DNA of 64,000 nucleotides from assembly GCF_030144855.1 (NCBI RefSeq), contig NC_082710.1, forward strand, positions 151,466,001-151,530,000, in the 5' to 3' direction. Under the pieces are notes generated by a model, which saw only the letters and a list, made by a program, of their open reading frames with translations, was not told the DNA's origin and ran no database searches. Origin of the DNA: Hypanus sabinus. Lineage: Eukaryota. This document shows positions 1 to 64,000 of the stretch, one piece after another (position 1 is the first letter of the stretch; the number at the start of each line of letters is the position of its first letter). Both the position numbers and the translations under genes were made by a program.

Positions 1-1654
1 TCATCCATGTCATTTATAAAATTCATTAAGTGGAGGGTCCCAGAACTGGTCCTTGTAAAACACCATTGATCACTGACTTCAATGCAGAGTATGATCCAAA
101 TACTACCACCTTCTTCTGCCTGTGAGCAAGCCAGCTCTGATCCACACAGTCAAGTTTCCCTGGATCCCATGCCTCCTGGGAAGTTTATAAAACAATGAGC
201 AGCATAGATTCATTACACAGCCAGAACCTTTTTCCCAGGATTAAAATTTGAGAAGCTATTTAAACAAGTGGAGAACTGGATGTGAAAGCTCCCATATCAA
301 ACCACAGATTGGTCAGTTCTGCTTCCAGTTTTGTTTTGTTCTGATGTTATTTTCGTTGGCTCACATTTCCTTATGATGCAGAATGACTTTGTTTATTCTA
401 TTTATTTAATTGCACGGATGATCATTAATCCTCTTGTTTAGCTCTTTAAATAATCTCTTAACATATCTGTGAGTCAGAATTCCCCATGCAGTCAGCTGTG
501 CTCACAAATACTTTTGAACAAGGCCACCATAGTTCCTTCCATAGCTTCTCACAAGGTGTTAGGAGGCACTTAGTCAAGCCTTGAGGACTTAAAGTGTTTC
601 AAAGCACCTAATACATCACTTTGGTTGTTTGGTGATTGTCTATTGTCAAGAAATTACATTTTATTTGCTTCTTCCATGAACATACTTAATATTTTTGCCT
701 CCACCACTTTCTGTGGGAGAGTACTGCCTCTTATAAATGTCCTTGATGGTGATCATGATGGAGCTGACTACTCTATGACCCTCTGCAGCATCTTTGAAAC
801 TGGTGCAATGGAGCCTCCATACCAGGGTGTAATGCAGCCAGTCAGAATGCTTTCCAACATACATCAAAATAAATTTGCAAGCGACGTTGGTGACAGAGCA
901 ATTCTCAAACTGCTAATGAAGTAGAACTACAATGTATTGGACAGAGGACAGATCTGCTGAAATTTGACACCTAGAAACTTGATGCTGCTCTTCCTTTCAT
1001 CCACTGAACCATCAATGATGGCTGGTGCATGTTCTCCTGACATACCCTTTCCAAGTATCAGTCAATTTATTGTTCCTTCTGATGATGAGTGCAAAGTTGT
1101 TGTTAATACCGCAGTCCGATACAACACAGTATTGCCAACTGAGGTTCAGAGGCCCAGGTTTAAAGCTTGTTGATTAGTACTGAAGGTACTTAATATTGTG
1201 GAACACTGAACAGTAATTGGTCAGCAGCAGCCTGTCATATTTTTTGATGTTATCTTGGTGCTCCAAAGCAGAGTGAAGTGGCAGTGAGAATTTAGCTGTT
1301 GAGAGCTATTGTGGCAGTCGGCAAAATGTAGCACATCCAGGTCACTGCTAAAATAGGAGTTATTTCTAGCAAAAGATTATTTCACAAAGCATTTCATCAC
1401 ATTGGATATGAGTACAGCCAAGCAATAATGATTCAGGCAGCACACCTTGTTCTTCTGGGGCATCGGTATGATTGCTGGCCTTTTGGAGCAGTGAAAGGTT
1501 ATTGAAGATGTACTTGAGAACTCCATCCATTTGGTCATGACTGGTTTTTAGTAGTCAGTCAGAGGCTTAGATAGGGCCGTTTGGAGTTTCACCCTTTAGA
1601 AGAATGGATATTCTTACATTGGAATCCTAATAGGGTCATGGGATGATATGGGGA

Positions 1655-2945
1655 TTTATAAGATCATAAGATGTAGGAGAAAATTAGGCCAGTTGGCTCA
1701 TCGAGTCTGCTGTCCTATTCCATCATGGTTGATCTATTTTGCCGCTTAACTCAGCCCCAATTTCCTGCCTTCCCCCCATATCTCTTCATGCTCTAGCCAA
1801 TCAAGAATCTAACCTCCACCAGATTCACCACTCTCTGGCTTAGGAAATTCCTCCTTATTTCCATTCTAAAAGGATGACACTCTATTCTGAGGCTGAATAC
1901 TCTTATCTTAGACAGTGCCACCATAATAAACATCCTCTCCCCATCCATTCTATCAAGGCCTTTCACCATTCCCCAATAGTTTTCTATTTGGTCTCGCTTC
2001 ATTCTTCTGAATTTCACTGAATACAGACATAGAGCAATGAAACACTCTTCATAAGACAAGCCATGTAATCCAGGAATCATGTTTGTGAATTTCCATTGAA
2101 TCCTCTCCAGTTTCAGCACATCCTTTCTAAGATAAGGAGCCCAAAACTGCTCACAGTAATCTAAGTGAGGCCTCGACAGTTTTTATACAGTCTCAAAATT
2201 ACATCCTTGCTTTTATATGAAATGAATGCTAACATTACAATTGCCTTCCTCACCACAGTATCAACCTGCAAATTAATCTTTAGGGAATCCTGCACAAGGA
2301 CTGTCAAATCACTTTGTGCCTCAGATTTCTGTACTTTCTCTCCACTTATAAAATGGGTAACCTTTTAATTTCCTCAACCAAAGTGTATTACCATGCATTT
2401 CCTGACACTGTATTCCATCTGCCACTTCTTTGCCAACTCTCCCAATCTGTCTTTCTGTAGCTTTTCTATTTCCTCAAAATTACCTGGCCCTCCACCTATT
2501 TTCAAATTGTCTGAGAACTTTACAACAAAGCCATTGTCCAAATCATTGACATTTAACATAAAAAGGGACAGTTCCAACAGACCCCTGAGGACCACCTTTT
2601 GTCACCAGCTTCCAACCAGAAATGACTCTGGTTTATTCCCACACTTCACATCCTGTCAACCAGCCAATTGCTTTATCTATGCTAGAATTTTCCAGTAATA
2701 CCATGGGCTCATAACTTGTTAAGCAGCTTCCTATAGGGCACCTTCTCAAAGTCCTTCTGAAAATCCAAGGATACAACGTCATGCATTTCTCCTTTGTCTA
2801 TCGTACTTGTCATTTTTTCAAAGAATTCCAGCAGATCTTTCAGGCAAGGTTTTCCCTTGAAGAAACTATGTTGACTATGTCCTGCTTTATCATTAGCCTC
2901 CAAGTATCCCAAAGCAACAGCCTCAACAATCAACCCCAAAATCTA
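1655..2945 (-). mobile_element. CR1-clade LINE 3' fragment
   Basis: DVVSLDFQKDFEKVPY, KFSDNLKIGG, LERIQWKFTNMIPGL, 3' tail. Confidence 0.92.
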
Positions 2946-4139
2946 ATGTGGTCTGGGATACGTAAAGAATATTTCTTTACAGTAAGGCCACCGTTTGTTT
3001 GATTTTCCTTGCAAAAATGCTGTGCTTGATACCAGGTTTCCTGAATTTGTCTGCAATCCATATCAGGCTGTTGGACAATTAGCCTTCTTTTTCTTTAACT
3101 GAATGTTCAGGAGTGTGTGTAGGGTGTGTATTATCTCTTGTTAATGAATAATAGCTTTCCCACATTCCAAGTGAAAGTTTAAAAGACTTTAGGTCAATAA
3201 TGTAAGAAGTATTACGAGCTCTTTACAACCGATATCCTCGATATTATTTTTATTTTGATTAGTTTTTTGTTTATAGTTTGTCTTTGCCTGTTATGTATAA
3301 CTTTTCATAAAATTCTATTGTCTTTCTTTTAACCTGTAAATGATTCTCAAGGAAGCATATGCTAACATGTATGTACTTTGATACTAAGATTACTTTGAAC
3401 TTTGAATTTACCATGGATATGAACACTCCTTGAAGCTAAAACAGAGCAAGAATTCAGTGCACTTTTATCAGGACAAAGCAATTTTTAAAAACCTGCATCA
3501 TTGCAGACTCCATCATAATGTAATTGAAAACATTTTAAAAGCAACTTACAGCTTAATGAAACAAATATGGCATGAACAAATATTGATAGAAAATAAATAG
3601 GTTCATACATGATAAATACTGATTAAAGCAAATTAGTTGGTTAATTCTGAATGGGGGTGGGAATCAGTTGTATCAGTAACCTATTAACTGCATTCAAGAT
3701 ATCAACAATCAAGTTAATATGTGTCTTATTATCAAGTTATTACATATTATAGTCATTGCACATCACTACAGTCCTTTTAGACCAGTCTTCTCATCTGTTA
3801 AAGGATCATGCCATTCATTGCACTCCTGTTCCGTAGTGCCTGGGCATATGTATTTCAATGTTCAAGCTACATTATTAATACAAATTTGCTCTTCCTCACA
3901 TTAAAATGAGGAGTATGTTATCTGAGAACAAAGGTAAAATTGTTCTACAAATGTAGGTAGCCATCAACAGCAGGGTTTACAGTTGCGAAACTCATCAATT
4001 CAAATAAAAGCAGAAAATGTAGGAAATACTCAGCTAGTCAGGCTACCTCAGGAGAAAGAGAAAAAGAGCAAATATTTCAGGATGATAGTCATTTCATAAG
4101 GGCCACTCAAACAGAAATGTTAGCTTTGTTTCTGCTAAT

Positions 4140-4960
4140 TAACTCTGTTGACAATACTACATTGATTGGCCTTATCTCAAATAAGAACAAAGCAGCCTAC
4201 AGAGAAGGAGTCATCACCCTGACATGGGGGTGTCAAGAAAACAGTCTCTCCCTTAATGTTTCAAAAACAAAGGAGCTGGTTGTGAACTACAGAAAAAAAT
4301 TAAGACTGGCTAACACCTATTGTCATCAATGGATCTGGGGTTGAGAGGGCGAACAGCTTTAAGCTCCTTGGCATACACATCACTGAGGATCTCAATGGTC
4401 TGTGTGGCTGTGTGGTGAAAAAAAGCACAATAGTTCCTCTTCCACCTTAGATAGTTGAATGGTTGAAGAAGATTGGCATGAGTCCTAATGACTATTACAG
4501 GGGCACAATTGAGAGCACCCTTACTGGTTGCATCACTGCCTGGTACGGGAACTCTGCAGAGTGTGGTGCCGGCAGCCCAGCACATCTGTTGACGTGAACT
4601 TAGCACATTTCAAGACATTTAGAGACAGGTGCGTAAAAGGGGCCCGAAGTATTTTCGGGGACCTGTGTCACCCCAACCACAAACTGTTCTAGCTGCTACC
4701 ATCTGGGAAAAGATACTACAGCATTAAAGCCAGGACTAACAGGCTCCAGGACAGCTTCTTCAACCAGGCCATCAGACTGATTAATTCACACTCATACAGT
4801 TGTATTTTTATGCTATATTAACTGTCCGATTGTACATACTATTCATTATAAATTACTATAAATTGCACATTGCACATTTAGATGAAGACATAACTTAAAG
4901 ATTTTTACTCATGTATTTGAAGGATGTAAGAAATAAAGGCAATCCAATTCAATTCAATTC
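4140..4960 (+). mobile_element. Rex1/Babar-like LINE 3' fragment
   Basis: DNTTLIGLI...SLNVSKTKELVVNYR, IESTLTGCITAWYG, (caatt)n tail. Related fragments at 690-1200 (-), 17570-17930, 22310-22700 (+), 24390-24820 (+), 36090-36345 (-). Confidence 0.85.
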
Positions 4961-4985
4961 TTCCTTCAGAGGTTGTCTGATCCAC

Positions 4986-5490
4986 TGAATTAGGGAAAAT
5001 AACTTGCTAAGGAAACTCACTTAAAATTGATCACAAGTAAATGAGACATGGACTTTGAAGTAAAGAGAGCTTTATTCATGATATCATGGGTGCAGAGAGG
5101 GTTTTGAACTCAAAAAATGCAGAGAACACAGCTTTTTTTATACATGTACAAACTAATTGGAAAAGCAAAGGCTGTTTGATTATCCTTGTGAATTACAACA
5201 AAATAAGCTAGGTTCACATGCAGCTCTCTTATGATAAGCTATACCCATGGCAACAGCCAAAAATTAAAAGGTTAGAATTGCATACAATTTTGTATTAATA
5301 GTTTGTCTCATATCCCTAACACTAATTGTTACAAGATAAGCAACTGCAAGTATTTATTCTAAGAATTGTCTCTGTTAAAAGCCAAGGCCATATCTAAAAC
5401 AAACAAAGCTGCAACTGGTTTCCATACTCAAAGAGCCAATATTAAGCCCTTGTCAATCAAAAACTTTAACTCACAATATTTTCCTCCACA
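4986..5490 (-). mobile_element. ERV 3' LTR
   Basis: Minus strand: polypurine tract AAAATTGAGGGGAC then TG at 5490, TATAAAA near 5140, AATAAA at 5071-5076, ending ...ccctaattCA at about 4986 (edge uncertain by a few bp). Confidence 0.72.
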
Positions 5491-5649
5491 GTCCCCTCAA
5501 TTTTGATCTCAAGGTCAACCACAAATATCAAAGTTTGCAAATGAGGCCTTATAACCCAGTGTTAAGGGTATAATTTTTAAACATTCCTCTTCATTATACT
5601 CTAGGTCATGAATGTGTTAACCCATAGAGATGGGGAGATTCATTAAACA

Positions 5650-5985
5650 GGAGAGGGTTGCACATATGAATTGAGTGGCAAAACGCACTCTATTACTATA
5701 ATGATAATAATTTCATAATGTACTAATGTTCCCCACCAATGATCAAAGCTGTTCCCAAAGGGCCCCCAGCCCCCAGGAGGGTTTTAACTATGGAAATATT
5801 CTCTAATATTACATATCTGTTTTACACTTCTCTGGATATTGTGAGCCAAATGGGTAATATTTTCAGTTTCTTTGGGAATATAGGTACAACATTCCTGGCC
5901 TATAATGGCACACATTCTAAGATCTAAGACCATCCTGTTTTGCTGGGCCACATTTTGAATGGCTACTATTTCAGCAGTTAAGCCT
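5650..5985 (-). pseudogene. env: ERV env TM-subunit remnant (gamma-type)
   Basis: LTAEIVAIQNVAQQNRMVLDL (immunosuppressive-domain-like), CAIIGQECC (CX6CC), then WW and a hydrophobic anchor; one in-frame stop and a deletion after the ISD. Confidence 0.85.
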
Positions 5986-6176
5986 AATTATTATAATCAC
6001 AGACAAGTCTAGATGGAAAAGCAATAAGGCAAAAAAGTCCATATATTGTTAACCATTTCATTTTCCTTTAGTTTTCCTTCTTTTCCAGTACACTATCAGA
6101 CTCCAGAAAAGAGGGCTGAAACAGTTCACAGTTGATTCTGTGCTCCCATTTGGTTTTGCCTTGTACCTCGACCACA

Positions 6177-8010
6177 TTATGAGTTGTTAGCAGCATTTGA
6201 TAGTGTTCCTTCCACCAAGAAAAGAAAGAGAGTCTTTTCCATTGAATACATTCCTACATAGTCATCTGGCTTAAATGGATGTGTATAATATGCGTCTAGA
6301 ATCGAGGGGATAGATCTTACTATCAATATTTCAGAATGGGTCAATTTGGTGCTCCAGTTAATGTATTTCTTAAGGTACACAGAACAATTGGTAGTGCCTC
6401 ACGCCATAATCAATCACAACTCTTCGCATAATTTGGCCAGAGTGTCTTTAAGTACTCATTCATCCTTTCCACTAATCCTGATGGTCATTGTTAGTGGGAT
6501 AAATGCCACTCCCAGGAAAATTGCAGGAATTGCGCCCGAGCTTTAATTAATTTCCCCATAAAATATGTTCCTCTATCACTGTTAAACTTACAAGGAATTC
6601 CAAATCAGGCAATAATTTTCTTCATCATAAATTTAATTACTGTCCTAGTGTAATCTTTTCATGTGGGAAAGGCCTCTATCCATTTAGAAAATATGTCCAC
6701 TATGATGAACAGATTCTTATTTCACCCACTTGCTGGCATATGTACAAAGTCTATCTGCAGATTCATGGATAGTATAGATATCTACAGTTTTACTTTCTTA
6801 TAAGATGCGAGCTTTAGTGAGTACAAACAGCTCAGTGGCTTGCACTGATGCTCCTTAAGGAAGGGAATCCACTTCCAGTACCTCAGGAGGAGTCATCACA
6901 GCAAATCCAGACAGTGTCTCAAAATCATTAGACTTCCACAATGAATCATCAATAAAAAGCATCAGGTCTGGGTTTCCTAAAGGAGCTGAACTCAAATTGG
7001 GACTAGGGGCTTCTACAATTAACACACAATCATGTGGTGCAGTATCACTGTGAATAGGAACAAGCGTGGGTGGATTAAGGTCAGGTGCTCTATTCAAATC
7101 AAATTTGGTTTTGAAAATATCTGATCTCATACCCTGTTTGCCTTACTGTTGTATTGTGTAGCAGCTGAATTGAGAAGTAGCATTATGTGTGAGGAGTCAA
7201 TGCTATGCAGGAATGGTCTAACATTATAGGTACTGCCTTTTCAACAATCACTGCAGTTGCCGCAACAGCTCATAGGCAGCCAGGCAGACAACACATCACG
7301 GGTGGTGATTGAGTAGAGTAATATGCCATCGGTCTTTTCAAGTCACTATGATCCTGAGTATTGTGCTCTCAAATCTCTCCTTTTCATTCACCTATAACTG
7401 AAAAGATTTAGGCTAGTCAGGAACGACCAAGGGTGTGCATGGAGAAGTTGCATCTTCAGAGCCACATATGTCTTTTCCACTTCTGGGTTCCATTGGATCT
7501 GAAGAACATAATGCAAATAGGTGACAGTTGTGACTTAGATAATGAGGCTTGATGTCCATTGGAGTTTAACAGTGTCTTTCTGGCAACCATTCAGTGTCTT
7601 GGAAGCTAGCAGCAGATTATCAACATATTATAAAATTACAGAAGTGCCTGGCAACAGTAATACATTCAAGTCGTCTCTTACAGCAGCTGCATATACTGCT
7701 GGACTCTCAGTATAGCCCTGAGGTAACCTCATCCAGGTATATTGTTGCCCATTATACATAAAGGCAAACATCTTCTGACAGTCCTCATGCAGAGGGATTG
7801 AGAATAATTTGGAGCAGAGTTCAATCACTGGGTACCATCGAGATTCAGATGGTATAGAGATCAACTGACATTTGTGTCCAGTAAAAAACAGAAGAATGGA
7901 ATGCACTATCTGGTTGACAGCCCGCAAATTTTGCCCAAACTGCCATTCATCTGGCCTGCCCAATTTGAGATTGGCAATGCCCACAAAGAGGAGTCCACTT
8001 CCCAAAGGGT
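6177..8010 (-). pseudogene. pol: ERV pol remnant: RT, connection, RNase H, integrase; multiple deletions
   Basis: RT: LRAVN, FSIPLHEDCQ, YTWMRLPQGYTESP, *YVDNLLLAS. Connection: WNPEVEK. RNase H: NPDLMLFIDDS. Integrase: LQIDFVHMP, VDIFSKWIEAFPT, FGIP..NSDRGTYF, SGLVERMN (D, D and E present); C-terminal HPFKPDDYV. Gamma/epsilon-like (class I) signature. Confidence 0.93.
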
Positions 8011-8229
8011 CTCAGCCCAAAATGTCAACTGCACTCTTTTCTATAGATACTGCCTGGCCTGTTGAGTTCCTCCGGTATTTTGTGTGTGTTACATGAGGCA
8101 TAGTGCAGTCTCCTTCTTGGAAGTAATTTATCTGAAAAGGATATAGTTGTATTTTGGCAGCTATCCCTTCATGGCTAAAAAAATATTTGGTTCTTAAAGC
8201 ACACACTCTGTCATGAGCTTCAGCTTTTT

Positions 8230-9400
8230 CTTATATCCATTTTCAATTTGAATGAGTGTGTTACTTCAGATTGCCAATAATTTAAAAAGGTTTGCATCAT
8301 TACATTGTATTCCCGGAACATTTTCCCACATAGCTTTAAAGTGAGAAATGAAATCTATTGCAGGCTCAATTTTTCTGTTGGTATCTGATGACCTCCACAA
8401 CATTTTCATGATTTCTAGCCCCTGCCAGGACTGTCTCTTTGGCCTGTTGTAACTACATCAGCATACTGGTGTTGTCTTCAGCTCCATCTGCATTCATGAC
8501 CCAATCATCATTTGTCCCCTAGAATACAGCAAATTGTTCTTTGAAGGTGGACCGGGATCTGCCATAGGCAACCCGCTGCAGACATCTGGGTAAAGGGTTA
8601 CAAATTTGACAAGTTTGTATTAACTAATTGTGGAAAACAATGGGTTTTCTAATAGGGTTAATGTGTCACTAATCATACTCCTAGCCTCTGTAGGGATCCA
8701 GAGCTTGAGGATCAGCATTTCTCCTACCATTATTCCAGGTACCTGCATATGGATTGTACTATCAGTTAGCTCACTTTGCCAATAGTTATCACTAGGTCCT
8801 GCTATCTACTCTATAGACTGTTCTCTCCTGGTCTGCAACTGCATTTGCATCCCTAAATCCTGTGGAACGTCCATAGATGGTGACTGTTCTTGTTCCATAG
8901 GAACAGAATGACTCCATATGCTTGAGACATCTTATGGGGAAACCTGTTCATGTTAAGGAGTTGGGTTCTCAGAATAGGACTGAGACAATCGTATTCGTTG
9001 TTGTAGCTGCTGAGCCCTATGTTCTGTGGCAGCTGTGCTAAACAATGCTATTTCCATAACAGGATCTTTTGGCAGCCCATTATTCAGAAATTTAGGATAG
9101 AGTGTGGTAGTGTGGCAGGCTGTGGAGGGTCTACTTCGATTTTTGCATTTTAGCCAGGTCCATCTTAGGTTTTGGTTTCAGTGTCTGCAACCTTTTGGCC
9201 TCTTCTTCCCATTTATTGAAACACCATATCGTGTATCCCAAATCCCAATTTGGATCTTTATCTGCTCCTTTGGTCTCACCTCTCCAGTAATGGATTTTCT
9301 TCAAATCAAAGAGACTCCATAGGGAAAGTCTTCTTGACTCCATCCATATAAATCACTAGAAGCGTAATCACATACCTGCTATCTCGGTTCCAGCCATACC
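8230..9400 (-). pseudogene. gag: ERV gag remnant
   Basis: MA-like WSQEDFPYG/SLFDLKKI...WCFNKWEEEAKR (frameshifted). CA-like VIRYQQKIEPAIDFISHFKAMWENVPG. Protease and 5' LTR not found. Confidence 0.62.
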
Positions 9401-9819
9401 CTGTCTGTTGGGGAGCCTGACAGGCTCATTACGGGCTCACCCAGAAGTCGCTTGTTCTTCTTATACTTCATCTTTTTTCTTAGTATTTGTTCATTGGAGC
9501 CTTTGTCAATGGATCAGCCAGCCTCGAGGCTGCATCTCTTCTTTTCAGCATATCACCAATGGCATGTACACATTTTACTTTCATTCCTACCCACTCCTTA
9601 CCTGTTAGTTTTAGGTCAAAATGTAATCAAATTCTGTTAGTTTTCAATCACAACAATATTTCCTTACGCATGTCTGGCCAGAATTTATTTCAGAAATTGA
9701 AGTTCCTATTGTCCATTAATTTGACCATTTATTGGACTCCCTGTGGACCTCAGACCCTGTCTTCTATTTACCATTTTCTCCCTCTCCAGGAGCTCAGGGA
9801 TGTTCACTGGCTGGGTCAA

Positions 9820-12815
9820 GGAGACTAATGATAAAATAAGTCAAAGTCAGCATGGTTTCTGTAAAGGGAAATCTTTCCTGATAAACCGGTTAATGCTCCG
9901 AGGAATTAACAAGCAGGGTGAACAAAAGTCAGAGAGTCAATGTCATTTACTTGGATTTTCAAAAGGCACTTGCTGAGGTGCCACACACAAGGCTGTGTAA
10001 CAAGATAAAATTCTATGGTTTTACAGGAAAAACACCGGCATGGATAGTGCCAGGCAGGAAGCAGCAAGTAGGAATAAAAGGGTTGTTCTCTGGTTTGCTG
10101 CTGATGATCAGTGTTTCTCAGGGGTCAGTACTGGGACTGCTGCTTTTCACATTGTATCTCAATGATTTAGATAACAGAATTAATAGCTTTGTATCAAAGT
10201 TTGCAGATGATACAAAGTTAAGGGTAGTTAGTGCTGAGGACACAATGCAATAGCAGCAGCACGTCTTAGACAAATTGGAAGAATAGGCAAAAAAATGGCA
10301 GATGGAATACAGGGTTGGGAAATGTATGATAATACATTTTGGTAAGAAGAATGGTATTGCAGATTATTATCTAAATGATGGGAAGGTTCAAACTTCAGAT
10401 GTGCAGAGGGACTTATGAATCCTCATGCAGGATCCAGATGGATCCAGATCCAGATTAATCCAGATGGTTAATTTACAGGTTGAGTCTATGGAAAAGAAGG
10501 CAAGTTCAATGTTGGCATTAACATCAAGGGGAACAGAACATAAAAGCAAGGAGATAATGCTGAGCCAGAGGAGGATCAATAGGGTGATTACGGGAGTGAA
10601 GGAGTTAACATATGAGGAGTGTTTGGCAGCTTTGGGACTGTACTCAATGGAATTCAGAAGAATGAGGTGGATCTTATTGAAAGCTACCAAATACTGAAAA
10701 GACTAAATGGAGTGGATGTGGAGAGGATGTCTTCTATGGTGGAAATATCCAGAACTAGAAGGCATAGCCTCAAAATTGAGGGGTAAACCTTTAGAACAGA
10801 GGTAGCAGGAATTTTCTAGCCAGAGAGTAGTAAATCTGTGGAATGCTCTGCTACAAGCTGCAGTGGAGGCCAGGTCCGTGTGTGCATTTAAGGTGGAAGT
10901 TGCTCATATCCTGATCAGGTTAGGGCAGGGGTCAGCAACCTTTACCACTGAAAGAGCCACTTGGACCCGTTTCCCACAGAAAAGAAAACACTGGGAGCCG
11001 CAAAACCCGTTTGACATTTAAAATGAAATAACACTGCATTCAACGTTTTTTTTTGCCTTTATGCTATGTATAAACAAACTATAATGTGTTGCATTTATGA
11101 AATTGATGAACTCCTGCACAGAAAACGAAATTACATTTCTGCATGCAACAAAAACATTTTGAACTCCGAAAAAAAGACGTTGGGTTGAAAGTTACTTTTA
11201 AGTAAAATACTCAATGTCTATTTGAGTCCTTCTTGTATTTATGAAAAACGCCGAACTTAAATTTTCCGCCAGCAGCAAACCAAAAATAACATCAGCCAGC
11301 TGTCAGCCTGAAAAATAAAAGGACTATTTCACTGAACAATGAAAAAATATGAATATACATAAAATAATAGGCAATTAAAATATTTATCATACTTGGTTAA
11401 TGGGATTTCTGCTCCTGGACCTCAGCGCACAGCGTCTGCACATCAGGGCTGTATGACGTCACCTTCATCTTTACACAGGATCGCAAGCTGTCATCTGTGA
11501 GGCGTGCGCGATGTTTGTTTTTAATAAAGTTCATGTTGGAGAACACCTGCTCACTTACATATGTGGATCCAAAGATCGACAGGACTCAAAGCGCATACTT
11601 TTTAATGTTTACATAAATGTCGGGCATAGCATTCCATGTTTCGAACACAAGTTTGTCCGGTTTTGGAAGGTTTTCAATATCACTCCATTTGTGTTTCTGA
11701 GCAAGAACGGCCTTCTGACGGGCAACATCTTCAAGGTCTGCTGTCAAGCGTCTAAACTTGGACACCCATATGTCTTTGTCGGCTATGTCGGCCAGTTCCA
11801 TCTCAAGATCAGGTTGACTCACACCTGCCAATGCAGTCATATTCAGTAGGGAAGGATCGATGCTTAAGGGAGTGACCGGGAAGGATAATGTGTTTTTTTC
11901 CTCTCTGAACTCACAGAAGCGTTTCCCAAACGATGTTTGCATTGCGATGATTGCAGAATGTAAATACTCCGAAATTATCATGTCGTGACCTTGTTTGAAC
12001 TCTCTCAAATTGGGGAAGTGAGACAAAGTGCCTTTCTGTAAATCTCTGGCAAGCAACGTCAACTTGCGCTCGAATGCCAAAACATCCTCCAACATGTGCA
12101 GGGCTGTACGTCCTTACCCCGTTGAAGAGCTGTGTTCAGCGTGTTCAGGTGCGCTGTCATGTCTACCATGAAGTGTAGCTTTTCCAGCCACTCTGGCTGT
12201 TCCAGCTCAGGAAAGGTGAGCCCTTTGCTGCCCAGGAAAGTTTTCACTTCTTCCAGACACGCGACAAAGCGTTTCAGCACCTTCCGTCTGGACAGCCAGC
12301 GATAAAAACACGTTGTAGCGGTGTCAGTAAACTGCAGTCAAAGATAGCTTTATTCGAACTAAACAGCCTTGCTTTTAAGCCTCCCTCAACCCAGCCCCCA
12401 TGGACGCAGATGCTGCAAAAGACGCGTACTCACAAACCCCCGTAGGCTATCTCCCTTAGCCGGAATGCTGGCTAATTGTGAGCCGTTTCGGATGTGTCAG
12501 GAAATGTGTCGCCACACTTAGATTGTACAAGATCACCATAATCTTCAAATTTAGAATTACATTTCAAAAGCTAACAAACTAACATAAAATACATTTTAAT
12601 TAAATACTGACCAATTATTTCCCAAAGCCACAGGGAGCCGCAGCACAGAGGTGAAAGAGCCACAAATGGCTCGGGAGCCGCAGGTTGCCGACCCCCGGGT
12701 TAGGGCATCAAAGGGTATTGTGAGAAGGCATCAGCCATGATCAGCCATGATGGAATGGCAGAGAAGACTTGATGGGCTGAATGGCCTAATTATGCTGCTA
12801 TATCTTATGGTCTTA
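9820..12815 (+). mobile_element. CR1-clade LINE 3' fragment split by the hAT insertion (9820-10925 and 12698-12815)
   Basis: IYLDFQKALAEVPH, VSQGSVLGLLLF, KFADDTK; the 3' UTR resumes after the hAT TSD. Confidence 0.92.
10926..12697 (-). mobile_element. hAT (Buster/Charlie-type) DNA transposon, internal-deletion derivative
   Basis: TIRs caggggtcagcaacct / aggttgccgacccccg. 8-bp TSD GGTTAGGG (10918-10925, 12698-12705) with central TA. Subterminal gagccgc/gagccac repeats. Transposase C-terminal half 11397-12301 from RWLS to FGSTYVSEQVFS with one frameshift and one stop. Inserted in a CR1 3' region. Confidence 0.96.
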
Positions 12816-13129
12816 AATTCTGGGGACTGGAACTCATCAATTCAAATAAAAACAGAAAATGCTGGAAATGCTCAGGAAGTCAGGCTACCTCAGGAAAAAG
12901 AGAAATGAAAAAAATCAGGGTGAAGTTCTTTCCTAAGTGCTACTCAAACTGAAACATTAGCTTTGTAACACTTCCTACTGATGTCTGACCCACTGAGTGC
13001 TTACAGCAGATTCTATTTTTATTTTAGATTACCAGGTTTGGAGATTACTTGAGTTATGGAACTATTTGGATAGCAGGCATTAATAAAGAGCAATCTTCAA
13101 AGAAATCTAAATATGAATTTCAAGAAAAT

Positions 13130-13650
13130 TAGAATAGGAAAACAATGTAATGCTGAGGCTTTATAAGGCTTTATTCAGACCACATTTGAGTGTTGAGCGT
13201 GGTTTTAAGAAAGGATGTGCTGGCAATGGAGAATGTCCAGGGGAGGTTTACAAGAATGATCTTGGAGTTTTGAAGAATGTGAGGGAAGTTCAATGAAGCT
13301 AACCAAATGTTGAAATGACTGGATAGAATGGATATGAAGACAATGTTTGCAATAATGGAAGAGTCAAGGACAGAGCCTCAGAATAGAAGAAAGTTGCTTT
13401 AGATTACAGTAGAGGAGGAGTTTCTTTAGCCATTGAGTGGTACATCTAAGAAATTCATTGTCAGGTATGGCTGTGAGGCCAAGTCATTAATCAATAGGAT
13501 CTTAATTAGTGTGGACATCAAAGGTTACCGGGAGAAGGTAGGAGAATTGGGTTGAGAGAGAAAATAAATCAGCTAGTATCAAGTAGCAGAGTAGATACAA
13601 TGGGCCAAACAACCTAATTCTGCTCCTATATCTGACGGTTTGTGGTCTTA
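13130..13650 (+). mobile_element. CR1 3' fragment
   Basis: gagaatgtccaggggaggtttacaagaatg...cctaattctgctcctatatct tail. Similar fragments at 19580-19930 (+), 24825-25350 (+), 28683-29030 (-), 37635-38345 (-), 59470-59990 (-), 63460-64000 (-). Confidence 0.85.
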
Positions 13651-14429
13651 TAAACAATGAATACTTTTTGAAATTAAACAAATCTTATGGTCTAGAAAGC
13701 ACAGGCTAATTGCTGAGAGAGGAGAATGCTCAGAAGTTGTAGTTAGCAAACTAAAATGACCATGAGACATTGTCAGGTGAATTAGCCAGATGTAAGCCAA
13801 TCAGAGTAAGTATCAAACTCTTTCATCTTAAGTTATTTAGCAACTTTGCAACTGAAATCATGGACACTTCCAGATCACATACTGTGTCACTTAGGACATC
13901 AAACACCATCATTGGCATATTAGCTATATTAGTAATTGTGAATATTTATGCACTAGAAATTTGGCCTCAAAATTATGTTTTCAGGTCTCTGGGGTCTCAT
14001 AAACTTTATGAACCATCCTTGTGAATTACAATTTCCCAAAAAGGGTGTCTGAAAATTCAGAGCTGTCTTGTTAGTTGCAGTGCGCTTCCTTTTTAAATAT
14101 ATACTGTGGTTCTACAGAATAATTTATCACATTAAAATTATTGCACTATTTCATTGTAGCAATTGAAATAGTGACCCATGGTTATGTTTCTTCTTCGAAT
14201 ATAAATATCTGATGACTTTTTGAGTTCAGGGAGGCTCTACTGATAGAATGTCCAAGAGAATGATGCTCTTCATAATGATTGCAAAGGTTCTGTAGGGTGG
14301 GAAGCCTCTAATCTCTGGGTTCCATCCACAAATGGACATGGAGGGGCCATGTCGAGTAAGGAAGCCCCTCAAACAATGAAAGTGTGCGTCGCTTCATGGA
14401 GCCACAGAGAACTCATTAACACCATTATA

Positions 14430-14990
14430 TTGAACATATTAGGTTACTGCAATGCACTTTTTACTGGACTTCTAAAGCAATTTATTGATAAACCAATACA
14501 TTCAGAATGCCACTGCTAGACTCGCAGCTAAAACCAGGATAAAGGAGCATATCACTCTTATCCTAACTGCTCTGCAATGGCTTCCGGTATTTTTTGCAAT
14601 TGACTTCAAAGTTCTCTTACTTGCTTATAACACTGTCAGTGGTCTGGGACAGGTGGACGTCACATAATCACTTTTGTTTTATAATCCTGCTCAAGCTGTC
14701 AGGCCTTCTTCCACTGCTCTCTTAAATTTAAACAATCACCCTCAAAAGCTAATTTGCAGGTCAGCTTTTTACAATATGCTCCAAAACTTTGGAAATCAAT
14801 ACCTAAAACTATAAGGGAAGTAGATCTAAAACTATAAGGGATGCAGACTCAGTTGACACATTTAAATGCCTAAACTTGTTACTTAACCTTGCTTTCAAAT
14901 AGCATCTTTCTGTCTTTACGTTTGCACTTTATCCCATATTGAACTACATCATTTGTAATAGAAATGCACTACATATTAAGTTACTGTTAA
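14430..14990 (+). mobile_element. L2-clade LINE 3' end
   Basis: YCNALFTGL...IQNATARL...EHITLILTALQWLPV..IDFKVLLL. Confidence 0.85.
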
Positions 14991-16326
14991 GTGTTAATAC
15001 TATTGAATGGATTGACCTAATAACACTAATAAAGTAAAGAGTTTTGAAATGTTTTTCTTTTAGTCTGAATAAGTTATTATGAATAAAGATTATTTGTTGA
15101 AATAAAGAAAGCTCAACATAGACATTTGGCTTCAATCAGCTTCCAGTCTCCCGTGACTCAGTCACAGAACCAGCATCTGTAGTTTTCTTTTAAATATAGT
15201 TTTGCCATCAACTTAAAGATGTTGCTGAAACTATAGGATGTCAAACAGTGCAGCAAACTACAGGCCTTTCAGCCTGTGATGCTGTACTTTAACTTAAAGT
15301 AAGATCAATCTAAACTTTCTCTCTGTCTTGCTTTCATCCATGTTCCTTTGGGTGCACCAAATATTATAGACAAGGTGAGCTTGGTAACTGGAAATGCTCA
15401 GACATTTAGGCTGCTGCAGACAAACATTTGGTGATGTGAGGTGAGAGATGAGTTCTGTGCTTTTGGATAATGCAGTCCTCACTTTGTAATGACGGAATAG
15501 TCAATGGGACAAAATGAGGAAAATATAAATTGTACTTATGTAACATAGAAATACACATCTCCAGACTGGTATTGCAAGGCTGGTTAAAAATAAAATTGCT
15601 AATATACTCTTTGACTAAAGAAAGTTCATGCAAATACAGCACTGCAAAAGCAAAAAAAAATATCATTACTCTGTTAACAATGACAGATATACAGCTCAGA
15701 TATAGTGTGCTTTTGTTTTAATTTGTCCTCCCAAAAACTGCACTCCAATAAATTCTGAACATCAGAAATAATGCTAATTGGAAACACAATAAAACTCTGC
15801 ACAACACACGTAAAACATGCTCACAGTCATTGCAACACCGCACCGTTAGATACTGAGTTTTGCTCCCAGTCTGACCTTCAGACAGCATTCCAAAACTAGG
15901 CCCGGCACACATTACGTTGTTCAATGAAAGCACGCATGGCATGGTCCAGGATTAAAACAAAGATAGCCCTTAAGGCTAGCCCAGAATTTTCTCTGAAGTA
16001 TGGTGAGGAGTTAAAGGCAGTATAAAATTAATTCTCCACTGCACCATCACGTACCTGATGAAGTAATCCAGGTTATGTTGTGGAAAGTTCTGGCAAATGG
16101 ACAAGTGAACTAAGAGCTGGAATCATTTGAGAGCCCCTTTCAGCATCTTCCATCATTCAGTGACATTGTGTCCAGTATGATATTGAGCATTTTTCTGCAT
16201 CATTTCCCAAATCCTTGATTAAACTATGATCCAAAAATCTAAATTTCACAACCTTTGAAACATTCATTGAACTTGACACTGGAGCAAGAAGGTCTCCAAG
16301 TCCCTCCTATTCACAATAGTACTTTG

Positions 16327-16490
16327 TTAATCATGGCTGATTTCAGCAGGTCCTTGCTGGGTACTAAGAGGTTTGCTGTAATTCTTCTTCCTCCAGAAGC
16401 CAATTCCAATGATGATCCCCAGGAGAATAAGTGGAATGATTGCAACTCCAGCCACGATCACTGTCTTTGTATCTTTCTTTGGTGTCCTCT
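16327..16490 (-). CDS. MHC class I-like transmembrane + cytoplasmic exon with stop codon
   Basis: Acceptor atctacag, phase 1. (E)RTPKKDTKT-VIVAGVAIIPLILLGIIIGIGFW-RKKNYSKPLSTQQGPAEISHD*: a 23-aa hydrophobic span followed by a basic stop-transfer. Leader+alpha1-3+TM = 52+252+276+273+164 = 1017 nt = 338 aa + stop. Confidence 0.88.
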
Positions 16491-18341
16491 CTGTAGATAT
16501 ATAGAGAATATTTCAACTTTTTTGTTTGATAACCACTTTGTAATGTTTTATTATCTGCATTAAACGTAGTGTTCATATGAAATTATAATGTAATTTAGAC
16601 ATAGATACAGAAAATATAGAAATGTAGAACAACCACAGCACAATACAGGCCTCTCAGCCCACAATGCTGTGCGAAACATGTATTTACTTAGAAATTAACT
16701 AAAGTTACCCATAGCCCTCTATTTTTCTAAGCTCCACATACCTATCCATGAATATTTGTGATTTTCTACAGCTATGTTTCAAACACAGCAATGTAAAGCC
16801 TTTTAAGTTTATATTAACATTGAGGCATCATGTGCAACTTCTGGTAGGATTGTGGCACGTGCAAATGCAACGGCCTCTTGGGGGCCAACCAATGACACAT
16901 TTTTCTTTGTAAAATTTGTTTTTTACGATCCAAAGACAATTCTACTCCAAGAACTTTGAGTACTTCAGGGCTACTCCATCAGTGAAATGCTCATTGATCA
17001 CAATAGCTGGAATGGTGTTGGAACTGGAGCAAGCTGAAATGTTGAGAAGGAGCCAGTCGAGATATCAGAAAAGGAGATGAACAGGATGTCAGATGACTCA
17101 GTTTGGGTACGGAAGAGCTGACATGGCTGCAGACAGTGTTGCTGCCTGTTATGGAAGCATCAAAATTGGTTCAATATATCCATGGGAGATTGTCTTCATT
17201 ATTTCATTTGCGATCACAAGATGCTGTTCGACAGTGATAATGTAAGTTCCCACAGGCCTGTTACCCTTGTCTGATGGGACAGAAGACATGGGAGCTATGA
17301 AGGCTTGGTTCTAGTGAGGGCTAGGTTTCAAGCCTTAGGCTTGTCTGCTGCTGCAGACCAGGTGAGAAGGCATAGCGTCTGTGCTCCGCTGCAATCTGGC
17401 CAGTTCCATTGCTGCTGCTCTCCCATGTTTGAGTGATAGAATTGCAGGCTAGATTGCATTCATCTGCATGCTCCCAGGACTTGTACCATTGATTGCCGGA
17501 CTTTGACGGACATGTTTTTTTTGAGTGAATATGCATCTTCAATGGCAATTTTGAATCATGTTTTCAATGTTTGCTTGATATTGTGAATGTTTTGTACCTT
17601 GACCCCAGAGGAATGCTGTATCATTCTGCTGTGTCTATGTATGGTTTGAATGATGACTAAAATTGATTTGATTTGATCAGTTTAGAATCAGAATCAGATT
17701 TACTATCACTGACATACATGAAGTGAAGTTATGGTTTCACAGCAACAACACAATACATAAACATAAAATTGCTTTAAATTATATAAAAAAAATAAGTTCA
17801 CAGTGTGCAAAAGAAGATTAATGGGGTAGTGTTCATGAGTTGATGGACATTTCAGCAATTTGATAGTGGAGGGGTAGAAGATGTTTTTAAATTTCCGAGT
17901 GTAGGTCTTCAGGATTGTGTACCTCATCCCAGTGATAGGAACAAAAGCAGAGCATCTCTGGGGAAATTAAAATTTCAGAGAAATAAACAAGTACCAGAAA
18001 TAGAAAGATTAGTGTTCAGTTGTGAAGTCAATAAGGATATTTCCTTCTTATGTTTTTGGACTACAAAGACATTTACTCAAACAAATGGAAATAAAATTAA
18101 GTTTATAACTACAAAAGCTTTAAGCTCTGTTGACATATTGCAGTTCAGTGGTCTCTCTCTTCTCTGTCTGTCTGTCTCTCCCTCTCTCCTTCTTTCTCTC
18201 TCCCTCATTTCTTCCCTCTTTCTGGATTTGTCTATGTCTTACATAAACACACAACATGGATAAGGTTATAATCAGTTTGTACTGATCAGCTATCATCAGA
18301 ACATCAGAATAGCTCTGGAGAGTGAAGTATGAAATACTTAC

Positions 18342-18350
18342 GGAACTCAT
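18342..18350 (-). CDS. Candidate 9-nt connecting-peptide micro-exon between alpha3 and TM
   Basis: Minus strand: ...ttcattaactgtaaacttgcttcacag|ATGAGTTCC|gtaagta. Branch-point-like TTAAC, pyrimidine tract, perfect donor, frame-preserving. Gives NIPQ-DEFQ-RTPK instead of NIPQ-E-RTPK. Confidence 0.45.
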
Positions 18351-20929
18351 CTGTGAAGCAAGTTTACAGTTAATGAAATAGGTGCAGCATATTTTTGCTT
18401 GATGTGTAGTTTAGATTAGCTCCCTTTAAGTTCAGAACTTAACTGGATGCCCAAGCAAGGTAACAGATGGGTGCAATCCGTTTTGCTTCTTCTGTTCCTA
18501 CATTTGGATAGTTAAGTAGGGAGCTGAAATAGTAAATTACTTTAAAGTCATTTGACATCTTTTCAACTTATTAGCTTACTTCAGTTCAACTCCAAAAAGA
18601 GGACCTCACCAGTGGAATTCAAGACTAGGCTTCCTACTCCTCTTTGAGCTAAGTCACTTAATCTGGTTTACATATAAATTTATTTAGTATGGCTGCCTGT
18701 CTGTAAGCTAATATGACTACACACTTCTGCATGCCCCTCCATGGAATTTATTGAGATAGAGTCAAATTTTTATATACAATAAATAGATTTCTGCAGAAAA
18801 GAGTATTCAGCAGAGCTCAGAAAAATGAAAAATATATGTAGAGAAGAATTAATCTCATGCAGGAGAAATCAAGAAATAGTAACCATGCAGACTTCATGAG
18901 CTCTCATATACACAGGAAGAAATTCAAGAGAAGCATCTTTGACAGAACAAAGTATTAGAAATTGGAAATATTTTCATTCTTTTAATCAGGATGCATTTTG
19001 CAAGAAGGTGGACAAGGATATGAATGAGAATGTGTGAAGGACTATGCAAATACTCAGAACAATGCACAGTGTGAATATAAACATGGACTATTTGGATTTT
19101 TTGCCTGTTTCATGTAATCTATATTATTCACTGTAACCAAGCTTCCATTCATTGATTGGTATCAATGACAGTTTTGCTCACTGTGCTTACATTTTTTAAA
19201 GTGAGTTGTCTTGCCATGATTCAGTGGTGTCTCTTCCAGGTTCTTCTATCTCTCTTCTGTCTGCAAGCATAAACAATCCACTCCCCTCTTAGATGCTGCC
19301 TGGCCCTCTGAGATCCTCCTGCAATATTTTGTTCTTCAATATATCAGCATCTGCAGTCAATTTTGTCTGCATCACCAGCATCTGTCACTATTCTTGCTTC
19401 TCCGTATTTCATGTGCTTATCACCTGTCCTCACCTGCATCCAGATATCACCCCGGCCACCAAGTTGATGCTTTCTTCTTGCTGCTGCCATCAGAAGGAAG
19501 GTACAGGAGTTTCAGGACTAACACAACCAGGTTCAAGAACAGTTATAACTCCTCAACCATCATTCCCCTGAACCTATGGAATGGTGAAAGGTCTTGACAG
19601 AGTGGTTGAGGAGAGAATGTTTTCTATAGTGGGAATGCCTAAGACCAGAGGAAACAGTCTCAAAATAGAGGGCCATCCTTTTAGAACAGAGATGAGGAAT
19701 TTCTTTAGCCTGAGGGTGTGAATCTGTGGAACTCGTCACAGGCAGATCTGGAGGCCCAGTCTTTATGCGCATTAAAGATCGATAGATTCTTGATAGGTCA
19801 GGGCACAATGGCATATGGGGAGAAGGCAGGAGATTGAGGCTGAGAGCAAATATGGATCAGCCATGATGAAATGGTGGAGCAACCTCAATAGGCCAAATGG
19901 ACTAATTCTGCTGCTATATCATATGGTCTTGTAGTCAAAGAGGATAACTTCACTCAACTTCACTCACCACGTTAAAATGTTCCCACAACCAATGCAATCA
20001 ATTTCAAGGGATCTTTGTCTCATACTCTCGGTAATTATTGTTTGTTTATTTATTATTTTTTCTTTCTGTTTGTACTTGCACTGTTGTTGTCTTTTGCACA
20101 CTGGCTGAACACCATGTTGGTGTGGTCTTTCATTGACTATTATAGTTATTGCTCTATTTTGGATTTATTGAGCATGCCCACAAGAAAACAGATCTTAGGG
20201 TTGTATATGGTGACATATATGTAGTGTTATAAAGGTTGAGCCAAAATATCAGCTTTCCACTTCCCTCCACTGTCTGACCCCTCAAATTCCCCAACAACTT
20301 ACTGTATTTGTTACTCTACAATCCAGTATCTGCATTCCCTTGTGTTTTTACAATTCAACAGTGAATTTGTTCAGATAGGAACTACTCTAACTAACCCAGA
20401 CTATGACTAATATCAGATTATTATAGTTCACCACCACCAATACATTTAATTAATCATATCATAAGTACATAGCACAATTAACCAATCTATACCATGTGGT
20501 AATGTGGGGAACCAGGAAATCATGGACAGGAGAATTCTGCCACATCATCTATGATCAGCTGAATTATTTTCATCACCCAGTCTGTCTCATCCTGGCTTGT
20601 AAATCATCACTGAATAAAATATAGGAGATGCGACCTCTGTTACATAATAGGTAGGAAATACTTATGACCATTATTTGCAGGTAATTAAAAAGCTGACGAA
20701 TTGGTCATAAATCTGATTCACTTGCCCCGACAGATTAGTGAACTTCAGAGGCAAGAGTACTTGGTAGTTCTGCACTGCTCGTGTATTCAACATCAAAAAG
20801 ACTCCCTATCTGCATTTCAAGGGATATAAATATTTCACACCTATATACTGAGAAAAGCTTGCTGGTAGCCCTGTTGAAATTCATTGAACTTCAGAAAGAA
20901 AATCACTGGCTGGTTATTGTTACATTAAC

Positions 20930-22262
20930 TACCAGGAACATAATGGGTGCTATCACATTGACAGTGATGAAATGCTTTGAGAGGGTGCTCATGACTAGAC
21001 TGCACTCCTATCTCAGCAAGGAACTGGACGCATTGCAATTTGCCTGTTGCCACAATAGGTCACTGGCAGATGCCAATGGCTCTCCACATGACTTTAGACC
21101 ACATGGTCAACACAAGCACTTATGTCAGGATGCCGTTCATCGACTATAGCTCAGCATTTAAAACCATCGTTCCCACAATCCTGATTGAGAAGTTGCAGAA
21201 CCTGGGCCTCTGTACCTCCTTCTGCAATTGGATACACAACTTCCTAACTGGAAGACCATAATCTGTGTGGATTGTTGATAACATATCCTCCTTGCTGATG
21301 ATCATCACTGGTGCACCTCAGTGGTGTGTGCTTAGCCCACTGCTTGACTCTCTATATACACATGACTGTGTTGCTAGGCATAGCTGAAATACCATCTATA
21401 AATTTGCAGACATACAACCATTGTTGGTAGAATCTCAGGCGGTGATGAGAGGGCATACAGGAGTAAGATATGCCAACTATTGGAGTGGTGCCTCAGCAAC
21501 AACCTGGCACCCAATGTCAGTAAGATGAGAGAACTGATGGTCTTCAGGAAAGGTAAGACGAAGCAACACATACCAATCCTCATAAAGGGATCAGAAGTGG
21601 ATTGAATGAGCAGTTTCAAGTTACTAGATGTCAAGATCTCTAAGGATCTAACTTGGTCCCAACATATTGATGTAGTAATAAAGAAGGCAAGACACGGCTA
21701 TACTGAATTAGGAATTTGAAGAAATTTGACATGTCAACAAATACACTCAAAAACTTCTATACCTGTACTATGGAGAGCATTCAGACAGGCTGCATCACTG
21801 TCTGGTATGTGGGGTGGGGGGGGGGGGGTGTTACTGCACAGGACTGAAAAAAGTTGCAGAGGTTTGTAAATCTAGTCAGCTCCATCTTGGTACTAGCCTA
21901 CAAAGTACCCAGGACATCTTCAGGGAGCAGTGTCTCAGAAAGACAGCGTCCATTATTAAGGACCTCCAGCACCCAGTGCATGCCCTTTTCTCACTGTTAT
22001 TCAGGAACAGCTTCTTCCCCCCGCCATCCAATTCCTCAGTGGACATTGAGCTCTTGGACACTACCTCACTTTTTTTTTAATATATAGTATTTCTGATACT
22101 TGCATGTGTTTTAAATCACCTGTAATTGATTTATTTGTTTATTTATTATTATTATTTTATCTTTTGTCTTTTAGGTTATGTATTGCATTGAACTGCTGCT
22201 GCTAAGTTAACAAATTTCATTTCACATGCTCATGATAACAAACCTGATTCTGATTTTGATTC
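20930..22262 (+). mobile_element. Rex1/Babar-like LINE 3' fragment
   Basis: [49 protein letters not shown], and an (attctg)n tail. Poly-G tract at about 21810-21828. Confidence 0.88.
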
Positions 22263-22892
22263 TATTAGGCAGTAGGTATTCTAGATATGCTAACATACTA
22301 GGTCAGAGCATATATAGTGGGCACTGCATCAAGAAAACAGCAGCTGTCATCCGGATCCCTGGCATCCGGTTCATGCCTCATTCTTCCTAATACTATCAGG
22401 CAGGAGTTTCAGAAGCCTGAAGTTCCTCTCCATAAAGTTCAGGAACAGCTGCTTTCTTTCAGTCATCAAGGTTTTGAATTGAACTGTACAACCTTAACCT
22501 ACTTCAGCAACAGTACACTGACCACCTCTTCCATTACCATAGACTTCTTTGTGTTTTTCTTTCTCTTCAGTGAATTGTACAATTTGTGAACTAATTGCAT
22601 TCTGAATGTTGGCTGAATCTGTCTCTCCGAGATGCTGCTGCAAGCATGTTTTTCATTGCACCTGTATGCCACTGCACCTCTATGTGTCAATAAACTTGAC
22701 TTGATGTGTACTAACATTCTGTTATTTGTCTGGCATTTCATAATCTGCAGAATATCATTATTCCTGACCCGTTAGAAATTAAGCAGTGCATGTGAACGCA
22801 TGTGTTTTAAGGCTCTTAATGTATTCTGTGATGTTGTTTGCCCCAAGTAATCAGCCTGAAGCAAGAACAAGGATCTCTGACTTGCCACTTAC

Positions 22893-23165
22893 CCTGGGGT
22901 ATATTGAGTCCTTGCAGGAGGGTGGTATGCTCGATGTAACAGGAGTATATTGTCTCTTCATCTTCATTCAATGTAATCATTTTCATCAGCTGATAAGTCC
23001 CATCATGGTTGGGTAATACATCACTGGATTCAATCTCGGGGACCCACTCACCATCTCTCAGCCATGAAACATCGATAGCCTGTGGGTAGAACCCTGTGAC
23101 AAGGCAGGAGAGTCTCAGCAGTTGAAATCCGTCAGTCCTAATACTGATAAACACTTCAGGGATTG
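22893..23165 (-). CDS. MHC class I-like alpha3 (Ig C1-set) domain exon
   Basis: Acceptor acatttgcag, donor G|GTAAGT, 273 nt, phase 1/1. (A)IPEVFISIRTDGFQLLRLSCLVTGFYPQAIDVSWLRDG...VLPNHDGTYQ...YSCYIEH shows the C1-set motifs LxCxxxGFYP, WxxDG, LPNxDGTYQ and YxCxxxH. Confidence 0.95.
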
Positions 23166-25387
23166 CTGCAAATGTGAGGAGTATCAACATCAGTGAAAAC
23201 ATGGAAAAAAAACACTTTAGTTGTGACATCAATTCTGCTTCTCCTCCCTTCCAACCACAGTTTATCTCAGTATACCCAAAGTACCTGTCACCAGTGTCCT
23301 CAGTATTTGCTGAGGATTTGCCGATCCCTGGTGTTATGGAAGATAGTCCTGGCAGCATTCTACATAACATCCCAGTCTGCTGCACATTGGCACACTACTT
23401 GTCATTTGTTAAGAACACTTCCACGTGTTTGACCACAGTTGCATCAGTTAGCAGTCGGCATGAAACTTACTTCAGGTACTATGGCATTGGGACACTGGAT
23501 AATGTAATGTTATTTCCTGACTGTCCAAATCTTCTGGTGGAATACCTTGTTACCAAATCTTAACACTGAGCACTAAGACAGTACTTGGCTGGTAGTGAAT
23601 AAGTCTATCTCAGTCAGATACTTTCTGTACAGATGTCATATCATCCCCAATACCTGCTGCTCTCAGGACACCTTTCTTCAGATTTGCTAGGAGGGAATAG
23701 AGAAGAATGAAAAAGTCTGTGTTCTGGTTCATTCCCTGCAGTTGCATAACAGAGGGCTGTCTGATCTACAAAGTGTTTCTGGGGACACATATCTAGAAAG
23801 ACTTTGCTGACTGACAACACCAATAATTTCAAGAGATAATCCAAGGAAAATAACTTTAATTAGAAAACTGCTAGAATTTCTCGCAATTCAAGGAGCAATT
23901 CAGGCAAATGGATTTGCTGCATTTAAAAGAGGCAATGTAAGTCAATTACAAACAATAGGAAGATACCATCATTGGATGAGATATCACTGAATGGGGGTGG
24001 GGACGACCCACATTTTGCACCATGTATCATTAGCGTTCAATAAAATTCATCACAGAGACATTTTCTGCCAGTGGTGACTGATCCCTGATAAACAGTAGCA
24101 AATCATTCAACCATAATTTTTGCAGCAATCTTTTCTGTTCACTTGTAGATTGAGTTAGGAAACTTTTCATTAAAGGAGCTTTGCTGTGTAATTCCAGTTC
24201 TACCCTAATTTACTATTAACATGCACATTAGGATTGTGGACTGGTGCAGAATTTAATCCTCATAAGCATTTCTAACCCATCTGCCTTAACTAAAGGACAC
24301 ATTGACAGCTCTTTCATTAATTTCATGTCCATGAACAACTGTTAAGGGACAGCTCTTGATCTCATAATTTACCCAAGACTATATTTTATTCAGAGTTTGA
24401 AGAGATTTGGTTTGTCACCTAAAACATTCAAAAACTTCTATAGGTGTACGATGGACAGCATTCTGACAGGCTGCATCAGAGTCTGGTATGGTGGTGCTTC
24501 TTCAGAGGACCAAAAGCTCTACAGAAATTTGTAAACTTTGTGAGCTTCACCTTGGGTACTAACCTCCATAGCATCCAAGACATCTTCAAGAAACATGGCT
24601 CAGAAAGGCAATGTTCATTATTAAAGACCCAATCACCAAGGGACTGCCTTCTTCTCATTGTGACTATCAGGAAGGAGGTACAGAAGACTGAGGCACACAT
24701 TCAGTGTTTCAGGGACAGCATTTTTTCCCTATGCAATGTGATTCCTAAATGAACATTGAACCTATGAACTTTTTTTTTACTACTTCTTCTTTTGCACTAT
24801 TTTAAATCTATTCAATATACAGTGTACAATTCTGGGCACCAAATTATAGGAAAAATGTCAACAAATTAGACAGAGTACAGAGGAGATTTGCTAGAATGTT
24901 ACCTGGGTTTCAGCACCTAAGTTACAGAGAAAGGTTGAACAAGTTAGGTCCTTATTCCTTGGAGAATAGAAGGTTGAGTGGGGACTTGATAGAGGTATTT
25001 AAAATTATGAGGGGTGATATACAGAGTTGACTTGGATAGGCTTTTTTCCATTGAGAGTAGGGGAGAATCAAACAAGAGGACATGAGTTGAGTGTTAAGGG
25101 GCAAAAGTTAGGGGTAACACAGGAGAAACTTTTTTACTCAGAGTGGTAGCTGTTTGGAATGAGCTTCCAGTAGAAGTGGTAGAAGCAGGTTTGATTTTGC
25201 CATAAAAAAAAAAATTGGATAGGTATATAGACAGGAAAGGAATGGAGCGTTATGGGCTGTGCAGGTAGGTGGGACTAGTTGAGAATAAGCGTTCAGCACA
25301 GACTAGAAGAGCCGAGATGGCCTGTTTCCGTGCTGTAATTGTTATATGGTTACGTATATACACTCATTGTAATTGATTTACCTGTAT

Positions 25388-25432
25388 TTATTTATCTATC
25401 TATCTATCTATCTATTATTTATTTATTTATTC
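25388..25432. repeat. (TATC)n/(TTTA)n microsatellite
   Basis: tatttatttatctatctatctatctatctattattttatttatttatt read directly. Confidence 0.85.
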
Positions 25433-25609
25433 ATTCTTTCTTTGTTATTATTTGTTGAATTGCACTATTACTACTCTATTATCAAATTTTATGACACATG
25501 CCAGTGACAATAAATCTGATTCTGATTCTGATTATGGCCCATACACATTATTTGTCTAGATGTTTGCTCTTTCTCTGTAACTGTAACTGCAACAACATAT
25601 TTTACATTT

Positions 25610-26040
25610 GGTTCCTTAAGGTTGTCATAGGTGGGGCGGTAGCAGTGTTAAGCTCCTACTACCTACGGCATGCATCTCAAACAGCCTCTGATAAACAAGT
25701 TTTTCTCCTGGCCTTTATGTGTGATAAAGCTACAAATCCCAGCAAAACTCTTTCTACTATCAGGAGAAAGGCGGGTTGCTGGCATCTTAAAACGAGGCAC
25801 TTTGTGCAGATGGAGCTCATCAGCCTTGGTTGACAGTTCGTCTAGGAGAAGTAAACCTTGTTCTCCAACATCTGCTGCCTCATGGCTAGGTCCACTCATG
25901 GGGTAGGTTTTGGTAGTAAACGGTGAGGAAATATCCAGAGCTGGGGTCCCTAACGCAGTGTGAATGTTGAGTTCAACACTGACTGGCAACTTCTGCAATG
26001 CCATTGGTGCCAAGCTGTATCAGTCTCTGCCATTCCTTTA
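25610..26040 (+). mobile_element. Interspersed repeat, possibly RTE-clade LINE 5' region
   Basis: GC-richer island resembling, from memory, a common ray repeat. Related-looking pieces at about 31975-32160 and 58380-58690. No protein motif. Confidence 0.35.
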
Positions 26041-26325
26041 TTGTTTTGTGTATCACCTAGACACCTAGAACACAATATCCATGATCAAATCCCCAACTAA
26101 CAGAGGGCCTGTATTTTCCATTTGATTAGTTCTTTTCTCTTGATACTACCTCAATATACTAATGTTTGGAATGATCTGCATAGATGGCAAGCAAAATATT
26201 TTTTCTGCACTGCATGTGGCAATAATACTCCAGTTAACAATTTCCTGAAGTTTGCTACATTTCTCACCTAGGCTATCTAACGTATTTCCCCTGTACCCAA
26301 CAGTCAGAGTACGCAGGTAGTATAC

Positions 26326-26601
26326 CTCTCTGCTGTAGCGCTTCTTGACCACACTCAAGATATACCAGCAGCCACTTCACACAGTCCTTCTCCAAGAGAG
26401 CTTTGAAGTATTTGTTCATGATCATGTTGATGTTCCACCGATCTGCAAGCACTTGGAACTCTGGATTTAGCACAATCCAACTCATTCTTTCCTTGTCAAA
26501 AACACATGCATCCTCACCATTGTAGCGCAGTCTTATGAACCCATCTGTGGAGTTATCATTCTTCAATTCACAGCCGCAAATCCCCTGGACAAAGACATCA
26601 G
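26326..26601 (-). CDS. MHC class I-like alpha2 domain exon
   Basis: Acceptor ccccag, donor AG|GTATAC, 276 nt (typical alpha2 size), phase 1/1. (A)DVFVQGICGCELKNDNSTDGFIRLRYNGEDACVFDKERMSW...RWN...DCVKWLLVYLECGQEALQQR retains C101/C164, W147, W167 and Y171 (HLA numbering by eye). A second AG 6 nt upstream could start the exon at 26607. Confidence 0.93.
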
Positions 26602-26689
26602 CTGGGGCTGAGGGAAGGTTGGGGGGGTGGGGGTCGGGGCAAGTGAAAAATAAACAGATGTGGCATCTAGGCACACAAGAAAGTAGAAA

Positions 26690-27790
26690 CATGTGTATCT
26701 CTACCATTTTGTGCATGTCTGCCCTAAACCCATCAACCTGAAACCCCACAAATAATAAGGTTCCTCTTGGACCTCACCTGCCTCCACAGCCAGTGCACAA
26801 TTCTCTCTAACTTCCACCATCTCCAACAGGATCCACATCCAAGCACACCCTTCCCTACACCCATCACTCTCAACTTTCTGCTTTCCACAGGAATCTCTCC
26901 CTACACAACTCACTTTTCCATTCGTCCCTCCCCATCAATTTCCTGCCTGGTACTTATCCTCCCAAGTGGAACAAGTGCTACACCTGTCTCTACACCTCCT
27001 CCCTCACGACCATTCAGGGCCCCAATCAGTTTTTTCCAGGACAGACAACACTTCAGCTGTGAGTCTGCTGTGCCCATCTGCTGTATCCAGTGCTCCCAAT
27101 GGGGCCTTCTGTATATTGTTGAGCAGTAGATTGGAAGACTGCTTTGCCAAGCACTTACACTCCATCCACCAGAAAATCCAGGATCTCCCAGTGGCCTCCC
27201 ATTTTAGTTCCACTTTCAATTTCCATTCTGACATGTCAATCCATGGCCTTCTCTGCTGTTGTGTTGAGGCCATACTCAAGTTGGAGGAGCAAAACCTTGT
27301 ATTCCGTTTGGGCAGCCTCCCATCTGATGGCAGGAACATCGATTTCTCTAACTTCTGATAACGTCCAACCCCCTCACCCCCTTCACCATTCCTCTTCCCT
27401 TTTTCCTCTCTGACCATACCTCCTCACCTGTCTATTGCCTCACACTGGTATACCTTCCCCTTTTCTTCCTTGCATGGCCTTCTACTCTGTCCTATTAGGT
27501 TTCCCTCTTCTCCAGCCCTGTATCTCTTTCACAAATCAATTTCTCAGCTAGTTACTTTACCCCACCCCCTCCCAGATTCACCTACCACCCTCTGTTTCTC
27601 CCTACGCTTCCCCACCTATCAATTCTAATTCCTCATCTTTTTTTTTTCTCTAGTCCTGCTGAATGTTCTCAGCCCAATGCATCAACTGTACACTTTTTCA
27701 TAGATGTGGCATAGCCTACTGAGTTTCACCAGCATTTTCTTTGTGTTGTTTGGATTTCTAAGATCCGTAGATTTTCTCTTGTTTGAGCAT
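26690..27790 (+). mobile_element. Penelope-like element 3' fragment (GIY-YIG + terminal repeat)
   Basis: FSCESAVPICCIQCSQWGLLYI...DLPVASHF...LEEQNLVFRLGSLPSDGRNIDFSNF, pyrimidine-rich UTR, degenerate hammerhead region at about 27650-27690. Confidence 0.85.
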
Positions 27791-29159
27791 GAGTAGGAAC
27801 TACTTGATCCAGCAAACCACAAGTGAACTGCCCCAGATCTCAGTTCTACTTTGTTACATCCACAAATGCTCAACTGCTCAACTCCTCACTATTCCAGCAT
27901 TTTATCCTACCTTTAAAAATGTCGAATGTTCCAGGTGTCACTCTCAGAAGTGCAGAGAGTTCCAGAGAATTCATTATATTTCAAGAATAAATACCATTGT
28001 GCCTCATTATTAAATTACTGGCCTCTAATCTTGTAACATTCTCTCCTCATTCCAAATTCTCTCAAGAGTGGAAACTGTTCAAAATAATTATTCACAGATG
28101 ATCATATATATCATTACATCCTTTGGAGACACAGCTTGTTATTGTAACTGCTCTGCTCACCAATGCAAGAAGTTGCAGATTATCTTACAAAAGTCACTCT
28201 GCCTTCCATGCACAGTCAACATATCAAAGTCAGCTCCCATCTTAGTCATTCCCTCTTCTTCCCGCTTCTTCAGACAGAAGATAGATACTACCAGGCTCAA
28301 GGATAACATCTATCTTGCTCTTAGTAGACTCTTGACTGGACCAATAAAGATAACTCTTGAACTCACCATTTACCTCACAATAGTCCTTCCATCTTATGGA
28401 TTGGCTGCACAGCACTTTTAATGTAACTATAACACTACATTCTAAATTCTGTTATTGTATTTCCCTTTGTTATAATACAATCTACTTATGTTCTGAAATA
28501 ATCTATATGGAAGGCATGCAAAATGAGTGTTTCAATGTACTGAATTTCAGTACATGTGAAAATAATAAACCAATTACACCTTGCCGTTTACCCATGGATT
28601 CTTTTTGTTTTAAACCGTGCACTCATTCTTCTGAATTCCAGTGAGTACACTTCTGGTATTGTTAGCCAGTTATGATTTAAGAAAATAGAACATAGAATAG
28701 TACATCACATTACGGACCCTTCAGTCCACAATTACGTGTCAACTCTTAAACCCTGCGTCCCATATAAGCACCCCCCCACCTTAAATTCCTCCATATACCT
28801 GTCTAGTAGTCTCTTAAACTTCACTAGTGTATCTGCCTCCACCATTGACTCAGGCAGTGCATTCCATGCACAAACCACTCTGAGTGAAAAATATTCCTCT
28901 AGTATCCCCCTTGAACTTCCCTCCCCTTACCTTAAAGCCATGTCCTCTTGTACTGAGCAGTGGTGCCCTGGGGAAGAGGTGCTGGCTATCGATTCTATCT
29001 ATACCTCTGACAGCTTTCTATTCCCAGGGATTAGTAAATGTTTCTCTTCTACATCGTTTCCAATGCCAGCCCATGCAGAAGCAAACACAAATGCACCCTT
29101 AAATATAGTGACACTTTTCAAACAAGATCTTACTATTAGTGGCACAACAGAATAGACTA

Positions 29160-29400
29160 GGAAGGCACATCAGTGTAACTAGTAGAGCTAGAGCCTTACC
29201 TGCTTCTAATCCTGAATGTATGGAGTTTGTTCTCTCTGACCTTATCAGTGCTACGGTTTCCTTCCACTTATGAATGATAATTTGGGTTGGTAGGATAATT
29301 GGCTAATGTAAATTTGCCCAGATGTTTGGGTAAGTAATAAAAAAGGTGGGAGAGCTGATGACAGTATGGCAAGAATAAAAATGGGATTAAAGCAGGGGTA
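29160..29400 (+). mobile_element. tRNA-derived SINE (HE1/V-SINE-like), decayed
   Basis: tgtatggagtttgt...ggtttccttccac...ggtaggataattggctaatgtaaattt pattern. Similar copies at about 30330-30470 (+), 36830-37150 (-), 48615-48810 (-). Confidence 0.6.
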
Positions 29401-29479
29401 TTGTCATCCTGCCAAAGGGTCTCTGCCAAAAATGTCAACTGTACTTCTCTCTGGGAAATCTCACAGCTTTGCATAACCT

Positions 29480-30000
29480 GTCCAACAATTACTGTTGCTA
29501 AAGTGAAGGGGTGTTGACTGTACTCTTTTCCATAGATGATGCCTGGCCTGCTGAGTTCCTCCAGCATTTTGTGTGTGTTACATGGATTTGCAGCATCTGC
29601 AGATTCTCTTTTGTTTGCTATTGCTGTTGATGGTCATCAAGGAACAGTGGGCTGAAGTGGCAGTTCCAATGCTGTATGACCTGATGGCTCCAGGTTTATG
29701 TATGGTAGACATGGACTACCCCCAATCATTGAATGCCATACTTGGACAATACATAATTATTGAGAGAGCAACACTGAAGAAATTCTAGCAACACACAAAA
29801 TGCTGGAGGAACTCAGCAGGCTTGGCAGCATCTATGGAACTAAAAGTACAGTTGACGTCTTCTACAGTTGAAGGCTTTAACCCTTCAGCAGGACCATACT
29901 TTTTTTGATAGATGCTGTCTGGTCTGCTGAGATCCTACAGCATTCTGTGTGTTGCTCAGATTTCCAGTATCTGCAAACTTTCTCTTGTTTCTGAAAATTT
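29480..30000. mobile_element. Cluster of PLE-terminus-derived short repeats in alternating orientation
   Basis: Repeated gatgctgcctggcctgctgagttcctccagcattttgtgtgt and its reverse complement. Confidence 0.7.
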
Positions 30001-30755
30001 GCTATGTCACAGCTACAATGTCTGAGGGGCAGCACTGTTGGAGAGGCAATGTTGAAGGAGGACTACAGAGCAGCAGGATTAAGACTGTGGAAATGAGGCA
30101 ACATACATGGGAAGTACAGATACTTTGGAGAATTGGGATGTCAGAGATCATTGCAGGATCACAGTCAGTACTGACAGTTGGCTACTTTAACAGAATATTA
30201 TAACTGAAGGAATACAATTAGTAATACAAATGTTCAAATGAAATCAGGATCCTTTGTTTGCATTATTAGGACATAAATAAACCAATGGTTTCTCACTCAC
30301 TGCAGTTCAACTAATATATATGATCCAACGTAGTGTAGGATCAGGGTGTGAGTCTGGCCAGTGCCTGTAATGGGTTGGTACACTTTCTCCATGACCACTT
30401 CAGCTTCCTTCCATCTTCCAAAAGGTACCGATTAGGATTAGTCATCTGTGGGCATGTTCTGTTGGCACTGAAAGTGTCTTGACATTTGTAGGCTGCCCCA
30501 GCACAATTCCCACTGATATGATACAAAATAACATATTTCACTATGTGTTCCAGTGCACGTGTGACAAATAATACTGATCATTTAATCTTAATCCATCCAT
30601 TTATTGCAGCTATTGTGACAAATGCTAGACCTTGTAAGATATCATCACCTGCTAACTGGATGTGCAGTGATAAGGACACATTAAACTAAAAAGGTAAGGC
30701 TTTGACTTCATGCAAATTCATCTGCGCAGTCATTGGGTTTTGTCAAGTCACTTAC

Positions 30756-31007
30756 CACTGTGCTGTTGGTGAACAACCTCAACATTCCCTCTGATTATCC
30801 CATGAAAACCTGCCACTGTGATGGCCATTGCATCCCAGTGTTCCCTTGGGAAAGAGTAAGCCATCCACCATTGTCTGGAAACAGCCCTTTGCAGTGTGCT
30901 GTCAAAGTATGCTATCTGCTGGTCATCCAGCATCGCCACCATGCTATATTCAGTCAGCTCACTCGTTCCGTGGTTCAACAAGTAGTAAAATGCAAGGATG
31001 TGAAAAT
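30756..31007 (-). CDS. MHC class I-like alpha1 domain exon
   Basis: Acceptor ttctctgttgcag, donor G|GTAAGT, 252 nt, phase 1/1. (D)FHILAFYYLLNHGTSELTEYSMVAMLDDQQIAYFDSTLQRAVSRQWWMAYSFPREHWDAMAITVAGFHGIIRGNVEVVHQQHS has the class I motifs LDDQQI-YFDS, R..SRQ.W and E.WD. Confidence 0.92.
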
Positions 31008-32199
31008 CTGCAACAGAGAAATAGAAATTAGTGATGCAAAGTGATGTGAAGTTAATTATGTATTACTCTGGATTTCCAGCATCTGCAGAATCTCCCTTGT
31101 TAGTGATGTAAAGACCACAATGCAGAAAGGCATTAACTAATATTAAAACTGATTACATCTTAGGAACATTGGAACCAGGTTATATCAGATGGCTTTTAGG
31201 GGGTGTCCACTTCCAAATGATTTGCATTAACATATTATACATTTTCCTGTTTGCAATGTCTCCATCTTGAAAATTTTGTCAATCTTATTCATTCATGTGT
31301 TCATCGATTAAACATTTCACTGGTTAATGTGTTACAAATTTTACCTCCCCTACCACCTTTTCCAAACCACTAATACCCATTTCAATCCACGCTCCTTCCC
31401 AGTTGCATTCATACATTCATTTATGTCACCATCTCTCTTTCCCCAGCTGCTCCTGGTTTCATTTGTCCTTCACCTCTCATAATGGTTCCAAAATCATCTT
31501 CCTGATGTATCAGATCTCAGCACTTTTATCCATTTTTCTTTATAATTATCAACCTCCGTGGTCCTTAGCCTCACCTCACCTCCCCCTTCCTTGCTTCATC
31601 TTCCTTTTCTTTATTGGCTTCCATCCATCATGTGCAGAACTCCTGTCTTCTGTTGCCATACTCCCCCTCCCCTATGCTGACCCTTTTACCCATTATCGTT
31701 TATCTCCAAACTCCCCATGCCCAGTATACCATAATGTCTTGTTTCACTAATCACTGTGTCGATCTTTCCTTTTCATTTTATGAGCTATCTTCCTCCCTTC
31801 ATCACCGTCCTTTCCCGCAACAGATGCCTCTCAAGCTGCTCAGTTCTTCCAGCAGACAGTTACTCCTGATTCCAGCACCTACTGTCTCTTGTGTCTCAAT
31901 GGAATATTATGATGATATTTGGATGTACATTATTGTGCAAAAGTCTTAAGCAATATACATATATACATGGTTGATTTGTTGGCATCCATCTGTCTTGAAG
32001 GACAATGGGTGATGATGATTATCATCACAAGCATGGGCGGAAGATATGGAGATCCTAAGATGCCCAGTCATCAAGATCACTCACTTAGCCCCACCAGTGT
32101 AGTCCAAAGGAAAGTTAATGAAGCAACAGTTAGCTTGCACACGAGAGTTTGGAGATAATCTATCAGAGTTACAGGGAATTAGCTGGTCCTAAATTGCAG

Positions 32200-35100
32200 A
32201 GGTATGTAGCTGGGTGACTGTAATAAAAATGTGAATAGGCATTTAGCACAGAGCATCATGTGGCCATTCCTTACAATAATAAGTAAACCACTTTGGATAA
32301 TGTTGTTGGGGTGACCTCCCAGGAGACTGCTGGTTTACTGGCACTGAGCGCAAGTCCATTGTGCTGAAAGGAAAAAGGGAGAAGAGGGATGTGTTAGTGA
32401 TAGGGGACTCAACATTCAGGGGATCAGGCAGGAGATTTCATGGAGGTGAACAGTACACTCAAATCGGATGATGCCTCCCTGGTGCCAGGATCATGGACAT
32501 CTCAGATTGCGTCCACAGCACTTTGGAGAGTGAGAAAGAGTAGCTAGATGTTTTAGTACATATTGGTACAAGTGACAGAGGAAGGAAAAACAGAGAGGTC
32601 CTTAAGAGTTAATTTAGAGAGCTAGGTAGAAATCTGAGAAACAGGACCACCAGCATTGCAATTTATGGATTACAGCTTGTGAAGGGTGGTGGGGGGGGGA
32701 ATCTGGATGATCTGGCAGATTATTGAGTGGCTGAGAAGCTGATGTGGAGGGAGGGGTTTCAGGATCTTGGATCTTTAAGATCTCTTCTGGGCGAGATATG
32801 ACCTGTTCAGAAGTGATGGGCTACACTGGAACTGAAGGAGGACCACTGTTCTCACTGGAAGGTTTATTGGAGACAGTTCAAACAAAATTGGTAGGATGTT
32901 TGGGACCAGAGTGAAGGTCTCAGGATAAGATCGATGGTAAAAATGCAAAGATAACATAAAATCAGTCTGTTAGGAAGGGCAGGCAAATGATAGGATGAAA
33001 TTGCAATTAGCAGGGAGAGTATCAGTGCATTAGGGATGAAGATTCAATGTGTAGCAAATATAGTACTCAACGTGTTATATCTCAATGCACGGAGTATAGG
33101 AAATAAGTTGGATGACCTTCTTGCACTATTATAGATTGTTAGGTATGGTGTTGTGGCCATCACGGAATCATGGCTGAAAGATGGTTGGAGTTAGGAGCTG
33201 AATGGTGTAACAGAGGGATAGGATTGAAGGCAGAGTGGGTAGCATGGCTTTGCTGGTAAAGAAAGATGTGAGATAGGATCAGAAGATGTTGAATCCTTGT
33301 GGTTGAGTGAAGATCTTGCAAGGGTAAAAGGACCTGATGGCAGTTAAGTACAGGCATCTAAACAGTAGCTGGGATGTGGAGCACAGATTACAAAGGAAAA
33401 GAGAAAAGGCATATCAAAAGGGCAACGTTATCACAGTCATGGAGATTTCAACATGCAGGTCAATGCAGGAAAATCAGGCTGGTAATGGATCTCAAAACAG
33501 TGAGTCTGCTGAATGCCTATGAGATGGCTTTTTAGAGCAGTTTGTCATTAAGCTGACTAGGGGATCAGCGGATCAGTTATATTGGATTGAGTGTTATGTA
33601 ATGAACTGGATGTGATTAGGGATATTAAGATAAATGAACCCTTAGGAGACAGTGATCATTATTTCAGTGGAGCAAAGGAAATTACATTAGTATGAGAGAG
33701 AATTTGGCCAAAATAATTTGGAAGAAAATGCTGGCAGGGATGTTAGCAGGGCAGTATTGGCATGATTTTTTTGAAAAAAAGTCAACGGTGCAGGATAGAT
33801 TTATTCTAAAAACAAAGAAATAGTTAAATGGCAAAATAATACAACCAGAGCAGACAAGGAATGTCAAAGCTAATTTAAAGTAAAAGATTGGGCATAAAAC
33901 AATGCAAAGATTAGTGCTAAGACATATCGTTGAGAAGCTTTTTAAAACCTACAGAGACCAATAAAAAGAATCATTAGAATGTGAAAGATGAAATATGGAA
34001 GTAAGCTAGCAAGCAATATAAAAGTGGATTGTAAAGATTTTTGAAGTATGTAAAAATGAAAACAAGATGGCAGTGGATATAGGACCACTAGAAAATGAGG
34101 TCAGAGAAATAATAATGGTGGACAAGGAGTGGGCAGAAGAACTAAATGAGTATTTTGCATTAGTCTTCATTGTGGAACACACTAGCAGTGTGCCAGATGT
34201 TGAAGAGTGCAGGGGAAGAGAAGTGAGCACAGTTACTATTACAAGGAAGAAGGTGCTGAAAAAGCTGAAAGACTAAAGGGTAAATAATTCATCCGAGTCA
34301 GATGAACTGCACCCTAGGGTTGTGAATGTGGTAGTGGTAGGGATTGTGGAGGCATTAGTAATGATGTTTGAAAATTCATTGGAATCCAACATGGTGCCAG
34401 AGGACTGAAAAATTGCAAATGTCACTCCACCCTTTAAGGAAGGAGGAAGGCAGCAATGAGGAAATTACAGACCAGTTAGACTGATCTCAGAAGTTGGGAA
34501 GATATCAGAGACAATTGTTAAGGATGAGGTTATAGAGTATTTTGTGAGAAAGGTCAAGATAGGACAAAGTCAACATGGTTTAATTAAGAGAAAATCTTGC
34601 CTGATAATCCTTTGGGAATTCTTTGAGGAGATTACAAGTAGGATAGATAAAGGGGATGTAGTGGATGTTGTATATTTGGACTTCCATAAGGCCTTTGACA
34701 AGGTGCCACACATGAAGCTGCTTACCAAGTTAACTGCCCATGGTATTAAAGGTAAGTTACTAGCATGGCTGTTTGGTAGGAGGCTGCGAATGGGAAGAAA
34801 AGGATCCTGTTGGATGCCAGTGAATAGTGGTGTTATGATGGCTTCTTTTTATGCTGTATGTCAATGACTTGGATGATGGAACAGATGGCTTTGTTGCCAA
34901 CTTTGCAAATAATATGAAGATTGGTGGAGGGACAGGTAGTGTTGTGGAAAGAGATAGGCTGCAGAAGGACTTAGACAGATTAGGAGAATGGGCAAACAAA
35001 GTGGCAAATTAAATACAATTTTGGAAAATGCATGGCCATGCACTTTGATAGAAGAAATAAACGTGCAGGCTATTTTCTAAATGGGGAGATATCAAAAATT

Positions 35101-35820
35101 CTGAGATACAAAAGGACTTGGGAAACCTTGTGCAGAATGCCTTAAAGGTTAACTTGCAGGTAGAGTTGGAAGTGAGGAAGGCAAATGTAATGTTAGCATT
35201 CATTTCAAAAGGTCAAGAATACAAGAGCAGGGAAGTGATGCTGAGGCTATATACGGCCGGGGCTGAGGCCTCACTTCGAGTGTTGTGAATAGCTCTGGAC
35301 TCCTGATCTAAGAAAATGTGCTGGCATCGGTGATGGTTCAGAAGTAGCTCACAACTTTGATTCTGGGAATGAAAGTGTTATCATACAAGGAACGTTTGAT
35401 AGCAGTGGGTCTGTACACCCTGGAATTGGAGGGATGGGGAGGGGAAATCTCATTGTGAAACCTTATGAATGTTTTGAAGTCCTAGACCGAGGAGATGAGG
35501 AAAAGATGTTTCCCATGATTGGCAGTCTAGGACAGAGTACATGGCCTCAGGATAGTGGGGTGTCCATTTAAACCAGAGGGTGGTAACTTTCTGGAATTTA
35601 TTACCACAGGCAGTTGTGGAGGCCAGGTCACTGGATGTATTTAAGGCAGAGCTTGCTAGGTTTTTGATTGCACACAACATCAAAGGTTACGTGGGGGGAA
35701 GGCCAGCAGTTGGGCTGAGGAGGGAAATCAAAGGATTAGCCATGATTAAACCGTGGAGCAGACTCGATCGGCGAAATGGCCTAATTCTGCTCCTATGTCT
35801 TACAGTCTTATGGTTTTATT
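32200..35820 (+). mobile_element. CR1-clade LINE (HER1-like), long degraded copy: ORF1 esterase, APE endonuclease, RT, 3' tail
   Basis: ORF1 GDS...CLPGARI...VHIGT; endonuclease YLNARSI...VAITESWL; RT VYLDFHKAFDKVPH, FANNMKIGG; 3' tail ggcctaattctgctcctatgtctt. Confidence 0.93.
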
Positions 35821-36746
35821 ATAGTCAATATGTTTGGCACTAGCTTGGCTGCAAGGAACTACCAGAAGGATCTTCAATGATGTCCATCCACCTTAAGGGC
35901 TCCACTCTGGATTTGTTGTCTGTGATTACACCCATAGCCTTCGTCTCTCCCAAAGCTGCCTGCAAGGCAGTAGGTCTCCTTACCCTTAGGGAAGATTTAT
36001 TTCACGAGCAGCAGTGTGTGTCCAGACAACAGTGGGACTGCGTGCTATGTGTACAGGAGCCAGACCTCCTCCCTGTCCACTGTAGTTCAGCCTGAGTCTA
36101 AAAGAAGTTCAGTTTCCATGTGTCGCCAGCAAGGTGGTACTACATGAGGTTTGCTGTTGGACAGGCTATGTACTGGCAGGGAGAGACTTATACATTCCAT
36201 TCTCCTTTTTGTAAGACTGCTAGCCAGTGTGGAAGCTGAAAGTGAGAGTGACACGCACTGCCCACTACAGTACCACACTAGATGCATCAAAACAACTGTA
36301 GGTAGAGAGATAGGGTGCTTAAGATTTTTGTACAGTATTGTATTTGTCAACATGGAGCAGAAAATAGGTCTGCAAATATGGTGGGAAGAAAAGATGTTGC
36401 GAATGGCAATGCTGGAGCACTGTGGGATGTGTGTGACAGGGAGCATAGACAAAATGTCAAGCTGGTGGTGGGGTGGTGCAGTTGCAGACTTATCCAGCTT
36501 TGAGTCGCCAGGCAAGTACATTGTATTCCAAACAGCTGGTATATTGATCACTACAGAATGTCTCTCTGGTGCTTCCTGCTCCCTCCCCGATCCCTTCAGA
36601 ATGACCCAGCCCTGATTCCTCTCTCCCTGCCCCCTTCCCATTTTCAGTCCACAAGCGAGACCTATATCAGAATCAGGTTTATCATTACTCACAGAAGTCA
36701 TAATTTTTTCTGTGGTCACAGAAGTCTGCAGTACATAAACTTACTA

Positions 36747-36813
36747 CACTACTGTGCAAAAGTCAAGCACCCTAGCTATATATAAGTGCACAAGGCTTTT
36801 TTTCCCAGTACTG
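36747..36813. mobile_element. Tiny Tc1/mariner-type MITE (near-palindrome)
   Basis: ta|cactactgtgcaaaagtc...gcttttt...cagtactg|tg: degenerate TIRs and TA context. Half copy at about 31925-31950. Confidence 0.5.
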
Positions 36814-37233
36814 TGATATGAAAGATGTTATAGAATCATAGAGAGGTATAACATGCATACAGGCCATTCTGTACACCAAATCTCTGCCAACCATCAAACA
36901 CCAATTTAGATTAATTTTACTCTAAATGATTTCAGTCACTCCATTCTGCCATTAACTCCCACTGGGGCAAAATCACAGCAGTCAATTCACATAGTATGCT
37001 GCACTCCTTTTGAATGTGCGAGGAGACACGGACACGCAAAGGAAACCCATGTGATCACAAGGGCAACATGGAAACTGCAAGCAGAGACCTTTGGAATTTT
37101 GGATTGAAACTGGAAAATTGGAGCAATGAGCCATAATTTTATGGACTGTACCACTGTGCTATTTATGATACAGAAGAGGTTTCCTTAGGTTTCCACAGCT
37201 GGTAAAAGTCTTATGTTGGGATTCTTTAAATTG

Positions 37234-40200
37234 TATCAACAATAGAGGGTATTGGAAGCCAAAGAAAATCAACAACTCCCCTATGATCAGGTCAGTTAGT
37301 AATTGCAGAGTGTAAACTTAACAGTTATACTGGCTGAAAGAGAGTGGGAGATCAGGAGCATTTACTTCAATGAGAGGACATCTGGATACAAGTCCAGGAT
37401 AGCTTCTCTACTCCAGCAATCCACATTGAAAATTCTCAACTGTAATTCTCCAAACAAGGCTGAGTGGGGAGCAGCAACTTTCTAAGTGATTTTATAAAGC
37501 AATCCCCAGCTAAGGAGATGTTCTTTTTCCCACAGGGAACTGTTAATTCAAAACTAGATACATCATTACCTTTAATTTTATTCCACAAAAATTTGAGAAC
37601 AAACTTCTAATTACAGGTTAATAATTACCAAACAATAAGACCATAAGTTCATATGACATAGGAGGAAAATTAGGCCATTCAACTTATTGAGTCTGCTCTG
37701 CCATTCCATCATGGCTGATCCCAGATCTCACTCAACACCGAACACCTGCCTTCTTGCCATATCCTTTGATGCCATGACCGATCAAGAAATATTCAACTTC
37801 TTCCTTAAATATACCATGGAGTTGGCCTCCACTGCAGTCTGTGCAAAGCATTCCACAGATTCCCTACCCTATGGCTAAAAAAATCCTCCTTACTTCTGTC
37901 TTTAATGGTCACCTCTCAGTTTTGAGGCAGTGATCTCTAGTTCCGGACACCCCTACCAGATCAGATTCAGATTCAGCATCAGTTTATTGTCATTTAGAAA
38001 CCACAAATGCAATGCAGTTAAAAATGAGACAATGCTCCTCCAGAATGATATCACAAAAGCACATGACAATACAGATTACACTAGAAAATCCACATAATGT
38101 TTGGCAATCCCCAATTCAGAGTCCAGAGAGGCGGCTCTCCACATCTATCCTATCTAGACCTTTCAACATTCGTAGGTTCCAGTAAGATCCCCCTGCATTG
38201 TTCTAAGTTCCAAAGTGTACAGAGAAAAGCTGCCAAACACACTTATTATAATCCGTTCATACCCGGAATCATCCATATTAATCTCCTCTGGACTCTCACA
38301 AATGATAACATAACCTTTTTGAGACATGGGGTATAAAACTGTTGGCAAAGATTATTGAAATAAGGAGAACTTAGGGGAAATTCCAAATTAGAGAAAACCA
38401 GCTATAAATTAGAATCAACATGAAGGGGCAATGTTCAGAAGCACTTAGTCACACAAGCAGTTAATGGAAATCTGTAAGTTTCTCTGCAGAAAAATACCTG
38501 TAGAAGCTGGGTGCCAATTAAAAATTTTAAGATTGAAATTGATAGCTTTCACTTATTTATGTATGTAATGGTCTAGTGACAAAATGGCAGATAGAGCTGA
38601 TCAGTTTAATGATAGAAGAAACTCAGATTTTAATTGTGCATCGCTTGTTCCTTGGAGGTAAGTTTGCAACTCACAGCATTTGACATGACACACTCTCAGT
38701 TTACTCTACAGGAGGAGCTCTCAGTTCCCCATCAATAGGGGAAGCGTAAAGAAAATGTTTAAGATGTAAGACAATTAGAGAAAAGGAGTTTTGTTGATGT
38801 TTGGAGAGAGAGAAATAATACAGTGGTCATGCTGCAACAGAGAACATAGAGGGGTAGAAAAATAGTATTCTTAATCCATGCATGTTGAGGAGATGAATAT
38901 TGGGAGATCAAATTCAAGTGGAAAGCGTACAGTAAATGAGAGAGTTATTCTGGTGCACATCCCTAGCTCTCCAAAAGCGGCAATACAAGTAGACAGAATG
39001 AAGTAGTAAGTCTAGAGACTGCAACAGATAGTATCCAGCTGCTGTGCTGAGAATGATGAAATAAATCTGTCTTTTCTGGCAATCAAGGGTGGTATAATAG
39101 GACAGGAAGAGTATATCAACTAGAATAAGATGTCAACAGTTTTAAAAACTGTGCATATTGCACAGTTAATACAGGCTGATTTTCATGATTGGTTCCATTG
39201 TTAAATGTCAGCCAATAAGAACCTTGGGATATGGATATACATTAATGAAGACGCTGCTTTATTATGGAAAGTACGCATTCTACTCTTAAGATTCAAGGTA
39301 CGTTTATAATTAGAGAATATACTAATTATACTGCCTGGAGATTTGTTTGCTTACATGGAACCTCAAAGCAGGAAATCTGCAAGAACCCAAATGAAAAAAA
39401 AAACAAGCCCCATTGCACAAATGAAATAACAAAACTCATGCAAACAATTGAACCAATCAACAATAGTCCTTAGTTCAGTACCTCAGAGTATCCAAGTGGA
39501 TGCCCAGAGCCTCTCTTACTAGTTCATCATATTAGTAGGCACGGAGCAGAGCAGCTGGTGCATTCTCTATCTCCTCAGCACCATGAACAAAGGAGTGACC
39601 ATAGCAATGAGCAGGTGAAATTGCCCCTTGCCTCAGATCCTGACACTCTGTCTTTTCAGTTTTTCTAGGCCAATATCCAAATTGACCAAATAATGGAACA
39701 ACAAAAGGCTCCGGCGTCCTGGAGAGTGGAGTGAACATCACGAGAATGAAGGAAATTAGCTTGCACCTCCACTCAGCAACCAGAGCATTCCAAAATACCA
39801 CCCGGGCCACCTGTATGAGCATCAGAATTCCACTGACCCAATGTCTCCTGTCCGAATGGCTAGCTCACTGAATCTACATTGATTCTGCAAAGTACCTTCT
39901 CAACTCATCCTCCTATTGTCATCACTTGCCTCCTCACTGTTTGCAGCAATAATTTAACATAACTTACCTCAGAGAATGTATCCTTTGATGTTTTTAGTCA
40001 ATTTTATGGTCTTTTGAATTACCAGTGAGCTGTCACACATGTTCAACAGAGCCACCTAAACTGGAAGTGGTATTCTGCTATTACTTGTGTTGCAACTTAC
40101 ACTGTATTTTGTTCTGTTCCTCAACATAATAAAAAAATCTGTAATAGAACTTCTCACAAGGCTTTACTACAGAACAGGGATCACCGTTTCTCTCAATCAT

Positions 40201-41500
40201 TCATCCACATTAAGACAATGACCCAGTAAAAACCTAGGGACTGCTCAACAATATATTAAATTTGCAAATGCTAACAATATTTTTGGTTCTTTCATAGTTC
40301 ATAAACAGAAAGTTAAATTACTTACTGGAAGAGACTGTAAAGTAAAAAGCAGCATGCTTTAAATGTAGTCAGGGCATTAATTAACCAAGTGACTAACAGC
40401 AGTGACAGTAACTTGATCTCTTGTAGATTTTAACAGACTCTGGTGTGGAGCTACTTATTGGTCCATGTGTATTGCAAACCTGACAACCACATCCACTGAG
40501 AATGAAAGAGATTGGTCTGGTCACTAATTATCAGTCAATGGAGTCTGATGATCTGATTTTACACTCGCATATACACAACAACATTCATGTCAACTACTCT
40601 GCCCAGAGCACTTTAAAGACAAAGAAGTGCTTTACAATGTTGAATTACTTAGTCATGCACAATGCTGTCAGTTCTACAAACAGAGTTTTGGGATTAACAG
40701 GAATATCTTCTTTAGAGTACTGCTTGAGAAATATTTATGAATCAGTGTGTTGCTAAGAATTTCCTTGTTATTCTCTGATGTAGTGTCATGGCATTTTTCT
40801 ATAAGATGAGAGACAGATGTGAGCTCAGGCTATAATTTTTTCAAGATGTAAAAGTGTAGATATCAGCCAACACTGCCTGACACTCAGTACGTACATAGAT
40901 TTCTCAATGATCCTCGTTCTGATTACTGGGCAGATTCAGATTCTGATAGGCTTATTATCATACAAGACCATAAAACAAGGAGCAGAATTAGGCCATTCAG
41001 CCCATCACGTCTGCTCCACTATTTCATCATGATTGGACCATTTCCCTTTAAACAACCTTCTCTTCCTTCTTCCCATAACCTTTCACACCCTGACAAATAA
41101 AGAACCTATAAACCTCTGGTTTAAGTGCACCCAATGGCCTGCTCTCCACAGCCACCTATTGCAATGAATTGCACTGATTCGCCACCATTTAGCTATAGAA
41201 ATTCCCTGTCAATTTATTTTTAAATGGAAGTTCCTCAATTCTGAGCCCATAGCCTCTAGTTCTGCTATAGGCCACATCCTCTCCACGTTGACTATCCAAG
41301 CCTTTCAACATGCAATAGGTTTCAATGAGATCCTCCTTCATTTTTCTAAATTCCAGTGAGTACAGGCCCAACACCATCAATCTTCTCTCAAACAATAACA
41401 CTTTCAATCCCAGGATAATTCTTGTGAACCTCCTCTGAACCCTCTCCAATGTTAGTGCATCCTTTCTTAGATAAGGGGCATAAAACTGCTCAGAGTACTC
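37234..41500. repeat. Segmental duplication, proximal copy (MHC promoter/leader/5' intron 1)
   Basis: Collinear direct similarity to 59081-64000 through unique sequence and shared CR1 fragments, roughly 85-90% identity by eye. Homology starts at tatcaacaat in both copies. Confidence 0.93.
40326..40355 (-). pseudogene. Defective proximal copy of the leader exon (22-nt deletion, phase 0)
   Basis: ATG CTG CTT TTT ACT TTA CAG TCT CTT CCA|GTAAGT. Matches the distal leader except for loss of 22 nt (ggctaaacagtggatgttcagt on + strand) and G>A at donor -1. Spliced to alpha1 it reads IFTSLHFTTC* (out of frame). The nearest upstream ATG is followed by CCC TGA. Confidence 0.8.
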
Positions 41501-43130
41501 TAGGAAGCCTCACCAGTGCCTGATAAAGCCTCAGCATTACTTCCTTGCTTTTATATACCAGTCCTCTTGAAGTGAATGTAAATATTGCATTCGCCTTTCT
41601 CAATACTGACTCATACTATCAGTCATCCTGTAGGGAATCCTGACCAAGTACCTCCTAAGTTCCTTTGGGCCTCAGATTTCTGAATTTTCGCCTCATTTAT
41701 AAAACAGTCTTTGCTTTTATTCCTTCTCTCAAAGTGCACTTCCATACATTTCCCAAAACTATACTCCACCTACTGTTTCTTTGCCCATTCTCCTAATCTG
41801 CCTATGTCCTCTGCAGCCCACCTGCCTCCACAATACTCTATGCCTCTCCACCTTAGAACCATCAAACTCATCATCTACCTCATTGAAATATACTATATAA
41901 AGGAAGCAATCCCAACATGGACCCATGCAGAACACCACTAATCACCACCAACAAACAAAAGGCTCCCATTATTGCCAGTCTTTCTCTCCTGCCATTCAGC
42001 CAATGCTTGATCCATGCAAGTGCCTTTCCTTTAATACCTTATCTTGTTAACCAGCATCATGTGCAGAATTTTGTCAAATGCCTTCTGAAAATTCAAGTAT
42101 GCACCAGCCACCAATTCTCCTTTGTCTGTCCTGTTTGTTATTTCTTGAAGGAATTCCAACAGATTATTCAGGCAGCAGTGTCTCTAAAGGAAAGTTGCTA
42201 ACATCAGCCTTTTTTATCGTGTGTCTCTAAGTACCCTGACATCTCATCCTTAACAATTGGTACCAACAATTTTCGATCCACTGAGTTCAGGCTAACTGAC
42301 TTATAATTTCCTTTCGGCTCCCTCCCTCCCTATTAAGAGTGAGGTGATATTTGCAAATTTCCAATCCACTGGAGACATGTCAGAATCCAGTGATTCTTGA
42401 AAGTTTATTACTAATGCCTCCACCATCTCTTCAGCTACCACTTTCACACTGCTGGGGTCCATCCCGTCCAGCTGCCTTACCAACTTTATTCCCTTTCAGA
42501 TTCCCAGGTACCTTATTCCTAGTTATAGCAACTGCACTCACTTCTGCCACTACACTCTCGAGCTTCCATCATAACGCTAGTATCTTTCAAAGTGATAATT
42601 GAAACAACATATGTACTTATTTAGTTAATCCACCATTTCCTTAATGCTTCTCTAACATCATTCTCCAGTGGATCAATATCCACTTGCCCCTGTTTTACTC
42701 CTTACAATTCTGAACAAAAATTTTCATCTGAACTTTGATATTATAGGATAGCTTCATATTTCCCTTTCTCCCTCCTTCTGGCTTTTTAGTTGCCTTCTGT
42801 TGGTTTTTAAAAGTGTCCCAATCTTCTAACATCCTACTAACTTTTTTTTTCTCAATGACATGCCCTCTCTTTTGCTTTTGCATTGTCTTTGACATGGTGG
42901 CATTATCCTGCATTTTGAATGCTTCTTCTTCATTGGGATGTATCTAACCTGTGCATTCTGAATTGCTCCCAGAATCTCCACCAATGCTGTCCTGCCATCA
43001 TCCCTGCCAGTGTCTCCTTCCAATGAACTTTGTCCAACCCCTTTATCATGCCTTGATTATTACCTTTACTCCACTGTAATAATGATACATCTGGCTTTAG
43101 CTTCTCCCTCTCAAACTGAAAGATGAATTA
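40960..43130 (-). mobile_element. CR1-clade LINE RT/3' fragment
   Basis: MERVQRRFTRII...LGLYSLEFRKMKEDLIETY and SGPDGM/WKFANIT motifs on the minus strand. Confidence 0.9.
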
Positions 43131-43819
43131 TGTCATATGATAGACCATTCAGCCCACAATGCTGTGCCGACCTGCTAAAAAGCAAATCAAAAACAACCAA
43201 ACACTTATCCCTCCTACCTACACAATGTCAATTCCCGTCCATCTTTCTTACATCCATGTACCTAGACAAATGTCTTTTAAAAACATTCACTGTATATTAA
43301 TCACTTCCTTCTATAGTTTCCTGTCTTCAGCTCCCTAATCAAATCTGGCTTATTGCACAATACCAAGTCAGGAACAGCCATTTCCCCTTATGGGCTCAAA
43401 CATCAGCTGCTCTAAAATGCCACCTCATGGGTAGATTCTAATCTAAGAGAAAGCTAATTTTCCCAATCTTCTTGCATATCAAAATCCACCATGATCTTTG
43501 TAGCATTGTCTTTTTGACACATCTTTTCTTTCTCCCATTGTAATTTGTAGCCCACATCCTGGCTACTGTTTGGGGGCTTGTATATAATTCCCATCAGCAT
43601 CTTTTAATTCATTCTGCTTTCTACACAATATCTTTTAGGATTCTAAATCTTCCAATCTCCTGTTACCTCTTTTTAGGAATTTGATTTTATTATTTACCTC
43701 TAGAACCACCACTGCCCCTGCCTGTTCCTACACACAATGTGTATTCTTGGATATTCAGCTCACTGACCCCAATAGAGGCAGGACTTGCTTAACAGTTCCA
43801 TAGGAACCAGGAAACAGTC

Positions 43820-44150
43820 ACATGTCTTGGAGCAGGTTCCGGACATCAGGCCTGGAACCAGGAATCAGATATGGGGTCAGGGAACGCGGACCAGAGATCA
43901 GATGCAGGGCCTGGAAACAGGGACAAGATACCAAATGTGAAACCAGTGATGAGACAGTGGGCCTGGAAATATGGATCAAATGCCAATCTTTAAGCCGGCA
44001 TTCAGACCACCAGCATGGGATCCAGGTGGACTCCACAAATTGGCCTGGAGACAGCAAACAGATAGCTGGCTCCAGAACCAGCATCCAGAGTTCATGTCTG
44101 GAGACATGGTGCAGAAACTGGACTTGGGACCAGCAATCAGACACCACACC
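43820..44150 (+). repeat. Degenerate tandem repeat (ggcctgga(a/g)ac...cagat units, about 50-80 bp)
   Basis: ggcctggaacc (about 43850), gggcctggaaac (43908), gggcctggaaat (43960), ggcctggagac (44042), ctggagac (44098). Confidence 0.45.
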
Positions 44151-44229
44151 TGTCCCAACTATTATATTTAATGCTCTGTTCAATTTGAGGAATAATGCAA
44201 ATGTATTTTATTTACATGAATGGACAGGA

Positions 44230-46600
44230 AGCTCTGTAGGTGCAAAAGAGATTTCTGGATTCTATTTTGTTTCTTGCTTGCTGGGGCCCAGGACATTTCA
44301 GATCAAATCCTCAGCATTCTTAAGTGGGAGAGTGAACAGCCCAAGGTCATGGTCCATGTATCTACCGATGACATGGCAAGACAAGTGATGAGTTCCTGCA
44401 TAGGAAGTTCAGGAGTTTGGTACTAACTTTAAAAGAACCTCCGGGTTTGTGATATCAGGATTGCTACCCATGCCATGAGTTAGTGAGGCCAGAGCTAGGA
44501 AGAATATTCAGTTTAACATGTGGCTAATGAGTATGCATAGGAGGGTGGGTATAAGATTTTTGGATCATTGGACTTTTTTCCAGGGAGGGTGGGACCTGTG
44601 CAGATGGGATGGTTTTCATCTGTACAGGTGAAATTTTACATCACATATCACAGTGGGAATTTTGTTGATGCTGCTCGGTGGGTATTAAACTAGAGTTGCA
44701 GGATGTGGGAATCAGAGTGCCAGCCCCATTAGTGGAGAGGTTGTGGAAGTAGATATTGATAAGACCTCGGACAAAGTCAGGGATTAAAAGTTTGTCCATG
44801 GTGCAACTGGTGTCCTGAGCTGTGTGTATTTCAATGCAATAAGTATCACAGGAAAGTCGGAGGAGCTTGGGGCATGGATGAGCACCTGGAATAATGACAT
44901 TGTAACCATTAGTGTGACTCGGTTTTCAGAAGGGGTAGGGCGGGCAGCTCAGTGTTCCAGGGTTGTGTTGTTTCAGATGTGACAGAGTGGGAGGGATTAT
45001 GGGAGGAGGGGTGGTGTTACCAGTGAGGGAAATTGTCATGGCAGTGCTCCATCAGGACAGACTGAAGAACTCGACTACTGAGGCTTTATGAGTAGAACTT
45101 AGAAATAAAAAAGATAGGATCACATTAATGGGGCTATTTTACAGACCACCCAACAATCCTCGTGATATAGGGGAAGAAATTTCTAAAGAGATCACAGACT
45201 TTTGCAACAAACATAAGATTGTTATAGTCAGTGTTTTTTTACTTTCCACATATTCACTGGGAGTCCCATACTGTAAAAGCAATATGTGGGATAGAGTTTG
45301 ACAAATTTATTCAGGGAAGTTCAGTACATAGAAGTCCCAACAAGAGAGAATGCAATACTGGATATGATATTACGGAATGAGACAGAGCATGTGACTGAAG
45401 ATTGAGTAGGACAACACTTCGCATCCAGTGACCACAATGCCATAAGTTTCAAAGTAAATATGCAAAAAGATAGGTCTGGTCCACAGGTTCAGATTCTAAA
45501 ATGGAAAAAAAGGCCAATTTTGATTGGAAGCCTGTGACTAATGCAGTGTCTCAGGGCTTACTGCTATGTCTGTTGTTGTTTGTCATCTATATCAATGATC
45601 TGGGTATGATAATGTGATTAACTGCATCAGCAAATTTGTAGAAAACATCAAGATTGGGGGTGCAGTAGACAGAGGACAAATATCAAGACTTGCAGTGGGA
45701 TCTGACCAGTTGGAAAAATAGTCTGAGTAATGGAAGATGGAATTCAATGTAGACAAATGAGAGGTGTTGATCATTTGTGAGGCACAATGATAGTAGATCC
45801 TACACATTGAGTTGTACAGTACTGTGAAGTATAGTTGAGCAATAGGATTTGAGAATACAGGCCCACAATTCACTGAAAGTTGTATTGTAGGTAGATTATG
45901 GCTGTAAACAAAGTTTTGACACATTGGCCTCATCCGTGGAAACGAGCAGTTAACAGACACTGACGAAGCATCCTGCTGAAGGGTCTTGGCCCGAAACGTT
46001 GACTGCTCATTTCCGTGGACACTGTCCGACCTGCTGAGTTTCTCCAGCTTGTTTGTACGTGTTGTTTAGAGTATGGTGGCCAACTTTGGTCAACTACATT
46101 CAGGGAAGATATAAACAAGATTGAAAGACTACAGCAAAAATTTACAAAGATGTTGCTGAGACTTGAGGACCTGAGTTGCAAGGAAAGATTGAATAAATTT
46201 GAACTTTACTCCCTAGAATGTAGAAGTTTGAGGGAGATTTGATAGAGGTGTACAGAATTTTGAGAGAATAGATAGGATAAATGCTCGCAGGTGTTTCCAT
46301 TGAGTTTTGGGTGCAATTGCAACTAGAGGTCAAGGGGTATGGGTCAAAGATGAAATGTTTACAGGGAACATGAGGAGAAACTTCTTCACTCGCAGGGTGG
46401 TGAGATTGTGGAACAAGCTATTAGCACAAGTGTTTGATGCTATTTCAGTTTCAAAGTGTAAGAGAAGTTTGGATAGGTTCATGGATGGGAGGGCTATGGA
46501 AGACTATGGGCTTGGAGCATTTTGATGGGACGAGGCGGTTTAAATGGTTCAGCACAGAGTAGATAGATCAAAGGTCCTGCTTCTCAGCTATAGTTTTCTA
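44230..46600 (+). mobile_element. CR1-clade LINE, internally deleted
   Basis: ORF1 esterase (VMVHVSTDD), endonuclease (YFNA...VTISVT), jump to RT C-terminus (KIERLQQKFTKML...FELYSLECRSLR) and 3' tail. Confidence 0.88.
45934..46065 (+). mobile_element. Short PLE terminus with internal inverted duplication, inside a CR1
   Basis: ccgtggaaacgagcagttaac (45934-45954) is inverted relative to gttgactgctcatttccgtgg (45998-46018). Core mutated to CTGCTGA...GAAACGTT. Confidence 0.7.
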
Positions 46601-47154
46601 TGGGTTTAAATAGTTGAGATACATCTACTTTAGAAAACCAATTTTACCTTTCAGCATAAAAATAAATCAACATAATTTACAAGAAATTTAATTCATGTAA
46701 ATTAGTTGAAGGGCAAATATCAAATGAAGCACTTCATTGTCCACTTCAATCACAATTAGAAATCCAAATGAATGGGCCCTCATTAGATGGACCAGTTGCA
46801 TTATCAGTTGCCGAGTGTATACTTCCCCTGACCATGACCTGTACAGGAAACGCCCTGCTGAGCTTGAAGGCTAAACAGGAAGACCACATTGTAGCAGTGA
46901 TCTCCAGGTGATTTATGCCTCCTACTGGCATGCATGCTGTCAACAGTCATCCAGTGTTTCTCTGTACAAACTCTGATTGCCATCAATGCGACACACCCTC
47001 GATGACGGAATAATGAACCCTACAGCTAATTATTGCATTTCCCTTGAGTTATCAATTCTCCATAAAAATGCTGCCATGTGATCTTCCTACTGTTTGAGAT
47101 ACAACACAGGAACAGTCCCTTTGTCTAGGCAAATCCATAGCAAACTCATTAACA

Positions 47155-48095
47155 TTCAAGAGAAAATCTGGAGATGCTGGAAATTGAAGTGATACACACA
47201 AAATACTGGAGGGACTCAGCACACCAGGCAGGATGTATGGAAAAAAGTACATTTGATGTTTCAAACTGAGACTCGTCATCAGGACCAGAAAACAAAGATA
47301 AGGATTCAGAGTAAGAAAGTGGGGGAAGGGGAGCAACAACCACATGGTGGTAGGTGAAATGTGGTGGGGGGGGGTTGAGGGTGTAATGGGGTGGCATGAA
47401 GTAAAGAGCTGGGAAGTTGATTGGTGAAAGAGATACAGGAGATACAGAGTTGGAGAAAGGAAAATCTAAAAGGAAAGGACAGCAGGCTATGGAAGAAAGA
47501 AAAGGAGTGCAGCACCAGAAGGAGGTGGTAAGGCAAGAGTGGGAAATGGGAATGGTGAATGGTGAAGGAGAGGCAGGACCTTCTACCCCAGTGGCCACAC
47601 ATTTTTCCAACATATCAGTCTATGATTTCCTCTACTATTGCAATGAGGCCCAATCATTTTTGAAGAGTAATACCTTATATTCCATCTGGGTAGCTTCCTG
47701 CTAATGGCATGAACATCGATTTCTCAAACGTCCAGTAATGCCCCTCATTCATCTGCTTCACAATTCTCCATTCCCATCCCTCAGCTTAACAGTTCCCTCT
47801 GGTAATTTTCTCCCTTTTCATTCTTTTATGGACTTCTGTCCTCTCCTATCAGAATATCCTTTCTCCAGCCCTGTATCTCTTTCACTATTTGACTTTCCAG
47901 CACTTTACTCCATCCTTTCCCCTCCCAGTTTCACCTATCACATTGTGGTCATTCCTCCTCTCCTCCACTTCCTTACTCTCACTCCACATCTTTTTTTTCC
48001 AGTCCTGCCGAAGGGTCTCAGCTTGAAACATTGACTGTCCTCTTTTCCAAAGATGCTACCTGGCCTAGTGAATTCCTCCAGCATTTCCTGTCCGT
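47155..48095. mobile_element. Penelope-like element, two oppositely oriented 3' ends
   Basis: Left part (about 47155-47570) is the reverse complement of the right part (about 47720-48095). Central GIY-YIG tail (ccagtggccacacattt...gggtagcttcc). Mutated hammerhead motifs at about 47255-47290 (-) and 48000-48038 (+). Confidence 0.8.
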
Positions 48096-51000
48096 TGCTC
48101 TCATTTACATTATCATTATTTAAAGGTGCAAAGATTCATTTATTATTGAAGTATACAACTCTGAAATTCTTCCATTCTTCTTCTCTGGGTAGCCATAAAA
48201 CCTATAAAGAAAATAAAGTGAGCACAAATATCATCCCCAAATCCCCCCTCCCAACTCAAAAACAAATAAAGCAAAAATGGAATATGCACACCAATCCCCA
48301 AATCCTTCCTCTCTGCACAAAAATTATAAACAAAATGGAACAGGCTCATCAACCCCCAAATCCCACTTCCCCCATAAAAAAGTGAGAAAGATTGGGTAAA
48401 AACACAGAATATAAAAACGATATTCCTGAAAAAAATGTCTGTAGTCAAAGTCCACATCTAAAACACAGAAAATTGTTGGTCACAACGGTAGGCTCTGCAT
48501 TCTCTGGTAGCTGAGTAATCAAAGGACAGACAGCTGACACTCACCCTTTGCACAAAGTGTTCCCGAAGTGTTCTCCTCAATTCCCCATCAATTTCAAATT
48601 CTACCACTCCAGCATAGTTAGGGCAGTTTACAGTGGCCAGTTAACCTAACAACCGACAACTCTTTAGGATGTGAGAGGAAATCAGAGTTGGCGGAAATCC
48701 ACATGGTCTCAGATAAAACATACATACTCCAGACATTCTGAGGGTCAGGATCAAACTCAGGAACCTGGAGCAATGAAGCAGAAGTTCTACAAACTGTGCT
48801 CATGTGCCATCCATTCTGATTTGAATTGAATTTATTACTTACATACTTCAGACACATGAGAAGTAAAGATCTTTATATTATGTCTCCATCTAAATATGCA
48901 ATGTGTAATTTACAGTAATTTGTAAGAAATAGTATGTACAACAGGACAGTCAATATAACATCTATTGTGCAGATCTTACAAAGCAAACCTAGGTTATTCA
49001 GACAAGCCATTGTGCTAACCAATGTGTCAGCTCCAGCACATGCCAGACTAACTGGCATCAGAGCACAAATATTTGGCACCCTATACCAGAGTTAACCCCA
49101 CAGTAGCTGCCTCATATGCCGAAAGATTCAGGCATCTTCTGCTTATATTCTTGGGATTGAGAGCATTCTGCTGCATTCTTTGTACTTAGCTCAGTATGTA
49201 GTTGCAAGGAGAGAGAAAAAATGCAGGCTCCTAGACATAGTATCACCTTTGCAGTGTAAGATCTTGTACTCGAGCATTTGGTTGAGGAGAATGGGCCCAA
49301 GGTGACAAAAACCATATCAGCCAATCAGAGAGCCACACTGCACAGATTTTCCATATAAAGGTATATCCTTATCCATATCAAGAGGAATAGATAGAGTGGA
49401 CAACCAGCGCTTCTTCCCCAGGGCACCACTGCTCAATACAAGAGGACATGGCTTTAAGGTAAGGGGTGAGAAGTTCAAAGGGGATATTAGAGGAAGGCTT
49501 TTTACTCAGAGAGTGGTGGGTGCGTAGAATGCACTGCCTGAGTCAGTGGTGGAGGGAGATAAACTAGTGAAATTTACGAGACTACTAGACAGGTATATGG
49601 AGGAATTTAAGTTTGAGGGTTATATGGGAGGCAGGGTTTAAGGGTCAGTAAACATTGTGGGCCGAAGGGCCTGTATGGTGCTGTATTGTTTTATGTAAAA
49701 CATCTCGAAGTAGAATTATATAAAATGAACAACAGTTCCATTTGAAGCAGGATATAAAGCAGGATACTAAAAGGTCTTTTCAGTTATTTCAAGAGAGAAA
49801 GAAAGATGAGTTGAATTTGGACCAGTGGAAAATGGTGCCGGTGAGGTATAATGGGAGATTTAAAAAAAAGACACATCAACTTAATGGGTACTTTGCATTA
49901 GACTTCACTGTGGAAGACACCAGCCATGTGTCAGAGGCTCATGAGTATCAGGGAACAGGAGGGAGTGCCATTGCTGTTACAAAGAAAAAAAGTGCTTGGC
50001 AAACTGAAAGGTCTCAAGGTGGATTAGTCACCCGGGCCAGATGGAGAACATTACAGAGTCCTGACAGAGGTTGCAGAATAGATAACAGATACATTAGTCA
50101 TGATCATTCAAGAATCACTTGATTCTGGCATGGTCCAAGAGGGCTGGAAGTTTGCAAATGTCAGTCCACTATTTCGGGAGGAGGTCAAAAGGAAGGAAAT
50201 TATAGGCCAGTTAATCTAACCCTAGCAGTTGGGAAATCATTGGTGTCTATTATTAAGAATGATGTTTTGGTGTACATACAATATAGAACATAGAAATTTA
50301 CAGCCCATAATGTTGTGCTGACCATGTAACCTCCTCTAGACACTGCCTAGAATTTCCCTAGTGCATAGCCCTTTATTCTTCTAAGCTCCATGTACCTACC
50401 TAAGAGGCTCTTCAAAGACCTTATTGTATTGGCTTCCACCACCATCACGAGCAGTGCATTCCATACACCCACCACTCTCTGTTTGAAAATCCTTACCTCT
50501 GATATCTCCTCTGTACCTACTTCCAAGCACCTTAAAACTATGCCACCTTGTGTTCACTATTTCAGCTCTGGGAAAAAGTCACTGGTTTTCCATGTCAACA
50601 ATGCCATTCATCAACTTAAACACCTCTATCAGGTCACTTCTCATCCTCTGAAACTCCAAGGAGAAAAGGCCAAGTAGCCTCAACCTATTTTCATAAGGGA
50701 GGTCCTTCAAACCATGTAGCATCCTTGTAAATCTCCTCTGCACTTTATGTATAGTATCCACATACTTTCTGTAGTAAAGTAGGTAGTACTTGGAGGCTAA
50801 TGGAAAAACAAGTCAAAGTCAGCATGGTTTCTGTCAAGGAAAATCTTGACTGACAAATCTGTAAGAGTTATTCAACAAAGTAACAAGTAGGGTGGATATA
50901 GGAGAGTCAGTGGATCTCATTTACTTGGATATACGGAAGGAATTTGATAAGGTGCCACGCTTGAGGCTGCTGAATGAGATAATTTCCTATGGTGTTAGAG

Positions 51001-53222
51001 GAAAGATACTGGCCTGTATAGTAGAATGACTGACAGGCAGGAGACAGCGAGTGAGAACAAAGTGGGCCTTTTTTTGGTTGGCTGCCAGTGACTAATGGTG
51101 TACCTTAAGGGTCAGTATTTTGACCATTGTTTTTCACATTCCTTGTTAATGATTTTGATAATGAAATTGATGGCTTTGTGGCAAAGTTTGTGGATGATCT
51201 GAAGGTAGCTGGAGGGGTTGGTAGCACTGAGGAAGCAACATGATTGCAGCAGGATAAAGACAGATTGGAAGAATAGGCAAAGTAGCAGATGGAATACAAT
51301 GTTGGGGAATGTATGATAATGCATTTTGGTAGATGGAACAATCTAGCAGACTATTATCTAAATGGGGAGAAGGTTCAAAGTTCAGAGGTGCAGAGGGTCA
51401 TAGGAATACTTGTGCAAGACACCCAGAAGGTTAACTTATAAGTTCAGTCTATGGTAAAGAAGGCTAATGCAATGTTGGCATTGATTTCAAGGGGAATAGA
51501 GTATAAAAGCAAAGAAATAATGCTGAGCCTTTATCAGACACTAGCCTGGATGCACTTGGAGTATTGTCAACAGTTTTGGATTCCGTTTCTCAGAAAAGAT
51601 GTGTTGTCATTGGAGAGAGTCAAGAGGAAGTTCACAAGGATGTTTCCAGGAATGCAGGGTTTAACATATGTGAACCATTTAGCAGCTTTGGTCATGTACT
51701 CACTAGAATTTAGAAAAATGCAAGGGGATCTCTTTGAAACCCACCGAATGTTGAAACGACTAGATAGGGTGGATGTGGAAAGGATGTTTCCAATGTAGGG
51801 TGAGTACAGAACTAGACAGCACAGCATCAAAATTAAGGAGCAACCTTTTAGAACAAAGATAAGGAGGAAGAACTGAACCCCTAAGGCAGTAGTTTATTGA
51901 AATACAGACAAGAGCAATGTGATAGATACAATGAAACAGATGGGTTGAAGACGGTGTATTTTAATACAGGGGTATTATGGGTAAAGATGATGAACTTGAA
52001 GCATGGATCAACGCACAGAATACCATGTTCTGACCATCACATAAACTTTCCTGAGAGAGTAACATGAATAGATGCTAAATATACCATGATTTTGATGTCT
52101 TGCAAAGGATAGAGATTTTGGTAACAGCTGGTGGGTGGAGTTCAGCCGTCAGAACATAAGACATAGGAGCAAATTTAAGTGACTCAACACAGCGAGTCTG
52201 CTCCATCATTCCATCATGTCTGAATTATTTGCTCCTTCAGCTGCACTGTCCTGTCTTTCCCCAATAAACTTTGGCACCCTGACTATTCAAGGACATACAC
52301 AATTCTGCTTTAAGGATGGACTTCCACAGCAACAAACGGCAAAGAAATTCCACAGATTTGCCACCATCTGGCTAAACACAGTCCTCCTCCTCTCATCTAA
52401 ATTGATGTCCTTCCATTCTGAGGATATGCCCTCTGGTCCTAGACACACCTATCATTGGAAACATCCTCTCTTCATCCAGTCTACCTTAGCCTTTCAAAAT
52501 TGGAAAGGTTTTGATGAGATCCCCTCTCATTCTTCTGAACTCCAGCCTGTACCGGCCCAGAGCCATCAAACATTCTTCATATATTAATGATTCCACTCCG
52601 AGAATCATTCTCATATAACACCTCTGGACCCACTCCAATGCCAGCACATCATTTTTGAGGTAAAGGGCACAAATCTGCTCACAATTCTGCAAGTGTAGTC
52701 TGACCAATGCCTTATAAAGCTGCAGCATCAGATCCTTTCACTTGTGTTCCAGACCTCTTGAAATGAATTCTGATCTGGCAGTTGCCTTCCTTATCACCAA
52801 TACATCCTGTAAGTTAGACTTCAGTGAATCTTGCACAAGGACTCCTTTGTACCTCGGAATTTTGAATTTTCTCCCCAATTAGAAAATATTTTACACCTTT
52901 ACTCCTTCAAAAAAGGTGCTTGACCATACACATCCCTATATTGTATTCCATCTTCCACTTCTTTGCCCAATCTCCTGATGTGTCTATGTCCTTCTGCAGA
53001 TGCCCTGCTTCCGCAACACAATCTCATGCCTTCCACCTATCTCAGTACCACTGGCAGACTTGGTCATAGATCCATCCAAATTGTTGACATATAATCTGAA
53101 AGGAATTGGTCCCAATACCAACCCCTACAAAAACTCCAGAATTCACCATCAGCCAACCAAAATAGGACCCATTTATTTCCTTTCTTTGTGTACCTGCCAG
53201 TCAGATAATCTTCTATCGGCAC

Positions 53223-53953
53223 GCATGAGGAAATCTGCAGATGCTGGAAATTCAGTCAACACACACAAAATGCTGGTGGAATGCTGCAGGCCAGGCAGCT
53301 TCTATAGGAAGAAGCACAAGTCCCGACGCAGACTGGGAGACTGTTTCACTGAATACCTGTGCTCTGTCTGCCAGAGAAAGCAGGATCTCCCAATGGCCAC
53401 ACATTTTAATTCCATGTCCGATTCTGATATGTCTACCCATGGACTCCTCTACTGTCAAGAGCCACATGGCCACACTCAGGTTGGAGAAACAACATCTTAT
53501 ATACCATCTGGGTAGCCTCCACCCTGATGACATGAACATTGACTTCTCTAACTTCCATTAATGCCCCTCCTTCCCTTCTTACCCCATCCCTGATACATTT
53601 AAATTTCCCCCTCTTTTTTCTTTCTTTTTCTTTCTCTCTGCCCGTCACTCTGCCTGTTCTCCATCTCCCTCTGGTGCTCCCCTCCTCCTTTCTTTCTCCC
53701 TAGTCCTCCTGTGCCATGATCCTTTCCCTTCTCCAGCTCTGTATCCCTTTTTCCAATCACCTTTCCAGCTTTCAGCTTCAGCCCACCCCCTCTTATCATT
53801 TTGCATTTCCCCCTCCCCCTCCTACTTTCAAATTTCTTACTAACTTTCCTATCAGTTAGTCCTGACGAAGAGTCTCGGCCCGAAACGTCGACAGACTTTT
53901 TCCTATAGATGCTGCCTGGCCTGCTGTGTTCCACCAGCATTTTGTGTGTGTTG
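53223..53953 (+). mobile_element. Penelope-like element fragment with inverted ends and 13-bp TSD
   Basis: GIY-YIG C-terminal part RRRLGDCFTEYL...DLPMATHFN...LEKQHLIYHLGSLHPDDMNIDFSNF. About 50 bp of the 3' end is repeated inverted at the left end. Flanked by cttctatcggcac (53210-53222, 53954-53966) inside a CR1. Confidence 0.88.
53857..53894 (+). ncRNA. Minimal type I hammerhead ribozyme motif in PLE terminal repeat
   Basis: AGTC-CTGACGA-A-GAGTCTCGGCCC-GAAA-C-GTC-GAC: conserved CUGANGA and GAAA core, GUC triplet (predicted cut after 53889), short stem I (GTC/GAC), stem II with one mismatch, loopless palindromic stem III (ACGT). Confidence 0.65.
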
Positions 53954-55129
53954 CTTCTATCGGCACTAGTAGCTTCCCAGTAATGCCATGGGCAATTATC
54001 TTGATATATAGCCTTGTGTACAGCACCCTGTCAAAGATGTTCTTAAAATCCAAATAAAGATAATCCACTAATTCTCCTTAGTCTGCCTTATTTCCTCAAA
54101 CTTGCAGAAATAATTAGTGAAATTGTAACAACTGCATTCGAGGGAACAACATGGAGGCCTTGTCCACTTAGGGAAAATAGGATTAAAAAACCCCATGGCC
54201 TGATGGTATATATCTTAAATTATTGAGTGAGGCAAGAGTGGAGATTGTTGGGGTCTTGACATCATGTTGTCTCTAGCTACAGTTGAGGACTTAGATACTG
54301 GAATAGGATTTTTGAGCATTTGTAAGACCATGGCCTAATTAGGGGAAGCTGTACAGCTTTATGTGGGACAAGTCATGTCTAACTTGACTGAGTTTTGTTG
54401 ATGAGATGATGAGGGTGATGGATAAAGTTAGAGCTGTGGATATTGTCTACATACTGTAGGTTTTAGTCAGGTGCTGGACAAGGTCACTCATGGGAAACTC
54501 ATCTAGAAGGTGCATGGTGAAATTGGATTCAGAACTCGCTTGCACATAGAAGGGGGGTTAGTGGCTGAAGGGACTTAATCTAGTTGGAGATTTTTGACGT
54601 ATATAAATGACCTGGATAAAAAGGCATTTGTGTGGTTTAGTAACTTTGAAGATGATACCATGATTGATGGAGTTATGGATAATGTAAGGATCCGCACAAT
54701 AACATAACTGCCCAAATACAGTACTGTATACCCAAACCAAAAAAATACTTACAGAATTAAATTGGTTTGTTGTCATGTACACCAGGGTACAAAGACATTT
54801 CTTGTTCACATGAAGCTCACAGAATAAACAGAGTACTTGGTAATACTAAATACACCAACAAATAGGATGAGTGCAGAGCAACAGAATGATGCAAAGACTG
54901 TGCTGCAACCTGAAGTACTGCAAAAAGAAATGTTAAATTGACAGGAGTTGGGAGAACCCACTTGCACATGCCAAATATTCTGAGACATCTAATAAAGTCC
55001 ATGCATACCTATTATTTAAAGCCTTCCTTCAAATCTTGCTACCCCCATAAAATTAATCAGAGTCTTCCTCAACCAGAGGTCCTGGATGAATCATTAGTTC
55101 TGCATATCATCTGAGGGCCAAATCAGTGG

Positions 55130-57050
55130 CATTCAGTTTTGATGACCAAATAAGATACAAGAGTTCCAGGTATAATCTTGGAAAGCAGCCACACAGGCAA
55201 AGTGGGAATTCAGTCTAAACATGAATCACTGAAGGATACTCAGTTTTGGCAGGGCTTGAATGCTATTACCTCTTATAAAGTGATACCAAGAGATATAGAT
55301 GACATCAGGGTATTGCATTGAGTTGAGCTCAATGCATTCTCTGCTCAGAATGACCATCAAATAGGAAGAAACTTTCATGAGCACCTACAGCCCCTAAGGA
55401 CCTTGTCAGTTCCGTCTCTGAGGCTGGTCTGAGAGCATCCTTCAGGAAGGTGAAGGCACAGAAGGCATACTGTGATGAAGTGCTTTCAGTGGATGGTGAC
55501 GAAACACATCGTTTCCTGTCTGAGAAGCAACTTGGACCCATTCCAATTTAAATACCATTCCAATTAAAGTAGATGCCATTTCATTGCCTCTTCACACAAC
55601 CCTGGTTCATCCGGACATCAAAGGTGTATACACCAGGTTCCTCTTTATCAACCACAGCTCAGTGTTCAATACTACCATCTCCTCGAAAATAATCAATAAC
55701 CTTCAAGACCTTGTTGTCAGTACCATTTTGCGGAACTGGAACTTTGTTTTCCTCACTTGCAGATCTCAGTCATTTCAGATTGGCAACAGCATCTCCTGCA
55801 CAATCTTCATCAGCACATGTGCACCACAGGCTGTGCGATTTCTTCCCTGATAAACTCACTTTATGCTTAGGAATGTGAGGCTAAGTACATCTCCAATACC
55901 ATATTTAAGCTTGCTGATGACACCACTGTCTTTGACTGAATCAAAGGTATTGATGAATCATCATATGCAAGGGAGAGTGACAGTCTGGTAGACTCTCACT
56001 CAGTGTCAGCAAGACAAGGAGATGATTATTGATTTCAAGAGGAGGAGTCCAGGTATCCAGGAACTGGTCCTCATTGGGGGATCAGAGATGAAGGTCAGGA
56101 TCTATAAATTCCTCTGTGTTATCGTTTCAGAGGATCTTTCTTGGGCTCAGCTCGTAAGTGCAATTACGAATAAAGCACACAGCTCTTCTACTTCTTTAGA
56201 AGTTTTCAATGATTCCACATGATATCTAAAAGTTTGACAGACTTCTATAGATATATGGTGGACAGTGTACTGGTTTCATCAAGGCCTCGTATGGAAACGC
56301 CAATGCACATGTAAGAAAAATCCTACAAAACATAATGGATATGGCCCAGTCCATCACAGGTAAAGCTTTTCACTTAACTGTGCACACCTACACAGAATGT
56401 GCTTGCAAATACACAGCATCAACCATCAAAGACCACCAAAAGCTAAACCATGCTCTTTTCTCCTTGCTACCGTTAGGAAGACATATAGGAGCCTGAAGAT
56501 CCACACAACCAGGTTTGGGATTAGTTATTTCCTTTCAACCATTGGGTTCTTAGAAAATCAGAATCAGATTTTTATCACTGGCATGTGATGTGAAATTTGT
56601 TAACTTAGCAGCAGCAGTTCAATGCAATACATAATCTGGCAGAGAGAGAAAAAATAATAATGAATACAATAAAACAGAATAATAAATAAGTAAATCAATT
56701 GTGTATATTGAATAGATTATTAAAATGTGCAAAAACAGGAAAAACATTAAAAAAGTGAGGTTTTGTCCAAAGCATCAAAGTCCATTTAGGAATCACATTG
56801 CGAAGGGAAGAAGCTGTCCCTGAATCGCTGAGTCATTGCTTCAGGCTTCTACCTGATGGTAACAGTCAGAAAAGGGCATACCCTGGGTACTGGAGCTCTT
56901 TAATAATGGACACTGTCGTTCTGAGACACTGCTCCCTAAAGATGTTCTGGGTACATTGAAGGCTAGTGCCCAGGATGGAGCTGACTAGATTTACAAACTT
57001 CTGCTGCTTCTTTCAGTCCTATGCAGTCCTCCATACCACACAGTGATGCA
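55130..57050. mobile_element. Rex1/Babar-like LINE fragments, tail-to-tail (+ 55130-56560, - 56560-57050)
   Basis: WQGLNAITSYK, VSEAGLRASFRKV, KLADDTTV, MIIDFKRR; opposite-strand tail cagaatcagattttt. Confidence 0.82.
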
Positions 57051-57589
57051 GCCTCAGTGATGGGGATTATGTCATTTACTTCATTACTAAATTGTTCCCT
57101 GACCTTATGGACTCACTTTCCAGGACTCTTCATCTCATGTGCTCGATATTTATTGCTTATTTGTTTATTATTATAGTTTCTCTTTTTGTATTTGCATGGT
57201 TCATTGTTTTTTTTTGTACAATGATTGCATGACTAGTTGTGTGTGGTCTTTCATTGACTCTATTGTGTTTCTTGGATTTGCTGAGGATGCATACAAGAAA
57301 ACAGAACTCCGGTTTGTATATTGAGACATATATGCAATTTGATAATAAATTTCTTTTGAACATTGAACCTGTGCCTTGTCCAACCACCTCCTTCACCCTC
57401 CTTACTTCTGCTCTTCTGATCATTTGTTCCATTTCTCTTAATCACTTCACCCTCTTCCTCATCAGTTTCTTTCATTCATCATCTCCCTCTTCTTCCTATT
57501 GCACTCCATTGCCATGGCTCCCTTGGTCCACAAATTCTAGCTCATTCACCCCTCCAATCCTTCGAACATTTGCTATTTGTTAGGATGAT

Positions 57590-58260
57590 GGCAAACTTTG
57601 GGAACTCAGGTTGAGGCACCTGATGTTGCGGTTTTTGCCGAACTTGCGGTGTTGCCTTGCAAATGTTCCATTACCAGTTGAGGTGACCCCCTCGGTGCGC
57701 AGTTGTTGGTGTTTCTCTCGGGAAGTACTCACTTTTATTTAGAACACCCCCCACCCCCCCCCCCACCCACACCAACATTCCCTTGCCTTGGTCCTGATGG
57801 TTGGTAATCCCTTTGGATGACTTTTAAATTCTATTAGCTTGCGCTTCATTTGCTCTTAGGCATTCTTCGATGGCATCTATTTCTATATGTTTGTCTACCG
57901 AGTTATCTGAAGAGAACCATACATCTAAAAAAACTCATGCTGCTTAATGTTTGCCAGTGCCAGGACCTCCGCAGTTTCCCAATTAAAGTTGGGTCCTTCT
58001 CAGTCATCATGTTCCCTGATCAGCAACAGTGGATGATGCCTCTGTACTGCCAGCCTGCTGGTCTATCTACCCCTGGCTTAGATACTGGGCTACATCCCAG
58101 TTCCTCTCCCAAACAACTAGTGGAATCTTTGTTCCACTGTTCGCAATACTGTCTCCAACACTGAGCTCTTTGCCCCATACTCTGCACAATCAACAGAGTC
58201 ATCCTTACGATTAAATGGAGAAATAGTCAGAGCTCATTCACCCGAACACCCTATGGTGTT
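57590..58260 (-). mobile_element. Second Penelope-like family fragment (GIY-YIG end + terminal repeat)
   Basis: Minus strand FNWETAEVLALAN...WFSSDNSVDKHIEIDA. The terminal region carries a decayed hammerhead-like gtcacc-tcaact-ggtaat hairpin. Confidence 0.65.
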
Positions 58261-58799
58261 AGTTCACTTTCTATCTGAGAGCACATTTGGTAACATCTCA
58301 TAGAACATAGAATGCATAACAATAGAACAGACCACAGATTCTTAAGCCACAGTGTTGCACCAAACTTATTAATCTAGTAACTGTATGTATGCAACAATGG
58401 GCACATCCCGGTACACCGCTTCAACAGGCAAGCTAAACCAAGTGAGGGTAACTGGGAAACTCCAACACTGGTGATATAGGAATATGCCTACCCCAGCATG
58501 CCAAGCCAGTTCCAGCAGACGGGGTGGATGAGATCTACTAAAGATCAAACTGCCAAGAAGGCTGTGCTGCAATGCTTTGTGGATAGTGAAAGGCATGAGA
58601 AGGCGCAGAAGGAGTCAAGGCAATACATTGCAGACGAGGATGTTTTAATACGATTGAGGCCGAGAGAGAGGAACAACCTCAGTGTAATGTCTTTTTCAAT
58701 CTAAAACTCCACCTTCATAGGGCACATCATGATCGGTAACAGCAGATAACCAAAACATTAATTAATTGCATACATAAACAAACCCCTTCTGCTTATGCT

Positions 58800-59072
58800 A
58801 TGCCCATATCTGCAATTTCGGTAAAAGGTAAATTGCTTAGATGAAATGGTGTTTGCAGTGGTCATGGGGTATGGAGGGGGGTGTCAGTAAATTGTACATA
58901 TCTATAACATGTGGAAGTTACTATCCAGAAGAATAAACGTGACAGAAACAGCGAGAAGCAAAATTATAGATTTCCTTTGGTTCTTTCTCTCTGGATCAGT
59001 GTCCGTCTCTGACTGTTTATTCCTCACTCTATTTGCAAGGACAATGTGTCTGATCATTACAGAGTTCAGAAG
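58800..59072 (-). pseudogene. Class A GPCR fragment (TM5-ICL3-TM6-ECL3), GPR139/GPR142-like expanded family of cartilaginous fish
   Basis: LLNSVMIRHIVLANRVRNKQSETDTDPERKNQRKSIILLLAVSVTFIL, frameshift at about 58925, then WIVTSTCYRYVQFTDT...*...LSNLPFTEIADMG. Resembles, from memory, the LLNxxxxRHIxxxxRVR...DPE...RKSIILL...FILLW pattern of shark/ray GPR139-like genes. One frameshift, one stop, no TM1-4. Confidence 0.62.
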
Positions 59073-60302
59073 TTGCATTTTATCAACAATAAAGCATTTT
59101 GGAAGCCAAAGAAAGTCAACACCTCCCCCTATGAATAGGTCAGTTAGTAATTGCAGAGTGTAAACTTAGCAGCTAGACTGGCTGAAAGAGAGAGGGAGCT
59201 CAGGAACATTTACTTCAATGGAAAGACATCTGGCTGAAAGTCCAGGATATCTTCTCTACTCCAGCAATCCACTTTGAAAATTCTCAACTGCAATTCTGCA
59301 AACAAGGCTCAGAGTGGGAAAGTGACTTTCTGAAGCAATTCCCAGCTAAAGAGATGTTCTTTTATCAACAGAGAACTGTTAATTCAATACTAGAAACATC
59401 GTTAAATGTAATTTTATTCCACAAAAATTTGAGCATACTTCTAATTCCAGGTTGATAATCACCAAACAATAAGACCATAAGTTCATATGAATAGGAGGAA
59501 AGTTAGGACATTCAGCCTATTGAGTCTGCTCTGCCATTCCATCATGGCTGATCCCAGATCCCACTCAACCCCATACACCTGCCTTCTTGCCATATCCTTT
59601 GATGCCCTGACCGATCAAGAAATATTCAACTTCTGCCTTAAATATACCATGGAGTTGGCCTCCACCACAGTCTGTGCAGAGCATTCCACAGATTCCCTAC
59701 CCTATGGCTAAAAATATCCTCCTTACCTCTGTTCCAAAGGTCAAACCTCAATTCTGAGGTAGTGTCCTCTAGTTCCAGATATCCCTAACATAGGAAACAT
59801 GCTCTCTACATACATCCTATCTAGACCTTTCAGCATTCGATAGGTTTCAATGAGATCCCCTCACATTCTTCTAAATTCCAGTGTGTACAGAGCCAAAGCT
59901 GCCAAAAACACTTCATATGATAATCCTTATTAATTTCCTCTGGACTCTCACCAATGACAACATATCCTTTTTGAGACATGGGGGCTGAAACTGTTGGCAA
60001 TGGTAGGGGAATTTCTAAATTAGAGAAAATCAGCTATAAATTAGAAACACCATCAAGGGGCAATGTTCAGAAGCACTTAATCACTCAAGCAGCTAATGGA
60101 GATCTGTAAGTTTCTATGCAGAAAAATACACATAGAAGCTGGGTGCCAATTAAAAATGTTAAGATTGAAATTGTTAGCTTTCTCTTATTTATGTATGTAA
60201 TGGTCTAGTGACAAAATGGCAGATAGAGCTGAACAGTTTAATAGTAGAATAAACTCAGTGTTTAATTGTGTGTCGCTTGTTCCTTGGAGGTAATTTTGCA
60301 AT

Positions 60303-61149
60303 TGTTACGAATGTGCCACAACTCTGAGGGGCCAAAGGGTACAAAGTAGCCCCCTCCTTCTTGAGAATCGCAAGATCGCTATTAACTCGGGTCTGGGACC
60401 CAGGAAATGAGAGAGAGACGTCCAGAATACACAGGGTTTGGAATGTGTCCTGGCCTCAGCAAGACGGAACCATTGATAACAGCTATTGTCTCTTGGAGAC
60501 GGAATTGTGTATTGAGTACTGTACTATTCATTGAAGCCCTTAGGGGATGACCAGAGTGGGCTGGTTGAAGGATTGCATCATCCCAACCTGATTGACATCT
60601 GAGACCCCATGAGTAAGGATAAAAGCGGGTCTGGGGAACAACTCCTTTAGACGCACCAGGAGAAACGCTAGAAATCCCGTGACAGCGTTTAATAGCGACA
60701 GCCGGTGGGGGGCACGTGTGCGTCCTTTTCCCTTGCATGGGAATTGGCAGGCTCACCACGGAAGAACGGCTTTAGCTAAAGGAGAGGCCACAAGTGACCA
60801 GCCACACCAACAGAACTCTTGAAGGATCGAAATCATAAAAGGAAAAGCCGGCAAGTTTCTAAAAATCTCCCTCTTGACTCCAACCAAATGCTGCAGCCTG
60901 AATGAACTGAGTGACTTTTATATTTCCATCGGACAATACATTATCCCCTAGACAACGATAGAATTATTTCTTATTGATTATTATACCTGCACTTTTAGAT
61001 TTAGTATTGATGATGCATATTATCTGTATGTTTGCATTTATATTATTTGTGTATTTTTACTAATAAATGCTGTTAAAAATAGTACCACCAGACTTCAATG
61101 GACCTCTCTCTCTTTGCTGGTAAGTGACCCAGTTACGGGGTTTGTAACA
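60303..61149 (+). mobile_element. Solo LTR (Gypsy- or ERV1-type), 847 bp
   Basis: Termini TGTTAC...GTAACA, 4-bp TSD CAAT (60299-60302, 61150-61153), AATAAA at 61062-61067. Empty site (caac, 38667-38670) in the proximal duplicate. Confidence 0.92.
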
Positions 61150-62812
61150 CAATCCACAGTGTTTGACATGGCACACTCAGTTTACTCTACAGGAGAAGCA
61201 CTCAGTTCCCCATCAACAGGGGAAGCCTGAAGGAAATGTTTAACATGTAAGAAAATCAGAGAAAAGGAGTTTCGTTGATGTATTGCACAGAGAGAACGAA
61301 TACAATCGTCATGGTGCAACAGAGAGCATAGTGCGGTAGAAAAATAGCATTCCTAATCCAGGCATGTGTGAGGAGAGGAGGTCAAATTCTAGTGAAAAAC
61401 ATACAGTAAATGACAGAGATATTCTGGTGCACATCCCTAGCTCTCCAAAAGAGGCAATACAAGTAAACAGAATGAAGGATGTAAGACTAGAGGCTGCAAC
61501 AGATAGTATTCAGCTGGTGTACTGAGAATGATGAAATAAATCTTTATTCTCCGGCAATCGAGTGTGGTATAATAGGAGAGGAAGAGTACATTAACTAGAA
61601 TAAGATGTCAACAGTTTTAAAAACTGTGCATATTGATCAGTTAATACAGGCAGATTTTCACGATTGGTTCCATTGTTAAATGTCAGCCATTGCGAACACT
61701 GGGATGTGGAATATATATTAATGAAGAAGCTGCTTCATTACGGAAAGTACCCATTCCACTCTTAAGATTCAAGTTACATTTATTATTGAAGAATGTATAC
61801 ATTATAATGCCTTGAGATTTATTTGCTTACATGGAACCTCAAAGCAGGAAACCTGCAAGAACCCAAATAAAAAAAGGACCAACCCCGATTACAGAAGGGA
61901 AATAAGAACACAAATCATGCAAGCAATTGAACCAAACAACAATGCTCTGAACCAAATGAGACCTTAGATCTGAACCCCAGATAATCCCGGAGTAGGCCCA
62001 AAGCCTCGGTTATCAGTTTATCATATTAGTGGGCAAGGAGAAGAGCAGCCAGGGCATTCTCTATAGCCTCAGCATCATGGAGAAAGGAGTGACCATTGCG
62101 ATGAACAGGTGAAATCGGCTCTTGCCTCAGATATTGATACACTGACGTTTCAGTTTTTCTGGGACAACATTTAAATTCACCATATAATGGAACAGCAAAA
62201 GGCTCCAGCGCCTTGGAGAGTGGAGTGAACATTGTCAGAATGAATGAACTTGGCTCTCGCCTCCACTCAGCACCCATAGCTATCCAAAGTAGGATCAGAA
62301 TTCCAGTGTCCCAATGTCTCCTGTCCAAATGTTTGGCTCACTGCATCTACATCAATTCTGCAAACGTACCTTCTCAGCTCATACCCGAATCTTGTCTTGT
62401 CATCACTTGACCCCTCACCATTTGCAGCAATAATTTAACACAATTTACCTCAGAAAAGCTGCCCTAGATGTTTTTAGTCAAATTTATTGTCTTTTCAACT
62501 ACTAGTGAGCTCTCACACAAGTTCGATGGAGCCAGCTTAACTGGAAACAATATTCTTTTGTACTTGTGTTGCAACTTACATTGCATTCTTTTCTGTTCCT
62601 CAACATAATACAAAAATATCTGTAATGCAACCTCTCTCAAGCTCTTTACTACAGAACAGGGATCACCGTTTCTCTCAATCATTCATACACTTAAGACGAT
62701 GACCCAGTAAAAACCTAGGAACTACTCAACAATATATTAAATTTGCAAACACAATTAATCTTTGTGGTTCCTTTAAAGTTAACAGACAGAAGTTAAATTA
62801 AAAAGTGCTTAC

Positions 62813-62864
62813 CGGAAGAGACTGTGGCTAAACAGTGGATGTTCAGTAAAGTAAAAAGCAGCAT
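62813..62864 (-). CDS. MHC class I-like leader (signal peptide) exon, intact distal copy: MLLFTLLNIHCLATVSS + phase-1 G
   Basis: Minus strand reads ATG CTG CTT TTT ACT TTA CTG AAC ATC CAC TGT TTA GCC ACA GTC TCT TCC G|GTAAGC: 52 nt, hydrophobic 17 aa ending in small residues. G + AT of the alpha1 exon gives GAT (Asp) in frame. Confidence 0.8.
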
Positions 62865-63030
62865 GCTTTAAAAGTAGCCAGGGCATTAATTAACCAGGCG
62901 ACTAACAGCAGTGACAGTAACCTGATCTCTTGTGCACTTTAACAGAATGCTGGTGTGGAGCTACTTATTGGCCCATGTGTATAGCAAACCTGATAACCAC
63001 ATCCAATGGGAATGAAAGGGATTGTTCTGG
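62865..63030 (-). promoter_or_regulatory. Candidate promoter upstream of the intact leader
   Basis: By position only. Sense-strand CCAAT at 62967-62971 and inverted CCAAT (Y-box orientation) at 63003-63007. No convincing X-box, ISRE or kB site recognised. Confidence 0.3.
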
Positions 63031-64000
63031 TCACTAATTACCAGTCAATGCAATCTGAGGATCAGATTTTACACTGGCATTTACTGAACAATATTCATGT
63101 CAACTACTCTTCCCAGAGCACTTTAAAGACAAAGAAGTGCTTTAAAAAGTGTAATTACTTAGTCATGCACAACACCATCAATTGTACAAATGGAGCTTTG
63201 GGATTAACAGGAATATCTTCCTTAGAGTACTGCTTGAGAAATATTTATGAATCAGGATGTTGCAAAGAATTTCCTTGTTATTCTTTGATGTAGTGTCATG
63301 GCATTTTTCTTTCAGATGAGAGGACGGACAGGAGGTCAGGTTAAAAATTTAAAGGTGTAAAAGTGTAGATATCAGCCAATGCTGCCCCACCCTCAGTACA
63401 TGGATTTCTCAATGATCCTTGTACTGATTACAGGGCATATTCAGATTCTGATCGGCTTATTAGCATACAAGGGCATAAAACAAGGGACCAGAGTTGGGCC
63501 ATTCTGCCCATCAAGTCTGCTCCACTATCTCATCATGGCTGCTCCACTTCCCTTTCAACCACTTTTGCCTGACTTCTTCCCATAACCTTTCACACCCTGA
63601 CAAATAAAGAACCTGTAAACCTCTGCTTTAAGTGCACGCAATGACCTGCCCTCCAGAGCCATCTATGGCAATGAATTGCACTGATTCTCCATCTTCTGGC
63701 TACAGAAATTTCTCCGCAACATTTTAAATGAAAGCTCCTCAATTCTGAGGCCATGACCTTTAGTGCTACTATAGGACATATCCTCTTCATGTTGATTCTA
63801 TCTAAGCCTATCAACATGCAATAGGTTTCAATGAGATCCTCTCTTTGTTGTAATCTCCAGTGAGTACAGACCCAATACTATCAATCTTTTGCAAAGAATA
63901 ACCCTTTCAATCCCAGGATAATTCTTGTGAACCTCCTCTGAACCCTCTCCAATGTTAGCTCATCCTTTCTCTTACAAGGAGCACAGCTCGTAATACTCCA

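What the first reader, a model, noticed from the sequence alone, without database searches (positions are those of the whole stretch)
26326..31007. Non-classical class I with a de-anchored, hydrophobic groove (possible lipid or other non-peptide ligand)
Seen, with HLA numbering aligned by eye: Y7>F, Y59>H, no R/Y84 (alpha1 ends ...VEVVHQQHS), T143>L, K146>R, Y159>L; only W147 and Y171 are kept. Both helices are rich in small and aliphatic residues (WDAMAITVAGFHGIIRGNVEVV; FQVLADRWNINMIMNKYFKALL). Established: these residues fix peptide termini in classical class I including shark UAA, and cartilaginous fish have non-classical lineages (UBA, UCA, UDA, UEA). Inference: this is a non-classical molecule, possibly CD1/MR1-like in function; I cannot assign the lineage and it could be new.
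Basis: partly seen in the sequence, partly recalled or inferred. Interest (0 to 1): 0.7.

Follow-up and report, generated by a model that had tools for sequence, protein, structure and literature searches.

The report
Stingray nonclassical MHC gene beside UGA
This is an intact, already annotated Atlantic stingray gene for an MHC class I-like protein whose greasy binding groove lacks the peptide anchors and has barely changed across sharks and rays. It belongs to a sister branch, unnamed as far as I could find, of the shark 'UGA' family (reported to bind lipids), so it probably holds a fixed non-peptide ligand.

Summary
The finding covers the alpha1 and alpha2 exons of a five-exon minus-strand gene. 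The exons are leader 62864-62813, alpha1 31007-30756, alpha2 26607-26326, alpha3 23165-22893 and TM/tail 16490-16327. They encode 340 aa. Residues 40-340 are identical to NCBI XP_059825167.1 ('MR1-like', Hypanus sabinus).

Aligned to a classical shark class I, the changes are Y7F, Y59H, Q at position 84, Y123A, T143L, K146R and Y159L. W147 and Y171 are kept.

The gene is not new. Its lineage has one clearly orthologous gene in 13 shark and ray species (57-92% identity). The next best relatives are about 40% identical.

In trees the lineage is monophyletic (100/100) and sister to the lineage of PDB 9CH4, titled 'shark nonclassical MHC class I, UGA'. Together with UFA (8GM8) they form a clade apart from classical class I. 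In sawfish it lies directly upstream of three UGA-like genes.

Its 45 groove positions are the most hydrophobic of any group compared (0.68 hydrophobic, 0.05 charged) and are nearly invariant. They include an unpaired Cys at floor position 99.

It lacks the MR1 Schiff-base lysine, the CD1-type tail motif and the peptide anchors. Binding of a lipid-like ligand is inferred, not shown. I found no published name for the lineage. The scan had noted UGA and UFA genes elsewhere in this genome.

The parts
62813..62864 (-). Leader (signal peptide) exon: ATG at 62864, 17 codons (MLLFTLLNIHCLATVSS) plus 1 nt, donor G|GTAAGC. It is missing from the NCBI gene model.
   Evidence: Found by a scan for ATG plus hydrophobic core plus phase-1 donor. 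It is unique in the window (E 4e-8). It is 82% identical to the matching exon in the sawfish locus L001 12581-12631 and matches the annotated leaders of the Heptranchias and Pristiophorus orthologs. Joining it gives D as the first mature residue, as in orthologs.
31008..62812 (-). Intron 1, 31,805 bp, full of repeats and retroelement debris.
   Evidence: No other class I exon lies in the window (tblastn).
30756..31007 (-). Alpha1 exon (252 nt, phase 1 at both ends), with acceptor ...ttgcag| and donor G|GTAAGT.
   Evidence: Pfam MHC_I E 0.004. The best PDB match is 9ch4_A (UGA), E 4e-18.
26326..26607 (-). Alpha2 exon (282 nt), with acceptor ...ccctcag| and donor G|GTATAC. It carries the C101-C164 pair, an extra Cys at floor position 99, and a conserved N-S-T sequon.
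   Evidence: Pfam MHC_I E 2e-15. The best PDB match for this exon alone is MR1, E 2.5e-16. A 168-nt contig of a possible RNA run begins to match exactly at 26326.
22893..23165 (-). Alpha3 exon (273 nt), an Ig C1-set domain.
   Evidence: Pfam C1-set E 4e-17.
16327..16490 (-). Exon for the connecting peptide, transmembrane segment and short cytoplasmic tail (RKKNYSKPLSTQQGPAEISHD), ending in TAA at 16329-16327.
   Evidence: The spliced product is identical to P0057 (XP_059825167.1) from residue 40 to the end.
16264..16326 (-). Remnant of the ancestral tail. Twenty codons are still open behind the TAA, followed by the ancestral TGA. In the red stingray Hemitrygon the TAA position is CAA (Gln) and the tail runs on for 21 more residues.
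   Evidence: comparison with P0166.

Best explanation
Shown. This is the intact Atlantic stingray (Hypanus sabinus) copy of an old non-classical MHC class I lineage, here called X. It has clear orthologs in 13 shark and ray species and seems absent outside elasmobranchs. X is the sister and chromosomal neighbour of the UGA lineage. It groups with UFA and UGA, apart from classical class I.

The protein has the full class I layout: signal peptide, alpha1-alpha2 platform with the 101-164 disulfide, C1-set alpha3, and transmembrane anchor. It has lost the residues that clamp peptide ends. The groove is lined almost entirely with aliphatic, aromatic and small residues, and these are nearly invariant across sharks and rays.

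Inferred. The heavy chain pairs with beta-2-microglobulin. It holds one conserved hydrophobic non-peptide ligand in its groove, most likely a lipid or lipid-like molecule as reported for UFA and UGA. A few conserved polar residues (H59, T66, N77, Q84, R146, Y155, D163) would position a head group. It displays this ligand at the cell surface to a conserved receptor, plausibly an innate-like T-cell receptor.

The tail has no conserved YxxO sorting motif. Loading would therefore more likely occur in the secretory pathway than in endosomes.
For: Gene structure and intactness: five exons with canonical splice sites and a 1023-nt ORF. Residues 40-340 equal XP_059825167.1.

Orthology: 13 elasmobranch proteins at 57-92% identity. 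The next best relatives are 39-42% (UGA-like) and 33% (classical). A profile search drops from E 1e-122 to 1e-46 after the orthologs.

Trees: X is 100/100 with a ray/shark split like the species tree. X+UGA has 94/72 and 84/69 support. X+UGA+UFA-like has 92/81 and 85/68.

Lineage names: the titles of PDB 9CH4 (UGA; Z 29.3, rmsd 1.9 A, 268 aligned) and 8GM8 (UFA; Z 23.4).

Synteny: in sawfish the order is X, then three UGA-like genes in the same orientation.

Groove: 7 of 9 anchor residues are replaced. It is the most hydrophobic of all groups compared. Twenty-five of 45 groove positions are invariant in 13 species. Groove positions (0.89) and the rest of alpha1-alpha2 (0.81) are more conserved than alpha3 (0.77). 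The central alpha1 helix motif AGFHGxxxG and the alpha2 helix motif MNxYFKxLLExDC are shared with UGA.

Lipid binding by UFA and UGA is reported in PMC12562908 and a CD1-like UFA in PMC10751288.

No decay: the stingray has 6 private changes at otherwise invariant sites, against 0-5 in the other species.
Against: No ligand, beta-2-microglobulin pairing, surface expression or receptor was tested. I could not read model coordinates, so whether the groove is open, and its volume, are unknown.

The lipid-binding claim for UFA and UGA is a personal communication in a review, and X is only about 40% identical to UGA.

The groove keeps several invariant polar residues and a free cysteine. These would also suit a small polar or reactive metabolite.

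RNA evidence here is weak. There was no clear RNA run, only one 168-nt contig ending at an exon boundary.

Support for X+UGA is moderate, not decisive. The groove-position mapping rests on sequence alignment and is unreliable for CD1.
Confidence: 0.6

Rival explanations
1. The protein has a class I fold but presents no antigen. The groove is closed or filled by its own side chains, and the protein does another job, as HFE, FcRn, MIC and ZAG do.
For: After UGA, the structural neighbours of the model are about equally chicken CD1-1, ZAG, HFE, classical class I and FcRn (Z 25-26.5). An invariant, bulky, hydrophobic groove lining (F70, F113, W147, M152, Y155, F156, W167) could equally be a conserved packed core.
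Against: Neither groove helix contains a proline (direct reading of the sequence). From memory, such a proline kinks the helix that closes FcRn's groove. Small residues at G69, G76, G97, A123, A26 and A62 are invariant or nearly so and would open space. The nearest relative, UGA, is reported to carry lipid. The protein keeps a membrane anchor and the C1-set domain.
Confidence: 0.17
2. It presents a small metabolite, like MR1. The groove would hold a small reactive molecule, perhaps captured covalently by the invariant free cysteine at floor position 99, in the way MR1 uses Lys43.
For: MR1 is the best non-shark match of the lineage profile (190 bits) and the best match of the alpha2 exon alone. 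Alpha1-alpha2 is more conserved than alpha3, which I recall as also true of MR1. Cys99 is invariant in all 13 species and specific to X; UGA has F and classical class I has Y. Invariant polar residues line the groove. There is no endosomal sorting motif.
Against: The MR1 lysine 43 equivalent is Ala or Thr. The aromatic cradle residues Y62 and W69 are Met or Ile and Phe. MR1's lead over classical class I is only a few bits. The profile search returned nothing outside elasmobranchs above 175 bits, and no mammalian MR1 was among the candidates scored, so the tree could not include MR1. A cysteine may simply be a small hydrophobic residue.
Confidence: 0.1
3. It is a specialised presenter of peptides or lipopeptides. 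It would bind a restricted set of hydrophobic or acylated peptides without the usual terminal clamps, as chicken YF1*7.1 and Mamu-B*098 do.
For: YF1*7.1 and Mamu-B*098 structures with acylated ligands are among the close structural matches (Z 26.5-27.3). W147 and Y171 are kept and K146 is conservatively Arg.
Against: Both ends of the groove have lost their hydrogen-bonding tyrosines and T143. The groove is far more hydrophobic than any classical-type group compared. Z scores do not separate these from dozens of ordinary class I structures.
Confidence: 0.1
4. It is a decaying or silent gene copy.
For: The cytoplasmic tail ends 21 residues early because of a TAA where the red stingray has CAA. 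No clear RNA run was found. The NCBI model lacks the leader.
Against: All five exons are open with canonical splice sites. The number of private substitutions is in the range of the other species. The distal tail is poorly conserved across the lineage anyway. The leader exon is present and conserved.
Confidence: 0.03

Closest known systems
UGA, shark non-classical MHC class I (PDB 9CH4, released 2026-03-18)
   Same: It is the nearest solved structure and nearest lineage: profile 272.6 bits, and Z 29.3 with rmsd 1.9 A over 268 residues. It is the sister clade in both trees. It is a tandem neighbour in sawfish, and an earlier scan note places a UGA gene about 65 kb from this window. It shares L159, hydrophobic 143, A123, G69, G76, G97, Y155, F156, D163 and the helix motifs AGFHGxxxG and MNxYFKxLLExDC.
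   Different: Identity is only 38-42%. Both lineages coexist in the same shark and ray species, so they are old paralogues. UGA keeps Y7, Y59, K146 and the N86 glycosylation site, which X has lost. X has Cys99 where UGA has Phe. The X groove is more hydrophobic (0.68 vs 0.53). A skate UGA tail carries YQNI, which X lacks.
UFA, shark non-classical MHC class I described as CD1-like (PDB 8GM8)
   Same: It falls in the same clade of cartilaginous-fish non-classical lineages (92/81 and 85/68). It is MHC-linked. It has a hydrophobic groove reported to bind lipids.
   Different: Identity is 29-32%, with Z 23.4. UFA-like proteins are shorter in alpha2 and lack W133 and K146. Earlier scan notes say the stingray UFA genes lie 1.3-1.5 Mb away and end in GPI-type tails, whereas X has a transmembrane segment plus tail.
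Mammalian MR1
   Same: The public annotation calls this gene 'MR1-like'. MR1 is the best non-elasmobranch sequence match, especially in alpha2. Like MR1 (as I recall), X is a single-copy gene with alpha1-alpha2 highly conserved relative to alpha3.
   Different: There is no Lys43; it is Ala in the stingray and Thr in a shark ortholog. Y7, Y62 and W69 are F, M or I, and F. MR1's margin over classical class I is only a few bits. I could not include MR1 in a tree.
CD1
   Same: It has a class I fold. Groove hydrophobicity is at the level of a CD1b-like protein by my index (0.68 vs 0.60; mean hydropathy 1.30 vs 1.19). Chicken CD1-1 is the second representative structure (Z 26.5).
   Different: Identity is 29%, and E is only 1e-22. 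CD1 is not among the best 60 profile matches in the PDB. There is no conserved YxxO tail motif. X keeps the 101-164 disulfide and classical-type domain lengths.
Classical class I (UAA) and peptide-binding UDA
   Same: The exon and domain layout are the same. W147, Y171, C101-C164 and the C1-set alpha3 are kept.
   Different: Identity is 33%. Seven of nine terminus-binding residues are replaced. X lies outside the classical-type clade. As I recall, UDA was described as keeping 8 of 9 such residues (Almeida et al. 2020; the paper is not held in the library).

Membership tests
MHC class I superfamily | Alpha1-alpha2 platform (Pfam MHC_I), Ig C1-set alpha3 and a membrane anchor, with one exon per domain joined in phase 1 | tested here: met
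   Pfam hits. The exon phases and splice sites fit. The AF2 model of the ortholog has pLDDT 90.7 and matches class I structures at Z 26-29.
MHC class I superfamily | Association with beta-2-microglobulin | not tested
   No beta-2-microglobulin sequence was in hand, so no complex prediction was run.
Classical class I (UAA) | Conserved residues that bind peptide termini: Y7, Y59, R/Y84, Y/F123, T143, K146, W147, Y159, Y171 | tested here: not met
   Only W147 and Y171 are kept; K146 is Arg.
Classical class I (UAA) | High allelic polymorphism in the groove | not testable with these tools
   The DNA runs that matched came from related stingray species, not from conspecifics. Across species the groove is nearly invariant.
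UGA lineage | Falls within the clade that holds the 9CH4 protein | tested here: not met
   X and the 9CH4-like group are each 100/100 and are reciprocal sisters at 38-42% identity. Both are present in the same species.
UFA lineage | Falls within the clade that holds the 8GM8 protein | tested here: not met
   Identity to 8GM8-like proteins is 29-32%, and they form a separate 100/100 branch.
MR1 | Lys43 for the Schiff base, and the aromatic cradle (Y7, Y62, W69, W156) | tested here: not met
   The HMMER alignment of an ortholog to MR1 gives K43 as T (A in the stingray), Y62 as I or M, and W69 as F.
MR1 | Orthology by phylogeny | tested here: inconclusive
   MR1 is the best non-shark match by only 4-14 bits over classical class I. 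No MR1 sequence could be brought into the tree.
CD1 | Deep hydrophobic pockets that bind lipid tails | tested here: inconclusive
   The groove lining is as hydrophobic as in a CD1b-like protein by a sequence index. Pocket depth and ligand were not measurable.
CD1 | YxxO endosomal sorting motif in the tail (most isoforms) | tested here: not met
   No tyrosine motif is conserved in the tails of the 13 orthologs.
UDA lineage | Keeps 8 of 9 terminus-binding residues (as I recall from Almeida et al. 2020) | tested here: not met
   Two of nine are kept. The defining paper could not be read.

The most novel reading that the evidence does not exclude
Lineage X is a third, so far unnamed, antigen-presenting system of sharks and rays alongside UFA and UGA. 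It would capture a conserved small or lipid-like ligand covalently through its invariant free cysteine at groove-floor position 99, as a thiol counterpart of the MR1 Lys43 mechanism, and show it to an invariant T-cell population.
Probability: 0.07. Interest if true: 0.85.

Novelty: new member of a known kind. Interest (0 to 1): 0.5.

Why it matters
If sharks and rays have kept three separate MHC-linked class I lineages with greasy, invariant grooves (UFA, UGA and this one) since before they split, then non-peptide antigen display had already diversified early in jawed vertebrates. It would not be a late invention of tetrapods.

This lineage is a clean test case. It appears as one clearly orthologous gene in 13 shark and ray species, has an almost frozen groove, and has a solved close relative for modelling. 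Its public label 'MR1-like' is misleading, and most public gene models of it lack the true signal-peptide exon. Both points matter for anyone who wants to express the protein.

Tried and rejected
- **Alpha2 acceptor.** My first choice (26601) was replaced by 26607. The NCBI model uses 26607, and the manta ortholog supports it.
- **Leader exon.** I first looked within 6 kb upstream of alpha1 and found none. A strict scan also gave nothing. A relaxed scan plus homology placed the leader 31.8 kb upstream.
- **Literature.** There were no hits for the PDB codes. No primary paper on shark UFA or UGA is in the library. The UDA and UEA papers are not held. Nothing usable turned up on the dogfish UCA lineage, so I could not exclude by reading that X equals UCA. 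No dogfish protein appeared among the X orthologues in three searches.
- **Lineage names in databases.** None of the cluster members carries a curated lineage name.
- **Expression.** Two run searches found no run on record as RNA. The reads laid were contigs of DNA runs from related stingrays, plus one possible RNA contig. Expression is therefore not shown here.
- **Promoter.** The sigma-70 scan does not apply to a vertebrate gene. There is no ISRE-like GAAANNGAAA near the leader exon.
- **MR1 in the tree.** The profile search did not return mammalian MR1, so the MR1 question rests on PDB bit scores only.
- **Structure of the stingray protein itself.** No stored reference holds the full spliced ectodomain. 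The NCBI model lacks 22 mature residues, and the red stingray model skips 15. I therefore folded the sawfish ortholog (77% identical). Coordinates are not readable, so no cavity volume was computed.


Full report
**What is there.** These are the alpha1 and alpha2 exons of one gene. Downstream on the same strand lie an Ig C1-set exon at 22893-23165 and an exon at 16327-16490. The last exon codes the connecting peptide, a transmembrane segment, a short tail and a TAA stop. All junctions are phase 1 with canonical AG and GT.

Pfam calls MHC_I for alpha2 (E 2e-15), weakly for alpha1 (E 0.004), and C1-set for alpha3 (E 4e-17). A tblastn of the four exons against the window finds no second class I gene.

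**The leader exon.** The signal-peptide exon is not near alpha1. It lies 31.8 kb upstream at 62864-62813 and reads MLLFTLLNIHCLATVSS, followed by G|GTAAGC. It is unique in the window. It is 82% identical to the matching exon in the sawfish locus and matches the annotated leaders of two shark orthologs.

The five exons give a 1023-nt open frame of 340 aa. [quoted passage not shown] So the genome is the Atlantic stingray and the gene is already annotated. The public model starts at an internal Met and misses the leader and 22 mature residues.

**The observation.** I aligned the protein with a classical-type shark class I that keeps the anchor residues (P0072). The changes are:
- Y7>F
- Y59>H
- T143>L
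- K146>R
- Y159>L
- Y123>A

W147 and Y171 are kept, and the N86 glycosylation site is lost.

Position 84 is Q by the aligners' gap placement and H if one counts back from C101. Neither is R or Y. The secondary-structure boundaries of an AF2 model of the sawfish ortholog (pLDDT 90.7) agree with the numbering.

| Group | Hydrophobic fraction | Charged fraction | Mean hydropathy |
|---|---|---|---|
| This lineage (X) | 0.68 | 0.05 | +1.30 |
| Classical-type shark class I | 0.50 | 0.18 | +0.15 |
| UGA-like | 0.53 | 0.11 | +0.69 |
| A CD1b-like protein | 0.60 | 0.09 | +1.19 |

These figures cover 45 groove positions.

**Which lineage.** A full-library search with the alpha1 exon and two word-index searches found a tight group of proteins in 12 other shark and ray species. 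All are auto-named 'MR1-like' and are 57-92% identical to the stingray ectodomain. The species are skate, sawfish, manta, red stingray, sawshark, sevengill shark, two catsharks, zebra shark, epaulette shark, bamboo shark, smooth-hound and basking shark. Most species show a single gene. The sevengill shark assembly lists several near-identical models on separate contigs. The next relatives are 39-42% identical.

A profile of the group drops from E 1e-122 to 1e-46 after its own members and returned nothing above that gap outside elasmobranchs.

In maximum-likelihood trees the group, here called X, has 100/100 support, and its internal branching splits rays from sharks. Its sister is a second group that is also present in both sharks and rays (100/100). 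Support for the pairing is 94/72 with CD1 in the tree and 84/69 without it.

Structure search of the model gives that sister group its name. The top match is PDB 9CH4, 'Crystal structure of shark nonclassical MHC CLASS I, UGA' (Z 29.3, rmsd 1.9 A, 268 aligned, 38% identity). PDB 8GM8 is 'shark nonclassical MHC CLASS I, UFA' (Z 23.4). Proteins resembling 8GM8 in alpha1, taken here as UFA-like, join X+UGA at 92/81 and 85/68. Three elephant-shark genes join that clade at 92/88. Classical-type shark class I, teleost U and a multicopy shark group lie elsewhere in the tree.

X is therefore neither UGA nor UFA. By the anchor count it is not UDA either; I recall UDA as keeping 8 of 9 anchors, but the paper was not readable. 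I found no published name for X and could not exclude that it has one.

**Genomic setting.** In sawfish the X gene (LOC127585976, 13.956-13.978 Mb) is followed in the same orientation by three 'F10 alpha chain-like' class I genes; the two I placed (P0168, P0174) are UGA-like. The block lies between TRIM39-like genes and COL11A2/RXRB. All four are marked 'MHC-Ib' in the supplement of Verissimo et al. 2023. In the little skate, an X protein and a UGA-like protein are listed on contigs of the same length, perhaps one contig. I did not check that. The picture is an old tandem duplication that predates the split of sharks and rays.

**How it probably works.** The groove lining is nearly frozen. Twenty-five of 45 positions are invariant in 13 species: F7, Y9, Y22, F36, H59, T66, G69, G76, N77, Q84, V95, G97, C99, F113, Y118, A123, W133, L143, R146, Y155, F156, L159, L160, D163 and Y171. 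Groove positions (0.89) and the rest of alpha1-alpha2 (0.81) are more conserved than alpha3 (0.77). That is what one expects of a molecule that binds one ligand, not many.

X shares 22 of 45 groove positions with UGA and 11 of 45 with classical class I. It also shares two helix motifs with UGA. A 2025 review reports, as a personal communication, that crystal structures and mass spectrometry show UFA and UGA binding lipids like those of CD1d (PMC12562908). Verissimo et al. call UFA CD1-like.

My best reading is therefore a beta-2-microglobulin-associated surface molecule that holds a conserved lipid-like ligand. This is inference; nothing here measured a ligand. The tail has no conserved tyrosine sorting motif, whereas a skate UGA tail has YQNI.

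**The MR1 label.** MR1 is the best non-shark match, but only by 4-14 bits over classical class I. The Schiff-base Lys43 is Ala in the stingray and Thr in a shark ortholog. The aromatic cradle is replaced by aliphatic residues. The name is an annotation artefact of a marginal best hit.

One feature does recall MR1 in spirit. An unpaired cysteine at floor position 99 is invariant in X and absent from UGA (Phe) and classical class I (Tyr). Whether it touches a ligand is unknown.

**State of the stingray copy.** It carries six private changes at otherwise invariant sites (P19T, P44S, I78V, Y80H, F89V, G112R). The other species carry 0-5. Its tail ends 21 residues earlier than in the red stingray because a CAA has become TAA, and the old frame behind the stop is still open. 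The distal tail varies widely between species, so I do not read this as decay.

Expression was not shown here. The matching runs were DNA of related stingrays. One 168-nt contig of a possible RNA run starts to match exactly at the alpha2 exon boundary.

**Verdict.** The gene is known to annotation, and its sawfish ortholog is flagged as MHC-Ib in the literature. What I could add:
- the full gene structure with the distant leader exon;
- its placement as the sister and neighbour of UGA within the UFA/UGA clade;
- the extreme conservation and hydrophobicity of its groove;
- the invariant Cys99;
- the rejection of the MR1 label.

Noticed in passing
window 16264-16329 (minus strand): The stingray tail stops at a TAA where the red stingray Hemitrygon has CAA. 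Twenty further codons and the ancestral TGA are still readable behind it, so the loss of the last 21 tail residues looks recent. I could not check the stop in reads, because the reads call was already used.
   Followed up: partly
window 29480-29971 and 30956-31100 (introns 2 and 1): Contig depth in stingray DNA runs reaches hundreds of thousands to millions here, against about 10 in the flanks. Many contigs join 29575-29579 to 31066-31073. These are copies of a very high-copy short interspersed repeat. One of them sits about 50 bp upstream of the alpha1 acceptor.
   Followed up: no
window 7631-8011 (-) and 9894-10250 (+): These are fragments of reverse-transcriptase ORFs (Pfam RVT_1, E 4e-5 and 2e-7). 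They are retroelement debris downstream of the gene.
   Followed up: partly
proteins P0054, P0055, P0057, P0060, P0062, P0138, P0166 (public gene models of the orthologs): Most NCBI models of this lineage miss the true leader exon. They start at an internal Met or at an invented N-terminus. The red stingray model also skips 15 residues at the alpha1/alpha2 junction, and the skate and zebra shark models read through introns. Only the sevengill shark and sawshark models carry the real signal peptide.
   Followed up: partly
protein P0156 (thorny skate UGA-like), cytoplasmic tail: The tail reads ...RKKRRDYQNIP.... This is a YxxO motif very like the one I recall from human CD1b (RRRSYQNIP). Lineage X has nothing comparable.
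   Followed up: no
proteins P0085, P0094, P0100 (elephant shark, auto-named MR1-like and ZAG-like): These three chimaera genes join the X+UGA+UFA clade at 92/88 when CD1 is left out. This hints that the clade predates the split of chimaeras and elasmobranchs. Their branch is long, and with CD1 in the tree they move to the root.
   Followed up: partly
window 62964-63010 (minus strand), 100-140 bp upstream of the ATG: Two CCAAT-type boxes (CCCATTGG and GGCCAATAAG) lie upstream of the leader exon, where a class I Y box would be expected. No ISRE-like element is nearby. This was not tested further.
   Followed up: no
window 36090-36740 (minus strand, inside intron 1): This is a stop-free stretch of 217 codons with no obvious identity. 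It was not examined and is probably repeat-derived.
   Followed up: no

Follow-up and report, generated by a model that had tools for sequence, protein, structure and literature searches.

A frameshifted leader exon and its intact upstream duplicate in a conserved MHC class I-related gene of the stingray Hypanus sabinus

Can a class I gene outlive the decay of its own leader exon by using a duplicated copy of that exon? The question is raised by a locus of the stingray Hypanus sabinus. In the window analyzed (the whole stretch of DNA under study, 64,000 nucleotides in length), the body of an MHC class I gene is preceded by two leader exons. The proximal leader is broken, and an intact distal leader is located 22.5 kb upstream of it. 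The initial annotation of the locus interpreted this arrangement as the remains of two half-lost paralogs. Here, we describe the gene, the origin of its two first exons, and the possible use of the distal one. The coordinates of the features are collected in Table 1.

Table 1. Features of the class I locus in the 64,000-nucleotide window.
Feature	Position	Strand	Description
Former tail codons, now 3' of the stop	16264..16326	-	QSTIVNRRDLETFLLQCQVQ*; still alignable to the Hemitrygon tail QSTVVTRRDLETFLLRCQVQ
Last exon	16327..16490	-	Connecting peptide, hydrophobic TM segment, short tail, TAA stop 16329-16327
alpha3 exon	22893..23165	-	273 nt; C1-set Ig domain, Pfam E = 1.6e-16
alpha2 exon	26326..26607	-	282 nt; Pfam MHC_I, E = 1e-14
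alpha1 exon	30756..31007	-	252 nt, phase 1-1
Proximal block copy	37230..41500	-	Colinear with ancestral intron 1
Proximal leader exon	40326..40355	-	30 nt, 22-nt deletion, phase 0, donor -1 G>A
Candidate 170-nt poison exon	40326..40495	-	From the new acceptor-like site to the proximal donor, in distal-promoter transcripts
GPR139-like receptor pseudogene fragment	58881..59120	-	TM5-TM6, with stops; tblastn E = 1e-12 to 4e-14
Distal block copy	59077..64000	-	Upstream region, promoter, leader, first 3.7 kb of intron; runs past the window end
Distal leader exon	62813..62864	-	Intact, 52 nt, phase 1, MLLFTLLNIHCLATVSS
Distal promoter and upstream conserved block	62865..63448	-	~74-76% to Pristis promoter, ~70% to Heptranchias

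Identity and Conservation of the Gene

The spliced gene body, encoded on the minus strand of the window, was identical to the Hypanus sabinus protein XP_059825167.1, which NCBI labels "MHC class I-related gene protein-like." It comprised the parts expected of an MHC class I heavy chain, namely MHC_I groove domains, a C1-set alpha3 domain, and a TM segment, with phase-1 exon boundaries. The match of the alpha1 exon to Pfam MHC_I was weak (E 0.004, below Pfam's cut-off); the exon was 100% identical to the Hemitrygon protein over 77 aa.

A protein search recovered orthologues in about 14 elasmobranch species and returned none of this lineage for several other annotated elasmobranchs. Identity to the gene product was 96.8% in Hemitrygon, 89% in Mobula, 73-75% in Leucoraja and Pristis, and 61-64% in sharks. 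The group was held together by high reciprocal identity, the same exon structure, and the motifs FVQG.CGCE and MNKYFKALLEKDCVKWLL. The dN/dS of the gene body, a check proposed in the initial annotation, was 0.245 against Leucoraja and 0.19 against Heptranchias, which indicates long-term constraint. On these comparisons, the gene is an old, conserved, single- or low-copy elasmobranch non-classical MHC-Ib gene. Like the elasmobranch MHC-Ib lineages UDA, UFA, and UGA (PMC10751288, PMC12562908), it is MHC-linked, low in copy number, and conserved in sharks and rays. It shares with these lineages the MHC_I and C1-set domains, and its own orthologues are 54-97% identical. The top solved-structure matches were 9ch4 and mammalian MR1, with similar scores that do not settle the named lineage (UDA/UGA).

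No frameshift was found over the 971 nt of the body. Joined to the distal leader, the body gave an open frame of 1023 nt encoding 340 aa, whose residues 40-340 were 100% identical to XP_059825167.1. The 1017-nt ORF reported earlier is consistent with a tandem alternative acceptor of alpha2 at 26601. However, the acceptor used in the annotated protein and in the orthologues is 26607, and its junction HS|APADVFVQ agrees with XP_059825167.1 and Mobula. The earlier description of all exons as intact holds for the ectodomain exons, which are free of disabling lesions, and requires qualification for the tail of the protein. The TAA stop of the last exon occupies the place of a Gln codon in Hemitrygon and Mobula; this Hypanus-specific change shortened the tail by 21 codons (22 residues in Hemitrygon). 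It is the sole nonsense codon of the body and affects only the final ~6% of the ancestral frame, the part most likely to tolerate a truncation.

Duplication of the 5' Region

The promoter, the leader, and the 5' part of the intron were present twice, from 37230 to at least 41500 and from 59077 to at least 64000. The two copies were 86.7% identical over 4005 aligned bases by blastn and global alignment, in line with the duplication first noticed in the initial annotation. Homology was still continuing at the window end, and both upstream limits are lower bounds. The distal copy also contained an 851-bp stretch without a counterpart in the proximal copy. A haplotype collapse or assembly gap, offered earlier as an alternative, was rejected, since the copies are 13% apart and the window contains no N runs.

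Between the leaders, at 41.5-62.8 kb, tblastn with 155 class I and related proteins detected no alpha1-3 exons even at E = 1, and the reported absence of a second body from this interval was thus borne out. A strong match at 58.9-59.1 kb, considered as a hidden class I exon, proved to be a fragment of a GPR139-like receptor, the strongly matching part of which lies outside the homology of the distal and proximal copies.

The origin of the two copies was clarified by comparison with Pristis. The Pristis sequence L003 14375-14719 aligned to window positions 37463-37117 and spanned the breakpoint, whereas the distal copy stopped at 59073-59077 against the unrelated GPR139-like relic. Intron 1 of Pristis thus runs on through the breakpoint on the proximal side, and the new junction is the distal one, a pattern that fits the signature of one partial tandem duplication (~22 kb) of the 5' end of the gene. 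Such a duplication would have taken place in the stingray lineage, with breakpoints in an upstream GPR139-like gene and 3.1-3.7 kb into intron 1, and would have left one body with two equivalent promoter and leader first exons in series.

The history proposed in the initial annotation is a different one: of two full tandem paralogues, the upstream copy kept its leader block after a deletion of alpha1 to TM, the downstream copy kept its body but not its leader, and the remnants complement each other in cis. Two promoter and leader blocks and one body, as found here, would be the outcome of this history as well. However, we regard it as very unlikely. The tblastn search of 41.5-62.8 kb brought up no class I relic, and the homology ends sharply inside intron 1, with ancestral intron on the proximal side, as in Pristis, and the GPR139-like fragment abutting on the distal side. 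In addition, the paralogue history requires a whole-gene duplication followed by a large clean deletion, whereas one partial tandem duplication accounts for all of the observations.

Decay of the Proximal Leader

The proximal leader is located 9.3 kb from alpha1. Orthologous introns 1 are 5.4 kb long in Pristis, 9.8 kb in Leucoraja, and 10.7 kb in Heptranchias; since the proximal distance sits among these lengths, the proximal copy is the canonical one. The 22 nt missing from its leader are retained by the distal copy and by all three outgroups (Pristis, Leucoraja, and Heptranchias), and the donor position -1 is A in the proximal leader and G in these four sequences. Both lesions are thus derived relative to the outgroups. 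When the proximal leader, with a donor of 7.1 bits, was joined to alpha1 (31007-30756), a stop was encountered at the 11th alpha1 codon. The deletion, the donor change, and the premature stop had all been described in the initial annotation and were reproduced here.

The promoter of the proximal copy was also affected. A proximal-derived T>G destroyed its ATTGG box, and the same substitution created an acceptor-like site at 40495, which scored 8.9 bits by a crude weight matrix, compared with 6.7-12.1 for the real acceptors of the gene. A further acceptor-like site was located at 40334, so the earlier statement that the proximal leader has no obvious acceptor requires correction. Inclusion of the candidate 170-nt exon that begins at 40495 would shift the frame and bring stops, and the new site may trap distal transcripts.

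We also considered whether the proximal promoter rescues itself, either through a weak GT four bases downstream of the donor (40321), which restores phase 1, or through a start at an internal Met of alpha1. With the alternative donor, alpha1 remains open and reads MLLFTLQSLPV-NFHILAF..., and the NCBI protein begins at such an internal Met (MVAMLDD), leaving the distal leader unused. However, the alternative donor scored only 3.6 bits against 7.1 bits for the adjacent one, and the resulting 11-residue N-terminus, with a hydrophobic run of five residues, is no signal peptide; rescue by the +4 donor was therefore rejected. A start at the internal Met would drop the first beta strands along with the signal and, judging from the known domain layout of class I molecules, would not give an ER-targeted class I fold. 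Self-rescue of the proximal promoter is thus hardly credible.

Another leader between the proximal leader and the body, which the initial annotation had recognized as evidence that would speak against its proposal, was sought in two ways. A scan of 31008-40325 for ATG-started, stop-free, hydrophobic mini-exons with a phase-1 donor revealed none, and tblastn with orthologous leaders matched the distal copy alone.

The Distal Leader and Its Promoter

The leaders of the group share a pattern of 17 residues, MLL(F/V)TLLN..C....SS, and their exon, 52 nt long and of phase 1, is located 5-11 kb 5' of alpha1. The distal leader was aligned with the orthologous leaders MLLFTLLNTYCVATVSS of Pristis, MLLFTLLNTYGVATVSS of Leucoraja, and MLLVTLLNVYCVPNVSS of Heptranchias. 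Its intactness and phase agreed with the earlier description, and its donor, CCG|GTAAGC, scored 8.9 bits. These data support the distal leader as the true orthologue of the leader of this lineage and the one intact copy in the window. Hypanus thus departs from the group in that the leader in the canonical position is frameshifted, and the intact orthologous leader lies 31.8 kb from alpha1.

Both copies contained a block alignable to the promoters of Pristis and Heptranchias, with a CCAAT box and a TATA-like element, as would be expected of alternative first exons. The distal promoter retained the CCAAT box and the batoid ATTGG box. In a relative-rate test with Pristis, Leucoraja, and Heptranchias as outgroups, 11 derived changes were counted in the distal and 18 in the proximal copy between -300 and the ATG; the asymmetry, although in the direction expected of a distal promoter in use, was not significant (p = 0.26), and the distal promoter was not significantly better kept. 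It also differed from the ancestral state at deeply conserved sites, as in TTAAAA>TTAAAG.

Is the Distal First Exon Used?

The arrangement suggests how the gene could have survived. After the duplication, either first exon would have been able to splice to the strong alpha1 acceptor at 31007 (12.1 bits), and for this reason the two would have been redundant. The proximal first exon, in the canonical position, would then have decayed through the 22-nt deletion, the donor change, and the loss of the ATTGG box. Its transcripts, with a stop in exon 2, would be subject to nonsense-mediated decay or would yield a protein without a signal peptide. A signal-peptide-bearing chain would be produced solely from the distal promoter by a 31.8-kb splice from 62813 to 31007, and the predicted product is the 340-aa protein with a truncated tail. 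We consider the chances about even that the distal first exon keeps the gene functional in this way. We would give the same weight, neither leaning toward it nor away from it, to the fuller proposal that a class I gene kept for hundreds of millions of years now relies wholly on the duplicate of its promoter and signal-peptide exon, at a distance of 31.8 kb, with the original decayed inside its first intron. Dependence on the distal exon would be a case of first-exon and promoter turnover caught in the act, in which a partial tandem duplication made one copy redundant and that copy was then lost.

Tandemly duplicated alternative first exons with their own promoters and shared downstream exons are known from UGT1A and the clustered protocadherins. 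As in those loci, two promoter and first-exon units stand in series 5' of one common exon 2 acceptor, and the downstream first exon, which lacks a natural acceptor, would lie in an intron of the upstream transcript. Unlike them, the stingray gene has only two units, both specify one signal peptide instead of variable domains, and one of the two is frameshifted; use of either promoter is here a prediction.

The other explanation to be weighed is that of a young unitary pseudogene, or of a gene under relaxed constraint. In that case, the proximal leader was the working one, and the gene was knocked out by its 22-nt deletion, either along the Hypanus sabinus lineage or in the sequenced individual only. 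The distal leader would be an inert by-product of an old duplication, open by chance, and the body would look intact since little time has passed. The position of the broken leader agrees with this explanation, because it is the ancestral one. The intactness of the distal leader can be accommodated as well: from the observed substitution and indel rates, the chance of a 52-nt exon remaining intact without selection was roughly estimated at ~0.45 at ~5-6% divergence per copy. The lack of a significant difference between the promoters, the changes at deeply conserved distal sites, the toleration of a new poison-exon-like acceptor in the proximal copy, and an annotated model without any leader point in the same direction. 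Furthermore, the absence of an orthologue from the search results for several annotated elasmobranchs suggests that loss may not be rare. The body itself provides additional signs. Hypanus has a Gly>Arg replacement at a Gly that is invariant across the aligned orthologues (12/12), and 6-7 derived replacements were counted in Hypanus compared with 3 in Hemitrygon, a protein-level relative rate that is not decisive. Together with the tail nonsense codon, these changes are compatible with relaxed constraint on the Hypanus lineage.

Several observations argue against a dead gene. The lineage has been maintained for hundreds of millions of years with a dN/dS near 0.2. The body has accumulated no frameshift, and a random first nonsense hit would have only a ~6% chance of falling as close to the end of the frame as the single stop does. 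The 6-7 replacements on the Hypanus branch are well short of the 12-15 that we would expect under neutrality along the full branch. Finally, the proximal leader carries two lesions and has lost a promoter box, which suggests that it has been dispensable for some time. Taken together, we assign to a young pseudogene or relaxed constraint somewhat less than an even chance.

MHC-Ib genes undergo birth-and-death evolution, and unitary pseudogenes are found among them. The Hypanus gene resembles such pseudogenes in its frameshifted canonical first coding exon, its tail nonsense codon, and its radical replacement at a conserved site. It differs from them in possessing an intact, correctly oriented spare first exon and ectodomain exons without a disabling lesion; although the proximal leader is disabled, the distal leader and the body still form an open 1023-nt frame. 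Searches of protein databases with alpha1 and alpha1+alpha2 queries recovered no short transcript-derived proteins, a result that is uninformative. If the distal leader is used, the locus would provide a clean natural example of the replacement of a promoter and first exon without loss of function. If it is not used, one stingray is in the process of losing a gene that is conserved across sharks and rays, with implications for the dispensability of this MHC-Ib lineage.

Leaderless Gene Models in Other Elasmobranchs

Leaderless NCBI models that begin at an internal Met of alpha1 were also found in Mobula, Cetorhinus, Leucoraja (labelled "partial"), and Pristis, even though Leucoraja and Pristis have intact leaders 5-10 kb further upstream. 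With an intron 1 of 5-11 kb or longer, the leader is missed by automatic annotation in most elasmobranch genomes, and its lack in "leaderless" models of this lineage should therefore not be taken as a biological feature. For Hypanus, use of the distal leader would correct the public gene model, which is without a signal peptide.

Gene Body and Orthologues

The window consists of repeat-rich vertebrate DNA with no runs of N, and its minus strand carries the exons of a non-classical MHC class I gene. A whole-library search with alpha1 as the query recovered a skate protein with 79% identity, and this match led to the orthologue group “MHC class I-related gene protein-like,” comprising about 14 sharks and rays. 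XP_059825167.1, the NCBI protein model of this gene in Hypanus sabinus, is identical to residues 40–340 of the spliced model. In a PDB sequence search with the whole gene, the top matches, with nearly equal scores, were 9ch4 chain A (“Ig-like domain-containing protein”) and mammalian MR1 (E-values of 1e-51 to 1e-42), and classical class I was found below these. The long-term dN/dS value was 0.245 in the comparison with Leucoraja and 0.19 in that with Heptranchias. The class I gene is old, and purifying selection acts on it.

Features of the class I gene in the window and leaders at three orthologous loci
Feature	Position	Strand	Product or domain	Remarks
Alpha1 exon	31007-30756	-	Pfam MHC_I, weak	E = 0.004, under Pfam's cut-off
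Alpha2 exon	26607-26326	-	Pfam MHC_I	E = 1e-14
Alpha3 exon	23165-22893	-	Pfam C1-set	
Last exon	16490-16327	-	Connecting peptide, transmembrane segment, short tail	
Distal leader	62864-62813	-	MLLFTLLNIHCLATVSS	52 nt, phase 1; good donor, 8.9 bits
Proximal leader	40355-40326	-		22 nt missing; donor -1 is A instead of G
Leucoraja leader	L001 100-151		MLLFTLLNTYGVATVSS	Intron 1 of 9.8 kb
Pristis leader	L003 12581-12632		MLLFTLLNTYCVATVSS	Intron 1 of 5.4 kb
Heptranchias leader	L002 10001-10052		MLLVTLLNVYCVPNVSS	Intron 1 of 10.7 kb

The initial annotation had joined the distal leader to this body in an ORF of 1017 nt. The frame is indeed open; however, that length fits an alpha2 acceptor at 26601, whereas the acceptor of the annotated protein and of its orthologues is at 26607, six bases further upstream, which gives an ORF of 1023 nt (340 aa). 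The junction reads HS/APADVFVQ in the annotated protein, and its counterpart in Mobula is HSVPADFFVQ. The two sites (26601–26607, minus strand) form tandem acceptors six bases apart (ctcag/CCCCAG/CTG); the reading frame is preserved with both, and the only difference between the products is the residue pair Ala-Pro.

The 3' half of an alpha3 exon has left a weak relic (DETDWVMKIIQLIIDDVAEFSC) between alpha3 and the transmembrane exon (20526–20603, minus strand). Since Pristis has a clearer copy (ESSDVLPSQDEIYWMMK...DDGAEFS) at the equivalent position (L003 28618–28752), the pseudo-exon seems to be older than the split of the two rays.

Leaders in Hypanus sabinus

The block of promoter, leader, and 5' intron is present twice, as initially described: positions 37230–41500 (proximal, nearer to alpha1) are repeated at 59077–64000 (distal) with 86.7% identity over 4005 aligned bases and 42 indel events, and the homology continues at the window end. 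The absence of alpha1–3 exons between the copies was borne out by tblastn with 155 proteins, which detected no class I exon at 41.5–62.8 kb. The distal leader proved intact and in phase 1, and the lesions attributed to the proximal leader were all found, together with the stop at the 11th alpha1 codon once it is joined. With Leucoraja, Pristis, and Heptranchias as outgroups, the proximal copy carries the derived state at both lesions, the 22-nt deletion and the G>A substitution at the donor. No further signal-like mini-exon in phase 1 turned up when the interval from the proximal leader to alpha1 was scanned. A product with a signal peptide can be made only by way of the distal leader.

The proximal leader had also been described as having no obvious acceptor, but acceptor-like sites are present upstream of its donor (7.1 bits). 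The site at 40495 (8.9 bits), made by a proximal-derived T>G substitution, lies 170 nt from that donor, and the resulting 170-nt exon (40495–40326), if used by distal transcripts, would shift the frame. The 22-nt deletion itself makes another strong acceptor-like site (ttttactttacag, 10 bits) at 40334 on the minus strand, nine bases before the proximal donor. The 9-nt micro-exon so formed would leave the frame unchanged; it would add Val-Ser-Ser and replace Asp by Asn as the first alpha1 residue, and is probably irrelevant.

Leaders and Promoters in Related Species

The annotated orthologues mostly lack a leader. The models of Hypanus, Mobula birostris, and Cetorhinus start at an internal Met, that of Leucoraja is labelled “partial,” and those of Pristis (with a spurious N-terminus of 80 residues in the public model), Stegostoma, and others have odd N-termini; among the annotated orthologues, only Pristiophorus and Heptranchias start with MLLVTLLNVYCVP(T/N)VSS. 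Examination of the orthologous loci of Leucoraja, Pristis, and Heptranchias revealed intact leaders, missed by annotation, in all three. Thus, the leaderless public models reflect a weakness of annotation and are no evidence on biology. The promoter block aligned at about 74–76% to Pristis and 70% to Heptranchias. Together with the leaders of the relatives, this alignment shows true orthology for the distal leader and places the proximal leader, 9.3 kb from alpha1, at the ancestral site.

In Heptranchias, a second, nearly identical promoter block without a leader is located 3.1 kb into intron 1 (L002 13120–13312); this promoter duplication is independent, although in the same lineage of genes.

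Origin of the Duplication

Intron 1 of Pristis is colinear with the proximal copy past the duplication boundary (L003 14375–14719 corresponds to window 37463–37117), and the match resumes at 36960–36824 and at 31924–30706, beside alpha1. The match between the distal copy and Pristis ends at 59073. Right at this distal junction lies a GPR139-like receptor fragment (58881–59120, minus strand; TM5–TM6) with two in-frame stops, which the proximal copy lacks. Because the downstream copy continues into old flank while the upstream copy breaks off at a new junction, where it joins the start of the repeated unit, one partial tandem duplication is a well-supported, although not proven, source of the two leader copies. 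The repeated unit of about 22 kb would extend from inside an upstream GPR139-like gene to 3.1–3.7 kb into intron 1. Scaled to the Hypanus–Pristis divergence in the same block, the duplication is old; on assumed split dates, its age may be roughly tens of millions of years.

The initial annotation had proposed two half-broken paralogues complementing each other in cis through a 31.8-kb splice. Its architecture is real, with the distal leader as the sole signal-peptide route; its history is better replaced by a partial tandem duplication making an alternative first exon, which, given the Pristis colinearity and the distal junction, does without a lost second body.

In the automatic models of Leucoraja and Mobula hypostoma, GPR139-like receptor sequence is fused to class I exons; it thus seems that, in rays, GPR139-like genes are interspersed among those of MHC-Ib.

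Functional State of the Gene

On the sequence evidence, we see an even chance that the gene works and is driven from the distal first exon. After the tandem duplication, both first exons would have had the same upstream context. Normally, a downstream first exon has no acceptor and is removed as part of the intron. Being redundant, the proximal copy would then have been free to decay, and it shows three derived hits, namely the deletion, the donor -1 change, and the loss of an ATTGG box that the distal copy shares with Pristis. The mechanism, if true, belongs to a known type, in which alternative first exons are duplicated in tandem and the redundant one is then lost.

That the locus is a young pseudogene, or that constraint on the gene is relaxed, is a serious possibility that falls short of an even chance, and the minor alternatives, even together, are improbable. 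A working gene is favoured by the alpha1 acceptor, the strongest of the gene (12.1 bits), and by the state of the body. The exons had been described as all intact, and the body is indeed free of frameshifts; its sole nonsense codon, a Hypanus-specific TAA at 16329–16327 (minus strand) where Hemitrygon and Mobula have Gln, falls in the final ~6% of the ancestral reading frame. Nevertheless, this stop cuts 21 codons off the cytoplasmic tail (22 residues in Hemitrygon) and, with the 6–7 derived replacements on the Hypanus branch versus 3 in Hemitrygon, one of the former being a Gly>Arg change in the RLGY motif (Gly is kept in 12/12 aligned orthologues), agrees with relaxed constraint. The putative frame-shifting exon at 40495 and the distal promoter, which is also hit at deeply conserved sites, count against a working gene or are neutral. 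Neither the derived changes within 300 nt upstream of the ATG (11 distal vs. 18 proximal, p = 0.26) nor those overall (37 vs. 45) differ significantly between the copies, and a 52-nt exon would be expected to stay intact by chance in ~45% of cases, as estimated from substitution and indel rates between the copies. The TAA and the old tail codons 3' of it occupy 16264–16329 (minus strand); these tail codons are readable to this day, with at least two Hypanus-derived replacements in 21 codons, compared with the 6–7 in the 315 codons before it.
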